Assembly (NCBI RefSeq): GCF_040807025.1
Contig: NC_090973.1
Span: 853,853-917,852, forward strand
Length of the DNA: 64,000 nt
Origin: Struthio camelus
Taxonomy: Eukaryota
Reading direction: 5' to 3'
Shown: piece after piece, positions 1-64,000 of the stretch
Position numbering within the stretch: the stretch's first letter is position 1
Layout of the letters: every line of letters begins with the position of its first letter
Made by a program: the position numbers and the translations under genes
Notes under the pieces: model-generated
Databases searched by the model: none
What the model was told of the DNA's origin: nothing
What the model saw: the letters and a program-made list of their open reading frames with translations, nothing else

Positions 1-99
1 CCGGTCGAGCTCGCCCAGGCCGGGGGCCGCCGGGGCCTGGGGGGTGGCGCGGGGGGACCGGGCCTTGTGTACCGTGCTGGGGAGGAGGGGGAAACAGGG

Positions 100-1500
100 A
101 CAGGGTGGTGGCATGTCCCCCTATGTCCCCAATGTCCCCTCAGTGTCCCCCCAATGTCCCCAACGTACCTGTAGAGCTGCTCGGTGTCACCCCCCGCCGG
201 GGGGGCCGCGCTCGGCGCCTGGGGACCGGCACACAGGGGGTTAATGGGGACGCGAGGGGCTGGAGCAGTGTGTCCTCCCCCCCCCCCACTGTGTCCCCAA
301 TGTCCCCAACAGCCCCAGTGTCCCCATCTGGAGCCTTGAGGTCCCCATTGTCCCCTTGGCCCCAAAGTCCCCCATCCCCAAGGTCCTCCAGGTGCACATG
401 TCCCCAAAACTCCCCATCCCTGATGTCCCCATCCTTGGGGTCTCCATGTCCCCAAGGTCCATGTGTCCCCAAGGTCGTCCATCCCCAAAGTCTCCCTCCC
501 CAGGGTCTCCATGACCCCATCCCCAAGGTTCCCCATCCCCAATGTCCCCATCACCGAGGTCCTCAATGTCCCCATGTCCCAGGGGTCCCCCATCCCCAAG
601 GTCCCCAAGGTTCACATGACCCCGAGGTCCCCAACCACACTGTCCCCATCCCCAGGGCCCTCAACGTCTCCAAGGTCCTCATCCCCAATGTCCCCATCAC
701 CGGGGTCCTCCATGTCCCCATGTCCCTCACCATCAGGCTCCCCAATGTCCCAAAGGTCACCCATTCCCGAGGTCCCCGTGTCCACAAGCCCCCCATCACC
801 AATGTCCCCATTCTTGGGATCTCCATGATCCCATCCTCAAGGTCCCCAAGGACCCCCATCCACAATGTCCCCATCCCCAGGGTCCCTAATGTCCCCATGA
901 TCCCATTCCCTGGGGTCCTCAGTGTCCCCATGTCCCCAAAGGTCCACATGTCTCCAAGATTCCCCATCCCCAAGGTCCCCTTCCCCAGGGTCTCCATGTC
1001 CCCATCCTCAAGGTCCCCATCCCCAGTGTCCCCATCGCCAGGATCTCCAATGTCCCCATCTTTGGGGTCCCCATGTCCCCATCCCCAAGGTCCTCAATGT
1101 CCCCAAGGTCTCCACCCCCAGTGTTGCCATCATTGGGGGTCTTCAATGTCTCCATGTCCCCAAGGTCTCCCAATCCTAAGGTCCCCAAGGTCCACAGGTC
1201 CCCAAGGTCCTCCATCCCCAACGTCCTAACCCTGGGGTCTCCATGACCCCCACCCCAAAGTCCCCAATGTCCCCATGTCCCCAAGATCCCCTACCCCCAA
1301 GGTCCACATCACCAGGGTCCCCATATCCCCAAGGTCCTCCATCCACAATGTCCCATCCCTAGGGTCTCCATGACCCCCCACCCCAAGCTCCCCAATGTCC
1401 CCAATGTCCTCCATCCCCAAAGCCCCCATCCTCGAGGTCCCAGAAGTCCCCACGTCCCCATCCCCAAAGCCCCCCTAGATGTCTCCAACGTCCCGGTCAC
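100..1500. repeat. Degenerate ~21-bp minisatellite (GTCCCCATCCCCAAGGTCCTC-like)
   Basis: Visible periodic recurrence of tccccaaggtcc / atgtcccc units. Lies in a TGFB1I1 intron. Confidence 0.7.
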
Positions 1501-1578
1501 CAGAAACCCCAACTCAGCCCCATGCCAACGTGCCCCGTCCCCACCCCGAGGTCCCCCTCCGAGGTCCTGGGGGCTCAC

Positions 1579-1733
1579 GGGGCCATAGGGGGGTGGCAGG
1601 GGCCGAGGGGGGTCGCCGTCAGGGTCGGGGGTCCCTGGCTGTGGGGCGGGAGGTCCCGCCGGCGGGTCGGTGAGCAGCACCGGGCGCCGGGCCAGGTGGG
1701 ACGTCGTCGTCTCCAGGTCGGCCAGCAGCGCGT
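1579..1733 (-). CDS. TGFB1I1: TGFB1I1 coding exon 2 (LD1 motif region): (D)ALLADLETTTSHLARRPVLLTDPPAGPPAPQPGTPDPDGDPPRPLPPPYGP
   Basis: Acceptor ttccccccctccaccag, donor GTGAGC. LETTTSH and PPPxYG match Hic-5 (MEDLDALLSDLETTTSHM...PPPSYGHQP). Adjacent to ARMC5 as in human 16p11.2. The paxillin-family assignment is certain; TGFB1I1 rather than PXN is inferred from synteny and the ETTTSH residues. Confidence 0.65.
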
Positions 1734-1789
1734 CTGGTGGAGGGGGGGAACGGTGTCAGGGACCCAGGCGTCCGGGGGACACCTGGGCC

Positions 1790-2990
1790 CAACTCCGGGC
1801 ATTGGGGACAACGGAGGAGACAGGATGGGGGGAAGGAGACAGGATGGAGGGAAGGAGATGCGGACGATGGAGGAGGTGGGATGGGAGGAAGAAGATGGGA
1901 TGGAGGGAAGGAGCCGGGATGGGGGAAGGAGCCGGGACAGAGGAAGGAGATGGAGATGATGGAGGAGACGGGATGGGAGGAAGGAGATAGGGATGGGGGA
2001 AGGAGATGGGGACAATGGAGGAGACAGGATGGGAGGAAGAAGATGGGATGAAGGGAAGGAGATGGGACGCGAAGGAAATGGGATGGGGGAAGAAGAAGGG
2101 ATGGGAGGAAGGAGACAGGGATGGGGGAAGGAGATGGAGATGATGGAGGAGACGGGATGGAGGGAAGGAGATGGGACGTGAAGGAGATGGGATGGGAGGA
2201 AGGAGATGGAGATGATGGAGGAGATGGGATGGAGGGAAGGAGATGGGATGGGAGGAAGGAGATGGGATGGAGGGAAGGAGATGGAGATGGGAGGAAGGAG
2301 ATGGGATGGAGGGAAGGAGATGGGACGTGAAGGAGATGGGATGGGAGGAAGGAGATGGAGATGATGGAGGAGACGGGATGGGAGGAAGAAGATGGGATGG
2401 AGAAAGGAGAAGGAGATGGGAGGAAGGAGATGGGATGGAGGGAAGGAGATGGGACGTGAAGGAGATGGGATGGGAGGAAGGAGATGGGATGGAGGGAAGG
2501 AGATGGAGATGGGAGGAAGGAGATGGGATGGAGGGAAGGAGATGGGATGGGAGGAAGGAGATGGGATGGAGGGAAGGAGATGGGACGTGAAGGAGATGGG
2601 ATGGGAGGAAGGAGATGGAGATGATGGAGGAGACGGGATGGGAGGAAGAAGATGGGATGGGAGGAAGGAGATGGGATGGAGGAAGGAGATGGAGATGGGA
2701 GGAAGGAGACGGGATGGGAGGAAGGAGATGGAGATGATGGAGGAGATGGGATGGGAGGAAGAAGATGGGATGGAGGAAGGAGACAGGATGGAGGGACAGA
2801 GACCGGACAGACGGACAGAAACGGGACAGATGGACGGAGACAGGACGGACAGAAGGAGACGGGACGGAGGGAAGGAGACCGGACGGACGGAGACGGGACG
2901 GACGGACGGAGACGGGACGGAGGGAAGGAGACGGGACGGAGGGAAGGAGACCGGACAGACGGACGGGACGGGACGGACGGACGGACGGAC
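1790..2990. repeat. 1.2-kb polypurine (plus strand) tract (GGGAAGGAGATGGGATGGAG)n
   Basis: Almost no pyrimidines on the plus strand. Forms most of TGFB1I1 intron 1, where it is a polypyrimidine tract on the transcribed sense strand. Confidence 0.9.
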
Positions 2991-3003
2991 GCGGGGGCCT
3001 CAC

Positions 3004-3016
3004 CCAGGTCGTCCAT
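3004..3016 (-). CDS. TGFB1I1: TGFB1I1 (Hic-5) coding exon 1: ATGGACGACCTGG = M-D-D-L plus a split codon base
   Basis: Minus strand reads gccATGGACGACCTGG followed by donor GTGAGG. Joining to the exon at 1733 gives MDDLDALLADLETTTSHL, the paxillin/Hic-5 LD1 motif. Phase 1 matches exon 2. Confidence 0.55.
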
Positions 3017-3099
3017 GGCCGGGGCTGGGTGCGGCCCCCCCCGCCCCCCCGGCCCCGACGCCGCCCCGCGCGGGGCCCCGCGGTGCCCATGTATGGAAG

Positions 3100-5600
3100 C
3101 GCCCGGACGCCTGGGCCCCCCGCCTTCCCCCCCCCCCCCCGAGGCTGGGAATGGGAGGGCGCCCGGACGCCTGGGCCCGCCGGGAAGGGAAGGAGGGTCT
3201 TGGAGTTCGGAAGGGGAAGGCCCGGACGCCTGGGTCCCTGGGATAAGGCGGGGTGAGGGGGGGGGGGGAGATGCCCGAGGCCGGGGCGGGACGGGGTGGG
3301 GCACCCGGACGCCTGGGCCCCTTTTAGGGGGGGACGGCACGGACGCTTGGGTCACTTGGAGGGAACACCCGGACGCCTGGGCCCCTTGTAGGGGACACCC
3401 GGACGCCTGGGCCCTTCGGAGGGGACACCCGGACGCCTGGGCCCCTTTTGGGGGTCACCCGGATGCTTGGGCCCCTTTTGGGGGGGGCACCCGGACACCT
3501 GGGCCCCTTCTAGGGGACACCCGGACGCCTGGGCCCCTTTTGAGGGGGGAGCACTCGGAAGCCTGGGCCCTTTTTGGGGGGGGGAGCACCCGGACGCCTG
3601 GGCCCCTTTTGCTTGGGGGCACCCGGATGCCTGGGCCCCTTTTGGGGGTCACCCGGATGCCTGGGCCCCTTTTCGGGAGGGACACCCGGACGCCTGGGCC
3701 CCTTTTAGGGGGGGACGGCACGGACGCCTGGGTCACTTGGAGGGAACACCCGGACACCTGGGCCCCTTGTAGGGGATACCCGGACGCCTGGGCCCTTCAG
3801 AGGGGACACCCGGATGCCTGGGCCCCTTTTGTGGGGGGGCACCCGGACACCTGGGCCCCTTCTAGGGGACACCCAGACGCCTGGGCCCCTTTTCCTTGGG
3901 GACACCCGGAAGCCTGGGCCCTTTTTGAGGGGGGAGCACCCGGACGCCTGGGCCCCTTTTGCTTGGGGGCACCCGGACGCCTGGGCCCCTTTTGGGGGGG
4001 GCACCCGGACACCTGGGCCCCTTCTAGGGGACACCCGGACGCCTGGGCCCTTTTTGAGGGGGGACCACCCGGATGCCTGGGCCCCTTTTGTGGGGGCGCA
4101 CCCGGACACCTGGGCCCCTTCTAGGGGACACCCGGACGCTTGGGCCCTTTTTGGGGGGGGGAGCACCCGGACACCTGGGCCCCTTTTGCTTGGGGGCACC
4201 CGGACGCCTGGGCCCCTTCTAGGGGACACCCGGACGCTTGGGCCCTTTTTGAGGGGGGACCACCCGGATGCCTGGGCCCCTTTTGTGGGGGCGCACCCGG
4301 ACGCCTGGGCCCCTTCTAGGGGACACCCGGACGCTTGGGCCCTTTTTGGGGGGGGGAGCACCCAGATGCCTGGGCCCCTTTTGCTTGGGGGCACCCGGAC
4401 GCCTGGGCCCCTTCTAGGGGACACCCGGACGCTTGGGCCCCTTTCGCTTGGGGGCACCCGGATGCCTGGGCCCCTTTTGTGGGGGGGCACCCGGACACCT
4501 GGGCCCCTTCTAGGGGACACCCGGACGCTTGGGCCCCTTTTGCTTGGGGGCACCCGGATGCCTGGGCCCCTTTTGGAGGGGCACCCGGACACCTGGGCCC
4601 CTTCTAGGGGACACCCGGACGCTTGGGCCCCTTTTGAGGGGGGACCACCTGGACACCTGGGCCCTTTTTGAGGGGGGGACACCCGGACACCTGGGCCCCT
4701 TTTGCTTGGGGGCACCCGGATGCCTGGGCCCCTTTTGGGGGTCACCCGGATTCCTGGGCCCCTTTTGTGGGGGGGCACCCGGACACCTGGGCCCCTTCTA
4801 GGGGACACCCGGACGCCTGGGCCCCTTTTGCTTGGGGACACCCGGATGCCTGGGCCCCTTTTGTGGGGGGGCACCCGGACACCTGGGCCCCTTCTAGGGG
4901 ACACCCGGACACCTGGGCCCCTTTTGCTTGGGGGCACCCGGACGCCTGGGCCCCTTTTGGGGGGGACATCCGGATGCCTGGGCCCTTTTTGGGGGGGGCG
5001 GATCACCCGGATGCCTGGGCCCCTTTTCGGGAGGGTCACCCGGACGCCTGGGCCCCTTTTGGGGGGGACATCCGGATGCCTGGGCCCCTTTTTGAGGGGG
5101 GGGGCACCCGGATGCCTGGGTCCCTTTTCGGTGGGGGCACCCGAACGCCTGGGCCCCTTTTGGGTGGCAGCACTCAGAGGCCTGGGCCCTTTTTTGGGGG
5201 GGGGGGGATCACCCGGACACCTGGGCCCTTTTTTGGGGAAAGCACCCGGATGCCTGGGCCCCTTTTGGGTGACTACCCGGACACCTGGGCGCCTTGTAGG
5301 TGATAACCCGGACACCTGGGCCCCTTTTGGGTGGGAAACACCTGGACACCTGGGACCCTTTTGGGGGGGGCACCCGGACGCCTGGGCCCTTTTTTGGGGA
5401 AAGCACCCGGACGCCTGGGCCCCTTGTAGGGGACGCTTGGATCACCCGTCACCCCCCCCAACCCCACCCCACCCCGGACACCTGGGCCCCCCAGGACGCC
5501 TGGGCCCCTCCCGGACGCCTGGGCCCCTCCCCGGACACCTGGGCCCCTCCCAGATGCCTGGGCCCCCCAGGACGCCTGGGCCCCCTCCTGGACACCTGGG
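3100..5600. repeat. Satellite with core CACCCGGACGCCTGGGCCCC and T3-4/G-run spacers (~30-bp units), C-strand on plus
   Basis: About 80 copies. Abuts the TGFB1I1 5' end. Confidence 0.85.
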
Positions 5601-5621
5601 CCCGCAGCCATGTCACCACTT

Positions 5622-5627
5622 TATTGT
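5622..5627 (-). other. Lone AATAAA on the minus strand: candidate ARMC5 polyA signal about 1.6 kb below its stop
   Basis: The only canonical hexamer on the minus strand between the ARMC5 stop (7265) and TGFB1I1 exon 1 (3016). A 12-A tract lies nearby on the plus strand at 5715-5726. Confidence 0.25.
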
Positions 5628-6029
5628 GCGTCGCCTCCGCTACATTCGCGGCCCCCCCCACCCCCCCCGATCCGTCTCCCGTCCCCCCCCTTCCCCACCC
5701 CCGGGGACCCCCCCCCAAAAAAAAAAAATCCCAGAGGGGTCCCCAAAAACCCGGGGATTCCCCCCAAACCTGCGGGGGGAGGGGGGTGTCCCCAAACTCC
5801 TGGGGTCCCTCCAAACCCCCTCCCCAAAACCGAGTGGGTTCCCCCCCCAACCAGGACCCCCTCCTTGGCCCTCAAGGGGTCCCCGATGGGGCGTCCCCAA
5901 GGTCCCCCCCCCACCTCCGTGTCCTCCTCTTCTCCAAGGGGTCCCCAACATCCCTAGGGGGTCTCCAAAGGGGTCTCACCACCTCCCCAAGGTCCTCCGG
6001 AGGGGGCCTGGTGGGCCCCAAAGGGCTCC

Positions 6030-6960
6030 CCGATGTCACTATGGGGGTCCCCAAGGTCTCCGTGGGGGTCCCCCACCTCCACGTCCTCACCAGCTTCCCC
6101 TAAGAGGTCCCCAACATCCCTAGGGGGTCTCCAAAGGGGTCTCACCACCTCCCCAAGGTCCTCCGGAGGGGGCCTGGTGGGCCCCAAAGGGCTCCCCGAT
6201 GTCACTATGGGGGTCCCCAAGGTCCCCGTGGGGGTCCCCCACCTCCACGTCCTCACCAGCTTCCCCTAAGAGGTCCCCAAGGCCCATAGGGGGTCTCCAA
6301 AGGGGGTCTCACCACCTCCCCAAGGTCCTCCGGAGGGGGCCTGGTGGGCCCCAAAGGGCTCCCCGATGTCACTATGGGGGTCCCCAAGGTCCCCGTGGGG
6401 GTCCCCCACCTCCACGTCCTCACCAGCTTCCCCTAAGAGGTCCCCAAGGCCCATAGGGGGTCTCCAAAGGGGTCTCACCACCTCCCCAAGGTCCTCCGGA
6501 GGGGGCCTGGTGGGCCCCAAAGGGCTCCCCGATGTCACTATGGGGGTCCCCAAGGTCTCCGTGGGGGTCCCCCACCTCCACGTCCTCACCAGCTTCCCCT
6601 AAGAGGTCCCCAACATCCCTAGGGGGTCTCCAAAGGGGTCTCACCACCTCCCCAAGGTCCTCCGGAGGGGGCCTGGTGGGCCCCAAAGGGCTCCCCGATG
6701 TCACTATGGGGGTCCCCAAGGTCCCCGTGGGGGTCCCCCACCTCCACGTCCTCACTAGCTTCCCCTAAGAGGTCCCCAAGGCCCATAGGGGGTCTCCAAA
6801 GGGGTCTCACCACCTCCCCAAGGTCCTCCAGGGGGTCCCCAAGGTCACTCTGGGAGTCCTCAAGGTCCCCATGGCGGTCCCCCACCTCCATGTCCCTGTC
6901 TTCTTCCTCTAAGGGGTCCCCAACATCCACGAGGGGTCCCCAAGGTCCATAGGGCATCTC
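6030..6960. repeat. 166-167-bp satellite, about 5.5 monomers
   Basis: The ORF track repeats an identical peptide at 6033, 6199, 6366, 6532 and 6698. Lies in the ARMC5 3' flank. Confidence 0.9.
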
Positions 6961-7264
6961 CAAACGGCTCCCATCACCTCCCCAAAGTCTTCCAGGGGGT
7001 CTCCAAAGTCTCTATGGGGGGTTCCCCCAGGCCCCCAGAGGGAGCCCCCACCACCACGTCCTCATTTCCTTTCTCTAAGGCGTCCCCCACATCCATGGGG
7101 GTCCCCAAGGTCCACGGGGGGGGGGTTCTTCAAAGGGGTCCTGCCACGTCACCAAGGTACCCCAAAGTGTCCTCAAAGGTGCTCCCCCCAGCTCGCTATG
7201 GGGCTCCCCAACGCCCTTGCGGGGCTCCCCAAGGTCTTCACGGGGCGGGGGGTCCCCGAGGTCT

Positions 7265-9148
7265 TTATGGGGGTCCCCCCACCTCCATGTCCTCGTCTGC
7301 TTCCTCTAAGGGGTCCCCAACATCCCCGGGGATGTCCTCGAAGTCGTCCTCCCCCTCCCCGAGCTTCTCCGGGGGGGCCCTGAGGTCCTCCAGAGGGTCC
7401 CTGAGCTCCTCCAGAGGGTCTCTGAGGTCCTCCACAGGGTCCCCAAGGTCCTCCAGAGGGTCCCCAAGCTCCTCCACAGGGTCCCCGAGGTCCTCCAGAA
7501 GGTCCCCGAGGTCCTCCACGGGGGGTTCCCCAGGGAGCCGCAACAGCGGGTCCCCCCCGTCCAAGGGCTCCCCCATATCGAGGTGGGGCCGGAGGTCTCG
7601 GGGGGCCACGGCGGCCAGCAGAGCCCGGGCCAACCGGTTGGGACACCGAACGGTGCGAGCCACCCGGGCCAGACGGGGGGCCACGCTTTGGGGTGGCCCC
7701 TCTAGAAGCTCCCGGGCCGCCCGGGCGGCCAAGGGACCGCAAGCCCAACGCTCGGCCAAAGCCCAGAGGGTGCCGGGGGACCCGGAGACGCTGGCGGCCA
7801 TGACGGCTTCCAAACCCGGCACCAGATAACGGCGGGCCAAGGCGATGGCGGCGCCCGCCGTGGCGGGGGGGACGGGCGAGCGGAGTCGGGGGCACCCGGC
7901 GGCCGGCCGGCACCCGTGGACGTAATGGAGGAGGACGAGGAGGGGGCGGCGGGGGGCGCAGCGCAGGGCCACGGCGCCCTGGCGGGCTTCGGCGAAGGCG
8001 CCCCCCAACATGGCGCCCAACACCGGCGACCCCCGGGTCAAGGCCACCCGGGATGCCGGCAAGCCCGGCTCGGCCCCGTCGGGGAGCAGCAGCAGGTCGT
8101 GGGGCGCCCGGGCGTAGGGGCAGGAGGACCTCGGGGACGTTGGAGGACACGGGGACGCTTGGGGACGGGGGCTGGAGGACCTTGGGGATGGGGGAGGACG
8201 GGGGCTGGAGGACCTCGGGGACGTTGGAGGACTAGAGGATGGGTGGGGACGGGGGCTGGAGGACCTCGGGGACGTTGGAGGACTAGAGGATGGGTGGGGA
8301 CGGGGGCTGGAGGACTTTGGAGATGGTTGGAGATGGGAGTTGGAAGACTTTGGGGGCGTTGGAGGACAAGAGGACACTTGGGGATGGGGGTTGGAGGACC
8401 CTGGGGACACCGGGGGACAAGGGGACAGCTGGGGACGGGGGCTGGAGGACCTTGGGGACGCTGGGGGAGAAGACGATGGTTGCGGACGAGGGCTGGAGGA
8501 CCTTGGGGACGCTGGGGGAGATGACGATGGTCGGGGATGGAGGTCGGAGGACCTTGGGGATGGTTGGCGATGGGGGTTGGAGGACCGCGGGGACGCTGGG
8601 GGAGATGACGATGGTTGGGGATGGAGGTCGGAGGACCTTGGGGATGGTTGGCGATGGCGGTTGGAGGACCGCGGGGACGCTGGAGGACAAGAAGACACTT
8701 GGGGATGGGGGCTGGAGGACCTTGAGGACACTTGGGGACAAGGGGACAGTTGGGGAGCAGGCTCGGAGGACCTCGGAGGACAAGGGGACACTTGAGGATT
8801 GGGGGCCGCTTGGGGACAGGGGGACACGCGGGGACACTTGGGGGGCCTGGGGGACACGTGGGGAAGGAGATGGGGCCGCTTGGGGGCCCTTGGGGCCGCT
8901 TGGGCGCAGGGGGACGGGGACACGGGGGACAGCAGGGGCGGGGGGCGCAGGGCCACCGGGGACGATGTCACCGCGCGTCCCCACGGCTCCTCGGCGGCCC
9001 CGGGTGCGTGGGCGGGTCCCAGCGCGTCCCCAACGTCACCGCGTGCCCCAAGGGCGTCCTCGTGTCCCCACGGCTCCTCGGTGGCCTCGCGTCCACATCC
9101 GGCCTCGTGTCCCCACGGCTCCTCGGTGGCTTCGTCCTGGCCACGCGC
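7265..9148 (-). CDS. ARMC5: ARMC5 candidate last exon (stop TGA at 7265-7267). It contains the BTB-like C-terminal homology (APHDLLLLPDGAEPGLPASRVALTRGSPVLGAMLGGAFAEARQGAVALRCAPRRPLLVLLHYVHGCRPAAGC...RALLAAVAPRDL), preceded by an in-frame ~280-aa Pro/Ser-rich repeat and followed by an acidic (EDLGDPL)n tail
   Basis: The 3' part from about 8130 down aligns to human [68 protein letters not shown]...EALLAVVMGIEL. The proposed acceptor gactccccccag at 9151-9149 is the most upstream phase-0 candidate. The true acceptor could instead lie anywhere from 9148 down to about 8150. The open frame runs ~100 aa past the human C-terminus through a 21-bp repeat. Confidence 0.4.
   Translation of the reverse strand, partial: ARGQDEATEEPWGHEAGCGREATEEPWGHEDALGARGDVGDALGPAHAPGAAEEPWGRAVTSSPVALRPPPLLSPVSPSPCAQAAPRAPKRPHLLPHVSPRPPKCPRVSPCPQAAPNPQVSPCPPRSSEPAPQLSPCPQVSSRSSSPHPQVSSCPPASPRSSNRHRQPSPRSSDLHPQPSSSPPASPRSSNPHRQPSPRSSDLHPRPSSSPPASPRSSSPRPQPSSSPPASPRSSSPRPQLSPCPPVSPGSSNPHPQVSSCPPTPPKSSNSHLQPSPKSSSPRPHPSSSPPTSPRSSSPRPHPSSSPPTSPRSSSPRPPPSPRSSSPRPQASPCPPTSPRSSCPYARAPHDLLLLPDGAEPGLPASRVALTRGSPVLGAMLGGAFAEARQGAVALRCAPRRPLLVLLHYVHGCRPAAGCPRLRSPVPPATAGAAIALARRYLVPGLEAVMAASVSGSPGTLWALAERWACGPLAARAARELLEGPPQSVAPRLARVARTVRCPNRLARALLAAVAPRDLRPHLDMGEPLDGGDPLLRLPGEPPVEDLGDLLEDLGDPVEELGDPLEDLGDPVEDLRDPLEELRDPLEDLRAPPEKLGEGEDDFEDIPGDVGDPLEEADEDMEVGGPP
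7380..7530. repeat. 21-bp repeat (GAGGTCCTCCAGAGGGTCCCT)n, in-frame within the ARMC5 terminal ORF (EDLGDPL)n
   Basis: About 7 units. Confidence 0.75.
8150..8800. repeat. ~60-bp repeat (GGACGGGGGCTGGAGGACCTTGGGGACG...), encoding a P/S-rich stretch on the minus strand
   Basis: Periodic ORF track peptides (GGWRTLGTLGD...). Confidence 0.75.
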
Positions 9149-9199
9149 CTGGGGGGAGTCATGGTGGCCCCGGGGGGGGTTGGTGAGGCCCCCGGGGCC

Positions 9200-11640
9200 A
9201 CCGATGTCCCCGTGTCCCTGACCCATGTCCCAGCATCTCCGTCCCATGTCCCAGTCCCATGTCCCCATCCCACGTCCCAGTGTCCCCATCCCACGTCCCA
9301 GTAGCTCCATCCCACGTCCCAGCTCCACGTCCCAGTGTCCCCATCCCACGTCCCAGTAGCTCCATCCCACGTCCCAGCTCCGCATCCCAGTGTCTCCATC
9401 CCGTGTCCCAGCTCCACGTCCCAGTATCTCCATCCCACGTCCCAGCTCCACGTCCCAGTGTCCCTGTCCCATGTCCCAGCTCCACGTCCCACTGTCCCCA
9501 TCCCACGTCCCAGTATCTCCATCCCATGCCCCAGCTTCACGTCCCAGTGTCCCTGTCCCACGTCCCAGCTCCATGTCCCACTGTCCCCATCCCACGTCCC
9601 AGTATCTCCATCCCATGCCCCAGCTCCACGTCCCAGTGTCTCCATCCCACGTCCCAGCTCCACATCCCAGTGTCCCCATCCCATGTCCCCGTCCCGTGTC
9701 CCAGTGTCCCCATCCCACGTCCCATTATCTCCATCCCACGTCCCAGCTCCACGTCCCAGTGTCCCCATCCCACGTCCCAGTATCTCCATCCCATGCCCCA
9801 GCTTCACGTCCCAGTGTCCCTGTCCCACGTCCCAGCTCCACGTCCCACTGTTCCCATCCCACGTCCCACTGTTCCCATCCCACGTCCCAGTATCTCCGTC
9901 CCATGCCCCATCCCACGTCCCCGTGTCCCCATCCCACGTCCCCGTCCCGTGTCCCAGTGTCTCCATCCCATGCCCCAGCTCCACGTCCCAGTGTCCCCGT
10001 CCCATGTCCCAGCTCCACGTCCCAGTGTCTCCATCCCACGTCCACGTCCCAGTGTCTCCATCCCATGTCCCATGTCCCCGTCCCATGACCCCAGCTCACG
10101 TCCCAGTATCTCCATCCCATGACCCCAGCTCATGTCCCAGTGTCTCCATCCCATGTCCCCATCCCGTGTCCCAGCTCCATGTCCCAGTGTCTCCATCCCA
10201 TGTCCCATGTCCCCGTCCCATGACCCAGCTCACGTCCCAGTGTCTCCATCCCATGACCCCGTCCCATGACCCCAGCTCCACGTCCCAGTGTCTCCATCCC
10301 ATGACCCCGTCCCATGACCCATGTCCCCGTCCCATGACCCCAGCTCCACGTCCCAGTGTCTCCATCCCATGACCCCGTCCCATGACCCCAGCTCACGTCC
10401 CAGTGTCTCCATCCCATGTCCCCATCCTGTGTCCCAGCTCCACGTCCCAGTGTCCCCATCCCATGACCCCGTCCCATGTCCCATGTCCCCGTCCCATGAC
10501 CCCAGCTCCACGTCCCAGTGTCTCCATCCCATGACCCCGTCCCATGACCCATGTCCCCGTCCCATGACCCCAGCTCACGTCCCAGTGTCTCCATCCCATG
10601 ACCCCGTCCCATGACCCCAGCTCACGTCCCAGTGTCTCCATCCCATGACCCCGTCCCATGTCCCATGACCCCGTCCCATGACCCCAGCTCACGTCCCAGT
10701 GTCTCCATCCCATGACCCCGTCCCATGACCCCATCTCACGTCCCAGTGTCTCCATCCCATGACCCCGTCCCATGACCCCGTCCCATGACCCCAGCTCCAC
10801 GTCCCAGTGTCTCCATCCCATGACCCCGTCCCATGTCCCATGTCCCCGTCCCATGACCCCAGCTCCACGTCCCAGTGTCTCCATCCCATGACCCCATCCC
10901 ATGACCCCAGCTCACGTCCCAGTGTCTCCATCCCATGACCCCATCCCATGTCCCCGTCCCATGACCCCAGCTCCACGTCCCAGTGTCTCCATCCCATGAC
11001 CCCATCCCATGTCCCCGTCCCATGACCCCAGCTCCACGTCCCAGTGTCTCCATCCCATGACCCCGTCCCATGACCCATGTCCCCGTCCCATGACCCCAGC
11101 TCACGTCCCAGTGTCTCCATCCCATGTCCCCGTCCCATGACCCCAGCTCCACGTCCCAGTGTCTCCATCCCATGACCCCATCCCGTGTCCCATGTCCCCG
11201 TCCCATGACCCCAGCTCACGTCCCAGTGTCTCCATCCCATGTCCCCGTCCCATGACCCCAGCTCCACGTCCCAGTGTCTCCATCCCATGACCCCATCCCG
11301 TGTCCCATGTCCCCGTCCCATGACCCCATCTCACGTCCCAGTGTCTCCATCCCATGTCCCCGTCCCATGACCCCAGCTCCACGTCCCAGTGTCTCCATCC
11401 CATGACCCCGTCCCGTGTCCCATGTCCCCGTCCCATGACCCCAGCTCCACGTCCCAGTGTCTCCATCCCATGACCCCGTCCCATGACCCCAGCTCACGTC
11501 CCAGTGTCTCCATCCCACGTCCCCATCCTGTGTCCCAGCTCCACGTCCCAGTGTCTCCATCCCGTGTCCCAACGCCATGTCCCAGTGTCTCCATCCCGTG
11601 TCCCAACGCCACGTCCCAGCGTCCCCGTCCCGTGTCCCCG
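9200..11640. repeat. 2.4-kb array of the 21-bp family CCCACGTCCCAGTGTCTCCAT / CCATGACCCCGTC
   Basis: ARMC5 intron 6. Confidence 0.85.
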
Positions 11641-11652
11641 CGCGGGGGTTAC

Positions 11653-11839
11653 CTGGGGTGGCGGCGGGGTGCCGGTGCCGGGTGGGGGCGCCCGCAGCAG
11701 GCCCAGGGCGTCGGCGGCGTAGAAGGCGAAGGCCGGCGGGGGCTGGAAGGGCGACGCGGGACCCCGGGCCACCGCCGCCGCCAGCACGGCCGCCGCGCCG
11801 CCCCCGGCCCACAGCAGGCCCTGCGTCGCCTCGCCGGCC
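11653..11839 (-). CDS. ARMC5: ARMC5 exon 6: (R)AGEATQGLLWAGGGAAAVLAAAVARGPASPFQPPPAFAFYAADALGLLRAPPPGTGTPPPPQ
   Basis: Acceptor gcgtgcgcag, donor CAG|GTAACC. Matches human [48 protein letters not shown]. Phases are consistent. Confidence 0.7.
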
Positions 11840-12099
11840 CTGCGCACGCCAACCGCGCGCTAAGGGCACGCCGTGGACACGCCAACCGCGCGCGGAGCGC
11901 GTGCCGACCGCCCGCCAACCACGCGCCGTGGACACGCCAACCACACGCCATGGACACGCCAACCACACGCCATGGACACGCCAACCACACGCCATGGACA
12001 CGCTATGGACACACCAACCACACGCTATGGACACGCCAACCACACGCCAACCACGCGCTATGGACACGCCAACCACACGCTATGGACACGCCAACCACA

Positions 12100-12560
12100 C
12101 GTGAGGGACATAGGGGCTGGGGGGGCCCTATAGGGTCTCTATAGGGCAGTCTCAGACCCCCCCCCCCTCGAACCACCCCTGGGGGGAATCTCTGGGGAGG
12201 GGTCTATAGGGGACCTATAGGACTGGTGATGGGAGATCTATAGGGGAAGCTATAAGGGACCTAAAGTGAAATCTATAGGGCGTGCTATAGGCAGCCCATG
12301 GAGTCTCTATAGCAGTGGGACTCTGGTGGGGGGAGTCTCTGGCCTGGGGGGTGTCTATAGGGCCTGTCTATAGGGGCCGTCTATAGGGGCTCACCTGGCG
12401 AACAGGGGCAGGGCGGTGTCACGTGCTGGGGGGCCAGCGGGTGTCCGTGGGGGGGCGTCTATGGCCCGGGGGGGGCCCAAACGGGTGTCTATAGGGGCTG
12501 TCTATAGGGGCCGTCTATAGGGGCTCACCTGGCGAGCAGGGGCAGGGCGGTGGCGCAGGC
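12100..12560. repeat. Cluster of at least 15 TCTATAGGGG motifs (palindromic core CCCTATAGGG), including an ~80-bp local duplication (12350-12418 and 12486-12552)
   Basis: TATA-containing motifs stand out in a sequence that is about 75% GC. Confidence 0.75.
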
Positions 12561-12661
12561 CAGGCGGGCCGGGGGGGCCCCGCAGCGCAGCGTGTGGGTC
12601 AGGAGCCCCACGCCGAAGGGCGACGCCGCCACCGCCGCCAGGTTGCGCAGCAGCCCCTCGC
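12529..12661 (-). CDS. ARMC5: ARMC5 exon 5: (G)EGLLRNLAAVAASPFGVGLLTHTLRCGAPPARLACATALPLLA+ag
   Basis: Acceptor cccctatag, donor AG|GTGAGC. Matches human [46 protein letters not shown]. Confidence 0.75.
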
Positions 12662-12789
12662 CTATAGGGGCCGAAACGGGGGGGAAAAGGGTAAATCGGG
12701 GGGTGTCGGGGCAGCCGGGAGCCTATATCGCCCCCCCACCCCACCCCTTTCCCCTGCCCGCAGCTCGCCGGGGGGGGCCTCAAAAGCCC

Positions 12790-14340
12790 CCCCCCAGCAC
12801 CCCTCGTTTTCCCCCTATATCTCCCCCCCCTTCCCAGGACCCCTATAGCCCCCCAAAGCCCCCCCAGACTCCCCTAAATTCCCCCCTCCCCCAGAGCAGC
12901 TCTAGGACCCCCAAATCCCCCCCCATATGGCCCCCCTATGGCACCTCGAAGTCCCCTCAGACCCCCCCTCAGGGGCCACTTATAGCCCCCCCCCAACCCC
13001 CCCAAGGGACCCCTACGGCCCCCCCAGGACCCCCAACTCCCCCCCCGGACCCCTATGGCCCTACAAAAGCCCCTCATATCCCCCCTAGACCCCTAAATCC
13101 CCCCCCAAATTCCCCCCAGGACCCCCCGAATCCCAGTCAGGGACCCCCAGGACCCCTATATCCCCCCAAGGGACCCCTATGGCCCCCCCCAAGACCCCCA
13201 AATCACCCTCGAAAGCCCCGAAGGGCCCCCAAAGCCCCCCCAAAAGCACTTCCAGGAACCCCAAATCCCCCCAAAACACCCAAGGGTCCCCCAAATCCCC
13301 CCCAAAGCACCTCCAGGACCCCCCAAAACACCCAATGGCCCCCCCAAATCCCTCCTATATCCCCCCCAACACCTCCAGGACCCCTCAAAGCACCCAAGGG
13401 TCCCCCAAATCCCCCCTCAAATCCCCCCAGCACCCCCAAATCCCCCTCCAACACCTCTAGGACTCCCCAAAACGCCCAAGGGCCCCCCAAATCCCCCCCA
13501 GGACCCCAAAATCCCCCCTAAATCCCCTCCCAGCACCTCCAGGATCCCTCAAAGCACCCAAGGGTCCCCCAAATTCTCCCTGAATCCCCCCCAGGACCCC
13601 CAAATCCCCCCTAAATCCCCTCCCAGCACCTCCAGGATCCCCCAAAACACCCAAGGGTCCCCCAAATCCTCCCTGAATCCCCTCCAGGACCCCCAAATCC
13701 CCCCTAAATCCCCCCAACACCTCCAGGACCCCCCAAATCCCCCCAGGACCCCCAAATCCCCCCTAAATCCCCTCCCAGCACCTCCAGGATCCCTCAAAGC
13801 ACCCAAGGGTCCCCCAAATCCCCCCTCAAATCCCCCCAGCACCCCCAAATCCCCCTCCAACACCTCCAGGACTCCCCAAAACGCCCAATGGCCCCCCCAA
13901 ATCCTCCCCAGGACCCCCAAATACCTCCTATATCCCCCCCAACACCTCCAGGACCCCTCAAAGCACCCAAGGGTCCCCCAAATCCCCCCTCAAATCCCCC
14001 CAGGACCCCCAAATCCCCCCTAAATCCCCTCCCAGCACCTCCAGGACCCCCCAAAACACCCAAGGGTCCCCCAAATCCTCCCTGAATCCCCCCCCAGGAC
14101 CCCCAAATCCCCCCTAAATCCCCCCAACACCTCCAGGACCCCCCAAATCCCCCCCAGGACCCCCAAATCCCCCCTAAATCCTCCCCAACACCTCCAGGAC
14201 CCTCCAAAACACCCAAGGGTCCCCCACATCCTCCCTGAATCCCCCTCCCAGGACCCCCAAATCCCCCCCCCAACACCTCCAGGACCCCCTAAAACACCCA
14301 ACAGCCCCCCCCCCCCAAATCCCCTCCTTAAAGCCACACG
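12790..14340. repeat. C/A-rich repeat (CCCCAAATCCCCCCTAAATCCCCTCCCAGCACCTCCAGGA...)
   Basis: ARMC5 intron 4. Confidence 0.8.
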
Positions 14341-14384
14341 CACACACCCCCCCCAACCCCAGGGCCAAAATCCCGCAGCCTCAC

Positions 14385-14896
14385 CCCACTCCTTGAGTCG
14401 CGCCTGGCGGGGATGGGGGCGAGCGGCGGCGGGAGACGGCGCGGCCGGTCGCCTGGGCCCGACGACGGGTCGGGAGAGCTCCTCGGCGCGGGCCGGGGGG
14501 AGGCCGAGCAGGAGCCAGGAGCGGAGCAAGGAGGGGACGTAGGCGCGGAGCAGGGCGCCCAAACAAGCCGGGTGACAAGTGAGGCGTTGCAACACCCGTA
14601 AGGCTCGGGGAGCCGGCGCCGGTACGCCGACTAAATAACGGAGGAGACCGGTAACGGCCGGCGCCGTGGCCAGCGCCCGGCTGGGTTCGTCGGCGGCCGC
14701 CAAGCGACCCAAGAGGAGCAAAGCGGGCGTTTCGGGTCCCCGCGGGTCCCCGTCGCCCGGCGCTCGCGGTAGGGCCAGGGCGCCCAGCGGCGACACCCGG
14801 CGGCGGCGGCGACGGGGCGGCGAGGGGCGGCTCGGGGTGCTGCCGGCCGGCGGGGACGGCGGCGGCGACGACGTGGCTTCGGAGAGCAGCCAGGAC
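14385..14896 (-). CDS. ARMC5: ARMC5 exon 4: (K)SWLLSEATSSPPP...GDPRGPETPALLLLGRLAAADEPSRALATAPAVTGLLRYLVGVPAPAPRALRVLQRLTCHPACLGALLRAYVPSLLRSWLLLG...RQARLKEW+g
   Basis: Strong acceptor tctcctctctcccggcag, donor G|GTGAGG. Matches human SWLISEGYA...EEPWGREGPALLLLSRF...[53 protein letters not shown]...HSRHRE. Confidence 0.7.
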
Positions 14897-14989
14897 CTGC
14901 CGGGAGAGAGGAGAAGGGGTGAGGGTATCAGGTGTGGGTGCTGGTTTGGGGAAGGGGGTGGGGTGGGGGGGTAGGGGGACGGTTCCCCG

Positions 14990-15900
14990 GGGCGCAGTTT
15001 GGTGAAGGGTGGTGCTGGGGAGGCCGAGGGTGACAGCAGGGACCCACCTGGACCTCCACCTTGCCCTGAGGGACACCAAGAGTGACCCCAGGGGTCCTTC
15101 TAGACCCCCACCTTCACCTGAGGAACCTCAACGGTAGCACCAGGGACCACCTGGACCTCCACCTTGCCCTGAGGGACACCAAGAGTGACCCCAGGGATCC
15201 TTCTAGACCCCCACCTTCACCTGAGGAACCTCAAGGCTGACACCAGGGACCCACCTGGACCTCCACCTTGCCCTGAGGGACACCAAGAGTGACCCCAGGG
15301 GTCCTTCTAGATCCCCACCTTCACCTGAGGAACCTCAAGGCTGACACCAGGGACCCACCCGGACCTCCACTTGCCCTGAGGGACACCAAGAGTGACCCCA
15401 GGGGTCCTTCTAGACCCCCACCTTCACCTGAGGAACCTCAAGGCTGACACCAGGGACCCACCCGGACCTCCACTTGCCCTGAGGGACACCAAGAGTGACC
15501 CCAGGGGTCCTTCTAGACCCCCACCTTCACCTGAGGAACCTCAAGGCTGACACCAGGGACCCACCCGGACCTCCACTTGCCCTGAGGGACACCAAGAGTG
15601 ACCCCAGGGGTCCTTCTAGACCCCCACCTCCACCTGAGGAACCTCAAGGCTGACACCAGGGACCCACCCGGACCTCCACTTGCCCTGAGGGACACCAAGA
15701 GTGACCCCAGGGGTCCTTCTAGACCCCCACCTTCACCTGAGGAACCTCAAGGCTGACACCAGGGACCCACCCGGACCTCCACTTGCCCTGAGGGACACCA
15801 AGAGTGACCCCAGGGGTCCTTCTAGACCCCCACCTTCACCTGAGGAACCTCAAGGCTGACACCAGGGACCCACCCGGACCTCCACTTGCCCTGAGGGACA
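14990..15900. repeat. ~105-120-bp tandem repeat (CCACCTTCACCTGAGGAACCTCAAGGCTGACACCAGGGACCCACC...), about 8 copies
   Basis: ARMC5 intron 3. Confidence 0.85.
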
Positions 15901-16300
15901 CCAAGAGTGACCCCAGGGACCCCAAGTGTGACACCAGGGACCCCCCAAACACCAATCTTCACCCCAGGAACCCCAAGGGAGACACCAGGGATCCTCCAAA
16001 CACCAACACTCAACCCAGAGACCCCAAGGGAGACACCAGAGATCCCCCAAACACCAACCCTCACCCCGGGGACCCCAAGGGAGACACCAGGGATCCTCCA
16101 AACACCAACCTGCAACTCAGGGACCCCAAAGAAGACACCAGGGACCCCCCAAACACCAACCCTCACCCCAGGGACCCCAAGGGAGACACCAGGGATCCCC
16201 CAAACACCAACCTTCACCCCGGGGACCCCAAGGGAGACACCAGAGATCCTCCAAACACCAACCCTCAGCCCGGGGACCCCAAGGGAGACCCCCCACCACC
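15900..16300. repeat. ~60-bp repeat (GGGACCCCAAGGGAGACACCAGGGATCCCCCAAACACCAACCCTCACCCCA), about 7 copies
   Basis: ARMC5 intron 3, adjacent to the exon 3 donor. Confidence 0.85.
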
Positions 16301-16313
16301 ACCACCGCCTCAC

Positions 16314-17151
16314 TTGAGTCCCCGCAAACTGCCGGCGGCCGCTCCGGAACCGGGCGACCGAGGCGGCTGTTGAGACGGTAGGTCGAAAGAAGCGGCTTCT
16401 TCGTCTTCGTCGTCCTCGGCGCCTTCGCCTCCTCCGTCCTCCTCCTCGCCGGCGCCGGGCCGCCTCCTGCCTTCCTCTTCGTCGGCCCGCGCCCGCAACA
16501 CGTCGACGAGCAACGGGACGAGACCGTCGGCCTCGAGGGCTTCCAGGGCCGGCCGGTCGTAGGCGAAAGCGGCCAAAGCCAAGACGACGCGAGGTCGCCA
16601 AGGCCGAGCCCTCGGGTCGGCCAAGAGGGCGAGCAAGAGGGGCAGGCCGCCGGCGGCCCGCACCCGGGCTCGATTGACGGCCTCGCGGCACAGGAGGCAG
16701 AGGGCGCGAGCCAAGGCGGCGGGCACGCCGGGCGGCGCCGCCAGCGCCCTCCTCACCTCGGCGGCCACGGCTTCGACGGCGCCCGCCGCCCCCAGGGCCG
16801 GCCGTAGGGTGGCTCGGGCGCAAGCGGCGGCGATGGCGCCCAAGGCGGCTTGCCGTCGCTCGCCTTTGCCGCCGGCGGCCAAGGCGGTCAAAGCCGGGGC
16901 GGCGGCGGCCAGCTCGGCGGCGCTCAGGTCGCCCAGGAGGAGGCGGAGGGCCCGCGTGAGGCCGGCGCAGGTCGGGTGGGTGGGCGGCAACGAAGCCAAG
17001 CGGGCGGTCAAAGCTCGGGCGGCTCCGGCTCGCGTCAAGGCGCTCCGGGCGTTGGGATGACCGGCCAGGATGCGGAGGGCTCGGGCGGCGCTGTGCAGGC
17101 ACGAGCCGGCGGCGCACGAGGCCGTCAGGGCCGCCAAGGCCGGCACGGCGC
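16314..17151 (-). CDS. ARMC5: ARMC5 exon 3 (armadillo-repeat core, 279 codons): (G)AVPALAALTASC...ALCLLCREAVNRARVRAAGGLPLLLALLADPRARPWRPRVVLALAAFAYD...EEAASFDLPSQQPPRSPGSGAAAGSLRGL+aa
   Basis: Acceptor ccccaccag. Colinear with human [29 protein letters not shown]...[54 protein letters not shown]...ASWDFPEE...GSFRSLRS. Donor AA|GTGAGG. Confidence 0.75.
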
Positions 17152-17219
17152 CTGGTGGGGACCGAGCGCGGGGTGGTTCGTTAGCGGCCTTCTTTTGGGG
17201 GGGGGGGGAAGGAGAGAGA

Positions 17220-19170
17220 TCGGGGGGTGTCTCCTTCGCTCGCCCGGGGACGCCTGGTGGGGACGTGCCAGGGCACCCAGGAGACCCTCTGGGGACGTTT
17301 GGGACATCCTGAGGTAGCCAGAAGAACCTCTGGGGACGTTGGGGACGTGCCAGGGCACCCAGGAGACCCTCTGGGGACGTTGGGGACATCCTGAGGTAGC
17401 CAGAAGAACCTCTGGGGACGTTGGGGACGTGCCAGGGCACCCAGGAGACCCTCTGGGGACGTTGGGGACATCCCGAGGTAGCCAGGAGACCCTCTGGAGA
17501 TGTTGGGGACGTGCCAGGGCACCCAGGAGACCCTCTGGGGACGTTGGGGACTTCCTGAGGTAGCCAGGAGACCCTCTGGAGACGTTGGGGACGTGCCAGG
17601 GCACCCAGAAGACCCTCTGGGGACGTTGGGGACATCCCGAGGTAGCCAGGAGACCCTCTGGAGATGTTGGGGGCGTGCCAGGGCACCCAGGAGACCCTTT
17701 GGGGACGTTGGGGACATCCTGAAGTAGCCAGAAGACCCTCTGGAGACGTTGGGGACATCCTGAGGTAGCCAGGAGACCCTCTGGAGACATTGGGGACGTG
17801 CCAGGGCACCCAGGAGACCCTCTGGGGATGTTGGGGACATCCCGAGGTAGCCAGGAGACCCTCTGGAGATGTTGGGGACATCCCGAGGTAGCCAGGAGAC
17901 CCTCTGGAGATGTTGGGGACATGCCAGGGCACCCAGGAGACCCTCTGGGGATGTTGGGGACTTCCTGAGGTAGCCAGGAGACCCTCTGGAAACGTTGGGG
18001 ACGTGCCAGGGCACCCAGGAGACCCTCTGGGGACGTTGGGGACGTGCCAGGGACACCACAGGGCACCCAGGAGACCCTCTGGGGACGTTGGGGACGTGCC
18101 AGGGCCCCCAGGAGACCCTCTGGGGACGTTGGGGACGTGCCAGGGACACCACAGGGCCCCCAGGAGACCCTCTGGGGACGTTGGGGACATCCCGAGGTAG
18201 CCAGGAGACCCTCTGGAGATGTTGGGGACGTGCCAGGGCACCCAGAAGACTCTCTGGGGATGTTGGGGACATCCCAGGGACACCTTGTGACACCCAAGGT
18301 ACCCCAGGGGCACCCAGGGGACACCAGAGCACCCCATCCGAGCCGGGGACACCCAAGGGACCCCAACAGGGGACACCGGGGCACCCCATGACACCCAAGG
18401 GACCCCCATAGGGGACACCAGAGCACCCCGTCCCACCCGGGGACACCCAAGGGACCCCCATAGGGAACACCAGAGCACCCCATCCCACCCAGGGGCACCC
18501 AAGGGACCCCAACAGGGGACACCGGGGCACCCCATCCCACCCAGGGGCACCCAAGGGACCCCAACAGGGGACACCAGAGCACCTCGTCCCACCCGAGGGC
18601 ACCCAAGGGACCCCAACAGGGGACACCAGAGCACCCCATCCCACCCGGGGACACCCAAGGGACCCCAACAGGGGACACCAGAGCACCCCATCCCACCCAG
18701 GGACACCCAAGGGACCCCCATAGGGAACACCAGAGCACCCCATCCCACCCAGGGGCACCCAAGGGACCCCAACAGGGGACACCAGGGCACCCCATCCCAC
18801 CCGGGGACACCCAAGGGACCCCCATAGGGGACACCAGAGCACCCCATCCCACCCGGGAGCACCCAGGAGACCCCCATAGGGGACACCGGGGCACCCCGTC
18901 CCACCCAGGGGCACCCAGGAGACCCCCATAGGGGACACCGGGGCACCCCATGACACCCAAGGGACCCCCATAGGGGACACCAGAGCACCCTGTCCCACCC
19001 GGGGGCACCCGAGGGACCCCCATAGGGGACACCAGGGCACCCCATCCCACCCGGGGGCACCCAAGGGACCCCCATAGGGGACACCAGAGCACCCCATGAC
19101 ACCCAAGGGACCCCCATAGGGGACACCGGAGCACCCCGTCCCACCCGGGAGCACCCGAGGGACCCCCGGA
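17220..19170. repeat. Two arrays: an ~80-bp unit (17220-18290) and a ~52-60-bp unit (18290-19170, CCCATCCCACCCGGGGACACCCAAGGGACCCC...)
   Basis: ARMC5 intron 2. Confidence 0.8.
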
Positions 19171-19194
19171 GGGGCACCCCGGGGTGCCGCTCAC

Positions 19195-19302
19195 CGGCCT
19201 CGAGGACGGCCTGGGCGCCGTCGGGCTCCAGCGCCAGGTTGGCCAGGGCGCGCGCCACCCGGTTCTGCACGCTCTCCGCCGCCCCCGGGGTCAGCAGGGT
19301 CA
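19195..19302 (-). CDS. ARMC5: ARMC5 exon 2: (V)TLLTPGAAESVQNRVARALANLALEPDGAQAVLEA+g
   Basis: Acceptor ccccgcag, donor G|GTGAGC. Matches human [37 protein letters not shown]. Phase is continuous with exon 1. Confidence 0.75.
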
Positions 19303-19379
19303 CTGCGGGGTCCGAGGGCGAAGGTCACGGCCGGCGCGGGCACCCCGGGGTGCCTCCCCCCCCCCCCCGCCGCCGCCCA

Positions 19380-20220
19380 GAGCGCCCTATGGGGCTGGGC
19401 TGAACCATTCCCCCCTCTGGGGGGGGGAGGGGAGCACCCATAGCACCCAATGGGGTTGGGCTGAACCATTCCCCCCCCCCGAATAGGAATGGTGCGGTCC
19501 GACCCCCCCCAATGGGGGAATGGTGCAGTCTGACCCCCCTCCCCGAATGGGGGGGTCGGACCGCACCATTCCCATTCGGGGGGGGGGGGGGGTCGGACCG
19601 CACCATTCCCCCATTCTGGGGGGGGGGGGGGGGTCGGACCGCACCATTCCCCCATTCTGGGGGGGGGCCGGACCGCACCATTCCCCCATTGGGGGGGGGT
19701 CGGACCGCACCATTGCCCCCATTCTGGGGGGGGTCGGACCGCACCATTGCCCCCATTCTGGGGGGGGTCGGACCGCACCATTCCCCCTATGGGGGGGGGG
19801 GCCAGACCGCACCATTCCCCTATTGGGGAGGGTCAGACCGCACCATTCCCCCATTCTGGGGGGGGGGGGTCGGACCGCACCATTCCCCCATTGGGGGGGG
19901 GGGTCGGACCGCACCATTCCCCCATTCTGGGGGGGGGGGTCGGACCGCACCATTCCCCCATTCTGGGGGGGGGGTCGGACCGCACCATTCCCCCATTCTG
20001 GGGGGGGGGTCGGACCGCACCATTCCCCCATTCTGGGGGGGGGGGTCGGACCGCACCATTCCCCCATTCTGGGGGGGGGTCAGACCGCACCATTCCCCCT
20101 ATGGGGGGGGGGTCAGACCACACCATTCCCCCATTGGGGGGGGGTCAGACCGCACCATTCCCCCATTCTGGGGGGGGGGGTCGGACCGCACCATTCCCAC
20201 TCGGGGAAGGGGGACACCCC
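19380..20220. repeat. ~40-bp repeat G(8-13)-TCGGACCGCACCATTCCCCCATTCT, about 20 copies
   Basis: ARMC5 intron 1. Long G-runs lie on the plus strand. Confidence 0.88.
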
Positions 20221-20247
20221 CCCCCCAAAAACCCCGCAGCCACTCAC

Positions 20248-20524
20248 CGAGGCGAGGCACCCCGCCGAGGCGGCGGGCCTGGCGGCGGCAACCGGCCTCG
20301 GTGCAGCAGTTGGCGAGGACGCTGAGGGCCAAGTCGAGGGTGCGCCGGGGCCTGTCGGGCCCCAGCAGCTCCAGCAGCGGGCCCAGACCCCCGCGCTCAC
20401 GGAACCGAGCGGCGCCGCCCGCCTTCCGCGTGTGCCGCAACCGCAGCGCCAGCAGCGCCCGGCCCAGGCCCGGCTCCGCCGCCGCCCGCACCGCCTCCAC
20501 GCACCACCCCAGCGGCTCCGCCAT
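20248..20524 (-). CDS. ARMC5: ARMC5 coding exon 1 (ATG at 20524-20522): [92 protein letters not shown]+g
   Basis: Aligns to the human ARMC5 N-terminus ([35 protein letters not shown]...[28 protein letters not shown]). Donor GTGAGTG at 20247-20241. Confidence 0.8.
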
Positions 20525-20795
20525 CGCCGCCCGGCGGCTGCGGCGCCAGGAGATGGCGGCGGCGCGGAGCCGGGGGGGGGGGGGGCGCAGCGGAAGCTAC
20601 GGGAGGCGCCGCGCGGCTGCGCGCCCGGGGGCTGCCGGGAAACGGAGTGCGCCGCCCCTCAGGGGAAAGGGCGGGAACTCGGGCTCCCGGCAGGCACCGC
20701 GCGGCGGGGAAGGGAGGGGGGGGGAGTGAGGGGAGGCGCCGCGCGGCTGCGCGCCCGGGGGCTGCCGGGAAACGCAGTCCGCCGCCCCTCAGGGG

Positions 20796-20814
20796 ACTAC
20801 GGCTCCCAGCAGGC
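20796..20814 (+). promoter_or_regulatory. ZNF143/SBS-like motif ACTACGGCTCCCAGCAGGC in the ARMC5 5' flank (copy 1 of two)
   Basis: Resembles the Staf/ZNF143 consensus ACTACAAYTCCCAGCARTGC. Lies about 270 bp upstream of the ARMC5 ATG inside a tandemly duplicated ~125-bp GC block (20597-20700 and 20722-20870). Confidence 0.35.
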
Positions 20815-20851
20815 ACCGCGCGGCGGGGAAGGGAGGGAGGGGAGGGAGGGG

Positions 20852-20869
20852 ACTACAGCTCCCGTGGGG
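20852..20869 (+). promoter_or_regulatory. Second ACTACAGCTCCCGTGGGG (ZNF143-like) motif
   Basis: Paralogous position in the duplicated promoter block. Confidence 0.3.
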
Positions 20870-20929
20870 CTTTGCGGCGCGGCGCGGGCGGGCGGCGGGG
20901 AGGGGCGGCGCGCGAGGCACGCTGGGGGG

Positions 20930-23240
20930 TGTAGTTCCAGGGCGCCTGAGTCCCTCCCCGGACACCTGGGCCCTTCCCCGGACACCTGGGTCCCTCCAGG
21001 ACGCCTGGGCCCTTCCCCGGATGCCTGGGCCCCTCCCAGACACCTAGGCCCTTCCCGGACGCCTGGGCCCCTCCCGGACACCTGGGCCCCTCCCCGGACA
21101 CCTGGGCCCCTCCCGGACACCTGGGTCCCCCCGGACACCTGGGCCCCTCCAGGACGCCTGGGCCCCTCCCGGACGCCTGGGCCCTTCCAGGACGCCTGGG
21201 TCCCTCCCAGACGCCTGGGTCCCTCCCCGGACACCTGGGCCCCTCCCGGAGGCCTGGGTCCCTCCCCGGACACCTGGGCCCCTCCCGGACACCTGGGCCC
21301 CTCCCGGACTCCTGGGTCCCTCCCCGGACACCTGGGCCCCTCCCGGACACCTGGGTCCCTCCCGGACACCTGGGCCCCTCCCGGACACCTGGGTCCCCCC
21401 GGACACCTGGGTCCCTCCCCGGACTCCTGGGCCCCTCCCGGACGCCTGGGCCCTCCCCGGACGCCTGGGCCCTTCCCTGGACACCTGGGCCCTTCCTGGA
21501 CACCTGGGTCCCTCCCGGACGCCTGGGCCCCTCCCCGGACGCCTGGGTCCCTCCTGGACGCCTGGGCCCCTCCCGGACTCCTGGGCCCTTCCAGGACGCC
21601 TGGGTCCCTCCCGGACGCCTGGGCCCCTTCCCGGACACCTGGGCCCTTCCCCGGACGCCTGGGCCCCTCCCGGACACCTGGGTCCCTCCCAGACACCTGG
21701 GCCCTCCCCGGACGCCTGGGCCCTTCCCCGGACACCTGGGCCCTTCCTGGACACCTGGGTCCCTCCCTGGACGCCTGGGCCCTTCCAGGACGCCTGGGCC
21801 CCTCCCGGACACCTGGGTCCTTCCCGGACGCCTGGGCCCCTCCCGGACACCTGGGTCCTTCCCCGGACACCTGGGCCCTCCCCGGACGCCTGGGCCCTCC
21901 CGGACGCCTGGGCCCCTCCCGGACACCTGAGTCCTTCCCCGGACACCTGGGCCCTCCCCGGACGCCTGGGTCCCTCCCGGAAGCCTGGGCCCTTCCAGGA
22001 CGCCTGGGCCCCTCCCGGACACCTGGGTCCCTCCCGGACACCTGGGTCCCTCCCCGGACACCTGGGTCCTCCCCGGACGCCTGGGCCCCTCCCGGACACC
22101 TAGGTCCTTCCCCGGACACCTGGGCCCCTCCCGGACACCTGGGTCCCTCCCGGACACCTGGGCCCCTCCCGGACACCTGGGTCCCCCCGGACACCTGGGC
22201 CCCTCCCGGACGCCTGGGCCCTTCCAGGACGCCTGGGCCCCTCCCGGACGCCTGGGTCCCTCCCCGGACACCTGGGCCCCTCCCGGACACCTGGGCCCCT
22301 CCCGGACTCCTGGGTCCCTCCCCGGACACCTGGGCCCCTCCCGGACACCTGGGTCCCTCCCAGACACCTGGGCCCCTCCCGGACGCCTGGGTCCTCCCGG
22401 ACACCTGGGCCCCTCCCGGACACCTGGGCCCCTCCCGGACTCCTGGGTCCCTCCCCGGACACCTGGGCCCCTCCCGGACTCCTGGGTCCCTCCCCGGACA
22501 CCTGGGCCCCTCCCGGACACCTGGGTCCCTCCCAGACACCTGGGCCCCTCCCGGACGCCTGGGTCCTCCCGGACACCTGGGCCCCTCCCCGGACACCTGG
22601 GCCCTTCCCGGACACCTGGGCCCCTCCCGGACACCTGGGTCCCTCCCCGGACACCTGGGCCCTTCCCGGACACCTGGGCCCCTCCCGGACACCTGGGTCC
22701 CTCCCAGATACCTGGGCCCCTCCCGGAGGCCTGGGCCCCTCCCGGACACCTGGGTCCCTCCCAGACACCTGGGCCCTCCCCGGACGCCTGGGCCCTCCCG
22801 GACGCCTGGGCCCCTCCCTGGACACCTGAGTCCTTCCCCGGACACCTGGGCCCTCCCCGGACGCCTGGGTCCCTCCCGGAAGCCTGGGCCCTTCCCGGAC
22901 GCCTGGGCCCCTCCCGGACACCTGGGTCCCTCCCGGACACCTGGGTCCCTCCCCGGACACCTGGGTCCTCCCCGGACGCCTGGGCCCCTCCCGGACACCT
23001 AGGTCCTTCCCCGGACACCTGGGCCCTCCCCGGACGCCTGGGCCCTCCCGGACGCCTGGGCCCCTCCCGGACACCTGGGTCCTTCCCCGGACACCTGGGC
23101 CCTCCCCGGACGCCTGGGTCCCTCCCGGAAGCCTGGGCCCTTCCAGGATGCCTGGGCCCCTCCCGGACACCTGGGTCCCTCCCGGACACCTGGGCCCTTC
23201 CCCGGACGCCTGGGCCCCTCCCGGACGCCTGGGCCCCTCC
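20930..23240. repeat. 20-bp satellite (CCCGGACACCTGGGCCCCTC)n, about 115 copies, between the ARMC5 and SLC5A2 5' ends
   Basis: Near-perfect tandem copies. Confidence 0.92.
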
Positions 23241-23449
23241 CGGACGAGGGCAGTGGGCCGTGGTGCTGCGGGGGAGGGGACAGACCCGGACGCCTGGGTC
23301 CACCGAGGGCAATGGGAGGGGGAGGGCGCAGGCCCGGACGCCTGGGCCCCCTGGGTGGGTGGGGACATGGGGGGCACCGAGGCGTGCTGGGGGGAGGGGG
23401 GGGGCCCGGATGCCTGGGCCCCCTCGCTCCTCCCCCCACCGCCGAGGCG

Positions 23450-23459
23450 GGTATTTAGG
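23450..23459 (+). promoter_or_regulatory. TATA-like element GTATTTAGGG upstream of SLC5A2
   Basis: The only AT hexamer between the satellite and the ATG. Sits 37-42 bp 5' of the ATG at 23494, which implies a very short 5' UTR. Confidence 0.35.
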
Positions 23460-23493
23460 GGGCAGCCCGGACGCCTGGGCCCGCCGGGGCGCC

Positions 23494-23580
23494 ATGGAGG
23501 GGGGGACGGTGGCCGTCACCCCCTGGGACCTGGGCGTCATCGGGGGCTACTTCGGCCTCGTCATCGCCGTGGGGCTCTGG
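23494..23580 (+). CDS. SLC5A2: SLC5A2 (SGLT2) exon 1: MEGGTVAVTPWDLGVIGGYFGLVIAVGLW
   Basis: ATG at 23494, donor GTAGGG at 23581. Matches human SGLT2 ...ADILVIAAYFLLVIGVGLW. Confidence 0.8.
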
Positions 23581-23589
23581 GTAGGGCCG

Positions 23590-24720
23590 GGACCCCCCCC
23601 CAGGACCCCTAACTGCCCTCTGGGACCCCTAACTGCCCCCCTGGGACACCTAACTGCCCCTCTGGGACCCCTAACTGCCCCCCGGGACCCCTAACTACCC
23701 CTCTGGGACCCCTAACTGCCCCCCTGGGACACCTAACTGCCCCTCTGGGACCCCTAACTGCCCCCCAGGACCCCTAACTACCCCTCTGGGACCCATAACT
23801 GCCCTCTGGGACCCCTAACTGCCCCTCTGGGACCCCTAAGTGCCCTCCGGGATCCCTAACTGCCCCCCTGGGACCCCTAAGTGCTCCTCTGGGACCCATG
23901 ACTGCCCCCCGGGACCCATAACTGCCCTCTGGGACCCCTAACTGCCCTCCGGGACCCATAACTGCCCCTAGGACCCCTAACTGCCCCCTTGGGACCCCTA
24001 AGTGCCCTCTGGGACCCATAACTGCCCCTCTGGGACCCCTAACTGCCCCCTGGGACCCCTAAGTGCCCCTCTGGGACCTCTAAGTGCCCCCCGGACCCTT
24101 AATTGTTCCCCTGAACCCCCTAAGTGCCCCCTCTGGGACCCCTTACTGTACCCTGGGACCCCTAAGTGGCCCCCCTGGGACCGCTAAGTGCCCCCTGGGA
24201 CCCCTAGCTGCCCTCCGGGACCCATAACTGCCCCCCTGGGACCCCTAAGTGCTCCTCTGGGACCCCTAATTGTTCCCCTGGACCCCTAAGTGCCCCCTTG
24301 GGACCCATAGCTGCCCCTCTGGGACCCCTAACTGCCCACTGGGACCCCTAAGTGCCCCCTTGGACCCCGAATTTCCCCCTTGGGACCCTTAACTGCCCCC
24401 TTGGGACTTCTAACTACCCCCCCGGACCCCTAAGTGGCCCTCTGGACCCATAACTACCCCCTTGGAACCCCCAAATGCCCTCCCTGGGACCCCTAATTGC
24501 CCCCTCAGACCCATATCTGCCCTCCTGGACCCCTAAGTGCCCCCCTGGACTCATAACTGCACCTCTAGGACCCCTAACTGCCCCCCCTGCACCCCTACCT
24601 GCCCCCTCAACCCCAACTGCCCCTCTGGGACCACTAATTGCCCCCCCTGAGACCCATAACTGCCCCCCTTGGACCTAAAATTGCCCCCTTGGGACCCCTA
24701 AGTGCCCCTGTGGGTCCCCT
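23590..24720. repeat. 21-bp satellite (CTGGGACCCCTAACTGCCCCT)n
   Basis: SLC5A2 intron 1. Confidence 0.88.
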
Positions 24721-24789
24721 ATCTATCTCCCAACCCTTAACTGCCCCCCCAGGACCCCTCACTTCCTCCGAGGCCCCAACCTGCCCCCA

Positions 24790-25250
24790 GGGCTCCCAAC
24801 TACCCCATTGAGTGACCTAGAACGTCCTCCCATGACGTACCTAGACCCCCTCCCAGTCCCTCCAGGGGCACCTACGGCCCCCTGGGACCCCTACGACACC
24901 CCCTGAGACCCCCCCCGACCCCTCGGGCCCACCAAAGACCCCTACTGAGGGCCTGGCCCCATTGAGTGACCTAGAACGTCCCCTGTGATGTACCTAAACT
25001 CCTTCCTGCCCCTCCAGGGGCACCCACGGCCCCCTGGGACCCCCATGACACCCCCTGAGGCCCCCCCCCAAGACTCCCAGGGACCCGCCAACCACCTCGC
25101 AGACCCCCAGTGCCCCCGCAAGCCCAACTCCATTGACCGACCTAGAACATCCCCATGATGCACCTAGACCCCCATCCGGCTCCCAGGACCTCCCAGTACC
25201 CCCCAACCCACTCCAGGCACATCCCACAATGCCCCGGGGAGGGGGGGTGA
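24790..25250. repeat. ~150-bp repeat, about 3 copies (CATTGAGTGACCTAGAACGTCC...)
   Basis: SLC5A2 intron 1. Confidence 0.65.
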
Positions 25251-25306
25251 GGACACCTGGCCCCCATCCCAGCTTGTTTTTTTGGCCTCACTGCTCCCAC
25301 CCGCGG

Positions 25307-25322
25307 TTAATTATTACCCACA
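25307..25322 (+). promoter_or_regulatory. HNF1-like site GGTTAATTATTACCC in SLC5A2 intron 1, inside an AT-rich islet (25300-25400) that also carries GGTTAATGAG and CTAATTAG
   Basis: Matches the HNF1 consensus GTTAATNATTAAC at 12 of 13 positions. Lies about 190 bp upstream of exon 2. Confidence 0.4.
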
Positions 25323-25514
25323 ATGCCCCAGTCCAAGAGGGCAGCGGGGCTGGTAATGAGATCTAATTAGCAGGGGGCAGAGGAGGGGGCCGGTGCGCAC
25401 GGGGTTAATGAGTGACTGTCCCAGCCGGGGAGGGAGGGGGCACACTGGGAGCACTGGGGAGCCCATACTGGGCGCACTGGTGGCCCCGGACTGGGAGCAC
25501 TGGTGGCCCCGCAG

Positions 25515-25586
25515 TCGCTGCGCCGGGGGAACCGCAGCACCGTCAGCGGGTACTTCCTGGCTGGCAGGAACATGGCGTGGGGGCCG
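25515..25586 (+). CDS. SLC5A2: SLC5A2 exon 2: SLRRGNRSTVSGYFLAGRNMAWGP
   Basis: Acceptor ccccgcag, donor GTGAGT. Sodium:solute symporter signature RGTVGGYFLAGRSMVWWP. 72 bp, phase 0. Confidence 0.9.
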
Positions 25587-25589
25587 GTG

Positions 25590-26650
25590 AGTGAGGGGGG
25601 ACGTGGGGGGACACGGAGGACTTGGAGGAACATGGAGGACATGAGGGACACGGGGGGACACGGGGGGACATGGGGGACCTGGAGGGACCTGGAGGGACTT
25701 GGAGAACATGGGGGACATGGGGGACATGGGAGGACGTGGGGGCATGGCAGGACATGGAGGGACATGGGACATGGGGGACATGAAGGACGTGGGAGGACAT
25801 GGAGGGACATGGGGGACATGGGGGGACACGGGGGGACATGGTGGGTCATGGCAGGACATGGAGAACATGGGGGACATGGAGGAACGTGGGGGGACATGGA
25901 GGGACATGGAGGGACATGGGGGGTCATGGGGGACTTGGGGGGACATGGGGGGACATGGAGGGACATGGGGGGACATGGAGGGACATTGGGGACATGGGGG
26001 ACATAGGGGACATGGGGGGACGTGGGGGGACGTGGGGGGACGTGGGGGGACATGGGGGACATGAAGGGACATGGGGGGACATGGGGGGACATGGAGGGAC
26101 ATGAGGAGACATGGAGGGACATGGGGGTCATGGAGGACATGGGGGGACATGGAGGACATGGAGGGACATGGGGGGACATGGAGGGACATGGGGGGACATG
26201 GGGGGACATGGAGGGACATGGAGGACATGGGGGGACATGGGGGGACATGGGGGACATGGGGGACATGGAGGGAGATGGAGGGACATGGGGGACATGGAGG
26301 GACATTGGGGACATGGGGGGACATGGGGGTCATGGAGGACATGGAGGACATGGGGGGACATGGAGGACATGGAGGGACATGGAGGGACATGAAGGACTTG
26401 GGGGGACATTGGGGACACGGGGGGACATGGAGGGACATGGGGGGACAAGGGGGACATGGGGGGACATGGGGGGACAAGGGGGACCTGGAGGGTCATGGAC
26501 GGACCTGGAGGGACATGGAGGAACATGGTGGGACATGGTGGGTCATGGAGAACATGGACAACATGGGGGACATGGAGGAACATGAGGGGACATGGAGGGA
26601 CATGGTGGGACATAGGAGACATGGAGGGACCTGGAGTGACCTTGGTGTCC
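25590..26650. repeat. 10-bp microsatellite (GGGGACATGG)n
   Basis: SLC5A2 intron 2. Confidence 0.85.
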
Positions 26651-26691
26651 CCCTGTCCTCCCGGTGTCCCCCCGCGGTGTCCCTGGGGCAG

Positions 26692-26796
26692 GTCGGCGCC
26701 TCGCTCTTCGCCAGCAACATCGGCTCAGGGCACTTCGTGGGGCTGGCGGGGACCGGGGCGGCCGGCGGCATCGCCGTCGGGGGCTTCGAGTGGAAC
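26692..26796 (+). CDS. SLC5A2: SLC5A2 exon 3: [35 protein letters not shown]
   Basis: Near-identical to the human SGLT1/2 exon 3 ([26 protein letters not shown]...GFEWN). 105 bp. cag|gtc acceptor, GTGAGT donor. Confidence 0.92.
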
Positions 26797-26809
26797 GTGA
26801 GTCTCCAAA

Positions 26810-27840
26810 TACCCCCAAAGACCCCCAACATACCCCCAATACCCACCGATACCCCCCAAGTACCCCCAGATACCATCCCAATACCCCCAGATACTCCTGA
26901 TACCCCCAAGTACCCCTAGATACCACCCCAATACCCCCAGATACCCCTGATACCCACCAAGTACCCCTAGATACCATCCCAATACCCCCAGATACCCCTG
27001 ATACCCACCAAGTACCCCCAGATACCACCCCAATACCTCCAGATACCCCTGATACCCACCAAGTTCCCCCAGATACCATTCCAATACCCCCAGATACCCC
27101 TGATACCCACCAAGTACCCCCAGATACCACCCCAATACCTCCAAATACCCCTGATACCCACCAAGTACCCCCAGATACCATTCCAATACCCCCAGATACC
27201 CCTGATACCCAATGATACCCCCAAGTACCCCCAAATACCCCTCGAATACCCCTAAATACCCCGAGACCCACTAATACCACCCAGGTACCCCCAGATACCA
27301 CCCCAATACCCCCCAAATACCCCTGATACCCACCGATACCCCCAGATACCACCCCAATACCCCCCAAATACCCCTGATACCCAATGACACCCCCAAGCAC
27401 CCCCCAAATGCCCCTCAAATACCCCCAGCACACCCAACATACCCCTAATACCCACTAATACCTCCCAGATGCCACCCGAATACCCCCAAATACCCCGATA
27501 CACCTCAAATACCCCCAAATACCCCCAATACCCTCAAAGTAGCCCTAGATACCCCTCAAATACCCCCAATACCCACCGGTATCCCCAAGTACCCCCATGA
27601 TACCACCCCGATACCCCCAGATACCCCCAAACACCCCCAAACACCCCCAATACCCTCCAAGTACCCCCAGATCTACCCCCAATACCCCAAAATGCCCCAC
27701 CGATACCCAAATACCTGTCCTGAGACCCCCAAACACCCCTGCTCCAACCCCAAATACCCTCCATAGCCCCGCCCCTGCCCCAAGCCCCACCCCCAGCTCT
27801 TTGCCCCACCCCCTTGACCTCTGTGACCCCCTTCCCCCCA
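26810..27840. repeat. Repeat family GATACCCCCAAGTACCCCCAGATACCACCCCAATACC
   Basis: SLC5A2 intron 3. Confidence 0.8.
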
Positions 27841-27848
27841 CCCTCCAG

Positions 27849-27908
27849 GCCATGTTCATCGTCCTGCTCCTGGGCTGGGTCTTCGTCCCCATCTACCTCA
27901 ACGCTGGG
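27849..27908 (+). CDS. SLC5A2: SLC5A2 exon 4: AMFIVLLLGWVFVPIYLNAG
   Basis: Matches [20 protein letters not shown]. ccctccag acceptor, GTGAGC donor. Confidence 0.9.
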
Positions 27909-27914
27909 GTGAGC

Positions 27915-28400
27915 CGGACGCCTGGGCCCCTGGCGTGGGGGGCACCCGGACACCTGGGTCCCATGGAGGGGACACCTGGATGCCTGGGTCCCTTGTAGGG
28001 GACACCCGGACACCTGGGCCCCCTGGAGTGGGGAGCACCTGGACACCCGGGTCCCTTGGAGGGAGCACCCGGACACCTGGGTCCGATGGAGGGGACACCC
28101 GGACGCCTGGGCCCCCTGGAGTGGGGAGCACCTGGATGCCTGGGTCCCTTGGAGGGGGCACCTGGGTCCCATGGAGGGGGCACCCGGACGCCTGGGTCCC
28201 ATGGAGGGGACACCCGGACGCCTGGGCCCCCTGGAGTGGGGAGCACCCGGACACTTGGGTGCCATGGAGGGGACTCCTGGAAGCCTGGGTCCCCTTGGGG
28301 AATGGGAGCACCTGGTCACCAGGTGAGGTGGGGGGGGTGGGTGCCATGGAGGAGGCGGTGCTGGAGGTGGGAGGGCGGGGTGACCACCCGGACGCCTGGG
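27915..28400. repeat. CCGGACRCCTGGGYCCC-core array (C-strand on plus)
   Basis: SLC5A2 intron 4. Confidence 0.8.
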
Positions 28401-28410
28401 TCCCTTGCAG

Positions 28411-28515
28411 GTGATGACCATGCCCGAGTACCTGCGGAAGCGCTTCGGGGGGAGCCGCATCCAGCTCTACCTGTCGCTGCTCTCGCTGCTGCTCTACATC
28501 TCCACCAAGATCTCG
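28411..28515 (+). CDS. SLC5A2: SLC5A2 exon 5: [35 protein letters not shown]
   Basis: Matches [35 protein letters not shown]. cccttgcag acceptor, GTACCT donor. 105 bp. Confidence 0.92.
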
Positions 28516-28529
28516 GTACCTCACCGCAG

Positions 28530-29360
28530 GGGGGCCTATAGGGGCTGGAGGGGTTCCTATAAGGCCTGGGCCCCCCCATGGGGACTGGAGGTCCTTAGGG
28601 TGCTCCTCATGGGGTCTGGAGGTCCTCTATGGGGTCTGGAGGTCCTTGGGATGCTCCTCATGGGGTCTGGAGGTCCTCTAAGGGGACTGGAGGTCCTTGG
28701 GGTGATGTCCTCATGGGGTCTGGAGGTCCTCTATGGGGACTGGAGGTCCTTGTGGTGATGTCCTCATGGGGTCTGGAGGTCCTCTATGGGGACTGGAGGT
28801 CCTTGTGGTGATGTCCTCATGGGGTCTGGAGGTCCTCTATGGGGTCTGGAGGTCCTTGGGATGCTCCTCATGGGGTCTGGAGGTCCTCTATGGGGACTGG
28901 AGGTCCTTGGGGTGATCTCCTCATGAGGTCTGGAGGTCCTCTATGGGGACTGGAGGTCCTTGGGGTGATGTCCTCATGGGGTCTGGAGGTCCTCTATGGG
29001 GACTGGAGGTCCTTGGGATGCTCCTCATGGGGTCTGGAGGTCCTCTATGGGGTCTGAAGGTCCTTGGGGTGATCTCCTATGGGGTCTGAGTGGGCCCTAT
29101 GGGGTCTAGGGGGGTGCCATAGTGGGCCTGGGGAACTCCTATGGAGTCTGGAGGTCCTTGGGGGATCTCTTATGGGGTCTGAGAGAGTTTTATGGTCTCT
29201 GGAGGTCCTTGGGGTGATCTCCTATGGCATCTGGGGGAGCTCTATGGGATCTTAGGTTCTCCTGTGGCATCTAGAGGTGCTTAGGTATTCTTTATGGGGT
29301 CTGAGAAGGGTCTATGGGGTCTGCAGGTGCTTGAGGTAGTCCCTATGGGGTCTGCAGGTC
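28530..29360. repeat. ~52-bp repeat (GGGGTCTGGAGGTCCTCTATGGGGACTGGAGGTCCTTGGGGTGATGTCCTCAT)
   Basis: SLC5A2 intron 5. Confidence 0.85.
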
Positions 29361-29684
29361 CTCCATGGGGTCTGCAGGTCCTTGGGGTGTTGCTCCTCAT
29401 GGGGCCTGGAGATCTTCTATGGGGGTCTGGAGGTCCTTGAGGTCCCCTATGGGGTCTGAGGGTCTACTATGGGATCTGGAGGTCCTTGAAGTGTTCCCCC
29501 ATGGGGTCTGGAGATACTTGAGGTGCTCCTCATGGGGTCTGAAGATCTTCTATGGGGTCTGCAGGTCCTTGGGGTGCTCCCCATGAGGCCCGTGAGGTCC
29601 CTATGGGGCACAGGGGTGCTGGGGGGGGGGAGGCTCCATCGCCTCCCAACCCCCAACACCGCCACCCCCCTCCAACACCCCTAG

Positions 29685-29790
29685 GTCGACATGTACTCGG
29701 GGGCCCTCTTCATCCAGGAGGCGCTGGGCTGGGACCTCTACGTCTCCGTGGGGGCCCTGCTGGGAGTCACCGCCGTCTACACTGTCACTG
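29685..29790 (+). CDS. SLC5A2: SLC5A2 exon 6: [35 protein letters not shown]+g
   Basis: Matches SGLT2 [36 protein letters not shown]. Acceptor cccctag, donor GTAGGG. Confidence 0.9.
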
Positions 29791-29874
29791 GTAGGGCTGG
29801 GCCAGGAGGGGGCGGAGCAAAAGGAGGTGTGGGGGGAAGGGGGCGGAGCTGAGTGACCTGGGCGGGGCCCGCAG

Positions 29875-29955
29875 GGGGCCTGGCGGCGCTGATGTACGCG
29901 GACGTGGTGCAGACCTTCATCATCCTCACCGGAGCCTCTGTCCTCGCTGGCTACG
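29875..29955 (+). CDS. SLC5A2: SLC5A2 exon 7: (G)GLAALMYADVVQTFIILTGASVLAGY+g
   Basis: Matches [26 protein letters not shown]. cccgcag acceptor, GTGGGA donor. Confidence 0.88.
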
Positions 29956-29959
29956 GTGG

Positions 29960-32460
29960 GACTGGGAGGGCGCTGGGAGGGCGCTGGGAGGGCGCTGGGA
30001 GGGATTGGGAGGGCACTGGGGGGACACTGGGACGCACAGGGAGAGACAGGGAGGGCACTGGTGGGCAGTGGGAGGCACTAGGAGGGACTGGGAGGGCACT
30101 GGTGAGCATTGGGAGGCACTGGGAGGGACTAGGAGGGCACTGGTGGGCACTGGGAGGACACTAGGGACGCTGGGAGACACTAGGAGGGACTGGGAGGACA
30201 CTAGGGGCACTGGGAGGCACTGGGAGGAACTAGGAGGGCACTGGGAGGGGCTGGGAGGGAGCGAGAGCACTGGAGGGGAAAATGGAAGGCCACTGGAGTG
30301 GCACTGGGAGGCCCCAGGAGGTACTGGGGGCACTGGGAGGCACTGGGAGACCTCGGGAGTCACTAGGAGCACTGGGAGGTCCCAGGAGGCACTGGAAGAT
30401 ACTGGGAGGCCCTGGGAGGCACTGGGAGCACTGGGAGGTCCTAAGAAGCACTGGGAGGTCCTGGGAGGCACTGGGAGCACTGGGAGGTCCCAGGAAGCAC
30501 TGGGAGGTTCTGGGAGGCCTTGGGAGGCACTGGGAGCCGCTGGAAGCGCTGGGAACACTGGGCAGCCCTAGGAGTCACTGGGAGACACTGGAAAGTGCTG
30601 GGAGTGCCAGGTGGCCCTGGGAGGCACTGGGAGGCACTGGGACGCAATGGGAGGCACTGGGAGGCACTGGGAGTGCTGGGAGGCACCAGGAGGCACTGGG
30701 AGTACTGGGCGGCCCTGGGAGGCACTGGGAGTGCTGGGTGACACTGGGAGGCACTAGGAGCACCAGGAAGCCAAGGGAGGCACTGGGAAGCAATGGGAGG
30801 CACTGGGAGGGGACTGGGAGGCACTGGGAAGCAATGGGAGGCACTGGAAGCACTGGGAGGCAATGGGAGGCACCGGGAAGCACTGGAAGCACTGGGAGGC
30901 CCTGGGAGGCCCAGGGAGGTACTGGGAAGCACTGGGAAGCACTGGGAGGTACTGGGAAGCAATGGGAGGTACTGGGAGATGCCGGGAGGTACTGGGAAGC
31001 ACTGGGAGGCACCGGGAAGCGCTGGGAGGCACTGGGAGGCACCGGGAAGCACTGGGAGGCACTGGGAGGTACTGGGAGGCACTGGGAGGTACTGGGAAGC
31101 AATGGGAGGTACTGGGAGATGCCGGGAGGTACTGGGAAGCACTGGGAGGCAATGGGAGGCACCGGGAAGCACTGGGAGGCACTGGGAGGTACTGGGAAGC
31201 AATGGGAGGCACTGGAAGCCCTGGGAGGCACTAGGAGGCACTGGGAGGCACCGGGAGGCACCGGGAAGCACTGGGAGGCACTGGGAAGCAATGGGAGGCA
31301 CTGGAAGCACTGGGAGGCAATGGGAGGCACCGGGAAGCACTGGAAGCACTGGGAGGCCCTGGGAGGCCCAGGGAGGTACTGGGAAGCACTGGGAAGCACT
31401 GGGAGGTACTGGGAAGCAATGGGAGGTACTGGGAGATGCCGGGAGGTACTGGGAAGCACTGGGAGGCACTGGGAGGCACCGGGAAGCGCTGGGAGGCACT
31501 GGGAGGCACCGGGAAGCACTGGAAGCACTGGGAGGCCCTGGGAGGCCCAGGGAGGTACTGGGAAGCACTGGGAAGCACTGGGAGGTACTGGGAAGCAATG
31601 GGAGGTACTGGGAGATGCCGGGAGGTACTGGGAAGCACTGGGAGGCACTGGGAGGCACCGGGAAGCGCTGGGAGGCACTGGGAGGCACCGGGAAGCACTG
31701 GGAGGCACTGGGAGGTACTGGGAGGCACTGGGAGGTACTGGGAAGCAATGGGAGGTACTGGGAGATGCCGGGAGGTACTGGGAAGCACTGGGAGGCAATG
31801 GGAGGCACCGGGAAGCACTGGGAGGCACTGGGAGGTACTGGGAAGCAATGGGAGGCACTGGAAGCCCTGGGAGGCACTAGGAGGCACTGGGAGGCACCGG
31901 GAGGCACCGGGAAGCACTGGGAGGCACTGGGAAGCAATGGGAGGCACTGGAAGCACGGGGAGGCAATGGGAGGCACTGGGAAGCACTGGAAGCACTGGGA
32001 GGCCCAGGGAGGTACTGGGAAGCACTGGGAAGCACCGGGAGGTACTGGGAAGCAATGGGAGGTACTGGGAGATGCCGGAAGGTACTGAGAAGCACTGGGA
32101 GGCACCGGGAGGCACCGGGAAGCACTGGGAGGCACTGGGAGGTACTGGGAGGCACTGGGAGGTACTGGGAAGCAATGGGAGGTACTGGGAGATGCCAGGA
32201 GGTACTGGGAAGCACTGGGAGGCACCGGGAGGCACCGGGAAGCACTGGGAGGTACTGGGAAGCAATGGGAGGCACTGGAAGCCCTGGGAGGCACTAGGAG
32301 GCACTGGGAGGTACTGGGAGACCTGGGAAGCACTGGGAGGCCTTGGGAGGCACCGGGAGGCACTGGGAAGCAATGGGAGGCACTGGGAGGCACTGGGAGG
32401 TACTGGGAGACCTGGGAGGCACTGGGAGGCACTGGGAGCACTGGGAGGCACTGGGAGCCC
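29960..32460. repeat. 2.5-kb array of the CACTGGGAGG 7/21-bp family with a higher-order period
   Basis: SLC5A2 intron 7. Confidence 0.88.
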
Positions 32461-32520
32461 CCCGGACGGCCCTGGGCGCTGCTATAATGGCGCGTCGTGG
32501 TGCCGCCCGGGGGGACGCAG

Positions 32521-32720
32521 CGCTGAGCGCCGTGGGGGGCTACGGGGGGCTGCGGCAGCGCTACCCGCTGGCCCTGGCCCCCAACGCCACGGGACCCTGC
32601 GCCCGGCCCCGGCCCGACGCCTTCCACCTCCTGCGGCCCCCCGGCACCGGCGACCTGCCCTGGCCCGGCCTCCTCCTCGGCCTCGCCATCGTCTCCGCCT
32701 GGTACTGGTGCACCGACCAG
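32521..32720 (+). CDS. SLC5A2: SLC5A2 exon 8: (A)[66 protein letters not shown]
   Basis: Gap-free alignment to AFHEVGGYSGLFDKY...[42 protein letters not shown]. Acceptor gacgcag, donor GTGGGA. Confidence 0.85.
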
Positions 32721-32729
32721 GTGGGACTG

Positions 32730-34080
32730 GGGGCGCTGGGAGGGCGCTGGGAGGGTGCTGGGGGGGCACTGGGAGGTGCTGGGGGGGCACTGGGAGGGGA
32801 CTGGGAGGTGCTGGAGGTGCTGGGAGGTGCTGGGAGGGCACTGGAAGGGGATTGGGGGGATTGGGAGTGCTGGGAGGGGACTGGGAGGTGCTGGGAGGGT
32901 ACTGGGAGGGGACTAGGAGAGGACTGGGAGGCACTAGGAGGTGCTGGGAGGAGACTGGGAGGCACTGGGGGGCACTAGAAGGCACTGGGAGGGCACTGGG
33001 AGGGGACTGGGGGGGACTGGGTGGTGCTGGGAGGGGACTGGGTGGTGCTGGGAGGTGCTGGGACAAGACTGGGAGGTACTGGGGGGTGCTGGGAGGGGAC
33101 TGGGGAGATTGGGGGTGCTGGGAGAGGTCTGGGAGGTGCTGGGAGAGGACTGAGAGGTGCTGGGGGGCACTGGGAGGTGCTGAGACAGCACTGGGAGGGG
33201 ACTGGGGGGGATTGGGGGTGCTGGGAGGGGACTGGGAGGCACTGGGGGGCACTGGGAGGTGCTGAGACGGCACTGGGAGGGGACTGGGGGGGATTGGGGG
33301 CACTGGGAGGGGACTGGGAGGCACTAGAGGGTGCTAGGAGGGGACTGGAAGGTGGTGGGGGGCACTGGGAGGGGACTGGGAGGCACTAGGAGGTGCTGGG
33401 AGAGGACTGGGAGGCACTAGGGGGTGCTAGGAGGGGACTGGGAGGCACTAGGGGGTGCTAGGAGGGGACTGGGAGGTGGTGGGGGGCACTGGGAGGGGAC
33501 TGGGAGGCACTAGGAGGTGCTAGGAGGGGACTGGGAGGTGCTGGGGGGCACTGGGAGATGCTGGGAGGGGATTGGGAGGGGACTGCAGGGGATTGGGGGT
33601 GCTGGGAGGGTGCTGGGAGGGGACTGGGAGGCACTGGGGGGCACTGGGAGGGGATTGGGCATGCTGGGAGGGAACTGGGGCAGTGGGAGGCACTGGGGGC
33701 ACTGGAAGGGGACTGAGAGGGGACTGGGAGGGGACTGGGGGGTGCTTTGAGGTACTAGGAGGGGATTGGGAGTGCTGAGAGGGGACTGGGAGGGGACTGG
33801 GAAGGAACTGGGAGGCAGTGGGAGGGTGCTGGGAGGGGACTGGGGGTGCTGGGAGGCACTGGGAGAGAACTAGGAGGTGACTGGGGGGCACTAGGTGGGG
33901 ACTGGGAGGCACTGGGAGGGGATTGGGAGGGGACTGGGGATCCTGGAAAGGAACTGGGAGGGGTTTGGGGGGCACTGGGAGGCACTAGGAGGGGACTGGG
34001 GCTGCTGGGGGCTGCTGAGAGGGGACTGGGAGGGGACTGGGAGGGGACTGGGAGGGGACTGGAGTGTACTGGGAGGCACT
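32730..34080. repeat. (GGGAGGGGACTGGGAGGTGCT)n, a family related to the previous entry
   Basis: SLC5A2 intron 8. Confidence 0.85.
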
Positions 34081-34139
34081 GGGAGGCACTGGGGGACATG
34101 GCAGCAGCGACGCAGCCCTGAGCCCGGCCCCGGCGCCAG

Positions 34140-34275
34140 GTGATCGTGCAGCGGTGCCTGGCCGGGCGGTCGCTGACCCACGTCCGGGGCGGCTGCATCC
34201 TCTGTGGCTACCTCAAAGTGCTGCCCATGTTCCTCATGGTGCTGCCCGGCATGGCCGCCCGCGTCCTCTTCCCCG
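34140..34275 (+). CDS. SLC5A2: SLC5A2 exon 9: [45 protein letters not shown]+g
   Basis: SGLT2-specific match ([45 protein letters not shown]). Acceptor cgccag, donor GTGAGC. Confidence 0.92.
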
Positions 34276-34299
34276 GTGAGCCCCCCGCCACGCCCCACG

Positions 34300-36330
34300 C
34301 CCCCCCACGGCCTCCACGGCCTGCCCTGCGCCCGCCCAACATGGCCGCTGTAGTCTGGCCAACATGGCCACCTTGTGGCCTGCCCAACATGGCCGCCACG
34401 GCCAGCCCAATATGGCCACTGTGGGTCTGCCCAACATGGCCACCACGGCCTGCCCAATATGGCCTCCTTGTGGCCTGCCCAACATGGCCACTGTGGGTCT
34501 GCCCAACATGGCCACCATGGCCTGCCCAACATGGCCACCTTGTGGCCTGCCCAATGTGGCCACCATGGCCTGCCCAATATGGCCTCCTTGTGGCCCGCCC
34601 AACATGGCCGCTGTGGTCTGGCCAACATGGCCACCTTGTGGCCTGCCCAACATGGCCGCCACGGCCAGCCCAATATGGCCACTGTGGGTCTGCCCAACAT
34701 GGCCACCACGGCCTGCCCAATATGGCCTCCTTGTGGCCTGCCCAACATGGCCACTGTGGGTCTTCCCAACATGGCCACCATGGCCTGCCCAACATGGCCA
34801 CCTTGTGGCCTGCCCAACGTGGCCACCATGGCCTGCCCAATATGGCCTCCTTGTGGCCTTCCCAACATGGCCACTACAGCCGGCCCAACATGGCCTCCAT
34901 ACTCTGCCCAACATGGCTTGACCAACATGGCCACCATGCCCTGTCCAACATGGCCTCCATGATGTGCCCAACACGGCCGTCATGCCCTGCCCAACATGGC
35001 TTGACCAACATGGCCACCATGCCCTGTCCAACATGGCCTCCATGTCCTGCCCAACATGGCCGTCATGGCCTGCCCAACATGGCTTGACCAACATGGCCAC
35101 CATGCCCTGTCCAACATGGCCACCATGCCCTGCCCAACATGGCTTGACCAACATGGCCACCATGCCCTGTCCAACATGGCCACCATGACGTGTCCAACCA
35201 GGCCACCATGCCCTGCCCAACATGGCCGTCATGGCCTGCCCAACATGGCTTGACCAACATGGCCACCATGCCCTGTCCAACATGGCCGTCATGCCCTGCC
35301 CAACATGGCTTGACCAACATGGCCACCATGCCCTGTCCAACATGGCCTCCATGTCCTGCCCAACACGGCCGTCATGGCCTGCCCAACATGGCTTGACCAA
35401 CATGGCCACCATGTCCTGCCCAACATGGCCTCCATGTCCTGCCCAACATGGCCGTCATGGCCTGCCCAACATGGCTTGACCAACATGGCCACCATGTCCT
35501 GCCCAACATGGCCTCCATGTCCTGCCCAACATGGCCGTCATGGCCTGCCCAACATGGCTTGACCAACATGGCCACCATGCCCTGTCCAACATGGCCACCA
35601 TGTCCTGCCCAACATGGCTTGACCAACATGGCCACCATGCCCTGTCCTACATGGCCTCCATGTCCTACCCAACATGGCCGTTATGGCCTGCCCAACATGG
35701 CTTGACCAACATGGCCACCATGTCCTGCCCAACATGGCCACCAAGACGTGTCCAGCCAGGCCACCATGTCCTGCCCAACATGGCCGTCATGGCCTGCCCA
35801 ACATGGCTTGACCAACATGGCCACCATGCCCTGTCCAACATGGCCACCAAGACGTGTCCAACATGGCCACCATGCCCTGCCCCATATGGCCACCATGACC
35901 CACCCACAATGGCCACCTCCCCCATCATTCCCCCTGGGAGTCCCCCACCCCCTGGGTGCCCCCATCACCCCCTGGGTGCCCCCTACCCCCTTGGTGCCCC
36001 CCATCCCCCTTGGTGCCCCAAATCCCCCTTGGTGCCCCCTACCCCATGGGTGCCCCAAATCCCCCATGGGTGCCCCCACCCCGTGGGTGCCCCCAACCCT
36101 CTTGGATGACCCCATCCTTCTTCCTCCCCATCACCCCTTGGGTCCCCGCACCCATATTGCCCCCATCCCATGGGTGCCCCCACCCCATGGGTGCCCCCAC
36201 CCCATAGGTGCCCCAACTCCCCCGTGGGTGCCCCCCCACCCCTCTTGGATGACCCCATCCTTCCCCCCCCATCCCCCTTTGGGTTCCGCCACCCCCGGGT
36301 GCCCCCCACCCCTGGGTGCCCCCGGCCCCC
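34300..36330. repeat. 21-bp (CTGCCCAACATGGCCACCATGGC)n up to about 35880, then (GGGTGCCCCCACCCCAT)n
   Basis: SLC5A2 intron 9. Confidence 0.82.
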
Positions 36331-36355
36331 GCTGAGCGGCGGCGGCGGGGGGCAG

Positions 36356-36463
36356 GGGTGGTGGGCTGCGCTGACCCCCAGGGCTGCGGCCGGGCCTGCG
36401 GCTCGCCCGCCGGCTGCTCCAACCTGGCCTACCCCCGGCTCGTCGCCCGCCTCCTGCCCCCCG
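36356..36463 (+). CDS. SLC5A2: SLC5A2 exon 10: (G)[35 protein letters not shown]+g
   Basis: Matches [34 protein letters not shown]. Acceptor ggggggcag, donor GTACCG. Confidence 0.85.
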
Positions 36464-36469
36464 GTACCG

Positions 36470-38390
36470 CCGCCGGGCCGGGGTCGGGGTCGGGGTGTTG
36501 GGGGTGGCGGGGGTATTCAGGGTATCGGGGGTGTTGGTGAAGGGGGTGTTGGGGGTGTTGGGGGTGAAGGGTGCATTGGGGGTATCGGGGGTGTTGGGGG
36601 TGAAGGGAGTGTTGGGGGTGTTGGGGTGAAGGGGGTGTTGGGGGTATTGGGGGTGTTGGGGGTGCAGGGTGCATTGGGGGTATCAGGGGTGTTGGGGGTG
36701 TTGGGGGTGTTGGGGTGTTGGAGGTATTGGGAGTGTTGGAGGTATCAGGGGTGAAGGGGGTGTTGGGGGTGCAGGGTGCATTGGGGGTATCAGGGGTGTT
36801 GGGGGTGTTGGGGGTGAAGGGGGTATTCAGGGTATCAGGGGTGTTGGGGGTGTTGGAGGTATTGGGAGTGTTGGGGGTGAAGGGGGTGTTGGGGGTGAAG
36901 GGGGTGTTGGGGGTGTTGGGGGTATTGCGGGTATCAGGGGTGAAGGGGGTGTTGGGGGTGTTGGGGTGTTGGGGGTGCAGGGTGCATTGGGGGTATCAGG
37001 GGTGTTGGGGGTGTTGGTGTTGGGGTGAAGGGGGTGTTGGGGGTATCAGGGGTTTTGGGGTGTTGGGGGTGTTGGGGTGTTGGAGGTATTGGGAGTGTTG
37101 GGGGTATCAGGGGTGTTGGGGGTGTTGGGGTGAAGGAGGTGTTGGGGGTTTCGGGGTGAAGGGGGTGTTGGGGGTATTGGGGTGTTGGGGTGAAGGGTGC
37201 ATTGGGGGTATCAGGGGTGTTGGGGGTGTTGGTGTTGGGGGTGAAGGGGGTGTTGGGGGTATCAGGGGTTTTGGGGTGTTGGGGGTATCGGGGGTGTTGG
37301 GGTGTTGGGGGTGTTGGGGGTGAAGGGTGCATTGGGGGTATCAGGGGTGTTGGGGGTGTTGGGGGTGTTGGGGTGAAGGGGTGTTGGGGGTGTTGAGGGT
37401 GTTGGGGATATGGGGGGCATTTGGGGTGTATTGGGGGTATTTGGGGTATCAGGAGGTATTTTGGGGGTGTTTGGGGTATTGGAGGGCATTGGGGGTATCG
37501 GGGGTATTTGGGGGTATTGGGGGTATTGGCGTATCGGGGGTATCAGGTGGTATTTTGGGGGTATTTGGGATATTGGGGATATGGGGGGTATTTGGGGTTT
37601 ATTGGGGTATTGGGGGCATTTGGGGTATCAGGAGGTGTTTGGGGGTATTGGGGGTATTTGGGGTGTATTGGGGGTGTTGGGGGGTATTGGGGTATTTGGG
37701 GGGTATTGGGGGGGTATTGGGGGGTATAGGGGTATTTGGGGGGTATGGGGGTTGTTGGGGGTATTGGGTTATTTGGGGGGTATCGGGGTATTGGGGTATT
37801 GGGGGTGTATTGGGGGTGTTGGGGGTATTGGGTTATTTGGGGGGTATTGGGGCAGTATTGAGGTTTTGGGGGAGTATTTGGGGGTATGGGGGAGTATGGG
37901 GGTATTTGGGGGGTATTGGGGGGCTATTGGGGGTATTTGGGGGGTATTGGGGGTATTTGGGGGGTATTTGGGGAGTATTGGGGGTATGGGGGGTATTTGG
38001 GGTGTTTGAGGGGCTATTGGGGTATTTGGGGGGTATTGGGGGCTATTGGGGTATTTGGGGGATATTTGGGGGGTATTGGGGGGTATTGGGGGTATGGGGG
38101 GTATTTGGGGTGTTTGAGGGGGTATTGGGGTATTTGTGGGGTATTGGGGGGCTATTGGGGTATTTGGGGGGTATTTGGGGGTATTGGGGGTATTGGGGTA
38201 TTTGGGGGGTATTGGGGTATTTGGGGTGTTTGAGGGGTATTGGGGTATTTGGGGGGTATTTGGGGGTATTGGGGGGTATTGGGGTATTTGGGGGGTATTG
38301 GGGGTATGGGGGGTATTGGGGGGTACGGGGGGTGTCGGGGGGGTATCGGGGGGGTGTCGGGGGGGTACGGGGGGGCCGGGGCAGCGCTGA
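36470..38390. repeat. G/T-rich arrays (GGGGGTGTTGGGGGTGAAGG; GGGGTATTTGGGG), about 1.9 kb, with the G-strand on the SLC5A2 coding strand
   Basis: Contains TTGGGG units. SLC5A2 intron 10. Confidence 0.88.
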
Positions 38391-38402
38391 CGCCCGCCGC
38401 AG

Positions 38403-38553
38403 GCCTGCGGGGGCTGATGTTCGCCGTGGTCCTGGCCGCCCTCATGTCCTCGCTGGCCTCCATCTTCGCCAGCGCCGGGGCCCTCTTCACCCTCGACGTC
38501 TACCGGCGCCTGCGGCCCCGCGCCGGCTCCCGCGAGCTCCTGCTGGCCGGCAG
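38403..38553 (+). CDS. SLC5A2: SLC5A2 exon 11: (G)[49 protein letters not shown]+ag
   Basis: Matches [50 protein letters not shown]. Acceptor cgccgcag, donor GTGGGG. Confidence 0.92.
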
Positions 38554-38559
38554 GTGGGG

Positions 38560-39395
38560 CCCAGGTGTCCGGGGAAGGACCCAGGTGTCCGGGGGGGGGC
38601 CCAGGTGTCCGGGGGGGGGCCCAGGTGTCCGGGAAGGGCCCAGGCGTCCTGGAGGGGCCCAGGCGTCCGGGGTGCCCAGCTGTCTGGGAGGGGCCCAGGC
38701 GTCCGGGAGGGGCCCAGGTGTCCAGGAGGGACGCAGGTGTCCGGGAGGGGCCCAGGCGTCCGGGAGGGGCCCAGGTGTCCAGGAGGGACGCAGGTGTCCG
38801 GGAGGGGCCCAGGCGGCCGTGGGGGACCCAGGCGGCCAGGGAGGGACCCAGGTGTCCGGGAGGGACCCAGGTGTCCGGGGGGGCCCAGGTGTCCGGGAGG
38901 GGCCCAGGTGTCCAGGAGGGACCCAGGTGTCCGGGAGGGGCCCAGGCGGCCGTGGGGGACCCAGGCGGCCAGGGAGGGACCCAGGTGTCCGGGAGGGACC
39001 CAGGTGTCCGGGAGGGGCCCAGATGTCCGGGAGGGCCCAGGCGTCTGGGAGGGCCCAGGCGTCCGGGGGGAACCCAGGTGTCCGGGGGGGCCCAGGCGTC
39101 CGGGAGGGCCCAGGCATCCGGGGGGAACCCAGGTGTCCGGGGGGGACCCAGGAGTCCGGGAAGGGCCCAGGCGTCCTGGAGGGGCCCAGGTGTCCGGGAG
39201 GGACCCAGGCGGCCGGGGGGCCCAGGAGTCCGGGAGGGGCCCAGGCGGCCGGGAGGGGCCCAGGCGTCCAGGAGGGGCCCAGGTGTCCGGGGAAGGGCCC
39301 AGGCATCCAGGAGGGACCCAGGTGTCCGGGGAGGGGCCCAGGTGTCCGGGGAAGGGGCCCAGGCGTCCGGGCCGTGGGGGACCCAGGCGTCCGGG
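38560..39395. repeat. GGGCCCAGGCGTCCGGG arrays (G-strand orientation of the 18-bp core)
   Basis: SLC5A2 intron 11. Confidence 0.88.
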
Positions 39396-39400
39396 CGCAG

Positions 39401-39569
39401 GCTCTGGATCGGGGCGCTGGTGGGGCTCAGCCTGGCCTGGCTGCCGGTGGTGCGGGGGGCGCAGGGCGGGCGCCTCTTCGACTACATCCAGGCCGTGGCC
39501 AGTTACTTCGCGCCCCCCATCGCCGCCGTCTTCTTCCTCGCCGTCTTCGTGCCCCGCGTCAACGAGCCC
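39401..39569 (+). CDS. SLC5A2: SLC5A2 exon 12: (R)[56 protein letters not shown]
   Basis: Matches [56 protein letters not shown]. Acceptor gggcgcag, donor GTGAGT. Confidence 0.92.
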
Positions 39570-39589
39570 GTGAGTGACGGCGTCCGGGG

Positions 39590-41200
39590 CGGACCGAGGG
39601 GCCCAGGAGTCTGGGGAGGGGCCCAGGGGGCCCAGGCGTCCGGGGCAGACAGAGGGGACCCAGGCATCCGGAGCAAACTGAGGGGCCCAGGCGTCCGGGG
39701 CAGACCAAGGGGCCCAGGCGTCTGGCCAGGAAGGGACCCAGGTGTCCAGGCAGGAGGGGACCCAGGCGTCCGGGCGGGAAGGGGCCCAGGCGTCCGGGCG
39801 GGAGGGGACCCAGGCGTCCGGGCGGGAAGGGGCCCATGTGTCCGGGGCCGAGGGGACCCAGGCGTCCGGGCAGGAAGGGGCCCAGGTGTCCAGGCAGGAA
39901 GGGGCCCAGGCGTCCGGGCGGGAGGGGACCCAGGTGTCCAGGCAGGAAGGGACCCAGGTGTCCGGGCAGGAGGGGACCCAGGCGTCTGGGCAGGAAGGGA
40001 CCCAGGTGTCCGGGGCCGAGGGGACCCAGGCGTCCGGGCAGGAAGGGGCCCAGGTGTCCGGGCAGGAGGGGACCCAGGTGTCCGGGCGGGAAGGGGCCCA
40101 TGTGTCCGGGGCCGAGGGGACCCAGGCGTCCGGGCAGGAAGGGGCCCAGGTGTCCAGGCAGGAAGGGACCCAGGTGTCCGGGCAGGAAGGGGCCCAGGTG
40201 TCCGGGCAGGAGGGGACCCAGGTGTCCGGGCGGGAAGGGGCCCATGTGTCCGGGGCCGAGGGGACCCAGGCGTCCGGGCAGGAAGGGGCCCAGGCGTCCG
40301 GGGCCGAGGGGACCCAGGCGTCAGGGCGGGAAGGGACCCAGGTGTCCAGGCAGGAGGGGACCCAGGCGTCCAGGCAGGAAGGGGCCCAGGCGTCCGGGGC
40401 CGAGGGGACCCAGGCGTCCGGGCAGGTGGGGACCCAGGCGTCCAGGCAGGAGGGGACCCAGGCGTCCAGGCAGGAAGGGGCCCAGGCGTCCGGGGCCGAG
40501 GGGACCCAGGCGTCCGGGCAGGTGGGGACCCAGGCGTCCAGGCAGGAAGGGGCCCAGGTGTCCGGGGCCGAGGGGACCCAGGCGTCCGGGCGGGAAGGGG
40601 CCCAGGCGTCCGGGGCCGAGGGGACCCAGGCGTCCGGTCGGGAAGGGGCCCAGGCGTCCGGGGCCGAGGGGACCCAGGCGTCCGGGCAGAAGGGGACCCA
40701 GGCGTCCGGGCAGGAAGGGGCCCAGGTGTCCAGGCAGGAAGGGACCCAGGTGTCCGGGCAGGAAGGGGCCCAGGCGTCCAGGCAGGAGGGGACCCAGGCG
40801 TCCGGGCAGCAAGGGGCCCAGGTGTCCGGGCAGGAAGGGACCCAGGCGTCCGGGCAGCAAGGGGCCCAGGCGTCCGGGGCCAAGGGGACCCAGGCGTCCG
40901 GGCTGAGGGGACCCAGGTGTCTGGGCAGGCCAAGGGGCCCAGGCGTCCGGGCGGGAAGGGGCCCAGGTGTCCGGGGCCTAGGGGACCCAGGTGTCCGGGC
41001 AGGAAGGGGCCCAGGCGTCCGGGCGGGAAGGGGCCCAGGCGTCCGGGGCCAAGGGGACCCAGGCGTCCGGGCGGGAAGGGGCCCAGGCGTCCGGGGCCGA
41101 GGGGACCCAGGCGTCCGGGCAGAAGGGGACCCAGGCGTCCGGGCGGGAAGGGGCCCAGGCGTCCGGGGCCGAGGGGACCCAGGCGTCCGGGCGCTGCCCT
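39590..41200. repeat. ~40-bp units (GGGCAGGAAGGGGCCCAGGTGTCCGGGCAGGAGGGGACCCAGGCGTCC)
   Basis: SLC5A2 intron 12. Confidence 0.88.
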
Positions 41201-41210
41201 CGCCCCGCAG

Positions 41211-41426
41211 GGCGCCTTCTGGGGGCTGCTGGGGGGGCTGGCGCTGGGCCTGGCCCGGATGGTGCCCGAGTTCGCCCTGGGCCCGGACTCGTGCGGGGCC
41301 CCCGGCCGCTGCCCCCCCCTCGTCTGCGGCCTCCACTACCTGCACTTCGCCATCGGCCTCTTCCTCGCCACCGGCCTCCTCGTCGTCGCCGTCTCCCTCT
41401 GCCACCCGCCCATCCCCCGGCACCAT
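41211..41426 (+). CDS. SLC5A2: SLC5A2 exon 13: [72 protein letters not shown]
   Basis: Matches [72 protein letters not shown]. Acceptor cgccccgcag, donor GTGAGA. Confidence 0.9.
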
Positions 41427-41439
41427 GTGAGAGGGGGCC

Positions 41440-42790
41440 CAGGCGGCCGGGAGGGGCCCAGGCGGCCGGGGGTGGTGAAAGGGGCCCAGGCGTCCGGGGA
41501 GACACCTGAGGGGCCCAGGCGTCCGGGGTGGTGAGAGGGGCCCAGGCGTCTGGGGAGACCCCTGAGGGGCCCAGGCGTCCAGGGTGGCAGGAGGGACCCA
41601 GGTGTCCGAGTAGGAAGGGGCCCAGGCGGCCGGGGGTGGTGAGAGGTGCCCAGGCGTCTGGGGAGATGGAGGGGCCCAGGCGTCCGGGGAGACCCCTGAG
41701 GGGCCCAGGTGTCTGGGGGTGGTGAGAGGGGCCCAGGCGTCCGGGGAGACCCCTGAGGGGCCCAGGCGTCCGGGGTGGCAGGAGGGACCCAGGTGTCCGA
41801 GTAGGAAGGGGCCCAGGCGGCCAGGGGTGGTGAGAGGGGCCCAGGCATCCAGGGAGATGGAGGGACCCAGGCGTCCGGGGAGACCCCTGAGGGGCCCAGG
41901 CATCTGGGGTTGGTGGGAGGGGCCCAGGCGTCCGGGGAGACCCCTGAGGGGCCCAGGTGTCCGGGGGTGGTGAGAGGGGCCCAGGCATCCAGGGAGAGCC
42001 CTGAGGGACCCAGGCATCTGGGGAGATAGAGGGGCCCAGGTGGTCGGGGAGACCCCTGAGGGGCCCAGGCATCCGGGGTTGTTGGGAGGGGCCCAGGCAT
42101 CCGGGGAGATGGAGGGACCCAGGCGTCCGGGGAGACCCCTGAGGGGCCCAGGTGTCTGGGAGTGGTGAGAGGGGCCCAGGCGTCCGGGGAGAGCCCTGAG
42201 GGGCCCAGGTGTCCAGGGTGGCGGGAGGGACCCAGGTGTCCGAGTAGGATGGGGCCCAGGTGTCCGGGGGTGGTGAGAGGGGCCCAGGCGTTCGGGGAGA
42301 CCCCTGAGGGGCCCAGGTGTCCGGGGAGATGGAGGGGCCCAGGCGTCCGGGGAGACCCCTGAGGGGCCCAGGCATCCGGGGTTGTTGGGAGGGGCCCAGG
42401 CATCCGGGGAGATGGAGGGACCCAGGCAGCCGGGGAGACCTCTGAGGGGCCCAGGCGTCCGGGGTGGTGAGAGGGGCCCAGGCGTCCGGGAAGACCCCTG
42501 AGGGGCCCAGGTGTCTGGGGGTGGTGAGAGGGGCCCAGGCGTCCGGGGAGAGCCCTGAGGGACCCAGACGTCCGAGGAGATGGAGGGGCCCAGGCGTCCG
42601 GGGTGGCCCCTGAGGGGCCCAGGCGTCCGGGAAGACCCCTGAGGGGCCCAGGTGTCTGGGGGTGGTGAGAGGGGCCCAGGCGTCCGGGGAGAGCCCTGAG
42701 GGACCCAGACGTCCGAGGAGATGGAGGGGCCCAGGCGTCCGGGGTGGCCCCTGAGGGGCCCAGGCGTCCGGGCGCAGGGACCCAGGCGTC
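41440..42790. repeat. ~100-bp units built from GGGGCCCAGGCGTCCGGGGAGACCCCTGAG plus GGTGGTGAGAGG
   Basis: SLC5A2 intron 13. Confidence 0.85.
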
Positions 42791-42802
42791 CGGGCCCCCC
42801 AG

Positions 42803-42884
42803 CTCCACCGCCTGGTGTTCAGCCTCCGCCACAGCCGGGAGCCGCGAGTCGACCTCGACCAGGAGCCGCCGGTCCAGCTCCAGG
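42803..42884 (+). CDS. SLC5A2: SLC5A2 exon 14: [27 protein letters not shown]+g
   Basis: SGLT2-specific [24 protein letters not shown]. Acceptor gggccccccag, donor GTAGGG. Confidence 0.8.
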
Positions 42885-42889
42885 GTAGG

Positions 42890-44330
42890 GGCCCAGGCGT
42901 CCGGGAGGGGCCCAGGCGTCCAGGGAAGGGCCCAGGCATCCAGGAGGGACCCAGGTGTCCAGGAGGGGCCCAGGTGTCCGGGAGGGACCCAGGTGTCCGG
43001 GAAGGGGCCCAGGTGTCCAGGAGGGACCCAGGCGTCCGGGAAGGGACCCAGGTGTCCGGGAAGGGCCCAGGCATCCGGGAGGGAACCAGGTGACCGGGAG
43101 GGACCCAGGCGTCCGGGGAGGGGCCCAGGTGTCCAGGAGGGACCCAGGCGTCCGGGAAGGGACCCAGGTGTCCGGGAAGGGCCCAGGCATCCGGGAGGGA
43201 ACCAGGTGACCGGGAGGGACCCAGGCGTCCGGGAAGGGGCCCAGGTGACCGGGAAGGGCCCAGGCATCCGGGAGGGAACCAGGTGTCTGGAAAGGGCCCA
43301 GGCGTCCGGGAGGGGCCCAGGTGTTCAGGGAGGGACCCAGGAGTCCGGGGAGGGACCCAGGCGTCCGGGAGGGACCCAGGAGTCTGGGAAGGGCCCAGGC
43401 GTCCGGGGAAGGGCCCAGGCATCCAGGAGGGACCCAGGTGTCCAGGAGGGGCCCAGGTGTCCGGGAGGGACCCAGGTGTCCGGGAAGGGGCCCAGGTGTC
43501 CAGGAGGGACCCAGGCGTCCGGGAAGGGACCCAGGTGTCCGGGAAGGGCCCAGGCATCCGGGAGGGAACCAGGTGACCGGGAGGGACCCAGGCGTCCGGG
43601 GAGGGGCCCAGGTGTCCAGGAGGGACCCAGGCGTCCGGGGAGGGACCCAGGTGTCCGGGAGGGACCCAGGCGTCCGGGAGGGCCCAGGCGTCCGGGAGGG
43701 ACCCAGGCGTCCGGGGGGGGCCCAGGCGTCCGGGAAGGACCCAGGCATCCGGGGAGGGACCCAGGTGTCCGGAAAGGGCCCAGGCGTCCGGGAGGGGCCC
43801 AGGTGTTCAGGGAGGGACCCAGGAGTCCGGGGAGGGACCCAGGCGTCCGGGAGGGGCCCAGGCATCTGGGAAGGGCCCAGGCGTCCGGGAGGGGCCCAGG
43901 CATCCTGGAGGGGCCCAGGAGTCCGGGAAGGGCCCAGGCATCTGGGAAGGGCCCAGGAGTCCGGGAGGGGCCCAGGCGTCCGGGAAGGGACCCAGGCGTC
44001 CGGGAGGGGCCCAGGTGTTCAGGGAGGGACCCAGGAGTCCGGGGAGGGACCCAGGCGTCCGGGAGGGGCCCAGGCATCTGGGAAGGGCCCAGGCGTCCGG
44101 GAGGGGCCCAGGCATCCTGGAGGGGCCCAGGAGTCCGGGAAGGGCCCAGGCATCTGGGAAGGGCCCAGGAGTCCGGGAGGGGCCCAGGCGTCCGGGAAGG
44201 GACCCAGGCGTCCGGGAAGGGACCCAGGTGTCCGGGAGGGGCCCAGGCGTCCGGGGGGGGCCCAGGCGTCTGGGAAGGACCCAGGTGTCCGGGGGGGCCC
44301 AGGAGTCCGGGAAGGGCCCAGGCGTCCGGG
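42890..44330. repeat. ~20-bp units GGGCCCAGGCGTCCGGGAGG
   Basis: SLC5A2 intron 14. Confidence 0.88.
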
Positions 44331-44403
44331 ACAGCAGCTGAAACGACCCCTTCCTTCCCCCTCCTCCCCCCCCCCCGCCCCCCCCACCCCCAACAACCGC
44401 CAG

Positions 44404-44543
44404 ACCTGGAGGCGGAGCCCCGGCCGGCCCCGCCCCCCGCCTCGGCCCCGCCCCCGGAGGCCCCGGCCTGGCGCCGCCTCGTCGACCTCAACGCCGTGGC
44501 CATGATGGCCGCCGCCGTCTTCCTCTGGGCCTATTTCGCCTGA
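44404..44543 (+). CDS. SLC5A2: SLC5A2 exon 15 (stop TGA at 44541-44543): (D)LEAEPRPAPPPASAPPPEAPAWRRLVDLNAVAMMAAAVFLWAYFA*
   Basis: Matches the SGLT2 C-terminus [25 protein letters not shown]. Acceptor aaccgccag. Summed CDS is 1818 nt with every exon phase consistent. The C-terminal loop is about 65 aa shorter than human, so an additional small exon in intron 14 cannot be excluded. Confidence 0.75.
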
Positions 44544-44636
44544 ATCGGCCCCGAAAACCGGCGACCCGACCCCCCCCCCCGCCAAAAAAAGCCACCACTC
44601 TCCGTTTTGCCCGTTTCCGCCCCGTTTGGCGGGGCC

Positions 44637-44642
44637 GCTTTA
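44637..44642 (-). other. RUSF1: RUSF1 polyadenylation hexamer ATTAAA overlapping the stop codon, followed on the minus strand by a T7 run
   Basis: Minus strand reads cATTAAAgcggcc...ggcTTTTTTTggcg. Implies a very short 3' UTR that runs toward the SLC5A2 stop at 44543. Confidence 0.4.
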
Positions 44643-44764
44643 ATGGGCGGGGCGGGGCGGGGGGCGGGGCGAGGAGGCCCCGCCCCCCGGCCCCGCCCAC
44701 TCCAGCCGCCACTCGTCCGCCCCCACGTGGTGCCGCTCCGTGAGCCAACCGGCGGCCGCCAGCC
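44640..44764 (-). CDS. RUSF1: RUSF1 last exon (stop TAA at 44642-44640): (G)LAAAGWLTERHHVGADEWRLEWAGPGGGASSPRPPPRPAH*
   Basis: Matches human LQDAGWKTEKHQLEVDEWRATW. Acceptor cccccccccgcag. The stop codon is embedded in an ATTAAA hexamer. Confidence 0.75.
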
Positions 44765-44789
44765 CTGCGGGGGGGGGGGGGCGGTGGGG

Positions 44790-46200
44790 CGGCACGCGGC
44801 GACACGCGACGACACGCGGCGACACGCGACGACACGCGACGACACGCGGCGGCGGCTCCCGGCGCCGCGGGGAGCCTGGGGGGGCCCCACGGGGACTCCC
44901 CGGGGTGCGGGAGGGGGCGACACGCAGTAACATGTGATAACATGTGATTACATGTGATAACATGTGATGACATGTGACGCCTGCGGTGGCTCCTGGTGGC
45001 ACGGGGAGTGTCAGGGGGGGCCCTGGGGTGACACGGGGACTCCTCGGGGTGCGGGAGGGGGCGACATGCAATAACATGTGATAACATGTGATAACATGTG
45101 ATAACATGTGACGCCAGCGGTGGCTCCTGGTGCCGCAGGGAGCGTTGGGGGGTCCCTGGGGTGACACGGGAAGGTCCCAGGGTGCGGGAGAGGGTGACAC
45201 GTGATAACATGTGATAACATGCGATAACATGTGATAACATGTGACGCCTGTGGTGGCTCCTGGTGCCGCAGGGAGCGTTGGGGGGGGGCCCGGGGTGACA
45301 CGGGAAGGTCCCAGGGTGCGGGAGGGGGTGACACGTGATAACATGTGATAACATGCGATAACATGTGATAACATGTGATAACATGTGACGCCTGTGGTGG
45401 CTCCTGGTGCCGCGGGGAGCGTTGGGGGGGGCCCTGGGACAACACAGGGACTCCCCGGAGTGTGGGAGGGGGCGACATGCAATAACATGCTATAACATGC
45501 GATAACATGTGATAACATGTGATAACATGTGACGCCTGTGGTGGCTCCTGGTACTGTGGGGAGCGTTGGGGGGGGGCCCGGGGTGACACGGGGACTCCCC
45601 GGGGTGCGGGAGGGGGCGACATGCAATAACATGCTATAACATGCGATAACATGTGATAACATGTGATAACGTGACGCCTGTGGTGGCTCCTGGTGCCGCG
45701 GGGAGCGTTGGGGGGGGGCCCGGGGTGACACGGGGACTCCCCGGGGTGCGGGAGGGGGCGACACGCAATAACATGCTATAACATGCGATAACATGTGATA
45801 ACATGTGACACCTGTGGTGGCTCCTGGTACTGTGGGGAACGTCGGGGGGGGCCCTGGGACAACACAGGGACTCCCCGGGGTGCGGGAGGGGGTGACATGC
45901 AATAACATGCTATAACATGTGATAACATGCGATAACATGTGATAACATGTGATAACATGTGACACCTGTGGTGGCTTCTGGTACTGTGGGGAGCGTTGGG
46001 GGGGGGCCCGGGGTGACACGGGGACTCCCCGGGGTGCGGGAGGGGGCGACACGCAATAACATGCTATAACATGCGATAACATGTGATAACATGTGACGCC
46101 AGCGGTGGCTCCTGGTGCCACGGGGAGGGTCGGGGGGGTCCCCAGGGCAACACGGGGGGCCAAGGGGGGGGTGACAGGTGCCGACACGCGGCAACACGCG
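44790..46200. repeat. ~135-bp higher-order repeat, about 9 copies, each containing a (GATAACATGT)3-6 microsatellite. Preceded by (GACACGCGAC)n at 44800-44850
   Basis: RUSF1 last intron. Dense TGATAA (WGATAR) motifs. Confidence 0.88.
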
Positions 46201-46240
46201 CTGACACGGGATAACACGCGCCGACACGCGTGACGCTTAC

Positions 46241-46318
46241 CCTCGAGGAAGGCGGGGCCCAGCGTGGCCCACACGCGGGAAGTGGTGGCGATGGCGGCCC
46301 ACGGCACCGTCCCGGGCG
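46241..46318 (-). CDS. RUSF1: RUSF1 exon: (P)PGTVPWAAIATTSRVWATLGPAFLE+g
   Basis: Matches PKKESWVVVKETHEVLDMLFPKFLKG. Acceptor cccccccgccctgcag, donor GTAAGC. Confidence 0.75.
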
Positions 46319-46339
46319 CTGCAGGGCGGGGGGGGGGGG

Positions 46340-48400
46340 AAAGGGTCACGGCACTGCCCTGGGGGGCCTCGAAACCACCCCCGGGGGCTGGGGGGAGCCT
46401 CAAAACCGCCCCTAAGGCACCCGAAACTGCCCCCGAGGGCCTTGAAACCGCCACTAAGGGACCCAAAACCACCCCAGGGCACCTCGAAACAACCCCAAGG
46501 GACCTGAAACCACCCCAGGGAGACTCGAAACTGTCCTGGTATGGTGGGGTGGGCCTCAAAACTGCTTCTAAGGGACCGGAAACTGCCTCAGGGAGCCTTG
46601 AAACCGCCACTAAGGGACCCAAAACCACCCCAGGGGGCCTTGAAACAATCCCAGAGGACTCAAAACCACTCCGAGGGGGACTCGAAACTGCCCTGGTGCA
46701 GTGGGGTGGGCCTCAAAACCGCCCCTAAGGGACCCAAAACTGCCTCAGGGAGCCTTGAAACCGCCACTAAGGAACCCAAAACCACCCCAGGGAGCCTCGA
46801 AACAATCTCAAAGGACCCGAAACTGCCCCGGGGAACCCTGAAACTGTCCGTAGGAGAGCTTGAAACTGTCCTGAAGATCCCCAAATCGCCCCGGGGGACC
46901 CAAAGGGACCCAAAATTGCCCCAAGCGGACGCAAATTGTCCCAGGGACCCCAAACCGCCCCACGGGGACCCCAAAGGGCCCCGGGGGACTCAAAACAACC
47001 CCAAATTGCCCCCAAATGGACCCAAGCCATCCCAAAGTGCCCCAGAGGGACCCCAAAAGGACCCAAAACTGCCCCAAATGGACCCAAACGGCCCCAGGGA
47101 CCCCCAACTGCCCCAAAAGGACCCCAAATTGCCCCAAATGAACCCAAACCGCCCCAGGGACCCCAAAGGGCCCCAGGGGGACCCAAAACAACCCCAAATT
47201 GCCCCCAATGGACCCAATTCATCCCAAAGACCCCAAACTGCCCCACGGGGACCCCAAAGGGCCCCAGGGAGACCCAAAAGGACCCCAAATTGCCCCAAAT
47301 GGACCCAAAGGGCCCCAGGGACCCCAAACTGCCCCAAGGGGACCCCAAACGGCCCCAGGAAGACCCAAAAGGACCCCAAATTGCCCCAAATGGACCCAAA
47401 GGGCCCCAGGGACCCCAAACTGCCCCAAGGGGACCCCAAACAGCCCCAGGAAGACCCAAAAGGACCCCAAATTGCCCCAAATGGACCCAAAGGGCCCCAG
47501 GGACCCCAAACCACCCCAAAAGGACCCCAAATTGCCCCAAATGGACCCAAAGGGCCCCAGGGACCCCAAACTGCCCCAAAAGGACCCCAAATTGCCCCAA
47601 AGGGACCCAAAGGGCCCCAGGGACCCCAAACCACCCCAAAAGGACCCCAAATTGCCCCCAATGGACCCAAAGGGCCCCAGGGACCCCAAACCGCCCCAAA
47701 AGGACCCCAAATTGCCCCAAAGGGACCCAAAGGGCCCCAGGGACCCCAAACCACCCCAAAAGGACCCCAAATTGCCCCAAATGGACCCAAAGGGCCCCAG
47801 GGACCCCAAACCACCCCAAAAGGACCCCAAATTGCCCCCAATGGACCCAAATGGCCCCAGGGACCCCAAACCGCCCCAAAAGGACCCCAAATTGCCCCAA
47901 ATGGACCCAAAGGGCCCCAGGGACCCCAAACCGCCCCAAAAGGACCCCAAATTGCCCCAAAGGGACCCAAAGGGCCCCAGGGACCCCAAACCACCCCAAA
48001 AGGACCCCAAATTGCCCCCAATGGACCCAAAGGGCCCCAGGGACCCCAAACCGCCCCAAAAGGACCCCAAATTGTCCCAAATGGACCCAAACAGCCCCAG
48101 GGACCCCAAACTGCCCCAAGGGGACTCCAAACAGCCCCAGAAAGACCCAAAAGGACCCCAAATTGCCCCAAATGGACCCAAAGGGCCCCAGGGACCCCAA
48201 ACCACCCCAAAAGGACCCCAAATTGCCCCAAAAGGACCCAAAGGGCCCCAGGGACCCCAAACCACCCCAAAAGGACCCCAAATTGCCCCCAATGGACCCA
48301 AAGGGCCCCAGGGACCCCAAACCGCCCCAAAAGGACCCCAAATTGCCCCAAAGGGACCCAAGCGGCCCCGGGGGGGCCCCGAAGGGCCCCGGGGGGAGCC
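46340..48400. repeat. ~60-bp C/A-rich repeat (AAAGGACCCCAAATTGCCCCAAATGGACCCAAAGGGCCCCAGGGACCCCAAACCGCCCC), about 34 copies
   Basis: RUSF1 intron. Confidence 0.9.
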
Positions 48401-48417
48401 CGAAGGGCGGCACTCAC

Positions 48418-48579
48418 GGCAGCGGCGCAGGGCGGGCTGCAGCGGGCGCAGGGCGGCCCCGGCGGGGGCCCCCGGCGGCAGGTCGGGGCCCAGCAGCTCC
48501 TCGAGCAGCAGGGCCTGGGCGCAGGCGCGCAGCGGGGCGTCGGGGGGGGCGCCGCGCCGCAGGCCCACCCCCAGCCAGC
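48418..48579 (-). CDS. RUSF1: RUSF1 exon: (G)WLGVGLRRGAPPDAPLRACAQALLLEELLGPDLPPGAPAGAALRPLQPALRRC+c
   Basis: Matches VQVVLNQKAGPKTILRAATHGLMLGALQGDGPLPAELEELRNRVRAG. Acceptor ctccccccgcag, donor GTGAGTG. Confidence 0.7.
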
Positions 48580-48589
48580 CTGCGGGGGG

Positions 48590-49680
48590 AGTGGGGGGGA
48601 GCCGGACGCCTGGGCCCCCTCGGCTCCGACGCCTGGGGGGGTCTTTTACCCCGGACGCCCGGGCCCCTCCCGGACGCCTGGGCCCCTCCCCCGGACGCCT
48701 GGGCCCCCTCGGCTCCGACGCCTGGGGGGTCTTTTACCCCGGACGCCCGGGCCCCTCCCGGACGCCTGGGCCTCTCCCCCGGACGCCTGGGCCCTCTCGG
48801 TTCTGATGCCTGGGGGGGGTCTTTTACCCCGGACGCCTGGGCCCCTCCTGGATGCCTGGGTCCCTCCCCCGGACGCCTGGGCCCCCTCGGCTCTGACGCC
48901 TGGGGGGGTCTTTTACCCCGGACGCCTGGGCCCCCTCGGCTCCGACGCCCTGCACACCCTCCCGCCCGGACGCCTGGGCCCCCTCGGCTCCGACACCCGG
49001 GGGGTCTTTTACCCTGGACGCCTGGGCCCCTCCTGGATGCCTGGGTCCCTCCCCCGGACGCCTGGGCCCCCTAAACCGCCCGGACGCCTGGGCCCCCTCG
49101 GCTCCGACACCCGGGGGGTCTTTTACCCTGGACGCCTGGGCCCCTCCTGGATGCCTGGGTCCCTCCCCCGGACGCCTGGGCCCCCTAAACCGCCCGGACG
49201 CCTGGGCCCCCTCGGCTCCGACACCCGGGGGGTCTTTTACCCCGGACGCCTGGGCCCCTCCTGGATACCTGGGTCCCTCCCCCGGACGCCTGGGCCCCCT
49301 AAACCACCCGGACGCCTGGGACCCCTCGGCTCCGACACCCGGGGGGTCTTTTACCCCGGACGCCTGGGCCCCTCCTGGATACCTGGGTCCCTCCCCCGGA
49401 CGCCTGGGCCCCCTAAACCACCCGGACGCCTGGGCCCCCTCAGCTCCGATGCCCTGTACACCCTCCCACCCGGACGCCTGGGCCCCCTCGGCTCTGACAC
49501 CCGGGGGGTCTTTTACCCCGGACGCCTGGGCCCCTCCTGGATGCCTCGGCCCTCCCGGACGCCTGGGCCCCCTCAGCTCCGACGCCCAGGGCACCCTCAG
49601 TCCGGACACCTGGGTCCCTTCCCGGACGCCTGGGTTCCTCCCCCGGACACCTGGGCCCCTCCCCGGACGCCTGGGCCCCT
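48590..49680. repeat. ~120-bp units combining CCGGACGCCTGGGCCCC and GGGGGGTCTTTTACC
   Basis: RUSF1 intron. Confidence 0.82.
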
Positions 49681-49682
49681 AC

Positions 49683-49753
49683 CTTCGGCGGGGCGGAGCA
49701 CGATGATGTAATCCTCGGTGCCGCTCTCCACGGCTTTCCTGAACTCGGCCTCA
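49683..49753 (-). CDS. RUSF1: RUSF1 exon: (D)EAEFRKAVESGTEDYIIVLRPAE+g
   Basis: Matches VFELQQLVEGHQESYLLCWDQSQ. Acceptor cccctccctcgcag, donor GTAGGGG. An AT-rich unique island inside satellite. Confidence 0.7.
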
Positions 49754-49789
49754 CTGCGAGGGAGGGGCATGAGCAGCGCCCGGACGCCT

Positions 49790-51070
49790 GGGCCCCTCCC
49801 AGACACCTGGGCCCCTCCCAGACTCCTGGGCCCTTCCCCAGACACCTGGGCCCCTCCCAGACACCTGGGCCCCTCCCGGACGCCTAGGCCCCTCCAGGAC
49901 ACCTGGGCCCTTCCAGGACTCCTGGGTCCCTCCCAGAACACCTGGGCCCCTTCCCGGACACCTGGGCCCCTCCCCGGACACCTGGGTCCCTCCCGGACAC
50001 CTGGGCCCCTCCTGGACGCCTGGGCCCCCCCGGACACCTGGGCCCCTCCCCGGACACCTGGGCCCCTTCCCGGACCCCTGGGCCCCTCCCGGACGCCTGG
50101 GCCCCTCCCAGACGCCTGGGTCCATCCCGGACACCTGGGCCCCTCCAGGACGCCTGGGTCCCTCCCGGACACCTGGGTCCCTCTCGGACGCCTGGGCCCC
50201 TCCCGGACACCTGGGCCCTTCCCTGGGTCCCTCCCTGGACGCCTGGGTCCTTGCCAGGACGTCTGGGCCCCTCCCGGACGCCTGGGCCCCTCCAGGACAC
50301 CTGGGCCCCTCCCCCGGACTCCTGGGCCCCTCCCAGACACCTGGGTCCCTCTAGGACACCTGGGCCCTTCCCTGGACGCCTGGGCCCCTCCCCGGACACC
50401 TGGGCCCCTTCCCGGACCCCTGGGCCCCTCCCGGACGCCTGGGCCCCTCCCAGACGCCTGGGTCCATCCCGGACACCTGGGTCCCTCCCGGACGCCTGGG
50501 CCCCTCCCGGACACCTGGGTCCCTCTCGGACACCTGGGCCCCTCCCGGACACCTGGGCCCTCCTGGACGCCTGGGTCCCTCCCGGACACCTGGGTCCCTC
50601 CCGGACGCCTGGGCCCCTCCCAGACGCCTGGGTCCATCCCGGACACCTGGGTCCCTCCCGGACGCCTGGGTCCCTCCCGGACACCTGGGTCCCTCTCGGA
50701 CACCTGGGCCCCTCCCGGACACCTGGGCCCTCCTGGACGCCTGGGTCCCTCCCGGACACCTGGGTCCCTCCTGGACGCCTGGGTCCCTCCTGGACACCTG
50801 GGCCCCTCCCGGACACCTGGGTCCCTCCCGGACACCTGGGCCCTCCTGGACGCCTGGGTCCCTCCCAGAAGCCTGGGTCCCTCCCGGACTCCTGGGCCCC
50901 TCCTCGGACGCCTGGGCCCTTCCCCGGACGTCTGGGCCCCTCCCGGACGCCTGGGCCCCTCCCCGGACACCTGGGCCCTCCCGGACACCTGGGCCCCTCC
51001 CGGACACCTGGGCCCTCCCCGGACACCTGGGCCCCCCCCGGACGCCTGGGCCCCCCCCGGACGCCTGGGC
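49790..51070. repeat. 20-bp satellite (CCCGGACACCTGGGCCCCTC)n, the same family as 20930-23240
   Basis: RUSF1 intron. Confidence 0.92.
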
Positions 51071-51081
51071 CCCTCACTCAC

Positions 51082-51139
51082 TCCTTGACCAGGCGGTGCA
51101 GGGGGGCGCCGAGCTCGAGGCGGAGGCGGGTGCTGTAAC
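51082..51139 (-). CDS. RUSF1: RUSF1 exon: (G)YSTRLRLELGAPLHRLVK+ga
   Basis: Matches FWPAPSLSLGVPLHRLVSS. Acceptor gggtcccccgcag, donor GTGAGTGAGG. Confidence 0.7.
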
Positions 51140-51149
51140 CTGCGGGGGA

Positions 51150-53880
51150 CCCGGGAGAGCACGGCTGAACACGGGGCGACACGCGACAGCGTGGCGTCAC
51201 ACGCAGCAACGCGCAGCAACACCCCCAAACCCCCCAACACCCCCAACACACTCCCCACACACCCCGAACCCCCCAACAGCCCCCAACACCAACACCCCCA
51301 ACACAGCCCTAACACCCCGCAACACCCCAACGCACCGCCCCCCCCACACCCCAACACACACCCCAACACCCCCCCACACAACTCCAACACCCCCAAACCC
51401 CCCAACACCCCCCAACACCCCCAACACACTCCCCACACACCCCGAACCCCCCAACACCCAACACCAACACCCCCAACACAGCCCTAACACCCCGCAACAC
51501 CCCAACACACCGCCCCCCCACACACCCCAACACACACCCCAACACCCCCCCACACAACTCCAACACCCCCAAACACCCCAACACCCAACACACACCCGCA
51601 CACACTCCCCAACACCCTCCCACACCCAACAACCCCAACACCCCCTACGCACCCCAACACCTCAACACGCCCAAACACCCCCAACACCCCCTACAGCCAA
51701 CACCAACGCTCAACACCCCCACACACCCCCACACACCCCAACACACACCCCAACACCCCCAACCACCCCCCAACATGCCCCAACACCTCCCAACACCCCC
51801 CAAACCGCCCCCCACACACAACTCGCCCCCCCACACCTCGCAACACCCCCGACACCCAACACGCCCCAACACCCCCGACATACCCCAACACCCACGCCAG
51901 CACACCCCAACACCCCCAACACGCCCCCAACACCCCCCCACATGCCCCCACACACCAACACCAACACCCCCAACATCCAACATACCCCGAACACACCCAA
52001 CACACCCCCAGCTCCCAACACCCCCCACACCCCCAACACCCCAACACACCCCTACACCTCCAATACACACCCCAACACCCCCCCACACCCCAACACCCAC
52101 GCCAACACATTCCAACACCCCCCAACCCCCCCACACACCCCAACACACACTCCAACATGCCCCAACACCCACCACACGCCCCCAACACCCCTCAACAACC
52201 CCAACACCCCCAACACCGCCCCCGCACACTCCTCCCACACCCAACACCAACCCCAACACCCCCCACACCCCAACACACAACCCCCCAACACCCCCCAACA
52301 ACTCCAACACCCCCGACACACACCCCCACACCCCCCAACACCAACCCCAACACCCCCACACACCCCAACACACACACACCCAACACACACCCCAACATGC
52401 CCCAACACCCTCCACGCCCCCAACCCCCCAACACACCCCCAACAACCCCAACACCCCTGACACCCTCCCACACACACTCAACACCAACACCCCCACACAC
52501 CCTAACACACATCCACTCCAACACCCCAACACCCCCCAACACCCACCCGCACACCCAACACCCCCAATACACCCCAACACCCACCCCAACACCCAACACC
52601 CCCAATAAACCCCAAACCCCCAATACACCCAATACACCCACCCCAACACCCCTCAACACCCCCAACACACCAACACCCCTCAACACCCCCAATACACACC
52701 CCAACACCCCCGACACCCCCAACACCCCCCCACCCAACACCCACCCCAACACCCCCAACACCCCAATGCACCCCGAACACCCCCACCCAACACCCACCCC
52801 AACACCCCCAATAAACCCCAAACCCCAATACACCCAATACACCCACCCCAATACCCCCAACACACTCCCAACACCCCTCAACACCCCCAATACACACCCC
52901 AACACCCCCAACAGCCCCCAACACCCCCCACCCAACACCCACCCCAACACCCCCAATAAACCCCAAACCCCCAATACACCCAATACACCCACCCCAATAC
53001 CCCCAACACACTCCCAACACCCCTCAACACCCCCAATACACACCCCAACACCCCCAACAGCCCCCAACACCCCCCACCCAACACCCACCCCAACACCCCC
53101 AATACACCCCAACACCCACCCGAACACCCCTCAACACCCCCAATACACCCCCAACCGCCGCAATACACCCACCCCAACACCCCCAACACACCCCCAACAG
53201 CCCTCAACACCCCCAATACACACCCCAACACCCCCGACACCCCCAACACCCCCCCACCCAACACCCACCCCAACACCCCCCAACACCCCAACACCAATCT
53301 GAACACCCCGCAACCCCCGCAATACACCCACCCCAACACCCCCAACACCCCCCAACACCCAACACCCCCAATACACACCCCAACACCCCCGACACCCCCA
53401 ACACCCCCCCACCCAACACCCACCCCAACACCCCCAATACACCCCAACACCAATCTGAACACCCCCCAACCCCCGCAATACACCCGCCCCAACACCCCCA
53501 ACACCCCCCAACACCCCCAACACACCCCCAACACCCCTCAACACCCCCAATACACCCCCCAACACCCCCGACACCCCCCAACACCCCCCCACCCAACACC
53601 CACCCCAACACCCCCAATAAACCCCAAACCCCCAATACACCCAATACACCCACCCCAATACCCCCAACACACTCCCAACACCCCTCAACACCCCCAATAC
53701 ACACCCCAACACCCCCGACACCCCCAACACCCCCCCACCCAACACCCACCCCAACACCCCAATACACCCCAACACCAATCTGAACACCCCCCAACACCCC
53801 CAACACCCCCAACACCCCCAACACACCCCCCGACACCCCCGACACCCCCCGAACACACCCCCAACACCCCCCGACCCCCG
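51150..53880. repeat. 2.7-kb C/A-rich simple repeat (CCCCAACAC / CCCAATACA)
   Basis: RUSF1 intron. Confidence 0.88.
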
Positions 53881-53895
53881 CGCGCGGGCGCTCAC

Positions 53896-54104
53896 CGGGC
53901 AGCCGGGGCTCGCGGGGGTTGACGGCGGCGGGGCCGGGGGGCCGGGGGGGGCCGGCGGGGGGCCGGGGGGGGCGGCGCAGGGCGGCCGCCAGCGCCAGCC
54001 GCAGCCGGGGCCGGTTGAGGGAGTCGAGGCGCAGGGCGCCCACCGCCGCCACGTTGGCCCCCACGTGGGCCCCCACCAGGGCGGCCGCCGCCGCCCCCGT
54101 CGCC
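53896..54104 (-). CDS. RUSF1: RUSF1 exon: (W)[69 protein letters not shown]+g
   Basis: Gap-free alignment to GFSLGCFFFLTALHIYANYRAVRALVMETLNEGRLRLVLKHYLQRG...AANRMEPLWTG. Acceptor ggggcgcag, donor GTGAGCG. Confidence 0.7.
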
Positions 54105-54179
54105 CTGCGCCCCGCCCCCGTCAGCGCGGCCACGCCCCCCCCCGGGGCGAGGCCACGCCCCCCCCAGCGCCCCCCCCCA

Positions 54180-54960
54180 TCGCCTACCTCCCCCCCAGGT
54201 GGGCCCTGCAGCCAGAGCGGCTCCCTCCCCTGGAAGCCACGCCCCCTTCCCTGGAAGCCACGCCCCTTCCCCTGAAAGCCACGCCCCTTCCCCTGAAAGC
54301 CACGCCCCTCCCTGGAAGCCACACCCCCTTCCCTGGAAGCCACGCCCCCTCCCCTGGAAGCCACGCCCCTTCCCCGGAAGCCACGCCCCCTCCCCGGAAG
54401 CCACGCCCCCTTCCACTGGAAGCCACGCCCCCTGGAAAGCTCTGCTCCCTTCCCTGGAAGCCCCGCCCACCTCCCTGGAAGCCACGCCCACCTCCCTGGA
54501 AGCCATGCCCCCTCCCTGGAAGTCATGCCCCCTCCCTGGAAGCCACGCCCCCTTCCCTGGAAGCCACGCCCCTTCCCCTGAAGCCACGCCCCCTTCCCTG
54601 GAAGCCACACCCCCTTCCCTGGAAGCCACGCCCCTCCCTGTAAGCCATGCCCCCTCCCTGGAAGCCCCGCCCCCTCCCTGGAAGCCCCGCCCACCTCCCT
54701 GGAAGCCACGCCCCCTGGAAGCCACGCCCCCATCCCTGGAAGCCACGCCCCTCCCTGTAAGCCATGTCCCCTCCCTGGAAGCCCCGCCCACCTCCCTGGA
54801 AGCCCCGCCCACCTCCCTGGAAGCCACGCCCCCTGGAAGCCACGCCCCCATCTCTGGAAGCCCCGCCCACCTCCCTGGAAGCCACGCCCCCTCCCTGGAA
54901 GCCCCGCCCCTTCCTCCCAAAGCCCCGCCCCTTCCATGAAAGCCCTGCCCGTTATTAAGC
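54180..54960. repeat. 21-bp (CCCTGGAAGCCACGCCCCTTC)n, about 37 copies
   Basis: RUSF1 intron. Confidence 0.88.
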
Positions 54961-55070
54961 CCCGCCCCCTTCCCCACAAGCACCCGGGAAGCCCTTGCGC
55001 CCCACCTCTCCCGAAGCCCCGCCCCCCGGGGGCAGGCCCCGCCCCCTCCCCAGCATGCCCCGGGGCTCAC

Positions 55071-55141
55071 CAGGGCCGCCCGTCCAGCAGGGGCAGCAGC
55101 AGCAGCCCCAGCAGCAGCCCCAGGGCGTTCACCACCGTCTC
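55071..55141 (-). CDS. RUSF1: RUSF1 exon: ETVVNALGLLLGLLLLPLLDGRP+tg
   Basis: Matches ETLVNLAGLLVSLLMLPLVSGCP. Acceptor ctgggggcag, donor GTGAGC. Confidence 0.75.
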
Positions 55142-55144
55142 CTG

Positions 55145-57130
55145 CCCCCAGTTACCCACCAGTTACCCCCCAGTTACCTCCCAGCACCCCCCAGCTACCT
55201 CCCAGTCACCCCCAGCACCCCCAGCTACCTCCCAGTCACCCCCAGTGCCCACCAGTTACCTCCCAGTCACCCCAGCACCCCCAGCTACCTCCCAGTCACC
55301 CCCAGTGCCCACCAGTTACCTCCCAGTCACCCCCAGTTACCCACCAGTCACACCCAGCACCCACCAGCTACCTCCCAGTCACCCCCAGTGCCCACCAGTT
55401 ACCTCCCAGTCACCCCCAGTTACCCACCAGTCACACCCAGCACCCACCAGCTACCTCCCAGTCACCCCCAGCTACCTACCAGTCACCCCCAGTTACCCAC
55501 CAGTCACACCCAGCACCCCCCAGCTACCTCCCAGTCACCCCCAGCACCCCCCAGCTACCTCCTAGTCGCCCCCAGTTACCCACCAGTCACCCCCAGCACC
55601 CCCCAGCTACCTCCCAGTCACCCCCAGCTACCTCCCAGTCACCCCCACTGCCCACCAGTTACCTCCCAGTCACCCCCAGTTACCCACCAGTCACCCCCAG
55701 CACCCCCAGCTACCTCCCAGTCACCCCCAGTGCCCACCAGTTACCTCCCAGTCACCCCGTTACCCACCAGTCACACCCAGCACCCACCAGCTACCTCCCA
55801 GTCACCCCCAGCTACCTACCAGTCACCCCCAGTTACCCACCAGTCACACCCAGCACCCCCCAGCTACCTCCCAGTCACCCCCAGCACCCCCCAGCTACCT
55901 CCTAGTCGCCCCCAGTTACCCACCAGTCACCCCCAGCACCCCCCAGCTACCTCCCAGTCACCCCCAGCTACCTCCCAGTCACCCCCACTGCCCACCAGTT
56001 ACCTCCCAGTCACCCCCAGTTACCCACCAGTCACCCCCAGCACCCCCAGCTACCTCCCAGTCACCCCCAGTGCCCACCAGTTACCTCCCAGTCACCCCGT
56101 TACCCACCAGTCACACCCAGCACCCACCAGCTACCTCCCAGTCACCCCCAGCTACCTACCAGTCACCCCCAGTTACCCACCAGTCACACCCAGCACCCCC
56201 CAGCTACCTCCCAGTCACCCCCAGCACCCCCCAGCTACCTCCTAGTCGCCCCGTTACCCACCAGTCACCCCCAGCACCCCCCAGCTACCTCCCAGTCACC
56301 CCCAGCTACCTCCCAGTCACCCCCACTGCCCACCAGTTACCTCCCAGTCACCCCCAGTTACCCACCAGTCACCCCCAGTACCCACCAGCTACCTCCCACT
56401 CACCCCCAGTTACCCACCAGTTACCCCAGCACCCCCAGTTACCTCCCTGTTACCTCCCAGTCACCCCCAGTGCCCATCAGTTACCTCCCAATCACCCCCA
56501 GTTACCCACCAGTCACCCCCAGTGCCCACCAGTTACCTCCCAGTCACCCCCAGTTACCCACCAGTCACCCCCAGTACCCAACAGTTACCTCCCAGTCCCC
56601 TCCCAGCTATCCCCCAGCCCCTCCCAGTCCCTCCCAGTCCCTCCCAGTCCCCTCCCAGTGCTCACCAGCCCCTCCCAGTTCCTCTCAGCTATCCCCCAGC
56701 ACCTCCCAGTCCCTCCCAGTCCCTCCCAGCTATGCCCCAGCCCCTCCCAGTCCCCTCCCAGCTATCCCCCAGCCCCTCCCAGTCCCTCCCAGTCCCCTCC
56801 CAGCTATCCCCCAGTCCCTCCCAGCCCCTCCCCGCTATCTCCCAGCCCCTCCCAGTCCCTCCCAGCTATCCCCCAGCCCCTCCCAGTCCCTCCCAGTCCC
56901 TCCCAGCTGTCCCCCAGCCCCTCCCAGTCCCTCCCAGTCCCCTCCCAGCTATCCCCCAGCCCCTCCCAGTGCTCCCCAGCCCCTCCCAGTCCCCTCCCAG
57001 CTATCCCCCAGCCCCTCCCAGTGCTCCCAGTCCCTCCCAGTCCCCTCCCAGTGCCCCCAGCCCCTCCCAGTCCCCTCCCAGCTATCCCCCAGCCCCTCCC
57101 AGCTATCCCCCAGTCCCTCCCAGTCCCCTC
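55145..57130. repeat. CCCAGTTACCTCCCAGTCACCC family, then CCCCTCCCAGTCCCTCCCAGCT
   Basis: RUSF1 intron. Confidence 0.85.
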
Positions 57131-57152
57131 CCAGTGCCCCCCAGCGCCCCAC

Positions 57153-57254
57153 CTGGCTGGCGTCCTTGGCGGCCACGTCGGCCACGTTGTCCCGCCGCGC
57201 CTGGTGCACGGCCAGCGCCGCCCGCGTGGCCCCGCCCGCCACTCCCACGATGCA
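57153..57254 (-). CDS. RUSF1: RUSF1 exon: CIVGVAGGATRAALAVHQARRDNVADVAAKDASQ
   Basis: Near-identical to human CIVSVAGGATRAALTVHQARRNNMADVSAKDSSQ. Acceptor cccgccgccgcag, donor GTGGGG. Confidence 0.85.
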
Positions 57255-57279
57255 CTGCGGCGGCGGGGGGGGGGTCACC

Positions 57280-58560
57280 ACGGCGACGGGGGCCCTTGGG
57301 CATCCCCTCGTCACCACGGCGACGGGCCCCCTCCCATCCCGGGGTCACCACGGCAACGGGGCCCCTCCCATCCCGGGATCACCATGGCGACAGTGCCCCT
57401 CCCATCCCAGGGTCACCACAGCAACGGGGCCCCCTCCCATCTTGAGGTCACCATGGCGACGGGGCCCCTCCCATCCCGGGGTCACCACAGCGACGGGGCC
57501 CCTCCCATCCTGAGGTCCCTCCCATCTTGGGGGTCACCATGGCGACAAGGCCCCTCCCATCCCGGGGTCACCATGGTGACGGGACCCCTCCCGTCCCAGG
57601 GTTACCATGGCAACAGGGCCCCACCCATCTTGGGCTCCCTCCCATCTTGGGGTCCCCATGGCAACAGGGTCCCTCCCATCCCGGCCTCACCATGGCAACA
57701 GGGCCCCTCCTATCCCGGAGTCACCATGGCGACGGGCCCCCTCCCATCCCGGGGTCACCACGGCGACGGGGCCCCTCCCATCTTGAGGTCCCTCCCATCT
57801 TGGGGGTCACCATGGCAACAGGGCCCCTCCCATCCCAGGGTTACCATGGCAACAGGGTCCCTCCCACCCCGGGGTCACCACGGTGACGGGCCCACTCCCA
57901 TCCCGGGGTCACCACGGCGACGGGGGCCCTTGGGCATCCCCTCGTCACCACGGTGACGGGCCCCCTCCCACCCCGGGGTCACCACGGCGACGGGGCCCCT
58001 CCCCAGGGGGTGGCGAGGCCCCTCCCACCCCAGGGCTACCACGGCGACAGGGCCCCTCCCACCCCGGGGTCACCACGGTGACGGGCTCCCTCCCACCCCG
58101 GGGTCACCACGGCGACAGGGCCCCTCCCCAGGGGGTGGCGAGGCCCCTCCCACCCCGGGGTCACCACGGCGACAGGGCCCCTCCCCAGGGGGTGGCGAGG
58201 CCCCTCCCACCCCGGGGTCACCACGGCGACAGGGCCCCTCCCCAGGGGGTGGCGAGGCCCCTCCCACCCCGGGGTCACCACGGCGACGGGGCCCCTCCCC
58301 AGGGGGTGGCGAGGCCCCTCCCACCCCGGGGTCACCACGGCGACGGGGCCCCTCCCCAGGGGGTGGCGAGGCCCCTCCCACCCCGGTCGCCACGGCGACA
58401 GGGCCCCTCCCCAGGGGGTGGCGAGGCCCCTCCCACCCCAGTCACCCCGGCGACAGGGCCCCTCCCCAGGGGGTGGCGAGGCCCCTCCCACCCCGGTCGC
58501 CACGGCGACAGGGCCCCTCCCCAGGGGGTGGCGAGGCCCCTCCCACCCCGGTCGCCCCGG
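57280..58560. repeat. GGGGTCACCACGGCGACGGGGCCCCTCCCATCCC (~36 bp), then ~60-bp GGGGGTGGCGAGGCCCCTCCCACCCC
   Basis: RUSF1 intron. Confidence 0.82.
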
Positions 58561-58581
58561 CGACCGCCCCCCCCCCGTCAC

Positions 58582-58687
58582 CTTGGCGGCGCCGGCCAGG
58601 CAGAGCAGGGCGGGGGCGCCCGGGGGCCAGGCGGGGGCCGCCAGCTCCAGCAGCAGCGCCCCGTCGTTCAGCACGTCCGCCGCCAGC
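58582..58687 (-). CDS. RUSF1: RUSF1 exon: (R)LAADVLNDGALLLELAAPAWPPGAPALLCLAGAAK
   Basis: Same length as human RLFADILNDVAMFLEIMAPVYPICFTMTVSTSNLAK and colinear with it. Acceptor cccgagcag, donor GTGACG. Confidence 0.75.
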
Positions 58688-58699
58688 CTGCTCGGGGGG

Positions 58700-59620
58700 C
58701 GGGGCCCGCCGCGGAGGGGGCGGGGTCAGCCGGGGCGGGGGCGGGGTCGGCCGCGGAGGGGGCGGGGCCGGATGGGGGCGGGGTCAGCCGGGGCGGGGGC
58801 GGGGCCAGCTGGGGGCGGGGGCGGGGGCAGCTGGGGGCGGGGCCAGCTGGGGGTGGGGGCAGCTGGGGGCGGGGCCAGCTGGGGGCGAGGGCAGCTGGGG
58901 GCGAGGGCAGCTGGGGGCGGGCTCAGCCAGGCTGGGGGTGGGGTCAGCCAGGGGGGAAGGGTCAGCGGGGGGCGGGGCCAGCTGGTGGGGGGCGTGGTCA
59001 GCCGGTGAGGGGGTGGGGCCAGCCGGTGAGGGGGCGGGGTCAGTTGGTGAGGGGGCGGGGTCAGCCGGTGAGGGGGCGGGGTCAGTTGGTGAGGGGGCGG
59101 GGCCAGCTGGTGGGAGGTGGGGTCAGTCAGTGAGGGGTGGGGTCAGTCAGTGAGGGGCGGGGCCAGCTGGTGGGGGCGGGGCCAGCCGGTGAGGGGGTGG
59201 GGCCAGCTGGTGGGGGCGGGGTCAGCTGGTGAGGGGGCGGGGCCAGCTGGTGAGGGGGGCGGGGCCAGCCAGTGAGTGGGCGGGGTCAGATGGGGCAGGT
59301 CAGCCAGTGAGTGGGCGGGGTCAGCTGGTGGGGGTGGGGCCAGTCGGTGGGGGGCGGGGCCGGGTAGTGGGGGGCGGGGCCGGCCGGCAGAGTGTGAGGC
59401 GGGGGCGGGGCCAGCTGGTGGGGGCGGGGCCACCGGCAAGGAGCAGGCCAGCCATGGGGGGGTTGGGTCAGCTGGCAGGGGCGGGGCCTGCTATGAGTGG
59501 GCGGGGCCAGGAGTCTGGGGGCAGGGCCAGGAGTCTGGGGGCGGGGCCAGGGGTCTGGGGGCGGGGCCAGGAGCCCAGGGTGGGGGTGTGGGCGGGGCTA
59601 GGAAGCAGGGGGGCGGGGCC
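58700..59620. repeat. ~21-22-bp G-rich (GGGGCGGGGCCAGCTGGTGAG)n
   Basis: RUSF1 intron. Confidence 0.82.
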
Positions 59621-59636
59621 GGGGGCGGGGACTCAC

Positions 59637-59669
59637 CGCCATTGCTTGGCCTCGCAGTCGAGGGTGCTC
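59637..59669 (-). CDS. RUSF1: RUSF1 micro-exon (33 bp): (G)STLDCEAKQW+cg
   Basis: Matches SKLDCNAKQWR. Acceptor ccctcccccccag, donor GTGAGT. Confidence 0.75.
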
Positions 59670-59689
59670 CTGGGGGGGGAGGGGGGAAG

Positions 59690-60500
59690 CGAGAGTGACC
59701 TTTGACCCCCCCAGTGCCCTCCCAGTAACCCCCAGTTACGTCCCAGTGCCTCCCACTACCCCCCCCGGAGCCTTCCCAGTGCCCTCCCAGTTCCCTCCCA
59801 GTGCTCCCAGTGCCCTCCCAGTGCTCCCAGTGCCTCCCAGTTCCCTCCCAGTACCCTCCCAGTGCTCCCAGTGCCTCCCAGTTCCCTCCCAGTGCTCCCA
59901 GTGCCCTCCCAGTAGCCTGCCTTCCCTCCCAGTTTCTCCCAGTTATCTCCCAGTCCCTATCCCAGCACCTTCCAGTCCCTCCTATTAGTCCCCAATCCCC
60001 TCCCAGTGCCCTCCCAGTGCTCCCAGTCACTTCCCAGTGCTCCCAGTGCTCTCCCAGTGCCCTCCCAGTACTCCCAGTGCCCTCCCAGCGCCCCCAGTTC
60101 CCTCCCAGCACCCTCTCAATGCTCCCAGTGCCCTCCCAGTGCTCCCAGTGCCCCCAGTTCCCTCCCAGTGCCCTCCCAGTGCCCTCCCAGTGCTCCCAGT
60201 GCCCTCCCAGCACCCCCAGTGCCCTCCCAGCACCCTCCCAATGCTCCCAGTGCCCTCCCAGTGATCCCAGTGCCCCCAGTTCCCTCCCAGTGCCCTCCCA
60301 GTGCCCCCCAGTGCTCCCAGCGCCCCCCCAGTGCCCCCCCAGTGCTCCCAGTGCCCTCCCAGCGCCCTCCCAGTGCTCCCAGTGCCCTCCCAGTCCCCCC
60401 CCAGTGCCCTCCCAGTGCTCCCAGTGCCCCCCCAGTCCCCTCCAAGTGCCCTCCCAGTGCTCCCAGTGCCCCCCCAGTCCCCTCCCAGTGCTCCCAGTGC
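59690..60500. repeat. 21-bp family (CCCAGTGCCCTCCCAGTGCTC)n. A related array resumes at 63744-64000
   Basis: RUSF1 introns. Confidence 0.82.
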
Positions 60501-60519
60501 CCCCAGTGCCCCAGCTCAC

Positions 60520-60565
60520 CCCTGCAGCCAGGCGAAGGCGATGCGCGCCACCATGCCCAGCCCGT
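60520..60565 (-). CDS. RUSF1: RUSF1 exon: (D)GLGMVARIAFAWLQ+gg
   Basis: Matches STGMLGRIVFAWWKG. Acceptor gtgtcgcag, donor GG|GTGAGC. Confidence 0.75.
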
Positions 60566-60579
60566 CTGCGACACCCGAG

Positions 60580-62140
60580 GGGGGGGGTCAGGGTGCCCCC
60601 GGGGGGGTCGGGGTGCTCGGGGGGGGTCAGGGTGCCCCGGGGGGGGTCACGGTGCCCCCAAGGGGGTCAGGGTGCCCCCGGGGGGGTCGGGGTGTCCCGG
60701 GGGGGTGTCAGGGTGCCCCCGGGGGGGTCAGGGTGCTCGGGGGGGGGATCAGGGTGCCCCAGGGGGGTCGGGGTGCCCCCGGGGGGGTCAGGGTGCTCTG
60801 GGGGGGGTCAGGGTGCCCCGGGGGGGTGGGGGTGCTCAGGGGGGGGGTCAGGGTGCCCCAGGGGGGTCGGGGTGTCCCGGGGGGCTGTCAGGGTGCTCTG
60901 GGGGGGGTCAGGGTGCTCCCGGGGGGGTCAGGGTGCTCTGGGGGGGTCAGGGTGCTCGGGGGGGGGGTCAGGGTGCCCCCGGGGTGGGGTCAGGGTGCCC
61001 CCAGAGGGTGTCAGGGTGCTCTGGGGAGGTCGGGGTGCCCCCAAGGGGGTCAGGGTGCCCCCGGGGGGGTCGGGGTGCTCGGGGGGGTGTCAGGGTGCCC
61101 CCGGGGGGGTCAGGGTGCTCGGGGGGGGGATCAGGGTGCCCCAGGGGGGTCGGGGTGTCCCAGGGTGTCAGGGTGCCCCCGGGGGGGTCGGGGTGCCCCC
61201 AAGGGGGTCAGGGTGTCCCGGGGGGGTGTCAGGGTGCCCCCGGGGGGGTCAGGGTGCTCGGGGGGGGATCAGGGTGCCCCAGGGGGGTCGGGGTGCCCCC
61301 GGGGGGGTCAGGGTGCTCTGGGGGGGGTCAGGGTGCCCCGGGGGGGTCAGGGTGCCCCGGGGGGGTCAGGGTGCTCTGGGGGGGTCAGGGTGCTCGGGGG
61401 GGGGTCAGGGTGCCCCCGGGGTGGGGTCAGGGTGCCCCCAGGGGGTGTCAGGGTGCTCTGGGGGGGTCGGGGTGCCCTCAAGGGGGTCAGGGTGCCCCCG
61501 GGGGGGTCGGGGTGCTCGGGGGGGTGTCAGGGTGCCCCCGGGGGGGTCAGGGTGGTCGGGGGGGGGGATCAGGGTGCCCCAGGGGGGTCGGGGTGTCCCA
61601 GGGTGTCAGGGTGCCCCCGGGGGGGTCGGGGTGCCCCCAAGGGGGTCAGGGTGTCCCGGGGGGGTGTCAGGGTGCCCCCGGGGGGGTCAGGGTGCTCGGG
61701 GGGGGATCAGGGTGCCCCAGGGGGGTCGGGGTGCCCCCGGGGGGGTCAGGGTGCTCTGGGGGGCGTCAGGGTGCCCCGGGGGGGTGGGGGTGCTCGGGGG
61801 GGGGTCAGGGTGCCCCAGGGGGGTCGGGGTGTCCCGGGGGGCTGTCAGAGTGCTCTGGGGGGGGGGTCAGGGTGCTCCCGGGGGGGATCAGGGTGCTCTG
61901 GGGGGGTCAGGGTGCCCCGGGGGGGTCGGGGTGTCCCGGGGGGTCAGGGTGCCCCCGGGGGGGTCGGGGTGTCCCGGGGGGCTGCCAGGGTGCTCTGGGG
62001 GGGGTCAGGGTGCCCCGGGGGGGTCAGGGTGCTCAGGGAGGGGTCAGGGTGCCCCCAAGGGGGGGGGTCAGGGTACCCTGGGGGGGTGTCAGGGTGCCCC
62101 CGGGGGGGGGGTCAGGGTGCCCCCAGGGGGTGTCAGGGTG
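60580..62140. repeat. 20-bp (GGGGGGGTCAGGGTGCCCCC)n, about 75 copies
   Basis: RUSF1 intron. Confidence 0.9.
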
Positions 62141-62149
62141 CTCTGGGGG

Positions 62150-63040
62150 GGGTCCAGGGGGTCCAAGGGCATTGGGGGGGGCTCCGGGGGGCTCGGGGGG
62201 GCTCTGGGGTGTTTTGGGGGGCTCCGGGGTGTTTTGGGGGGCTGCAGGGGGTCTGGGGGGCTCTGGGGGGATTGGGGGGGGTCCGGGGTGTTTTGGGGGG
62301 CTGCGGGGGGTCCGAGGGGCTCCGGGGGGATTGGGGGAGGTCTGGGGGTGTTTTGGGGGGCTCCGGGGGGTCCAAGGGGCTGCGGGGGGCTGCGGGGGGG
62401 TCTGGGGTGTTTTGGGGGCTCCGGGGGGATTGGGGGGGGTCCGGGGTGTTTTGGGGGGCTCTGGGGGGTCCGAGGGGCTCCGGGGGGCTCTGGGGGGGTC
62501 CGGGGTGTTTTGGGGGGCTGCGGGGGGCTCCAGGGGGCTCGAGGGGGCTCTGGGGGGCTCTGGGGTGTTTTGGGGGGCTGCGGGGGGCTGTGGGGGGGTC
62601 CGGGGTGTTTTGGGGGGCTGCAGGGGGTCCGAGGGGCTCCGGGGGGGTCTGGGGTGTTTTGGGGGGCTCCGGGGGGTCCGAGGGGCTCCGGGGGGGTCCG
62701 GGGGGGTCTGGGGTGTTTTGGGGGGCTCCGGGGGGGCTCGGGGGGGGTCCGGGGTGTTTTGGGGGGCTGCGGGGGGTCCGAGGGGCTCCGGGGGCTCCGG
62801 GCTGTTTTGGGGGGCTGCAGGGGGTTGGGGGGGCTCCGGGGTGTTTTGGGGGGCTCCGGGGGGTCCGAGGGGCTCCGGGGGGCTCCGGGGGGGTCCAGGG
62901 TGTTTTGGGGGGCTTCGGGGGGCTTCGGGGGGCTCCGGGGGGCTCCGGGGGCTCCGGGGTGTTTTGGGGGGCTCCGGGGGGTCCGAGGGGCTCCGGGGGG
63001 GTCCGGGGGGCTCCGGGGTGTTTTGGGGGGCTGCGGGGGG
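62150..63040. repeat. GGGGGCTCCGGGGTGTTTTGGGGGGCTGC family
   Basis: RUSF1 intron. Confidence 0.82.
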
Positions 63041-63054
63041 GGGGCAGCACTCAC

Positions 63055-63169
63055 CGCGCAGCAGCCAGGTCAGGGTGGCCCCGGTGACGGTGGCGGCGCT
63101 GTCACCCACCCCCAGCGCGGCCAGAGCCGCCCGGGCCGCCAGGGTGCCCATCAGCGAGGAGCACAGCGC
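63055..63169 (-). CDS. RUSF1: RUSF1 (C16orf58) exon, most 5' one visible: ALCSSLMGTLAARAALAALGVGDSAATVTGATLTWLLR+g
   Basis: Matches human ...VQAFASSLSGSLATQAVLLGIGVGNAKATVSAATATWLVKD. Donor GTGAGTG at 63054-63048. The 5' boundary (acceptor ggtgcag at 63172-63170) is uncertain. Upstream exons are probably beyond 64000. Confidence 0.65.
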
Positions 63170-63174
63170 CTGCA

Positions 63175-63740
63175 CCAGTACAAACCAGTACAAACCAGTA
63201 CAAACCAGTACACACCAGTACAAAGCATTACTAACCCCTATACCGCACCACAACCCAGTATAGACCAGTTATGCCCCCCCCACCGCCAGCAAGAAGCCCA
63301 GCACCTGCACCAGCACAGACCAGTATACACCAGTATGGACCAGTATACACCGCTGCAAACCCCCACCACCCAGTACCGACCAATATGGACCACTACAAAC
63401 CAGTACAGAGCACTAACACCCCCCCCCGCTGCTCTCAAGCACCAGAGCACCTGCACCAGTATAGACCAGTATGGACCAGTATGCTCCAGTACAGACCAGT
63501 ATCCCTCACTGCAAACCCCCCCACACTAGTACTGACCAATACAAACCAGTACACACCAGTAGCCCTGACTAATACTATTTCCACCATTAACAAGCAGCTG
63601 GATACCCGCACCAGTACAGACCAATATGCACCAGTATGAACCAGTACAGACCAGTCCGGCCCCACCCGTAGCACTGCACAAGAGTTAAACCCAGTGCAGA
63701 CCAATACAGACCAGTTCATACCAGGACACACCAGTAACAC
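63175..63740. repeat. 10-bp microsatellite (CCAGTACAAA / CCAGTATAGA / CCAGTATGGA)n, moderate GC
   Basis: Immediately 5' (minus sense) of the RUSF1 exon at 63169. Confidence 0.82.
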
Positions 63741-64000
63741 CCCTCACCAGCGGTTGCACCACTCATGCCCTCCCAGTGCCTCCCAGTGCTCCCAGTCCCC
63801 CCCAGTGCCTTCCAGCCCCCCTCCCAGTGGCTCCCAGTGCCTCCCAGTCCCCTTCCCAGTGCCTCCCAATGCCCCCCAGTGCTCCCAGTGCCTCTCAGTC
63901 CCCTTCCCAGTGCCTCCCAGTGCCCCCCAGCCCCTCCCAGGGGCTCCCAGTGCCTCCCAGTGCCTCCCCAGTGCCTTCCAGTCCCCTCCCAATGCCTCCC

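What the first reader, a model, noticed from the sequence alone, without database searches (positions are those of the whole stretch)
3004..23580. Local gene order differs from human: ARMC5 and SLC5A2 are head-to-head, with TGFB1I1 downstream of ARMC5 on the other side
As I recall it, human has ARMC5(+) TGFB1I1(+) SLC5A2(+) RUSF1(-) in tandem. Here, read on the minus strand, the order is RUSF1(+) SLC5A2(-) | ARMC5(+) TGFB1I1(+). The SLC5A2-RUSF1 pair is therefore inverted or transposed relative to ARMC5-TGFB1I1, and the new ARMC5/SLC5A2 junction is occupied by a 2.3-kb 20-bp satellite. This could be a lineage-specific inversion with a breakpoint healed or mediated by satellite.
Basis: inference. 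Interest (0 to 1): 0.6.

Follow-up and report, generated by a model that had tools for sequence, protein, structure and literature searches.

The report
Old bird gene-order change, secondary satellite
In this ostrich microchromosome segment ARMC5 and SLC5A2 really do sit head-to-head, unlike in mammals, but this is an old rearrangement shared with a tinamou, and the satellite between the two genes is a later local repeat expansion, not the cause or scar of the break.

Summary
The window is ostrich: my SLC5A2 model is 100% identical to the annotated Struthio camelus protein. On the + strand the order is TGFB1I1(-) ARMC5(-) | SLC5A2(+) RUSF1(-). Primates have ARMC5> TGFB1I1> SLC5A2> <RUSF1.

The junction is not a misassembly. 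An independent tinamou assembly has ARMC5 exons 1-2 about 2.1 kb upstream of SLC5A2, also head-to-head, and the window has no N.

It is not ostrich-specific either. In Cariama (Neoaves) the two genes are also divergent but 62.5 kb apart, with PYCARD and an integrin-alpha gene between them.

The satellite idea is not supported:
- The unit is 19 bp, not 20.
- Only 25% of the 349 core-motif copies in the window lie at the junction.
- Tinamou has a different 21-bp array in its spacer.
- Single copies of the motif sit at orthologous positions in the SLC5A2 promoters of tinamou and Cariama.

The array is therefore an in-place expansion of the published "sequence stuttering" type.

Which state is ancestral could not be tested directly. 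Indirect evidence makes the bird state derived. My preferred history is a block inversion in the bird stem, then loss of the PYCARD-integrin segment in palaeognaths. This is an ordinary micro-rearrangement of low to moderate interest.

The parts
1..3016 (-). TGFB1I1 (Hic-5), 5' part only. Exon 1 is 3016-3004 (ATG GAC GAC CTG G|GT). Exon 2 starts at 1733 (DALLADLETTTSHLARRPVLL...). A further exon at 78-1 (STVHKARSPR...GLGELDR) runs off the left edge of the window.
   Evidence: The LD1, Tyr-site and LD2 peptides match proteins annotated as TGFB1I1 (E down to 1e-11 to 1e-13 in a small set), and the one leupaxin in that set matches poorly. The tandem position downstream of ARMC5 is the same as in Cariama and human.
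3294..5603 (.). Tandem arrays (33/63/96-bp and 19-bp units) between the ARMC5 stop codon and the TGFB1I1 start codon. They contain the same CCGGACGCCTGGGCCCC core as the junction satellite, in the same orientation.
   Evidence: TRF. Motif counts: 54 core hits in 2-6 kb.
7265..20524 (-). ARMC5. Exon-bearing segments (approximate): 20524-20240, 19303-19190, 17190-16500, 14733-14467, 12599-12528, and a last exon about 8125-7265 ending in TAA at 7267-7265. The last exon reads through the 21-bp array at 7356-7518, which encodes acidic heptad repeats.
   Evidence: Pfam PF24768 hits in order. tblastn with bird ARMC5 proteins P0121 and P0123-P0126. Frame and stop codon.
20525..20944 (.). Unique ARMC5-proximal part of the spacer (promoter / 5'UTR stub). 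About 200 bp next to the ATG align with the Cariama ARMC5 upstream region.
   Evidence: Alignment A3. Alignment A2.
20945..23246 (.). Junction satellite: 19-bp unit CCCTCCCGGACACCTGGGC, about 120 copies, 85% matches, G+C about 0.77.
   Evidence: TRF. Composition. 88 core-motif hits in the 20-24 kb bins.
23247..23493 (+). SLC5A2 proximal promoter stub. It has a TATA-like GGGTATTTAGGGGG about 45 bp upstream of the ATG and several dispersed copies of the satellite motif. It is orthologous to the tinamou and Cariama SLC5A2 promoters.
   Evidence: Alignments A1 and A4.
23494..44543 (+). SLC5A2 (SGLT2), 15 coding exons: 23494-23580, 25515-25586, 26692-26796, 27849-27908, 28411-28515, 29685-29790, 29875-29955, 32521-32720, 34140-34275, 36356-36463, 38403-38553, 39401-39569, 41211-41426, 42803-42884, 44404-44543.
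   Evidence: All introns are GT..AG. The product is 100% identical to the annotated ostrich protein P0001.
38556..44331 (.). Arrays of the same motif family in reverse orientation (GGGGCCCAGGYGTCCGGG) filling the last four introns of SLC5A2 (after exons 11, 12, 13 and 14). The 19-bp unit at 38556-39371 is the reverse complement of the junction unit.
   Evidence: TRF. 139 reverse core hits in 38-46 kb. Arrays in the same orientation occupy the tinamou 3' introns, and dispersed copies the turtle 3' introns.
44648..63175 (-). RUSF1 (C16orf58). Exon-bearing segments at 63175-63056, 59668-59636, about 58725-58507, 57278-57141, 55156-55025, about 54265-53828, 48607-48452, 46325-46239 and 44770-44648. 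The first exon(s) may lie beyond 63175 or outside the window. The 3' end is about 100-150 bp from the SLC5A2 stop codon.
   Evidence: Pfam PF04884 and PF24160. tblastx against the Cariama gene. tblastn probe.

Best explanation
The ARMC5|SLC5A2 head-to-head junction is a genuine, old, fixed change of gene order on a G+C-rich avian dot/micro-chromosome. It was present before ostrich and tinamou diverged.

The bird arrangement is most likely the derived one. It was probably reached in two steps.
1. In the lineage leading to birds, the whole block PYCARD-(integrin alpha genes)-ARMC5-TGFB1I1 was inverted relative to the conserved convergent pair SLC5A2>/<RUSF1. This put PYCARD next to SLC5A2 and turned ARMC5 to face it from a distance, which is the state still seen in Cariama.
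2. In palaeognaths the roughly 60-kb PYCARD-integrin segment was deleted or moved. This brought the ARMC5 promoter to within 2-3 kb of the SLC5A2 promoter.

The 2.3-kb 19-bp satellite is not part of that history. It is a later, ostrich-lineage, in-place tandem expansion of a short motif that already lay in the SLC5A2 promoter. It is one case of the chromosome-wide 'sequence stuttering' that fills 81% of this window.

Shown: gene identities and strands; the shared junction in two palaeognaths; the different arrangement in Neoaves; the local origin of the array.
Inferred: which state is ancestral, and the two-step route.
For: Gene map.

Real junction: tinamou L001 has ARMC5 exon 1 at 7879-7604(-) and exon 2 at 5318-5199(-), directly upstream of SLC5A2 at 10001(+). 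Both flanks align to ostrich (A1, A2). The window has no N.

Neoaves state: on Cariama record WNMO01000103.1 the order is RNF40-like(+) RUSF1(+) SLC5A2(-, 59153-70568) PYCARD(-) integrin-alpha(+) ... ARMC5(+, from 133068) TGFB1I1(+, from 142364). PYCARD identity was confirmed by tblastn. House finch also has no SLC5A2 exon within 10 kb upstream of ARMC5.

Mammalian state: macaque L002 and PMC7390941.

Conserved pairs: SLC5A2>/<RUSF1 is convergent in macaque, turtle, lizard, Cariama and ostrich. ARMC5>TGFB1I1 is in tandem in ostrich, Cariama and human.

Which state is ancestral (indirect): green anole PYCARD is flanked by FUS and TRIM72 as in mammals (PMC13076529), so PYCARD-SLC5A2 adjacency is derived on the bird side.

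Step 2: PYCARD/ASC is absent from most birds, including a tinamou, and is inferred to have been lost repeatedly (PMC11258412). Dot chromosomes are gene-loss hotspots (PMC12954441).

Satellite secondary:
- Motif distribution.
- A different 21-bp array in the tinamou spacer.
- Orthologous single motif copies in the tinamou and Cariama SLC5A2 promoters.
- The motif is enriched in Cariama and turtle, 5 matches against 0.10 expected in each.
- PMC12954441 describes strictly local, species-specific repeat expansions in dot-chromosome introns and intergenic DNA, and illustrates chicken SLC5A2 on chr38.
Against: No non-avian sauropsid, amphibian or fish showed the gene upstream of SLC5A2. Turtle, lizard and gar have nothing called within 10 kb, and the frog locus is rearranged. 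The ancestral TGFB1I1-SLC5A2 adjacency is therefore inferred, not observed, outside mammals.

The second breakpoint, 3' of TGFB1I1, lies outside the window.

No remnant of PYCARD, integrin or COX6A2 exons was found in the ostrich or tinamou spacers, so there is no positive trace of a deletion.

The two-step route and the direct small inversion each need two events across birds, so parsimony only weakly favours the two-step route, because it avoids breaking the same gap twice.

The Cariama arrangement rests on one scaffold. The strands of human PYCARD and ITGAM are from my own knowledge and were not tested here.
Confidence: 0.5

Rival explanations
1. Direct small inversion. From a mammal-like order, only the ARMC5-TGFB1I1 pair was inverted in the palaeognath lineage. 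The Cariama-type order arose separately, by a larger inversion that used the same TGFB1I1|SLC5A2 gap. The satellite is a later local expansion.
For: Relative to macaque and human the ostrich order differs by exactly one inversion of [ARMC5 TGFB1I1] (and the gene map). No remnant of PYCARD or integrin exons lies in the spacer. The region is rearrangement-prone: tinamou has a SETD1-like gene, not RUSF1, downstream of SLC5A2, so repeated breakage is not implausible.
Against: It needs the same short intergenic gap to break independently in two bird lineages. It treats the shared divergent orientation of ARMC5 and SLC5A2 in palaeognaths and Neoaves as coincidence. It does not use the documented loss of PYCARD in tinamous and most birds.
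Confidence: 0.3
2. The mammalian order is the derived one. The ancestral amniote had ARMC5 (or PYCARD...ARMC5) divergent from SLC5A2, as in birds, and the inversion happened on the mammalian stem.
For: No outgroup observation of a TGFB1I1-SLC5A2 adjacency was obtained. Turtle and lizard have more than 10 kb of gene-free sequence upstream of SLC5A2, unlike the roughly 5.8-kb gap in macaque.
Against: The anole shares the FUS-PYCARD-TRIM72 context with mammals (PMC13076529), so at least the PYCARD-side junction of the Cariama arrangement is derived in the bird lineage. Lizard shows no PYCARD or ARMC5 exon within 10 kb upstream of SLC5A2.
Confidence: 0.1
3. Satellite-mediated or satellite-healed breakpoint. 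The 19-bp array was the substrate of the rearrangement, through non-allelic recombination between inverted arrays, or it was added when the break was repaired.
For: The same motif family occurs in both orientations within 15 kb. The junction array is forward and the arrays at 38.5-44.3 kb are reverse; the 38556-39371 unit is the exact reverse complement. Inverted arrays could in principle support recombination. Motif copies are old, being present in turtle and Cariama.
Against: The junction predates the ostrich-tinamou split, yet tinamou has a different 21-bp array there and only single copies of the ostrich unit. The seeds of the array belong to the SLC5A2 promoter even where PYCARD is the neighbour. 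75% of the motif copies are elsewhere in the window, and 81% of the window is tandem repeat of many kinds. Expansions of this kind are reported to be local and species-specific (PMC12954441).
Confidence: 0.07
4. Assembly artefact: two unrelated contigs were joined through a collapsed or chimeric satellite.
For: The junction is 78% satellite, in a region of extreme G+C and repeat content that is hard to assemble.
Against: An independent assembly of a different species has the same adjacency with orthologous unique flanks on both sides and a spacer of only about 2.1 kb. The window has no N.
Confidence: 0.02

Closest known systems
Sequence stuttering on avian dot chromosomes (PMC12954441, Genome Biol Evol 2026)
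   Same: The sequence is G+C-rich. Introns and intergenic DNA are filled by tandem arrays of local origin that differ between species. Chicken SLC5A2 (chr38:911984-951178) is one of the paper's illustrated loci. Here 81% of the window is tandem repeat, and the junction array can be traced to a single promoter motif copy in tinamou and Cariama.
   Different: The paper's screen concerns introns and exon-derived copies in chicken, and it documents length polymorphism within the species. Here the array is intergenic, lies between two promoters, and is in ostrich. Polymorphism could not be tested.
Evolutionary breakpoint regions and micro-inversions between amniote genomes
   Same: The same four orthologous genes are present, with two conserved gene pairs whose relative orientation is reversed. 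The change is fixed and shared by related species.
   Different: Only one of the two breakpoints is in the window. Which state is ancestral is inferred indirectly. Three different arrangements around SLC5A2 exist among just three bird lineages (ostrich, tinamou, Cariama), which suggests unusually high local turnover.
Recurrent loss of PYCARD/ASC in birds (PMC11258412; PMC13076529)
   Same: In ostrich and tinamou, PYCARD is missing from the place next to SLC5A2 where Cariama has an intact PYRIN+CARD gene. This agrees with reports that tinamou and most birds lack ASC.
   Different: Those papers are presence/absence surveys. They do not describe the locus, the SLC5A2 adjacency, or a deletion junction. 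Whether ostrich has PYCARD elsewhere was not testable here.
Bidirectional (head-to-head) promoter gene pairs
   Same: Two divergently transcribed genes whose start codons face each other.
   Different: The classical definition needs less than about 1 kb between transcription start sites, usually within one CpG island. Here the start codons are 2969 bp apart and 2.3 kb of satellite lies between them. One gene is expected to be kidney-specific and the other broadly expressed, on the basis of established knowledge of the mammalian genes. No shared regulation is implied.

Membership tests
Fixed evolutionary inversion / rearrangement | Orthologous genes are present, and their order or orientation is reversed relative to a reference lineage. 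| tested here: met
   Ostrich is <TGFB1I1 <ARMC5 SLC5A2> <RUSF1. Macaque and human are ARMC5> TGFB1I1> SLC5A2> <RUSF1.
Fixed evolutionary inversion / rearrangement | The arrangement is reproduced in an independent assembly or related species, so it is not an artefact and not private to one genome. | tested here: met
   Eudromia elegans L001 has ARMC5 exons 1-2 on the - strand directly upstream of SLC5A2 (+), with orthologous flanks.
Fixed evolutionary inversion / rearrangement | An outgroup establishes which state is ancestral. | tested here: inconclusive
   Turtle, lizard and gar have no neighbour within 10 kb upstream of SLC5A2, and frog is rearranged. The only evidence is indirect: the anole PYCARD context is mammal-like.
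Fixed evolutionary inversion / rearrangement | Both breakpoints are identified. | not testable with these tools
   The second breakpoint lies 3' of TGFB1I1, beyond the left edge of the window.
Assembly misjoin | There is a gap or N run at the join, the adjacency is absent from other assemblies, and the flanks are not orthologous to one locus elsewhere. | tested here: not met
   The window has 0 N. The same adjacency and flanks occur in tinamou.
Sequence stuttering (local tandem expansion on dot chromosomes) | The repeat unit derives from local unique sequence. | tested here: met
   Tinamou has a single copy, CCGGACGCCTGGGCCCCTCCC, where the ostrich array ends. Further copies lie at orthologous promoter positions in tinamou and Cariama.
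Sequence stuttering (local tandem expansion on dot chromosomes) | Expansions differ between species at orthologous sites. | tested here: met
   The ostrich spacer holds a 19-bp array of 2302 bp. The tinamou spacer holds a 21-bp array, GGAGCGGACGAACCGGGACCC, at 7925-9000.
Sequence stuttering (local tandem expansion on dot chromosomes) | The locus lies on a G+C-rich dot chromosome with very high simple-repeat coverage. | tested here: met
   G+C is 0.60-0.78 and TRF coverage is 81%. The host record is 4.79 Mb. The chicken orthologue is on chr38.
Sequence stuttering (local tandem expansion on dot chromosomes) | Length polymorphism within the species. | not testable with these tools
   This needs ostrich long-read population data.
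Repeat-mediated (NAHR) inversion | Homologous repeats in inverted orientation at both breakpoints, present before the event. | tested here: inconclusive
   Forward and reverse arrays of the family exist in the window. However, the second breakpoint is unseen, the junction array is ostrich-specific, and only single motif copies are ancestral.
Bidirectional promoter pair | Divergent transcription start sites less than about 1 kb apart. | tested here: not met
   ATG to ATG is 2969 bp in ostrich and about 2.1 kb in tinamou. The transcription start sites themselves are unknown.

The most novel reading that the evidence does not exclude
The palaeognath ARMC5|SLC5A2 junction is the deletion scar left when the inflammasome adaptor gene PYCARD (ASC) and the neighbouring integrin-alpha gene(s) were removed. 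The dispersed, two-orientation CCGGACGCCTGGGYCCC motif arrays of this dot chromosome are the recombination substrate that drives such deletions and inversions. If so, 'sequence stuttering' would be mechanistically linked to the recurrent gene losses and the fast gene-order turnover seen among ostrich, tinamou and Cariama.
Probability: 0.15. Interest if true: 0.55.

Novelty: new member of a known kind. Interest (0 to 1): 0.25.

Why it matters
On its own this is an ordinary micro-rearrangement between lineages that, from general knowledge, separated about 300 million years ago.

It has three modest uses:
1. It documents that a junction which looks suspicious, being 78% satellite, is real. This helps in judging the new long-read bird assemblies.
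2. It gives a traceable case of an intergenic satellite growing from a promoter motif. That motif is older than crown birds, and copies of the same family are present in turtle SLC5A2 introns.
3. With the Cariama and tinamou loci, it shows three different neighbourhoods around SLC5A2 in three bird lineages. It also places an intact Cariama PYCARD gene next to SLC5A2. That offers a concrete locus for studying how ASC was lost in most birds, and whether dot-chromosome repeat expansion and gene loss are connected.

Tried and rejected
1. Look-ups of ostrich, goose and cormorant SLC5A2 found no gene record. Two of these were isoform X2, and only the longest product of a gene is indexed. Three of the twelve look-ups were lost this way.

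2. Outgroup neighbourhoods were uninformative. Turtle and lizard and gar have nothing called within 10 kb upstream of SLC5A2, and tblastn found no unannotated ARMC5, TGFB1I1 or PYCARD exons there. The Spea frog SLC5A2 lies among a kinase/HEAT gene and pseudouridine-synthase and HYLS1 genes.

3. The protein search with the Ala-rich ARMC5 exon returned only 7 bird hits. The TGFB1I1 search returned 25 hits and no species that overlapped the SLC5A2 list. Comparing coordinates within one outgroup genome was therefore impossible.

4. Raw tblastx between Cariama and ostrich was swamped by repeat-derived hits. Only the high-identity RUSF1 exon hits were used.

5. Literature searches for published synteny of ARMC5, TGFB1I1 and SLC5A2 found only human GWAS context and family-level papers.

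6. A search for remnants of PYCARD, integrin-alpha or COX6A2 in the ostrich and tinamou spacers and in the Neoaves ARMC5 upstream flanks was negative.

7. I considered that the 5' fragment at 1-3016 might be paxillin or leupaxin rather than TGFB1I1. I rejected this on peptide matches and on synteny.

8. Human SGLT2, Hic-5, RUSF1, PYCARD and COX6A2 sequences written from memory were used only as tblastn probes. Most identifications were then confirmed with window-derived sequence against Pfam, PDB or database proteins. Exceptions: the RUSF1 exon segments 63175-63056 and 59668-59636 rest on the recalled RUSF1 probe alone; the sequence-level identification of Cariama PYCARD rests on the recalled PYCARD probe, although the precomputed PYRIN+CARD Pfam hits on that gene are independent; and the negative COX6A2 search rests on the recalled COX6A2 probe.

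Full report
WHAT IS THERE

The window is 64 kb with G+C of 0.60-0.78. Tandem Repeats Finder covers 81% of it, and it contains no N. Coding exons are short unique islands between minisatellite arrays.

I located exons with tblastn, using human SGLT2 and Hic-5 sequences written from memory as probes only. I then built a 15-exon SLC5A2 model on the + strand (23494-44543) in which every intron is GT..AG. Its 605-aa product is 100% identical over its full length to the NCBI protein 'sodium/glucose cotransporter 2-like [Struthio camelus]', which lies on a 4,790,203-bp record. Its best match among solved structures is human SGLT2 (7vsi, E = 4.5e-263), ahead of SGLT1. The window is therefore ostrich, from a small G+C-rich chromosome. 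The chicken orthologue is on chr38.

ARMC5 is on the - strand. The Pfam ARM_ARMC5 profile is hit at positions 1-32, 32-69 and 69-289 by the segments 20524-20186, 19324-19151 and 17287-16313, with best E = 3.2e-43. Bird ARMC5 proteins add exons at 12599-12528 and 7450-7280. The ATG is at 20524 and the stop codon TAA is at 7267-7265.

RUSF1 is on the - strand, from at least 63175 down to about 44650. Pfam UVB_sens_prot and UVB_sens_C are hit in order. Its last coding exon ends about 100-150 bp from the SLC5A2 stop codon.

Only the 5' end of TGFB1I1 is in the window, on the - strand. Exon 1 is ATGGACGACCTGG|GT at 3016-3004, exon 2 starts at 1733, and another exon lies at 78-1. The peptides (LD1, the STV-K-RSP tyrosine-site region, and LD2) match proteins annotated as TGFB1I1 from birds, snakes, a bat and teleosts, and not leupaxin.

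The ATG-to-ATG spacer is 20525-23493 (2969 bp). Within it, 20945-23246 is a single array with a 19-bp unit (not 20), about 120 copies, and 85% matches.

IS THE COMPARISON WITH HUMAN RIGHT?

Yes. The macaque locus shows a Paxillin/LIM gene (TGFB1I1, +), then SLC5A2 (+), then RUSF1 (-). A human 16p11.2 GWAS paper places its lead SNP 'downstream of ARMC5 ... and upstream of TGFB1I1 ... and SLC5A2' and lists the block as ARMC5, TGFB1I1, SLC5A2, C16orf58 (PMC7390941).

Relative to that order, the ostrich differs by one inversion of the ARMC5-TGFB1I1 pair. The convergent SLC5A2/RUSF1 pair is intact. That pair is also convergent in turtle, lizard and Cariama.

IS THE JUNCTION REAL?

Yes. In an independent assembly of another palaeognath, the tinamou Eudromia elegans (locus L001), ARMC5 exon 1 (7879-7604) and exon 2 (5318-5199) lie on the - strand, directly upstream of SLC5A2, which starts at 10001 on the + strand. 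The unique sequence on both sides aligns to ostrich. On one side this is ARMC5 exon 1 (A2); upstream of its ATG the two species align only weakly. On the other side it is the SLC5A2 proximal promoter, including a TATA-like box, and exon 1 (A1).

A misjoin through the satellite is therefore excluded for practical purposes. The arrangement predates the ostrich-tinamou split.

IT IS NOT THE ONLY BIRD ARRANGEMENT

In Cariama cristata, ARMC5 (+) is followed by TGFB1I1 (+), as in ostrich. But SLC5A2 is 62.5 kb away on the same scaffold. The record order is RNF40-like(+), RUSF1(+), SLC5A2(-, 59153-70568), a PYRIN+CARD gene(-), an integrin-alpha gene(+), then after about 52 kb ARMC5(+, from 133068) and TGFB1I1(+, from 142364). 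The PYRIN+CARD gene aligns to human PYCARD at 45-47% identity over both domains.

In house finch, too, no SLC5A2 exon lies within 10 kb upstream of ARMC5.

So in Neoaves ARMC5 and SLC5A2 are also divergent, but PYCARD and integrin gene(s) lie between them. This equals the mammalian block [PYCARD ... ITGAM-family ... ARMC5 TGFB1I1], inverted as a whole relative to [SLC5A2 RUSF1]. The human strands of PYCARD and ITGAM are from my own knowledge.

Tinamou differs again on the other side. A SET/N-SET/RRM gene (SETD1-like), not RUSF1, lies downstream of SLC5A2. That makes three neighbourhoods in three bird lineages.

WHICH STATE IS ANCESTRAL?

The direct test failed. Turtle, lizard and gar have no called gene, and no detectable exon, within 10 kb upstream of SLC5A2. 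The spadefoot-toad SLC5A2 sits in an unrelated neighbourhood.

There is indirect evidence. In the green anole, PYCARD is flanked by FUS and TRIM72 as in mammals (PMC13076529). The PYCARD-SLC5A2 adjacency of Cariama is therefore derived on the bird side.

PYCARD/ASC is reported absent from most birds, including a tinamou, with repeated independent losses (PMC11258412). Dot chromosomes are reported to be hotspots of gene loss (PMC12954441).

I therefore favour a two-step history, with probability about 0.5. First, the whole PYCARD...TGFB1I1 block was inverted in the bird stem. Second, the PYCARD-integrin segment was lost or moved in palaeognaths, which brought ARMC5 next to SLC5A2.

It needs the TGFB1I1|SLC5A2 gap to have broken twice independently in birds.

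The gene 3' of TGFB1I1 in ostrich, just outside the window, would decide between the two routes.

THE SATELLITE

The idea that the array healed or mediated the break is not supported.

(a) The core CCGGAYRCCTGGG occurs 349 times in the window. Only 88 copies lie in the 20-24 kb bins that hold the junction array. The others are at 2-6 kb (54), 26-30 kb (8) and 48-52 kb (59) in the same orientation, and at 38-46 kb (139) in reverse orientation, inside SLC5A2 introns.

(b) The orthologous tinamou spacer carries a different 21-bp array (7925-9000, unit GGAGCGGACGAACCGGGACCC).

(c) Where the ostrich array ends, tinamou has a single copy, CCGGACGCCTGGGCCCCTCCC. Further degenerate copies lie at aligned positions between there and the ATG (A1).

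(d) The three-way alignment of ostrich, tinamou and Cariama shows motif copies at orthologous promoter positions in all three, beside the same TATA-like box, although the upstream neighbour in Cariama is PYCARD (A4).

(e) The motif is significantly enriched in Cariama and in turtle, 5 matches against 0.10 expected in each. In turtle, four of the five copies lie in the 3' introns of SLC5A2, in the same orientation as the ostrich and tinamou arrays in their 3' introns.

The seeds of the array are therefore older than crown birds and belong to SLC5A2. The 2.3-kb array is an ostrich-lineage expansion in place.

This is what PMC12954441 calls 'sequence stuttering': strictly local, species-specific tandem expansions in introns, and also in intergenic DNA, of dot-chromosome genes. 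Chicken SLC5A2 is among its illustrated loci.

The ARMC5-proximal 420 bp of the spacer is unique. Its roughly 200 bp next to the ATG align with the Cariama ARMC5 upstream region (A3). So the spacer is an ARMC5 promoter stub, a lineage-specific array, and an SLC5A2 promoter stub.

COMPARISON WITH WHAT IS KNOWN, AND VERDICT

The gene-order change is a new example of a known kind, a fixed micro-rearrangement between amniote lineages. The satellite is a new example of a recently described kind, sequence stuttering.

It is not a classical bidirectional promoter pair, because the start codons are 2-3 kb apart.

It is of low to moderate interest. The most interesting residue is the possibility that this junction marks where PYCARD and integrin genes were removed in palaeognaths, and that the repeat instability of dot chromosomes is linked to such losses. 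My evidence neither shows nor excludes this.

Noticed in passing
window 7265-7518: The last ARMC5 exon reads in frame through the 21-bp tandem array at 7356-7518 (7.8 copies). This gives an acidic heptad-like repeat (EDLGDPV/LEELGDPL...) just before the stop codon TAA at 7267-7265. Charadrius ARMC5 (P0123, residues 451-507) aligns to this tail, so a repetitive acidic C-terminus may be general in birds.
   Followed up: partly
window 2-6 kb, 20-24 kb, 26-30 kb, 48-52 kb (forward) and 38-46 kb (reverse); L001 16304-16940 and 29969-32950; L003 20516-21943; L008 9908: One motif family, CCGGACRCCTGGGYCCC, seeds many separate arrays in ostrich and tinamou. It is present as dispersed copies in Cariama and in turtle SLC5A2 3' introns (5 matches against 0.10 expected in each). 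It is absent from the macaque, lizard, gar and frog loci. In turtle, several copies share longer flanks, which suggests a longer dispersed repeat.
   Followed up: partly
window 29961-34093: TRF calls one 4.1-kb array of a 10-bp unit (ACTGGGAGGC, about 408 copies) that runs across SLC5A2 exon 8 (32521-32720). Repeat masking would hide this coding exon.
   Followed up: partly
L008 6905-7710 (Cariama cristata): An apparently intact PYCARD/ASC gene (PYRIN + CARD, 212 aa, 45-47% identical to human) lies 2.3 kb upstream of SLC5A2. Published surveys report ASC as missing from nearly all birds.
   Followed up: partly
L001 33177-43177 (Eudromia elegans): Downstream of tinamou SLC5A2 lies a SET/N-SET/RRM (SETD1-like) gene on the same strand. 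No RUSF1 exon is detectable, although the most conserved RUSF1 exon is 83% identical from ostrich to macaque and lizard. RUSF1 has been lost or moved in this tinamou.
   Followed up: partly
L001 about 7885 versus window 20524: At the position aligned to the ostrich ARMC5 start codon, tinamou has GCC GCC GCG instead of GCG ATG GCG. The tinamou gene must use another start, or its first exon is altered.
   Followed up: no
L003 33256-36553 and L004 25568-28753 (Eretmochelys imbricata): A phosphatidylserine-decarboxylase-domain gene (PF02666) lies between SLC5A2 and RUSF1 in both turtle haplotype assemblies. It is absent from that position in macaque, lizard, Cariama and ostrich. SLC5A2 also spans 21 kb in one turtle assembly and 12 kb in the other.
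   Followed up: no
L010 (Spea bombifrons): The frog gene annotated as SLC5A2 is flanked by a kinase/HEAT gene on one side and by two pseudouridine-synthase genes and HYLS1 on the other, not by RUSF1. Either the locus moved in anurans or the orthology needs checking.
   Followed up: no
window 44543-44770: The SLC5A2 stop codon (44543) and the last coding exon of RUSF1 (about 44648-44770, - strand) are only about 100-150 bp apart. The 3' UTRs of this convergent pair must overlap or abut.
   Followed up: no
window 42884-44404 and the SLC5A2 C-terminus: Ostrich SGLT2 is 605 aa, against 672 residues for the solved human SGLT2 chain (7vsi). The difference lies in the poorly conserved cytoplasmic loop before the last transmembrane helix. 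Other birds range from 590 to 629 aa.
   Followed up: no

Follow-up and report, generated by a model that had tools for sequence, protein, structure and literature searches.

One minisatellite family fills the same SLC5A2 introns in ostrich, tinamou and pigeon, with remnants in seriema and turtle

Why does a single 18-bp motif recur in tandem arrays around three genes of the ostrich, in both orientations, inside introns and next to gene 5' ends? The window, which is the whole stretch of 64,000 nucleotides analysed, was identified as ostrich by its assembled SLC5A2 protein, which matches the NCBI protein of ostrich with 100% identity; all 15 exons of the gene are intact and ordered, and the splice sites are canonical. 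The genes along the window are TGFB1I1 (minus strand), which leaves the window across its left end, ARMC5 (minus), SLC5A2 (plus) and RUSF1 (minus). ARMC5, overlooked in the earlier note, was identified on the minus strand between TGFB1I1 and SLC5A2 (Pfam PF24768, E 2.9e-43). Tandem repeats make up 81% of the window.

The core, CCCGGACRCCTGGGYCCC, has 259 exact matches in the window (144 on the plus and 115 on the minus strand), compared with 0.01 expected from shuffles, and 535 matches when up to two mismatches are allowed. The earlier note had proposed a single core in at least nine arrays of both orientations; we found about ten tandem arrays around three genes at the positions it gave, all of them from this core. 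The matches with up to two mismatches form five clusters and a singleton:

3102-5604, plus strand: 72 copies, spacing 30/33
20957-23483, plus strand: 121 copies, spacing 19
27913-28404, plus strand: 13 copies, spacing 30
38556-44330, minus strand: 228 copies, spacing 19/24/28-29
48601-51073, plus strand: 100 copies, spacing 19 plus 88/114-bp higher-order units
1759-1776, minus strand: singleton

In each ostrich array 14-15 of the 18 core positions are 95-100% conserved. Variation is found at CpG transitions (positions 3/4 and 7/8; each core unit indeed holds two CpGs) and at positions 15 and 18. The same R/Y dimorphism is common to all ostrich arrays, and identity within the arrays is very high. 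At least four array families of the window, the core family among them, recur at several places and in both orientations, and short G/C-rich words are common to several of the window's families.

Exon mapping placed the cluster at 27913-28404 in SLC5A2 intron 4, the cluster at 38556-44330 in introns 11, 12, 13 and 14, and the arrays at 48.6-51.1 kb in two RUSF1 introns, so that the following introns are filled by core arrays:

27913..28404, plus strand: SLC5A2 intron 4, nearly all 30-bp units, C-strand in the transcript
38556..39395, minus strand: SLC5A2 intron 11, 19-bp units, G-strand in the transcript
39579..41191, minus strand: SLC5A2 intron 12, 24/48-bp units, G-strand in the transcript
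41450..42794, minus strand: SLC5A2 intron 13, irregular 28/29-bp spacing with a 443-bp higher-order unit, G-strand in the transcript
42885..44331, minus strand: SLC5A2 intron 14, 19-bp units with a 116-bp higher-order unit, beginning at the donor GTAGGGGCCCAGG
48601..49680, plus strand: RUSF1 intron after exon ...EAEFRKAVESGTEDYIIVLRPAEG, 20-bp units along with 88/114-bp units that each hold two cores, G-strand in the RUSF1 transcript
49779..51075, plus strand: adjacent RUSF1 intron, about 68 19-bp units, G-strand in the RUSF1 transcript

By this mapping the reported orientation flip within SLC5A2, from plus in intron 4 to minus in introns 11-14, is real. Six of the seven intronic core arrays have the G-strand on the coding strand. 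The repeats extend to the splice sites: in SLC5A2 intron 4 the first core begins 5 nt past the donor and the last one stops 6 nt short of the acceptor. In intron 11 the repeat includes the donor GTGGGGCCCAGG, and a core stands before the acceptor in place of a pyrimidine tract. The RUSF1 array at 48601..49680 adjoins its donor, and does so in seriema and turtle as well.

The features at the gene 5' ends are the following:

1759..1795, minus strand: isolated core (1759-1776) with a partial core in inverted orientation next to it, about 25 nt before the acceptor of TGFB1I1 exon 2
3003..3015, minus strand: first coding exon of TGFB1I1 (ATG 3015-3013, MDDL, donor at about 3003)
3102..3238, plus strand: three dispersed cores (3102, 3160, 3221) from the TGFB1I1 ATG to the regular array, both CpGs kept in all
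3294..5432, plus strand: about 65 repeats of 30/33 bp, built as core + TTTTA + G-run + AGCA, and higher-order units of 63/96 bp
5467..5603, plus strand: short array of 19-bp core units, distal end of the 3294..5432 array
20522..20524, minus strand: start codon of ARMC5, a gene running from about 20524 down to about 7500, outside the core family and bounding the intergenic array
20945..23245, plus strand: ARMC5/SLC5A2 intergenic array, about 120 19-bp units with 58/172-bp higher-order units
23277..23483, plus strand: four dispersed cores (23277, 23333, 23407, 23466) upstream of the SLC5A2 ATG

Arrays had been said to abut two promoters. Measured to start codons and not to transcription start sites, the closest core (3102-3119) is 87 bp from the TGFB1I1 ATG, and the regular array upstream of SLC5A2 stops at 23245, 249 bp from the ATG at 23494. 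With the ARMC5 ATG at 20524 on the minus strand, the array at 20.9-23.5 kb occupies the divergent ARMC5/SLC5A2 intergenic region. The last SLC5A2 promoter core ends at 23483, 11 bp before the ATG and just 3' of a TATTTA box (23452-23457).

The same family was found at the same sites in other species. Tinamou carries 4 core copies in the SLC5A2 promoter (plus), 29 in intron 4 (plus) and 91 in introns 11-14 (minus), and the pigeon locus gave 287 matches vs 0.1 expected in the layout of the ostrich, including RUSF1 (plus). Seriema and hawksbill turtle have 10-11 matches each, with a chance expectation of 0.04-0.10 measured for comparable loci. Their copies lie in the late SLC5A2 introns and in the same RUSF1 intron as in ostrich, in the promoter in seriema only, and one further turtle copy lies in SLC5A2 intron 4. 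Border copies match between species at the intron 4 acceptor, the intron 12 donor and the RUSF1 donor. An intron-by-intron 11-mer matrix of ostrich and tinamou is diagonal, and in that of ostrich and turtle introns 11-14 x 12-13 alone are positive. In ostrich, tinamou and pigeon the core family fills the same introns in the same orientation, with copies at matching splice-site borders, and remnants persist in seriema and hawksbill turtle.

Because introns and orientation are shared with tinamou, pigeon, seriema and turtle, the repeat family is best seen as old and inherited, not as recently arrived; the proposed colonisation of introns, read as ongoing or local, is not supported. Nor is the family locus-specific, as had been suggested, since it is present in other genes: translated core arrays occur in pigeon TLCD3B-like and Nothoprocta FIBP gene models, and seriema copies lie near ITGAM-like/PYCARD genes. 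Chickadee and honeyguide have lost the family, with 0 core matches at the same locus, the honeyguide arrays being completely replaced. The lizard has a single core copy with 2 mismatches, in SLC5A2 intron 4 and in plus orientation, and the intron 4 copy may be older than the split from lizards.

Within a species, arrays of both orientations, even those in other genes, carry the lineage's own variant, and edge copies keep the older form. The tinamou T11->G variant is present in promoter copies and in introns 4, 11, 13 and 14 and also in the Nothoprocta FIBP read-through. The pigeon variant CCCGAACTCC/CCCGCACTCC, found in most copies, is in every array and in both orientations, and the copies adjoining the ATG and the exon-5 acceptor remain CCCGGACGCC. 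Because such a variant is common to all arrays of a species, the arrays exchange sequence (concerted evolution), through either unequal exchange or non-allelic gene conversion. Lineages differ in how large the arrays are and how long the unit is. The 20.9-23.2 kb array of the ostrich has no counterpart array in tinamou. The dispersed promoter cores and the TATA box are present in ostrich and tinamou and partly in seriema, and at least one ostrich promoter copy (23277) aligns, flank included, to tinamou and seriema copies. These older dispersed copies gave rise to the 2.3-kb array that lies upstream of SLC5A2 in ostrich.

The longer turtle units suggest where the family came from. Against a hand-typed MIR consensus, which was also used for nhmmer, the turtle intron-4 unit scored 40 vs 18.6 +/- 2.4 for shuffles (z 8.8) and the turtle RUSF1 55-mer reached z 4.5, extending into ...GCTCTGCCNCNTACNAGCTG; the units align to positions 13-69 and 38-86 of this consensus. 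With it nhmmer detected five SINE copies in the lizard locus (E 3e-6 to 5e-4), and the turtle promoter has two such MIR-like heads, in plus orientation, where birds carry cores. Significance was confined to the turtle units; bird arrays alone gave no significant alignment to the hand-typed consensus. ARAGORN and Rfam detected no tRNA-like structure in the turtle unit, nhmmer with this unit found no dispersed copies outside the locus in the 240 kb searched, and a CORE-SINE body was not seen beside any copy. The turtle units point to a transposon-derived origin in which the tRNA-like head of a MIR-type SINE would have given rise to an ancestral unit of about 55-80 bp, surviving in turtle. The differing spacers would be deletion derivatives of this unit, and the core would correspond to ...CCAGGACTCCTGGGTTC... 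of the MIR head, G+C-enriched in birds.

We think it probable that the arrays are one old minisatellite family, of inferred MIR-head origin, which was at these SLC5A2/RUSF1 positions before the bird-turtle split and has evolved in concert. The arrays would expand by slippage and unequal exchange as described for avian dot chromosomes, a sequence-specific function would be unnecessary for this, and the adjacency to promoters and splice sites would be inherited from ancestral copy positions.

We considered four alternatives. First, the core could be a functional cis element under selection, either a putative protein-binding site (transcription factor, insulator protein) or an RNA/DNA-level element, e.g. 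a splicing enhancer acting via G-runs or the CAG|GTG 5'-splice-site-like centre. Synonymous sites of the host gene have diverged more than the core: raw differences at 4-fold sites are 29% between ostrich and tinamou and 43% between ostrich and turtle, whereas the array consensus differs at only 0-2/18 and ostrich and turtle copies are unchanged at 15-16/18, the turtle consensus being biased by the way its copies were found. As the consensus differs far less than 4-fold sites, some constraint or conversion bias may act on the core. In ostrich, tinamou and pigeon a core copy also lies 5-11 nt upstream of the SLC5A2 ATG, several lineages have copies at corresponding donors and acceptors, and the coding-strand preference of the G-strand agrees with the published G4 bias of bird introns (10.1101/2025.10.17.683159). 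However, the family is missing in chickadee and honeyguide, the ATG-proximal copy was not found in the seriema locus, and most pigeon copies have an altered core. Orientation relative to transcription differs between the SLC5A2 and TGFB1I1 promoters as well as between intron 4 and introns 11-14, copies per site vary from 1 to >100, and the non-core array in SLC5A2 intron 1 is about equally conserved (its 21-mer differs at 2/21 positions between ostrich and seriema). Selection on a cis element is unlikely, and no evidence singles out a particular factor for the putative binding site.

Second, a mutation, slippage or GC-biased conversion regime could repeatedly yield the same 'attractor' motif without inheritance of the arrays. 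Dot-chromosome expansions in chicken have been published as local, recent and species-independent (PMC12954441), several families of the window share short G/C-rich words, and the honeyguide is an example of complete replacement. Such convergence is nevertheless quite improbable: it would have to produce an identical 18-mer with the same introns, orientation and border offsets to the nucleotide in five lineages, most introns give a diagonal signal in the intron-by-intron k-mer matrix, and the motif is already in the turtle locus (64% GC). Third, a young satellite, mobile or locus-specific, with a recent spread through the ostrich locus would fit the high within-array identity, the common R/Y dimorphism and the ostrich-specific 2.3-kb array, but is very hard to reconcile with the presence of the family in other genes of pigeon and Nothoprocta and at these sites in tinamou, pigeon, seriema and turtle. 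Finally, since sequencing and assembling dot-chromosome repeats is known to be difficult, long-read assembly of low-complexity GC-rich DNA could have collapsed, expanded or misoriented the arrays. Such an artefact is hardly credible given the same layout in four independent assemblies from birds and one from a turtle, and given the intact exons, splice sites and protein of SLC5A2.

Minisatellites are known to arise when part of a mobile element is amplified in tandem. Like MIR (CORE-SINE), the family has copies in both orientations and turtle units that align to the hand-typed MIR consensus; it differs in that the units showed no CORE body, no poly-A tail and no target-site duplications, and the bird units (19-33 bp), with a truncated B-box, are too short for classification alone. 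Hypervariable minisatellites of the Jeffreys 33.6/33.15 type comprise many GC-rich loci with varied unit lengths and one short core in variable flanks. The ostrich arrays also have one short core with varying unit lengths and flanks, but this core is 18 bp long, only its CAGGTG-like stretch matches GGGCAGGAXG, and the arrays are clustered in about 50 kb, within introns and promoters.

As in the G-quadruplex minisatellites of dot chromosomes (10.1101/2025.10.17.683159), the ostrich G-strand carries runs of the form GGG(A)GGGG...GGG, and these lie for the most part on the coding strand. The core arrays hold 15-20 predicted G4 motifs per kb with loops up to 12 nt, but about 0 per kb at the usual 7-nt loop limit, the window average being 4-5.

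Another close known system is the 'sequence stuttering' of avian dot chromosomes, an expansion of intronic minisatellites that is described as local in origin, recent, independent between species and unreported outside birds (PMC12954441; 10.1101/2025.10.17.683159; PMC9974502). The ostrich locus shares with it GC-rich genes, introns consisting almost entirely of imperfect tandem arrays whose units measure tens of bp, repeats extending to the exon borders and G-rich strands mainly on the coding strand. This general phenomenon has already been published (2026); deep orthology, a shared core and a possible SINE origin are apparently new. The ostrich locus differs in having one unit family across about ten arrays and three genes, core arrays in the same introns across Palaeognathae and some Neoaves, and a core unit that can be traced to the turtle, with its 8.6-kb intronic array in SLC5A2.

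The window has a G+C content of about 69% and a CpG observed/expected ratio of 0.38, and 81.5% of its 64 kb was masked by Tandem Repeats Finder. For the SLC5A2 gene model the window was probed with human protein sequences, and the splice sites were then refined. Fifteen exons were recovered on the plus strand (ATG at 23494, stop at 44543). The assembled protein of 605 aa matches the NCBI entry 'sodium/glucose cotransporter 2-like [Struthio camelus]' from end to end with 100% identity. This entry is recorded on a 4.79-Mb record, an indirect hint at a dot (smallest, GC-rich) microchromosome. With the exception of the 84-bp intron 6, all SLC5A2 introns consist mostly of array. ARMC5, overlooked in the earlier note, is situated between TGFB1I1 and SLC5A2 and lies head-to-head with SLC5A2, as it does in the tinamou (L001 7879-7610). 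The ARMC5 introns in the window are also made up of arrays, but these do not carry the 18-bp core.

Genes and core arrays in the window
3015 (ATG), running off the left window end; minus strand; TGFB1I1
3102-5604; core arrays in the TGFB1I1-ARMC5 intergenic region
7500-20524 (ATG 20524); minus strand; ARMC5, ARM exon 16290-17257; Pfam PF24768, E 2.9e-43
20945-23483; core arrays in the divergent ARMC5/SLC5A2 intergenic region
SLC5A2 intron 4; core array, C-strand in the transcript
SLC5A2 introns 11-14; core arrays, G-strand in the transcript
Two RUSF1 introns; core arrays, G-strand in the RUSF1 transcript
Beyond 63 kb down to about 44.7 kb; minus strand; RUSF1

The core CCCGGACRCCTGGGYCCC has 259 exact matches in the window, 144 on the plus and 115 on the minus strand, compared with 0.01 expected from dinucleotide shuffles. 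When up to two mismatches were allowed, 535 copies were found, forming five clusters and one singleton, and the array coordinates reported in the earlier note match the positions of these clusters. The same 18-bp core is shared by units of 19 bp (core plus T), 24/48 bp, 30 bp, 33 bp and 88/114 bp. In a wrap-around alignment most core positions are 95-100% conserved; the variable ones are the two CpGs (C to T or G to A, the source of the 'R') and positions 15 and 18 (C/T). Besides the core family, at least three other array families recur at separate places of the window in both orientations.

SLC5A2 and RUSF1 converge at their 3' ends, and the arrays to either side of this point (window 29961-64000) mirror each other in three families, with ACTGGGAGGC, GGGGTATTG and the G-strand of the core on one side and the C-strand of the core, CAACACCCC and CCTCCCAGTG on the other. 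Consequently, the G-rich strand is the coding strand of both genes. The common order alone corresponds to a 1-in-6 chance.

The arrays extend fully to the splice sites; in SLC5A2 introns 11 and 14 even the donor belongs to the repeat. Intron 4 starts with gtgag-CCGGACGCC... and ends with ...CCCGGACGCCTGGGTCCCttgcag. The acceptors of introns 11 and 13 (39380-39400 and 42780-42802) are preceded by the G-strand core GGCGTCCGGGCGCAG, with a G following across the splice site, and lack a pyrimidine tract. The SLC5A2 protein obtained by splicing is intact all the same and does not differ from the NCBI model. Near both promoters, dispersed core copies with unrelated spacers take the place of the regular array. 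Three such copies precede the TGFB1I1 ATG, the closest at a distance of 87 bp. The SLC5A2 ATG is preceded by four; a TATTTA box stands in front of the final one, which is 11 bp away from the ATG. Dispersed promoter copies together with the TATA box are present in both ostrich and tinamou and partly in seriema.

The TATA-like box lies within conserved flanks (GGGTATTTAGGGGGCAG) about 30-40 nt before the SLC5A2 ATG (ostrich 23450-23466). This sequence is the same in seriema (L002 ~9957-9973), the tinamou form is GGGTATATAGGGGGTGT (L001 ~9955-9971), and no such box was found in the final 240 nt before the pigeon ATG. An inverted core pair, GGGCCCAGGTGTCC followed by CCCGGACGCCTGGGTCCC in minus-strand reading, is located at 1759-1795, with 25 nt between it and the downstream acceptor of TGFB1I1 exon 2, and stands apart from any array.

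The orthologous locus was compared in seven other species, with one haplotype per species. Core matches were counted at up to two mismatches, in the lizard by a looser 17-nt pattern; the chance expectation on comparable loci is 0.04-0.10 matches.

Core matches at the orthologous loci (+, C-strand on plus; -, G-strand on plus)
Tinamou (Eudromia, L001); 4 + 29 + 91 matches; SLC5A2 promoter up to the ATG (+), intron 4 (+), introns 11-14 (-)
Pigeon (Patagioenas, L006); 287 matches, 0.1 expected; promoter (+), intron 4 (+), late introns (-), RUSF1 (+)
Seriema (Cariama, L002); 11 matches; promoter, intron 11 and RUSF1 donor among the sites
Hawksbill turtle (L003); 10 matches; intron 4 acceptor end (+), introns 12 and 13 (-), RUSF1 (+)
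Lizard (Elgaria, L005), 47% GC; 1 match; intron 4 (+)

At the loci of the chickadee (L004) and the honeyguide (L007) no core matches were found; the arrays of the chickadee consist of different or diverged units, those of the honeyguide of different units. Copies at the array borders correspond between species. The pigeon promoter array stops 5 nt before the SLC5A2 ATG, and its last intron-4 copy abuts exon 5. In turtle RUSF1 a 55-bp array occupies the intron that carries the core in ostrich and seriema, and in ostrich, seriema and turtle the core follows within 1-25 nt of the RUSF1 donor. Intron 12 starts with gtgagtgcca-GGGGACCCAGG... in turtle and with gtgagcgccga-GGGGCCCCGG... in tinamou. 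Shared 11-mers were also counted for every pair of introns. Between ostrich and tinamou the resulting matrix is diagonal, so most SLC5A2 introns have retained an array family of their own; for ostrich and turtle it is positive for the core introns only. Position, orientation, border copies and the 11-mer matrix together argue that the arrays were inherited. The earlier note had described the arrays as colonising introns; since family, orientation and border copies are common to ostrich, tinamou, pigeon, seriema and turtle, they are not recent colonists.

Further intron-specific families are kept across birds, in almost all SLC5A2 introns (window 23581-38402 compared with L001, L002 and L004), among them CCCTGGGACCCCTAACTG in intron 1, CCAAATACCC in intron 3, ACTGGGAGG in intron 7, CATGGCCRCCAA in intron 9 and GGGGTATT in intron 10. 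In turtle SLC5A2, whose locus has 64% GC, a 40-bp unit forms an array of 8.6 kb in the last intron (L003 22228-30840) and recurs in intron 10 (L003 17595-20008); repeat-filled SLC5A2 introns are thus not restricted to birds. In the honeyguide SLC5A2 measures 52 kb and lacks the core; it carries two arrays of about 13 kb each, one with a 31-bp and one with a 22-bp unit, both unrelated to the core (L007 10313-36519). In this lineage the intron arrays have been fully replaced.

Each lineage has its own core variant, which was found in all arrays of a species and in both orientations. The tinamou variant T11->G (CCGGGG) is present in the promoter copies and in introns 4, 11, 13 and 14, and also in the array translated at the end of the Nothoprocta FIBP gene model. 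The pigeon variant CCCGAACTCC/CCCGCACTCC is found throughout, except in the edge copies next to the ATG and the exon-5 acceptor, which read CCCGGACGCC. This pattern is the hallmark of concerted evolution among dispersed arrays, with older variants frozen at the edges. Copy number and unit length are lineage-specific; the 2.3-kb array upstream of SLC5A2 in ostrich, for example, has no counterpart in tinamou.

A locus-specific family, as proposed in the earlier note, is difficult to reconcile with a core unit that builds about ten arrays, spread over three genes plus two intergenic regions, and is also found in other genes in pigeon and Nothoprocta. Outside the locus the core was encountered only in two gene models reading into arrays and in a few seriema copies. 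In these two models, P0121 (pigeon 'ceramide synthase isoform X3', TLCD3B-like) and P0122 (Nothoprocta, FIBP-like), the arrays are translated as long proline/glycine-rich repeats. This read-through is probably an annotation artefact, and users of public gene models should be aware that core arrays are translated into protein there. A search with translated arrays gave 2 convincing proteins in 5.8 billion and 17 weak matches among representatives. Comparison of the protein clusters of these matches was mostly uninformative, and a follow-up FIBP search returned anonymous short contigs only. A 33-nt core dimer pattern, used for a census via host contamination, had no matches in metagenomes, and searching the core motif and MIR strings as literature text gave nothing relevant. 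The pigeon gene model upstream of SLC5A2 (L006 1-6917) encodes 1223 aa without a Pfam domain and shares 3.7 kb with core arrays that run opposite to the promoter array. It could be a spurious model, or ARMC5 into which repeats have been translated.

As to the origin of the unit, the turtle has longer units than the birds. Its intron 4 contains about 2.5 copies of a unit of about 75 bp, ...GGTGGGTTAGAGC...GGGCTGGGAGCCAGGACTCCTGGGTTCTATCCCCAGCTCTGGGAGG..., the last of which enters the exon-5 acceptor at the same place as the core does in ostrich, tinamou and pigeon. The T of GGACTCC is retained in tinamou intron 4 and in most pigeon copies. We aligned the turtle unit with a provisional MIR consensus and obtained a match over positions 13-69 with a score of 40, compared with 18.6 +/- 2.4 for shuffles (z 8.8). 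The 55-mer of turtle RUSF1 aligned with positions 38-86 (z 4.5). In the lizard locus the same consensus picks up five SINE copies. Neither the bird arrays, which are too short alone, nor the lizard copy gave a significant alignment. Strings resembling an A box and a B box were noticed by eye alone; ARAGORN found no tRNA-like fold in the turtle unit, and there was no Rfam tRNA match even at E<=10. Two strings of the CORE domain had no matches at up to three mismatches in the window or in the tinamou, seriema and turtle loci. Past the MIR head only the first 20 nt or so are present, in the turtle RUSF1 unit, and an nhmmer search of 240 kb of loci found no dispersed long-unit copies beyond the turtle SLC5A2 promoter and intron 4. 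An origin of the unit from a MIR head appears somewhat likely from these alignments, but unproven. Compared by eye, the ostrich 30- and 33-bp units resemble deletion derivatives of the long unit, and such derivatives would account for a single core with varied spacers.

We considered several reasons why the core could have been preserved. Raw differences at SLC5A2 4-fold sites are 29% between ostrich and tinamou, 22% between ostrich and seriema, and 43% between ostrich and turtle. The core is more conserved than these sites, and it may therefore be under some constraint or be subject to a homogenisation bias. GC-biased conversion that freezes G/C positions is weakened as the full cause, because the 4-fold sites have a GC content of 96-97% and yet differ by 29% between ostrich and tinamou.

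A further reading is that the core is a putative cis element, conserved for >250 million years in turtles and birds and kept in register at promoters and splice-site borders. It might then work in the core promoter, as an insulator, or within introns as a signal for splicing; neighbouring GC-rich genes would carry the element, and the arrays would be its amplified reservoirs. If so, the tandem-repeat architecture of avian dot-chromosome genes would be ancient and partly functional, not recent instability. We consider this reading improbable. The array of intron 1, which lacks the core, differs between ostrich and seriema at just 2 of 21 positions; two Neoaves lineages no longer have the core family, the consensus in pigeon has moved away, and the orientation relative to transcription is not uniform, all of which argues against a specific function. 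CpG retention increases weakly toward the promoter in the TGFB1I1 array (p ~0.02-0.03), which was not used as evidence, and such a gradient is absent in the SLC5A2 array. The core resembles an E-box, CAGGTG, in its CpG-decayed variant, and contains a G4C3/G3C4 PLAGL1-like stretch, which we take to be leads only.

A hairpin or cruciform with CCCGG-ACRC-CTGGG as remnant stem was rejected, as single-strand DNA folding of five array segments was no better than that of composition-matched shuffles (z-scores -0.29 to +1.31). Canonical G4 motifs (four G3+ runs, loops of 1-7 nt) were rejected as well, with about 0-4 motifs/kb in core arrays compared with a window mean of 3.9-4.8. Candidates with longer loops (up to 12 nt) number 8-20/kb on the G-strand of the core arrays, in intron 4 only about 2.

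Bird dot chromosomes have been assembled only recently. The repeats that fill their introns are regarded in published descriptions as a new kind of instability, recent in age and independent between species. Both the chicken T2T paper (PMC9974502) and a 2026 study (PMC12954441) found the introns of dot-chromosome genes full of imperfect tandem repeats; the latter calls this 'sequence stuttering' and reads it as local, recent, species-independent and unreported outside birds. According to a 2026 preprint, tandem repeats make up more than 70% of the intron sequence of dot chromosomes, and G4 motifs favour the coding strand (10.1101/2025.10.17.683159). The window fits this class. We did not find described a multi-gene family with a shared core, its conservation in position and orientation in Palaeognathae, some Neoaves and a turtle, the concerted evolution among its dispersed arrays, or a possible SINE-head seed. 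The locus thus offers a concrete route to date and trace the dot-chromosome repeat landscape, with a transposon head as possible seed, and specific promoter-proximal and splice-site-adjacent copies are now identified that are testable for function.

The arrays resemble Jeffreys-type minisatellites in having a short GC-rich core in units of 19, 24, 30, 33, 88 and 114 bp; by eye, the Jeffreys core GGGCAGGAXG and the ostrich core have only a CAGGTG-like stretch in common. With 'sequence stuttering' the ostrich arrays have in common that they cover most of the intron sequence as imperfect tandem repeats, whose units measure from tens up to hundreds of bp. They differ from it in two respects. First, the unit is not a local copy of adjacent unique sequence, as one unit is found in about ten arrays of three genes; second, the arrays are neither recent nor species-independent, as family, orientation and border copies are common to four birds and a turtle. 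The per-intron array families kept across birds likewise conflict with the published recent, independent expansions. At least some of the arrays are stable features of gene architecture. They are homogenised in concert within each lineage, but have preserved their family, orientation and border copies from the common ancestor of birds and turtles onward.

Follow-up and report, generated by a model that had tools for sequence, protein, structure and literature searches.

The DNA examined here (hereafter the window) is a 64-kb stretch of the Struthio camelus genome; tandem arrays make up 79% of the window. Its minus strand carries a gene that, judged by homology, is the orthologue of ARMC5 and belongs to the Cullin-3 ubiquitin-ligase adaptor family. 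ARMC5 is a tumour suppressor and CUL3 adaptor; in mammals, the turnover of RNA polymerase II is under its control. The human protein is 935 aa long, carries its BTB domain in the C-terminal part and serves as a CUL3 adaptor (PMC11796173, PMC9226510); mammalian ARMC5 binds CUL3 and acts as a substrate adaptor, for example for RPB1 (PMC9226510). A first-pass annotation of the window had named the gene as ARMC5, a Cullin-3 adaptor, and this identification is supported by a Pfam ARM_ARMC5 match (PF24768; E = 3.2e-43; 148.6 bits, cutoff 79.9) on exon 3, at 17152–16313, by C-terminal homology to bird and reptile ARMC5 and by a predicted BTB fold. A profile search with HMMER matched the annotated ARMC5 proteins of Rhea, bustard, tinkerbird, night parrot, tuatara and Pogona, and the closest gene to the Struthio locus was ARMC5 of Rhea pennata.

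Using bustard, Rhea and Pogona ARMC5 as tblastn queries, we mapped seven collinear coding exons on the minus strand, with every match unbroken. These are E1 (20524–20249), E2 (19309–19181), E3 (about 17152–16313, supported by both tblastn and Pfam), E4 (14898–14380), E5 (12719–12528), exon 6 (11653–11850, 5' end approximate) and a proposed terminal coding exon (7265–9148). The exon limits obtained in this way are approximate, the splice site having been read for the exon 6 donor only. For the human gene, exon boundaries at c.475/476 and c.1370/1371 were found in the literature.

Exon 6, which was placed by sequence, frame and the tblastn match of bustard ARMC5, encodes ...GLLWAGGGAAAVLAAAVARGPASPFQPPPAFAFYAADALGLLRAPPPGTGTPPPPQ and ends at 11653 with a phase-0 donor (CAG|GTAACC). 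Intron 6 (9149–11652, 2504 bp) separates it from the sequence gactccccccag|GCG at 9160–9146. As the first-pass annotation had proposed, an exon that begins at 9148 is read in phase 0, in the frame of the BTB domain and in agreement with the exon 6 donor. The site at 9148 is a phase-0 AG; it follows the pyrimidine tract that comes first past the intronic array, and no other AG intervenes. From there, the frame is open for 1884 nt, that is, 627 codons and a TAA stop at 7267–7265, and translation thereby bears out the open frame of 1.9 kb described earlier. Such an open frame is weak coding evidence here, because at 67–77% GC a second of the three sense frames also stays open across the array described below.

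Both ends of intron 6 recur in other birds. The end of exon 6, a Q codon (CAG) followed by GT, is also found in Rhea (L009, the Rhea pennata locus, at 11576), in L001 (at 662) and in the tinkerbird. Rhea, the tinkerbird and the neognath genomic contigs L001 and L007 share the same type of acceptor, in which a pyrimidine run precedes CAG|G(C/T)G in phase 0. Intron 6 runs from CAG|GTGACT to ccccag|GCGTCA in Rhea and from CAG|GTACGG to ctacag|GTGCAC in L001, the latter matching the killdeer RefSeq junction LQ|VHGDGD; the L007 acceptor reads cccccag|GTGCAC and the tinkerbird junction Q|VPG. Transcript or junction evidence was not found in Struthio or any other species: a word-indexed protein search with a peptide spanning the junction, designed to detect spliced transcripts, gave no match, and an exact search of public assemblies for the window ORF gave none either. 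Two other word-indexed searches gave 3 and 4 matches, low-complexity sequence dominating all three, and a metagenome scan added no further contig. What the comparison shows is anatomy, homology, frame conservation and signatures of selection; use of the junction from exon 6 to 9148, translation of the exon and the function of its repeats are inferred.

The proposed terminal exon reads, in order, as an acidic EEPWGH segment, a Pro-rich segment, a Pro/Ser array, a BTB domain with a helical extension and an acidic tail ending at the stop. The acidic segment (8969–9148, 60 aa) contains three copies of EEPWG(H/R) and has a net charge of -10. The Pro-rich, non-array segment (8780–8968, 63 aa) is marked by the anchors PPPLLSPVSPSP, APKRPHLL and RPPKCP, which L001 and L007 keep in the same frame. 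APKRPHLL is a relic of the vertebrate KRPRL motif, which is found just upstream of CxY in ARMC5 of shark, tuatara and Pogona. The Pro/Ser minisatellite (8123–8779, 219 aa) is composed of ten 51-bp units (17 aa, SPRSSSPRPQPSSSPPA-like), four 33-bp units (11 aa, SPRSSNPHRQP-like) and a terminal 5-aa partial unit, SPRSS; these lengths replace the 60-bp repeat unit given in the first-pass annotation. All 14 whole units (8779–8138) measure exactly 51 or 33 nt, with no frame-breaking indel, and the same holds for the units of the Rhea and L007 arrays. TRF assigned periods of 51, 33, 84, 135 and 237 to the array. The Pro/Ser-rich in-frame stretch, estimated earlier at about 280 aa, spans 282 aa (aa 61–342 of the exon) with 31.6% Pro and 29.1% Ser, and the array carries 34 SP sites.

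We rejected several other identities for the array. It does not qualify as an RS domain, with 12 RS dipeptides in 282 aa, one per unit, and without RS runs. It does not resemble the heptads of the RNA polymerase II CTD either, its units being 17 or 11 aa long, lacking Tyr and following the consensus given above. Membership in a dispersed satellite family of the window was likewise discarded, as only weak matches occurred outside the locus.

The domain downstream of the array (7574–8122), a BTB domain with a 3-box/BACK-like helical part, extends from CPYARAPHDLLLL to ...RPHLDM, and the BTB-like C-terminal homology reported before, APHDLLLL...HYVHGCRPAAGC, is present in the frame of the terminal exon. 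An AF2 model of the C-terminal part had pLDDT values above 90 at residues 21–200 and of about 50–58 in the tail. The top Foldseek matches were the BTB domains of SPOP, KBTBD2 and KLHL3 (best E = 5.7e-5, probability 1.00), and the C-terminal part is accordingly predicted to fold as a BTB and helical domain like those of the three proteins. In their structures (PDB 4j8z for SPOP, 4hxi for KLHL3 and 8gq6 for KBTBD2), the BTB domain and helical extension superpose on the predicted CPY...RPHL fold at 14–21% identity; unlike ARMC5 of the window, these proteins bind substrates through MATH or Kelch domains rather than ARM repeats, and their structures have no repeat-expanded flanks. A Pfam scan of the whole terminal-exon protein returned no family, and the BTB HMM was not matched, although this HMM does match the homologous region of Pogona ARMC5. 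A PDB sequence search gave a marginal match to BTBD6 (E = 0.21).

The acidic C-terminal tail (7268–7573) has 102 aa, of which 39 are D or E, and a net charge of -34. The earlier description of about 100 acidic residues before the first stop therefore stands, but not their origin wholly from a 21-bp repeat, which accounts for about 54 aa (7.8 copies at 7356–7518, 0% indels by TRF). The tail comprises eight heptads of the form (V/L)E(D/E)L(G/R)DP and a conserved end, GDPLEE.DEDMEVGGPP. Its GC contents at the three codon positions are 0.90/0.35/0.82, and both the tail and the position of the stop are conserved in Rhea, bustard, killdeer, L001 and L007.

The arrays on either side of the terminal exon have other properties. 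Intron 6 is nearly all minisatellite, G-rich on the sense strand and built of TGGGAC-type units, with TRF periods of 34/47/89/115 that are not multiples of 3, 9–16% indels and 5–7 stops in each of the three sense frames. Its homologues measure 243 bp in L001, 514 bp in the tinkerbird and 1965 bp in Rhea, where the intron is a 21/62/83-bp array. Directly past the stop, TRF detected a satellite of 166/164-bp units (5908–7114) that is paralogous to the last ~75 ARMC5 codons: the window segment 7248–7493 is 70–79% identical to each downstream unit, and the units contain stops in every frame. Rhea has a 165-bp array at the matching place. Periods divisible by 3 were found in 3/3 arrays of the terminal exon and in 18/55 arrays elsewhere in the window.

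We compared nonsynonymous and synonymous divergence across the exon and its surroundings. Between the window and Rhea arrays, pN/pS was 0.60 (0.47–0.77) in frame and 1.35 and 1.40 in the off-frames, and between L001 and L007 it was 0.65–0.72 in frame, with the caveat that bootstrap intervals for the array overstate independence and that repeat units are not strictly orthologous between species. Off-frame values ranged from 0.95 to 1.40 in the array comparisons and, together with post-stop DNA, from 0.77 to 1.46 overall. Comparison of unit against unit within the window array gave 0.74. For the acidic segment (E(D/E)PWGH), L001 and L007 yielded 0.44 (0.28–0.73) in frame and 0.96 and 1.37 in the other frames, and 4/4 indels were multiples of 3. 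For the unique Pro-rich part, the confidence interval of the same comparison extended up to 1.07. Within the proposed CDS as a whole, all six indels between L001 and L007 were multiples of 3, while past the stop four of seven were not. The BTB region had pN/pS values of 0.17–0.30 in three species pairs, and those of the tail were similar (0.24–0.35). Linker-flank DNA of the window and of neognaths was 52–66% identical and showed a trend in the same direction, from alignments too unreliable to carry weight. These values point to selection on the array in the proposed frame; the signal is weak, as expected for a disordered region.

Comparison with related species, which the first-pass annotation had proposed as a check, recovered the 17/11-aa array in the Rhea RefSeq protein, in L007 and in L001, and the heptad tail in Rhea. 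The Rhea pennata protein (XP_062456873.1, partial, 1271 aa; JAQOLV010000133.1) is 84% identical in the BTB region. It shares with the window the 17/11-aa SP(R/G)SSNP.PQVS.C.PP units, an EDLGDPL heptad tail ending in ...EDEDMEVEGPP, the form of the exon 6 donor, a G-rich minisatellite in intron 6 and the satellite past the stop. The two arrays are orthologous (74% identity over 639 bp) and differ in size, with 24 units in Rhea against 14 in the window; the heptads number about 22 against 8. Among the other birds, array units numbered 0 in the bustard, 3–4 in L001 and about 12 in L007, and heptads ranged from about 3 to 22 among the birds sampled. The in-frame distance from PPPLLSP to CPY was 274 codons in the window, 169 in L001 and 299 in L007. 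Within one species, L001, L002, L003 and L006 were equal in length. Because the bustard has no array at all, the array must be dispensable.

Outside birds, ARMC5 of Pogona (XP_020662972.3), tuatara (A0A8D0GMY1), frog (XP_068100247.1) and shark (XP_067883692.1) has the same ARM_ARMC5 region and CUL3-adaptor BTB domain and the same order FYAxD...KRPRL...CxY...BTB. In contrast to the roughly 360 aa of the window, however, the linker in these proteins measures 24–34 aa, and they have no acidic tail; for the human linker, the first-pass annotation had given about 30 aa. Bird linkers span 92–414 aa, and from CxY to the C-terminus there are 193–198 aa outside birds and 227–354 aa in birds, an excess of 32–159 aa. 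Hence, among the vertebrates sampled, the linker array and the acidic tail appear to be specific to birds. The array is old, being common to palaeognath-like and neognath sequences. Literature searches turned up no paper dealing with avian ARMC5 or with repeats in ARMC5.

On this evidence, the segment 9148–7265 is probably the terminal coding exon of ARMC5, with a Pro/Ser repeat linker, a BTB domain and an acidic repeat tail. The suggestion that the minisatellite and the tail are coding in frame is corroborated by the RefSeq models of Rhea and tinkerbird and the intron 6 junction of the killdeer model, by splice-site conservation, by anchors kept in frame in two genomic contigs, by indels in multiples of 3 and by pN/pS values below 1 only in that frame.

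It is unlikely, though worth weighing, that the array is wholly or partly absent from the main mRNA. Splicing would then use one of the sites 8836, 8761, 8428, 8347 or 8314, which besides 9148 are the only phase-0 AG sites with a pyrimidine tract and an open frame, or it would remove a second in-frame intron; the linker would then fall far short of 360 aa, and its length might vary between isoforms. The sense strand of the array is indeed pyrimidine-rich and contains several phase-0 (Y)nAG sites, but even 8314, the nearest in-frame acceptor, would keep about 64 array-encoded residues. For a second intron, a phase-2 donor in the EEPWG segment (GAGCC|GTGGGG) and a phase-2 acceptor at ~8131 (ccccgag|G) can be read in the window sequence; measured against the splice consensus, however, the acceptor GAG|G is poor and the donor GCC|GTGGGG weak. 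Gene models also speak for partial removal: the night-parrot model has an intron inside the Pro/Ser region, and the terminal exon of the Rhea Gnomon model begins at the array, without the EEPWGH and KRP-containing segments, and skips one 51-nt unit, at L009 14621–14671, with GT..AG ends. These bird models are predictions that depend in part on open frames. The Rhea model acceptor adjoins the array, and the DNA before it aligns with window DNA read as coding in the proposed model, so birds differ in where the acceptor stands relative to the array. In-frame purifying selection, seen across the whole array alignment with Rhea and in the neognath acidic segment, speaks against removal of the array, as do the conserved acceptor form of 9148 and its place behind the pyrimidine tract that comes first after the G-rich array of the intron. 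Close to the domain, the ~27 nt upstream of CPY in L001 are without AG, and the nearest AG in L007, 21 nt upstream of CPY, is out of phase.

A far more remote prospect is that the array is an intronic, non-coding minisatellite that is open by chance, with the true acceptor just before APHDLL near 8150. In a window so rich in tandem arrays, open frames are common, and the GC3 of the array (0.63; Rhea 0.58, L007 0.63) is close to that of the intron (0.65) rather than to that of the other exons (0.82–0.87). A period divisible by 3 also occurs in non-coding DNA, as the intron-3 array at 15910–16289 has a 51-bp period and no indels. An acceptor near 8150, which the first-pass annotation had named as the finding that would speak against it, was searched for, but no phase-0 AG that could serve the phase-0 donor lies between 8314 and 8122. 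Moreover, in the window, L001 and L007 alike, a single frame runs from ancestral KRPRL, upstream of the array, to CxY, downstream of it; every indel is a multiple of 3, and only the proposed frame has pN/pS below 1. The array also lies inside the Rhea RefSeq model, and the tinkerbird RefSeq model (XP_063997311.1) has a Pro/Ser-rich linker without the array. Finally, it is barely credible that the locus is a pseudogene in decay, or an artefact of assembling a repeat-rich microchromosome, with neither array nor tail expressed as protein: the repeat density is extreme, such regions are difficult to assemble and the Pfam BTB model misses the BTB region, but the gene has seven coding exons in order with unbroken matches to annotated ARMC5, a strongly constrained BTB region in three species pairs (the values given above), a confidently predicted BTB fold and the same architecture found independently in five other assemblies or contigs.

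If 9148–7265 is the terminal coding exon, the BTB/3-box dock for Cullin-3 would be flanked by two disordered segments built of tandem repeats. The upstream linker (about 360 aa) would have grown by expansion of the 14-unit 51/33-bp array (SPRSS(S/N)P.PQ.S.(C/S)PP.) between ancestral KRPRL and CxY. The tail would be a roughly 100-aa acidic extension past the ancestral C-terminus, made of 21-bp (EDLGDPL-like) heptads and continuous with the 166-bp satellite that runs beyond the stop codon. Replication slippage or unequal exchange may change copy number in such a repeat-laden region, while selection would purge frame-breaking variants, with weak constraint on the array (pN/pS about 0.6–0.7) and constraint near the BTB level on the tail. 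In this mechanism, the array is a putative basic and flexible spacer that separates the substrate-binding ARM region from the BTB dimer, with SP sites that are likely phosphorylated, and the tail a putative conserved, acidic, disordered appendage.

A more specific and rather doubtful extension is that both flanks originated in local satellite DNA and that selection has retained them since the sampled palaeognath and neognath birds shared an ancestor, the tail arising by C-terminal extension into the 21/166-bp satellite and the array acting as a copy-number-tunable, multiply phosphorylated spacer that alters how CRL3-ARMC5 gets to its substrates, RNA polymerase II in mammals. If so, species or individuals differing in array copy number would differ in ligase activity.

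Coding VNTRs are known from disordered regions of other vertebrate proteins, such as the 54-bp repeats of PER3, the 48-bp repeats of DRD4 and the 60-bp repeats of MUC1. The ARMC5 array resembles these in its units of tens of bp divisible by 3, its Ser/Pro-rich peptides and its frame-neutral copy changes; it differs in that variation is documented between species only and in that the surrounding DNA is mostly minisatellite. Both the array and the 21-bp tail repeat are arranged head to tail in tandem. The array is an ordinary coding minisatellite and no new kind of element, and it is already present, undiscussed, in RefSeq predictions of other birds. The geometry of ARMC5 depends on the linker that joins its substrate-binding region to the BTB dimer. 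In birds, a coding minisatellite seems to have stretched this linker about ten-fold, and a conserved acidic tail seems to have been added. The locus exemplifies how GC-rich, hyper-repetitive DNA of avian microchromosomes supplies repeats to conserved proteins, where selection serves chiefly to filter for frame. For the annotation of 'hidden' GC-rich bird genes, it suggests that models avoiding the repeats are probably wrong.

Separately, the idea that a basic linker offsets the charge of the acidic tail was considered and, since neognath linkers are net negative, rejected as a general rule. It holds in the window, whose 282-aa Pro/Ser part carries a charge of +28, the whole linker +19 and the tail -32 to -34, and in Rhea, where linker and tail carry +28 and -62, respectively.

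The minus-strand gene of the window was identified as ARMC5. Exon 3 (~17152-16313) matched the Pfam model ARM_ARMC5 (E = 3e-43), tblastn of annotated ARMC5 proteins recovered seven collinear exons, and a profile search with the C-terminal region retrieved annotated ARMC5 from Rhea pennata, MacQueen's bustard, tinkerbird, night parrot, killdeer, tuatara, Pogona, frog and shark. As the first-pass annotation had proposed, an open frame of 627 codons runs on the minus strand from 9148 to a TAA at 7267-7265. Its translation starts with an acidic segment carrying three EEPWG(H/R) copies (9148-8969), followed by a Pro-rich non-array segment with PPPLLSPVSPSP, APKRPHLL and RPPKCP (8968-8780), a Pro/Ser tandem array also detected by TRF (8779-8123), the BTB-like domain and its following helices, CPYARAPHDLLLL...HYVHGCRPAAGC... 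(8122-7574), and an acidic tail of 102 aa with 39 D+E and a net charge of -34 (7573-7268). The array had been assigned a 60-bp unit, but TRF and the unit table gave ten 51-bp units (17 aa, e.g. SPRSSSPRPQPSSSPPA), four 33-bp units (11 aa, SPRSSNPHRQP) and a terminal SPRSS; the TRF periods of 51, 33, 84, 135 and 237 arise from this mixture. The 21-bp repeat claimed for the tail was present (7356-7518, 7.8 copies), but accounted for only ~54 of its ~100 residues. The earlier description was thus partly confirmed, with unit size and repeat extent in error.

The Pfam BTB model gave no match to 8122-7574 at E ≤ 1; it recognised the BTB region of Pogona ARMC5. Avian ARMC5 BTB sequences are unusually diverged and rich in Ala, Arg, Pro and Gly. 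Identity to the window across this region was 84% in Rhea, 72–75% in three of the neognath sequences, 64% in tinkerbird and 57% in night parrot, making a palaeognath the probable source of the locus. An AlphaFold2 model computed from 15 homologues had pLDDT > 90 for residues 21-200, and its best structural matches were the BTB/3-box modules of three CUL3 adaptors, SPOP, KBTBD2 and KLHL3. In the linker stub and the entire tail pLDDT was ~50–58, indicating predicted disorder.

We consider it likely that both repeats are translated, forming disordered segments that flank the BTB domain and are specific to birds. The open frame alone is weak evidence of coding, because a second sense frame is also stop-free across the array. 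Neither a junction-spanning peptide search nor look-up of the window ORF found transcript evidence, and the argument for a coding array is therefore comparative. The same repeat family, SP(R/G/S)SSNP.PQ.SPCP.. in 17- and 11-aa units, was found in 24 units in the Rhea RefSeq protein (XP_062456873.1), ~12 in a neognath JGI contig (L007) and 3–4 in Logan contigs of a killdeer-like species (L001-L006), and is hence older than the split of these palaeognath-like and neognath lineages. By DNA comparison the best match of the window array was the orthologous Rhea array (74% over 639 bp), and a dispersed family within the window was rejected. The PPPLLSP-to-CPY spacing was a whole number of codons in three independent genomic sequences (274, 169 and 299 in the window, L001 and L007, respectively). 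Within the proposed CDS, all six indels that separate L001 from L007 were multiples of 3 (3, 393, 90, 21, 9 and 15 bp), compared with three of seven downstream of the stop.

The proposed frame is the sole frame with pN/pS below 1. For the array, window versus Rhea, pN/pS was 0.60 in frame (bootstrap 0.47–0.77, an optimistic interval because repeat units are not strictly orthologous) and 1.35 and 1.40 off-frame. Between L001 and L007, the Pro/Ser linker gave 0.65–0.72 in frame and 0.95–1.08 off-frame, and the acidic EEPWGH-type segment 0.44 (0.28–0.73) in frame and 0.96 and 1.37 off-frame. The BTB control gave 0.17–0.30 and the post-stop control 0.77–0.99 (L001/L007) and 0.84–1.46 (window/Rhea), with every post-stop interval spanning 1. 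Among units within the array, pN/pS was just 0.74, and array GC3 of 0.63 (Rhea 0.58, L007 0.63) is near intron GC (0.65) and far under that of other exons (0.82–0.87).

Shark, tuatara and Pogona have a short linker, ...KRPRL-(3-12 aa)-CxY. The window, L001 and tinkerbird keep a KRP(R/H/L) relic and CPY in a single frame on the upstream and downstream sides, respectively, of a Pro/Ser-rich stretch, which in the window and L001 is the unit array. Such an arrangement is expected if an ancestral coding linker expanded in frame. The linker measures 24–34 aa in four non-avian vertebrates and 92 aa in bustard, 101 in tinkerbird, 283 in parrot, 325 in L001, 361 in the window, 394 in Rhea and approximately 414 in L007, whose contig does not include exon 6. 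The 92-aa bustard linker has no Pro/Ser array, so that the bustard lineage either lost the array or did not undergo its expansion. The tinkerbird model (XP_063997311.1, ~aa 270-500; locus L011 2907-4361) has a further ~230-aa Ala/Pro/Ser/Leu-rich repeat of LAPPS/GTLAPPS-like units in the ARM-domain exon; coding repeats may likewise have entered avian ARMC5 elsewhere, or this model may wrongly retain repeat DNA.

Birds from Rhea to the neognaths retain the tail with its end (GDPL.E...D.EV.GP.) and terminate at the same stop position. Its pN/pS (0.24–0.35) is as low as that of the BTB domain, and its codon-position GC of 0.90/0.35/0.82 is a clear coding signature. The distance from CxY to the C-terminus is 193–198 aa in non-avian ARMC5 and 227–354 aa in birds, so that the tail extends beyond the ancestral C-terminus. 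The last ~75 codons (7248-7493) are 70–79% identical to each unit of a 166-bp satellite directly past the stop (5908-7114), whose units are broken in all frames; a 165-bp array occupies the same position in Rhea (L009, JAQOLV010000133.1, 16103-17076). The coding tail is accordingly the proximal unit of a satellite with a hierarchical 21/166-bp structure. Comparative evidence supports array and tail as putative in-frame coding parts.

The exon-6 donor at 11653 and the acceptor at 9148 were both present as annotated and mutually phase 0 (CAG/GTAACC; gactccccccag/GCG). This acceptor follows the first pyrimidine tract past the G-rich intronic array (cctcaccaacccccccc...ctccccccag), and no other AG lies in between; the intronic array has periods of 34/47/115, 9–16% indels and stops in every frame. 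In other birds intron 6 occupies the same place and phase. The L001 junction (CAG/GTACGG at 662, ctacag/GTGCAC at 906) reproduces LQ/VHGDGD of the killdeer RefSeq model, the L007 acceptor (cccccag/GTGCAC) follows a 43-bp-period array, the tinkerbird junction is Q/VPG, and Rhea has CAG/GTGACT ... ctgtccccag/GCGTCA around an intron filled by a 21/62/83-bp array. The window site, ccccag/GCGCGT, fits this pattern. The match is not perfect: in the Rhea model the exon begins right at the array, with sequence upstream of its acceptor aligning to window DNA modelled as coding, and the bustard annotation (L012 5919-7091, KAM6032644.1) treats everything from exon 6 through the stop codon as a single exon, without intron 6. 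Intron 6 (window 9149-11652, minus; L009 11577-13541; L001 663-905) is almost wholly one sense-strand-G-rich minisatellite, varying ~ten-fold in length (243 bp in L001, 514 bp in tinkerbird, 1965 bp in Rhea, 2504 bp in the window). A related sequence, E(D/E)PWGHGD, is coding just after the intron in neognaths, and one repeat family thus seems to straddle the intron/exon border.

Given the 11653 donor, phase-0 AG sites with a pyrimidine tract and open frame occur at 9148, 8836, 8761, 8428, 8347 and 8314. Less probably, the main mRNA may use one of the several in-frame acceptors inside the array, or a weak in-frame donor/acceptor pair that lies around the Pro-rich region and would excise it whole. 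An acceptor near 8150, named in the first-pass annotation as the contrary outcome, lacks a candidate because the same scan found no such site between 8314 and the BTB domain.

Window GC is 65–78%, and tandem arrays (TRF score ≥ 100) cover 79% of positions 1-64000. About 58 distinct arrays have periods of 9–443 bp and leave the ARMC5 exons as small non-repeat islands. Periods were divisible by 3 in 3/3 arrays of the terminal exon versus 18/55 elsewhere. In intron 3, directly after exon 3, an array at 15910-16289 has a 51-bp period, 7.5 copies and 0 indels, so indel-free arrays with such periods also occur in non-coding window DNA. For translated flanking repeats, slippage or unequal exchange in this hyper-repetitive region would generate array and tail, selection would filter both for frame, and the tail would be under substantial constraint, the array under weak constraint.

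The 282-aa Pro/Ser stretch is basic (net +28) and contains 34 SP sites and 14 SPRSS-like cores, which makes a phospho-regulated spacer plausible. An RS domain was rejected on array composition and a CTD-like repeat on unit composition. The array is of the same kind as coding minisatellites of other vertebrate genes; RefSeq predictions for other birds already include the ARMC5 repeat, and a literature search found no paper describing it. The Rhea RefSeq protein is missing exactly one 51-nt unit (L009 14621-14671). The genomic copy of this unit has an open frame, and GT..AG ends can be assigned to the omitted stretch. A genuine intron is less likely here than a micro-intron created artefactually by the alignment evidence at a copy-number difference, possibly of one unit between transcript and assembly.

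Follow-up and report, generated by a model that had tools for sequence, protein, structure and literature searches.

Glucose reabsorption in the kidney is mainly the work of SGLT2, the product of SLC5A2 and an important target for drugs; its proximal-tubule promoter is widely used to direct transgenes to the kidney. SGLT2 protein has been found in the proximal tubules of chicken. Both HNF1A and HNF1B recognise the same 13-bp inverted-repeat consensus, GTTAAT-N-ATTAAC (PMC11476927), and HNF1alpha directly activates SGLT2 in mouse and man (PMC7462921, PMC5577680), so that published work confirms, for these two species, the control of SGLT2 by HNF1alpha on which the original prediction relied. 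Secondary descriptions of the mapped mouse HNF1alpha site of SGLT2 (Pontoglio et al. 2000) put it within the 400-bp 5' flank (PMC5893140). The mouse Sglt2 proximal-tubule cassette (Rubera et al. 2004; AAV version PMC5893140) is described as joining the 5' flank and its HNF1 site to exon 1, intron 1 and a portion of exon 2; what intron 1 contributes is there called a 'splice region', and the available text maps no element in it (PMC5893140). A related case is SLC22A1/OCT1, in which HNF1 acts through an evolutionarily conserved region of intron 1, with both binding and reporter evidence (O'Brien et al. 2013, cited in PMC7959823).

Here we describe an HNF1-type module in intron 1 of the ostrich SLC5A2 gene, found in a window of 64,000 nucleotides, the whole stretch of DNA that was analysed. 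The target gene, the presumed factor and the consensus are those of the HNF1alpha site in the mouse and human SGLT2 promoters, as that site is described in secondary sources (PMC7462921, PMC5577680, PMC5893140), and hamster, porpoise, echidna, gecko and turtle have HNF1-like sites at about this promoter position. Unlike the mouse/human promoter site, the ostrich element lies not in the 5' flank but in intron 1, 1.8 kb downstream of the start codon, and its site B is closer to the palindrome, with 1 mismatch compared with 3 in the mammalian promoter sites seen. It resembles the SLC22A1/OCT1 case in combining a conserved HNF1 element, the first intron of a solute-carrier gene and a proposed boost of the upstream promoter. 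It differs in that SLC22A1/OCT1 is another gene, with liver as its main tissue, and in that the evidence on the SLC5A2 element comes from sequence and comparison.

Our preferred reading, to which we assign a probability of roughly 0.55, is that this module is a conserved intron-1 cis-regulatory or enhancer module at which HNF1 dimers, bound at two sites designated B and C, would drive proximal-tubule SGLT2 expression. The broader claim that the module is a constrained DNA element is highly probable. HNF1 is put forward as the factor because of the geometry of the motif, because the mammalian gene is known to depend on HNF1, and because the site recurs from class to class; HNF1 occupancy, enhancer activity, kidney specificity and cross-class homology are inferred. 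The gene being a known target of HNF1, an HNF1-type element in its intron is a candidate of a familiar kind and not a new mechanism.

The features are compiled in Table 1. A human SGLT2 sequence served only as a provisional tblastn probe for the exon model, which was then rebuilt on splice sites and checked against the database protein. Every junction of the resulting model is GT-AG, and the 15-exon product matches "sodium/glucose cotransporter 2-like [Struthio camelus]" of NCBI at 100% identity; the next-closest proteins are the SGLT2 of other birds (75-80% identity) and those of mammals, reptiles, amphibians and fish. With the exon model thus equal to the NCBI ostrich protein, the motif does lie in SLC5A2 intron 1 as originally predicted, and the distance then stated, about 190 bp upstream of exon 2, agrees with the 209 bp measured from the start of site B and the 196 bp from its end. 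In the orthologous loci fetched, RUSF1 lies downstream of SLC5A2, the same arrangement as in mammals. The TATA box is conserved in birds: the region GGGTATTTAGGGGG is kept in seriema, and tinamou has TATATA.

Table 1. Features of ostrich SLC5A2 around the intron-1 module, with HNF1-like sites of other amniotes (ostrich positions are those of the window).
Feature	Position	Strand	Remarks
SLC5A2 (SGLT2) gene	23494-44543	+	15 exons; product 605 aa
TATA-like TATTTA	23452-23457	+	42 bp 5' of ATG
SLC5A2 exon 1, coding part	23494..23580	+	ATG at 23494
SLC5A2 intron 1	23581..25514	+	mostly satellite
21-bp satellite array	23595-24763		intron 1
~152-bp repeat	24849-25068		intron 1
Module	25272-25416		~150 bp
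Block A, GCTTGTTTTTTTGGCCTCAC	25272..25291	+	T-rich, forkhead-like (TGTTT); 5' edge of module
Site B, GTTAATTATTACC	25306..25318	+	HNF1-type inverted repeat; left half perfect, right half 5/6 (ATTACC)
Bird-invariant 15-mer, TTACCCACAATGCCC	25314..25328	+	overlaps right half of site B; ZNF143/Staf SBS-like
Homeodomain/POU-type core, TAATGAGAT	25354..25362	+	collinear: turtle CTGTAATGAGGT, mammal GCTAATGAGGTCC, tinamou GCTAATGAGG
Homeodomain-type core, TAATTAGCAG	25364..25373	+	TAATTAG at 25364-25370; aligns with seriema CAATTAGTCG, turtle AAATTTAGCAG
Site C, GGGGTTAATGAGTGAC	25401..25416	+	13-mer GTTAATGAGTGAC at 25404-25416; perfect left half, 2 mismatches
23-bp minisatellite, ACTGGGAGCACTGGTGGCCCCGG (ACTGGGAGCACTGG repeat), 3 copies	25444..25511	+	TRF; between module and exon 2
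SLC5A2 exon 2, 72 nt, SLRRGNRSTVSGYFLAGRNMAWGP	25515..25586	+	spliced model, GT-AG
GGGGGGACAT array	25595-26634		fills intron 2
Turtle intron-1 site, GTTAATTATTACT			second site-like TTTAATAAGTCAC collinear with site C
Gecko intron-1 site, GTTAATTATTATC	232 bp before exon 2		1 mismatch
Echidna intron-1 site, GTTAATATTCAGC	216 bp before exon 2
Porpoise and hamster intron-1 site, GTTAATCTTCAGC	103 bp before exon 2 in each
Hamster promoter HNF1-like site, GGTAAACATTAAT	-56

Sites were scored solely by counting mismatches to the idealised palindrome GTTAAT-N-ATTAAC. The stretch GGTTAATTATTACCC is present in the window, and its 13-bp core, site B, departs from GTTAATNATTAAC at a single position (position 12, A>C), agreeing at 11 of the 12 specified positions. 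Nothing else in the 64-kb window comes within one mismatch of the consensus, and dinucleotide shuffles lead one to expect 0.01 such matches; one of 100 shuffles of the window contained such a match, and no site as good as B arose in 400 shuffles of ostrich intron 1. The near-perfect motif match originally reported is accordingly real and rare. Site C, which agrees with the consensus at 10 of 12 positions, lies 98 bp 3' of site B, just beyond the interval first considered, where it had been overlooked. It is the only further match in the window at up to two mismatches, giving 2 observed against 0.04 expected, and two such matches occurred in none of 100 shuffles. Perfect GTTAAT/ATTAAC half-sites number 4 in the 64 kb (2.4 expected), two of them being those of B and C. 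A c-Maf MARE within site C (TGAGTGAC against TGAGTCA) was also entertained and dropped; it is one base off and has no other support, and the mouse c-Maf MARE lies upstream of the transcription start site (TSS).

The module packs two HNF1-like sites, two TAAT cores, a T-rich block and an SBS-like 15-mer into 145 bp. The two further TAAT cores noted originally are both present, and of the 11 TAAT/ATTA cores of intron 1, seven fall inside 25308-25406. Block A aligns with CAGGTTGTTTATTTGACCTC in seriema and GGGTTGTTTTTGTGCCCTC in chickadee, and similar T-rich blocks occur in turtle and gecko; its TGTTT would suit a forkhead factor, an assignment we infer from the motif, and the factors proposed here for parts of the module other than the HNF1-like sites are conjecture. 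Earlier description of the surroundings as GC satellite holds, in that the tandem arrays listed in Table 1 occupy most of intron 1 and fill intron 2, and nearly all of the 5' flank of ostrich SLC5A2 is satellite. The accompanying description of a 100-bp AT-rich patch was overstated: the patch has 60.4% GC, where intron 1 has 65.3% and the window as a whole 69.1%, and an equal or higher AT content is found in 13% of all 100-bp windows. AT-richness proper is confined to a core of about 30 bp (25307-25336), whose 40% GC puts it among the lowest 0.6% of windows.

Conservation was assessed in six birds, namely ostrich, tinamou, seriema, budgerigar, chickadee and band-tailed pigeon, a set drawn from outside the Galloanserae. 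The ostrich module aligned with intron 1 of tinamou, seriema and budgerigar at z = 15-19, with none of 200 shuffles reaching the score; in a further run, none of 300 shuffles scored as high. Apart from the module and the ACTGGGAGCACTGG repeat, the rest of ostrich intron 1 is lineage-specific satellite that cannot be aligned with that of other birds. Conservation in related genomes had been proposed as a check on the original prediction, and it was found: ostrich, tinamou, seriema and budgerigar all keep the module with both HNF1-like sites. In place of the ostrich site B, tinamou has GTTAACCATTACC, seriema GTTAATCATTACC and budgerigar GTTGATCATTACC; the 13-mer of site C is identical to the letter in all four, and equally good sites were produced by 0, 0, 0 and 4 of 400 shuffles in these birds. 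Chickadee retains the 5' block and GTTACCCACAATGCCCC (E = 5e-6 with an nhmmer profile of the bird modules), with the left half of site B replaced and site C gone. In band-tailed pigeon the module is absent, the whole of intron 1 consisting of ACTGGGAGCACTGG satellite, and no HNF1-like site with two or fewer mismatches was found in the entire 36-kb locus. The loss of the HNF1 sites in chickadee and pigeon implies that HNF1 input through the module is dispensable in some birds. Conservation of the module within birds, and within mammals, is purifying; as judged from these alignments, the module is under constraint in most of the sampled bird lineages.

These figures bear on the simplest alternative, that the islet is a functionless AT-rich motif occurring by chance in a leftover scrap of unique sequence. 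Such a view is in keeping with the rapid turnover of the surrounding introns and with the two birds that have no sites. It would nonetheless have to accommodate a match expected 0.01 times in 64 kb, two sites side by side, a module conserved across the palaeognath-neognath split between unalignable flanks, and recurrence of the site in five non-avian amniotes. Rarity combined with conservation therefore makes chance an extremely improbable explanation.

The position of the module relative to the exons varies. In the two palaeognaths 55-209 bp separate it from exon 2, in seriema and budgerigar 0.8-1.3 kb. The ACTGGGAGCACTGG repeat, which extends over 1.2 kb in seriema and makes up all of intron 1 in pigeon, accounts for this: its expansion varied the distance between module and exon 2 and removed the pigeon module. 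Taking the species with a site together, the site is 55-1337 bp away from exon 2 and 276-2864 bp away from exon 1. Such free spacing to both exons is what a distance-independent DNA element looks like. The conserved non-coding block with freely varying exon distance is of the form expected of an intronic enhancer, and the motifs are clustered as well.

The same distances weigh against the possibility that the conserved block works as RNA, either as an intronic splicing element or as a structured RNA. In ostrich, tinamou, gecko and mammals it stands 55-232 bp ahead of exon 2, which would suit a splicing element, and sites B and C are paired with each other in the RNAalifold prediction. Such pairing is to be expected anyway from a palindromic consensus present twice, however, and no compensatory change was seen among the 19 predicted pairs; the folding energy is unremarkable (z = +0.70, with 153 of 200 shuffles folding at least as well), Rfam gave no match at the gathering threshold in the window and one chance-level match (E = 0.58) in the region, and the distance to the 3' splice site varies 25-fold. 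We consider a function as RNA very unlikely.

A more serious competitor concerns the identity of the factor. The left half of site B drifts among birds (GTTAAT, GTTAAC, GTTGAT, GCGCAG), and the 15-mer TTACCCACAATGCCC is identical in all five birds that have the module, that is, ostrich, tinamou, seriema, budgerigar and chickadee. Read from the alignment, constraint within birds is thus strongest on this 15-mer, which overlaps only the right half of the palindrome, and not on the palindrome itself; the most constrained avian factor may therefore not be HNF1. The core consensus of the ZNF143/Staf binding site (SBS) is YWCCCRNAATGC. The 15-mer contains an exact match to this consensus, the only one in the window, where 0.24 are expected and at least one was present in 21 of 100 shuffles. 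Published SBS1, TTCCCATTATGCACCGCG, is an 18-bp motif with a CCCA..AATGC core and an ACCGCG-type 3' half, and ZNF143 sites are typically no more than 2 kb away from a TSS (PMC3627581). The avian 15-mer has the same CCCA..AATGC core and is likewise less than 2 kb from the TSS; it differs from SBS1 in being intronic, in its incomplete 3' half and in its overlap with an HNF1 half-site, a feature that the available text does not describe for SBS (PMC3627581). Where SBS1 has ACCGCG, tinamou, budgerigar and chickadee have CCCGGG and ostrich has CCCAGT. Canonical SBS copies, TTACCCACAATGCACCGCGG, occur upstream in the budgerigar locus (L006:2627-3056) and share 18 of 20 positions with the 15-mer region.

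It could thus be argued that the module is regulatory but that its key factor in birds binds the 15-mer, a ZNF143/Staf-type SBS being the best fit, and that the HNF1 palindrome is an ancestral remnant, either decaying or no more than ancillary. The A>C change at position 12 of the palindrome would then be the C that completes the CCC core of the overlapping SBS (candidate TTACCCACAATGCCCCGGGG). Invariance of the 15-mer even in chickadee, which has no HNF1 left half, speaks for such a factor, as do its fit to the core, its resemblance to SBS1 and to the canonical budgerigar copies, and its typical distance from the TSS. On the other hand, the 3' half is matched only in part and the core occurs at a frequency near chance. 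Turtle, gecko and mammalian modules do not contain the 15-mer, though the HNF1 site is common to them; site C, which has no SBS, is equally invariant in four birds; and a ubiquitous promoter factor would leave kidney specificity unaccounted for. On balance, we regard this alternative as possible but unlikely, and the ZNF143 assignment of the 15-mer, suggested by motif similarity, as a lead, not a finding.

Outside birds, the loci of turtle, gecko, echidna, porpoise and hamster were compared, the comparisons across classes being partly post hoc; neither of two protein searches returned a crocodilian SGLT2. All five non-avian loci have an intron-1 HNF1-like site with a perfect GTTAAT half, the turtle module lying 0.8-1.3 kb from exon 2. 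The mammalian sites have 3 mismatches to the idealised palindrome; in mouse and human the counterpart would lie about 100 bp upstream of exon 2, at GGTTAATCTTCAGCC...GCTAATGAGGTCCAAAG. Each of the five sites is better than expected from the composition of the intron that contains it: equally good sites arose in 13 (turtle), 9 (gecko), 7 (echidna), 21 (porpoise) and 38 (hamster) of 400 shuffles. In tinamou and in porpoise the single perfect half-site of the fetched locus is that of the intron-1 element. Collinear blocks follow 3' of the site, namely GAGGAATGTGTTGAGGA.GCTAATGAGGTCC in mammals, CAGGAATGTACGAG...TTGTAATTTAGGT in gecko, CTGTAATGAGGT in turtle and CTGGTAATGAGATC in ostrich.

Homology among the mammalian modules is clear from the alignment scores (porpoise against hamster, z = 51; porpoise against echidna, z = 17.5). 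Between classes, local alignments reach z = 1-4, with several of the best segments falling on the HNF1 site or the TAATGAG block, and the nhmmer profile of bird modules did not find the turtle, hamster or pigeon sequence. As the bird profile misses turtle and hamster, the case for homology across classes is built on motif order, position and marginal local alignments, which make it likely. If the sites were not homologous, an HNF1-like site would have arisen repeatedly in this intron, which would also argue for function. The module appears to be old: turtle, gecko, monotreme and placental mammals have, at the equivalent point of intron 1, an HNF1-like site with a TAATGAG core 3' of it.

The original prediction had offered an alternative promoter as a second option, with transcripts starting within intron 1 just before exon 2. 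Some turtle isoform models (P0121, P0126 and P0145) do start at the exon-2 Met, without the coding part of exon 1; the AT-rich palindrome could serve as a TATA-like element, and SBS-like motifs are typical of promoters. In ostrich, by contrast, there is no in-frame ATG from the module to exon 2. The first Met would be residue 20 of exon 2, at the cost of the first transmembrane helix, and the Met used by the turtle isoforms is gone in birds, where SM(C/Y/F)RTNR of exon 2 has become SLRRG. No conserved upstream open reading frame was found, and in seriema, budgerigar and turtle the module is separated from exon 2 by 0.8-1.3 kb. The option thus fails for birds in its coding form, a coding alternative first exon being rejected on account of the missing in-frame ATG and the lost exon-2 Met. 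A non-coding or truncated transcript may still arise from intron 1, and an alternative promoter in general seems to us decidedly improbable.

In our preferred reading, that of an HNF1-type enhancer, HNF1A/HNF1B dimers would occupy B and C in proximal-tubule cells, other factors would occupy the TAAT cores and the avian 15-mer, and the module, from its downstream position, would enhance the activity of the TATA promoter, which lies 1.8 kb upstream of it. The 5' flanks of the fetched loci are relevant here. An HNF1-like site is present 56-107 bp 5' of the annotated start in turtle, gecko, echidna, porpoise and hamster; no promoter-proximal HNF1-like site was found at three or fewer mismatches in any of the six birds. 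Extending the search to 2 kb upstream left four of the six, including ostrich, without a site, pigeon and budgerigar each having one 3-mismatch match (at -1352 and -1227, respectively). With the promoter-proximal site missing, the intronic sites seem to be the only HNF1-type input near the avian gene.

A bolder version of the enhancer reading would make the intron-1 module, and not the textbook promoter site, an ancestral amniote determinant of proximal-tubule SGLT2 expression. The module would be the sole HNF1 input in birds, with a ZNF143-type site overlaid on it. The avian promoter flank would have been overrun by GC-rich satellites, leaving birds to rely on the intron-1 module. The bird ZNF143-type site, which would share four bases with the right half of the HNF1 site in the composite HNF1/15-mer element GTTAATTATTACCCACAATGCCCC, might compete or cooperate with HNF1, and GTTAAT satellites upstream of SLC5A2 in chickadee and pigeon would compensate for the lost intronic sites. 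We offer this version tentatively and hold it to be rather doubtful; if true, it would explain the presence of intron 1 in working mouse Sglt2 cassettes.

Full-text literature on SGLT2 regulation, with few subscription papers covered, yielded no paper on an HNF1 element in SLC5A2 intron 1, and this silence is weak evidence of novelty. A GWAS paper that names SLC5A2 together with HNF1 was set aside, since it contains no SLC5A2 intron-1 variant and its 'intron' variant lies 17 Mb off. An intronic HNF1-type element extending from birds to mammals would refine the picture of SGLT2 control, which has so far been attributed to the 5' flank. Because the Sglt2 cassette includes intron 1, it includes the rodent counterpart of the module, GTTAATCTTCAGC, which in hamster is 103 bp before exon 2; the element would thus be a concrete candidate reason for keeping intron 1 in Sglt2-Cre and AAV cassettes. 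It would likewise single out about 100 bp of human SLC5A2 intron 1 as a place to search for regulatory variants. As regards the genomics of birds, the locus suggests that small functional islands can be detected by conservation alone in the satellite-flooded introns of microchromosomes.

Finally, the GTTAAT-rich satellites upstream of SLC5A2 in chickadee and pigeon were rejected as canonical HNF1 sites, having the wrong spacing or one half only; their occurrence in these two birds is taken to be a coincidence.

Ostrich SLC5A2 spans 21 kb, as against about 6 kb in hamster and porpoise, because almost all of its introns are filled by GC-rich minisatellites that differ from intron to intron (units of 10, 19, 21, 51, 53 and 62 bp). 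The exons and the intron 1 module carrying the HNF1-like sites form small islands of unique sequence. In intron 1, the ACTGGGAGCACTGG minisatellite has kept its position at the 3' end for some 100 million years while growing and shrinking in copy number by lineage, from three copies in ostrich to about 1.2 kb in seriema and the entire intron in pigeon. In the segment around the module, Rfam gave a weak hit for conserved region 3 of Vax2os1, scoring 17.6 bits where the gathering score is 50 (E = 0.58); we put it down to chance.

Within the module, a 15-mer, TTACCCACAATGCCC, is unchanged in ostrich, tinamou, seriema, budgerigar and chickadee, overlaps the HNF1 palindrome on its right-hand side, and is lacking in turtle, gecko and mammals. 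By its sequence it resembles the core of the ZNF143/Staf binding site (SBS). In the stretch from its HNF1-like site to exon 2, the mammalian module has conserved blocks: GAGGAATGTGTT, with a TEAD/MCAT-like GGAATG, and, in both placentals, GAGGTCCAAAGATG, which has a DR1/HNF4-like shape and in whose place echidna carries GAGGTATAAACTCC. Gecko has CAGGAATGT in common with the mammalian module.

Coordinates of features in and around SLC5A2 (window, ostrich; L-handles, orthologous loci)
Feature	Species	Location
Promoter	ostrich	window 23250-23493
Minisatellite-filled introns	ostrich	window 23581-44403
Segment with the weak Rfam hit	ostrich	window 25265-25464
15-mer TTACCCACAATGCCC	ostrich	window 25314-25328
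15-mer TTACCCACAATGCCC	tinamou	L001:6873-6887
15-mer TTACCCACAATGCCC	seriema	L002:5503-5517
15-mer TTACCCACAATGCCC	budgerigar	L006:7662-7676
15-mer TTACCCACAATGCCC	chickadee	L004:6274-6288
ACTGGGAGCACTGG minisatellite	ostrich	window 25444-25511
ACTGGGAGCACTGG minisatellite	seriema	L002:5590-6830
ACTGGGAGCACTGG minisatellite	pigeon	L003:5150-7025
Exon 2 start	ostrich	window 25515-25520
Intron 1 blocks, HNF1-like site to exon 2	mammals	L010:3595-3625; L007:5575-5605; L011:3410-3436
GTTAAT satellite, 5' flank (66-bp unit x21; GGTTAATTAAC, GGTTAATTAGC, GGTTAATTACC)	chickadee	L004:350-1709
GTTAAT satellite, 5' flank (20-bp unit x95; CGTTAATTGGGTGGAGATGC)	pigeon	L003:1968-3874
TTACCCACAATGCACCGCGG tandem array	budgerigar	L006:2627-3056
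YWCCCRNAATGC matches, minus strand	chickadee	L004:22752-23414

Bird promoters, ostrich and orthologous alike, retain a TATA box (GGGTATTTAGGGGG) about 40 bp ahead of the ATG. Upstream of this box they also keep the block CCACTGAGG(T/G)CA(C/A)(T/A)TGGGG, in which there is an AGGTCA-like half-site for nuclear receptors; they lack the HNF1-like site that other amniotes have close to the promoter. The 5' flank carries GTTAAT-bearing satellites in chickadee and pigeon, the two birds that have lost the intronic HNF1 sites, with 74 and 87 perfect half-sites, respectively, compared with 0-1 in the remaining birds. Neither satellite unit matches a canonical HNF1 site, and these arrays could reflect chance, an origin from the intronic HNF1-like site B, or compensation.

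Exon 2 begins with S/A-L-R-R/K in all six birds sampled and with S-M-(C/Y/F)-R in turtle, gecko and mammals; birds have lost the internal methionine at which some turtle isoform models begin.

SBS-like matches were also observed at two other places. Upstream of budgerigar SLC5A2, near an SLX1-like gene, the canonical-looking ZNF143 site TTACCCACAATGCACCGCGG occurs five times in tandem, every copy adjoining a YY1-like AAGATGGCGGC, and the array looks like a repeated housekeeping-promoter unit. In the 3' part of chickadee SLC5A2, the SBS core (YWCCCRNAATGC) is matched six more times at intervals of 63-210 bp, presumably by a satellite bearing this motif.
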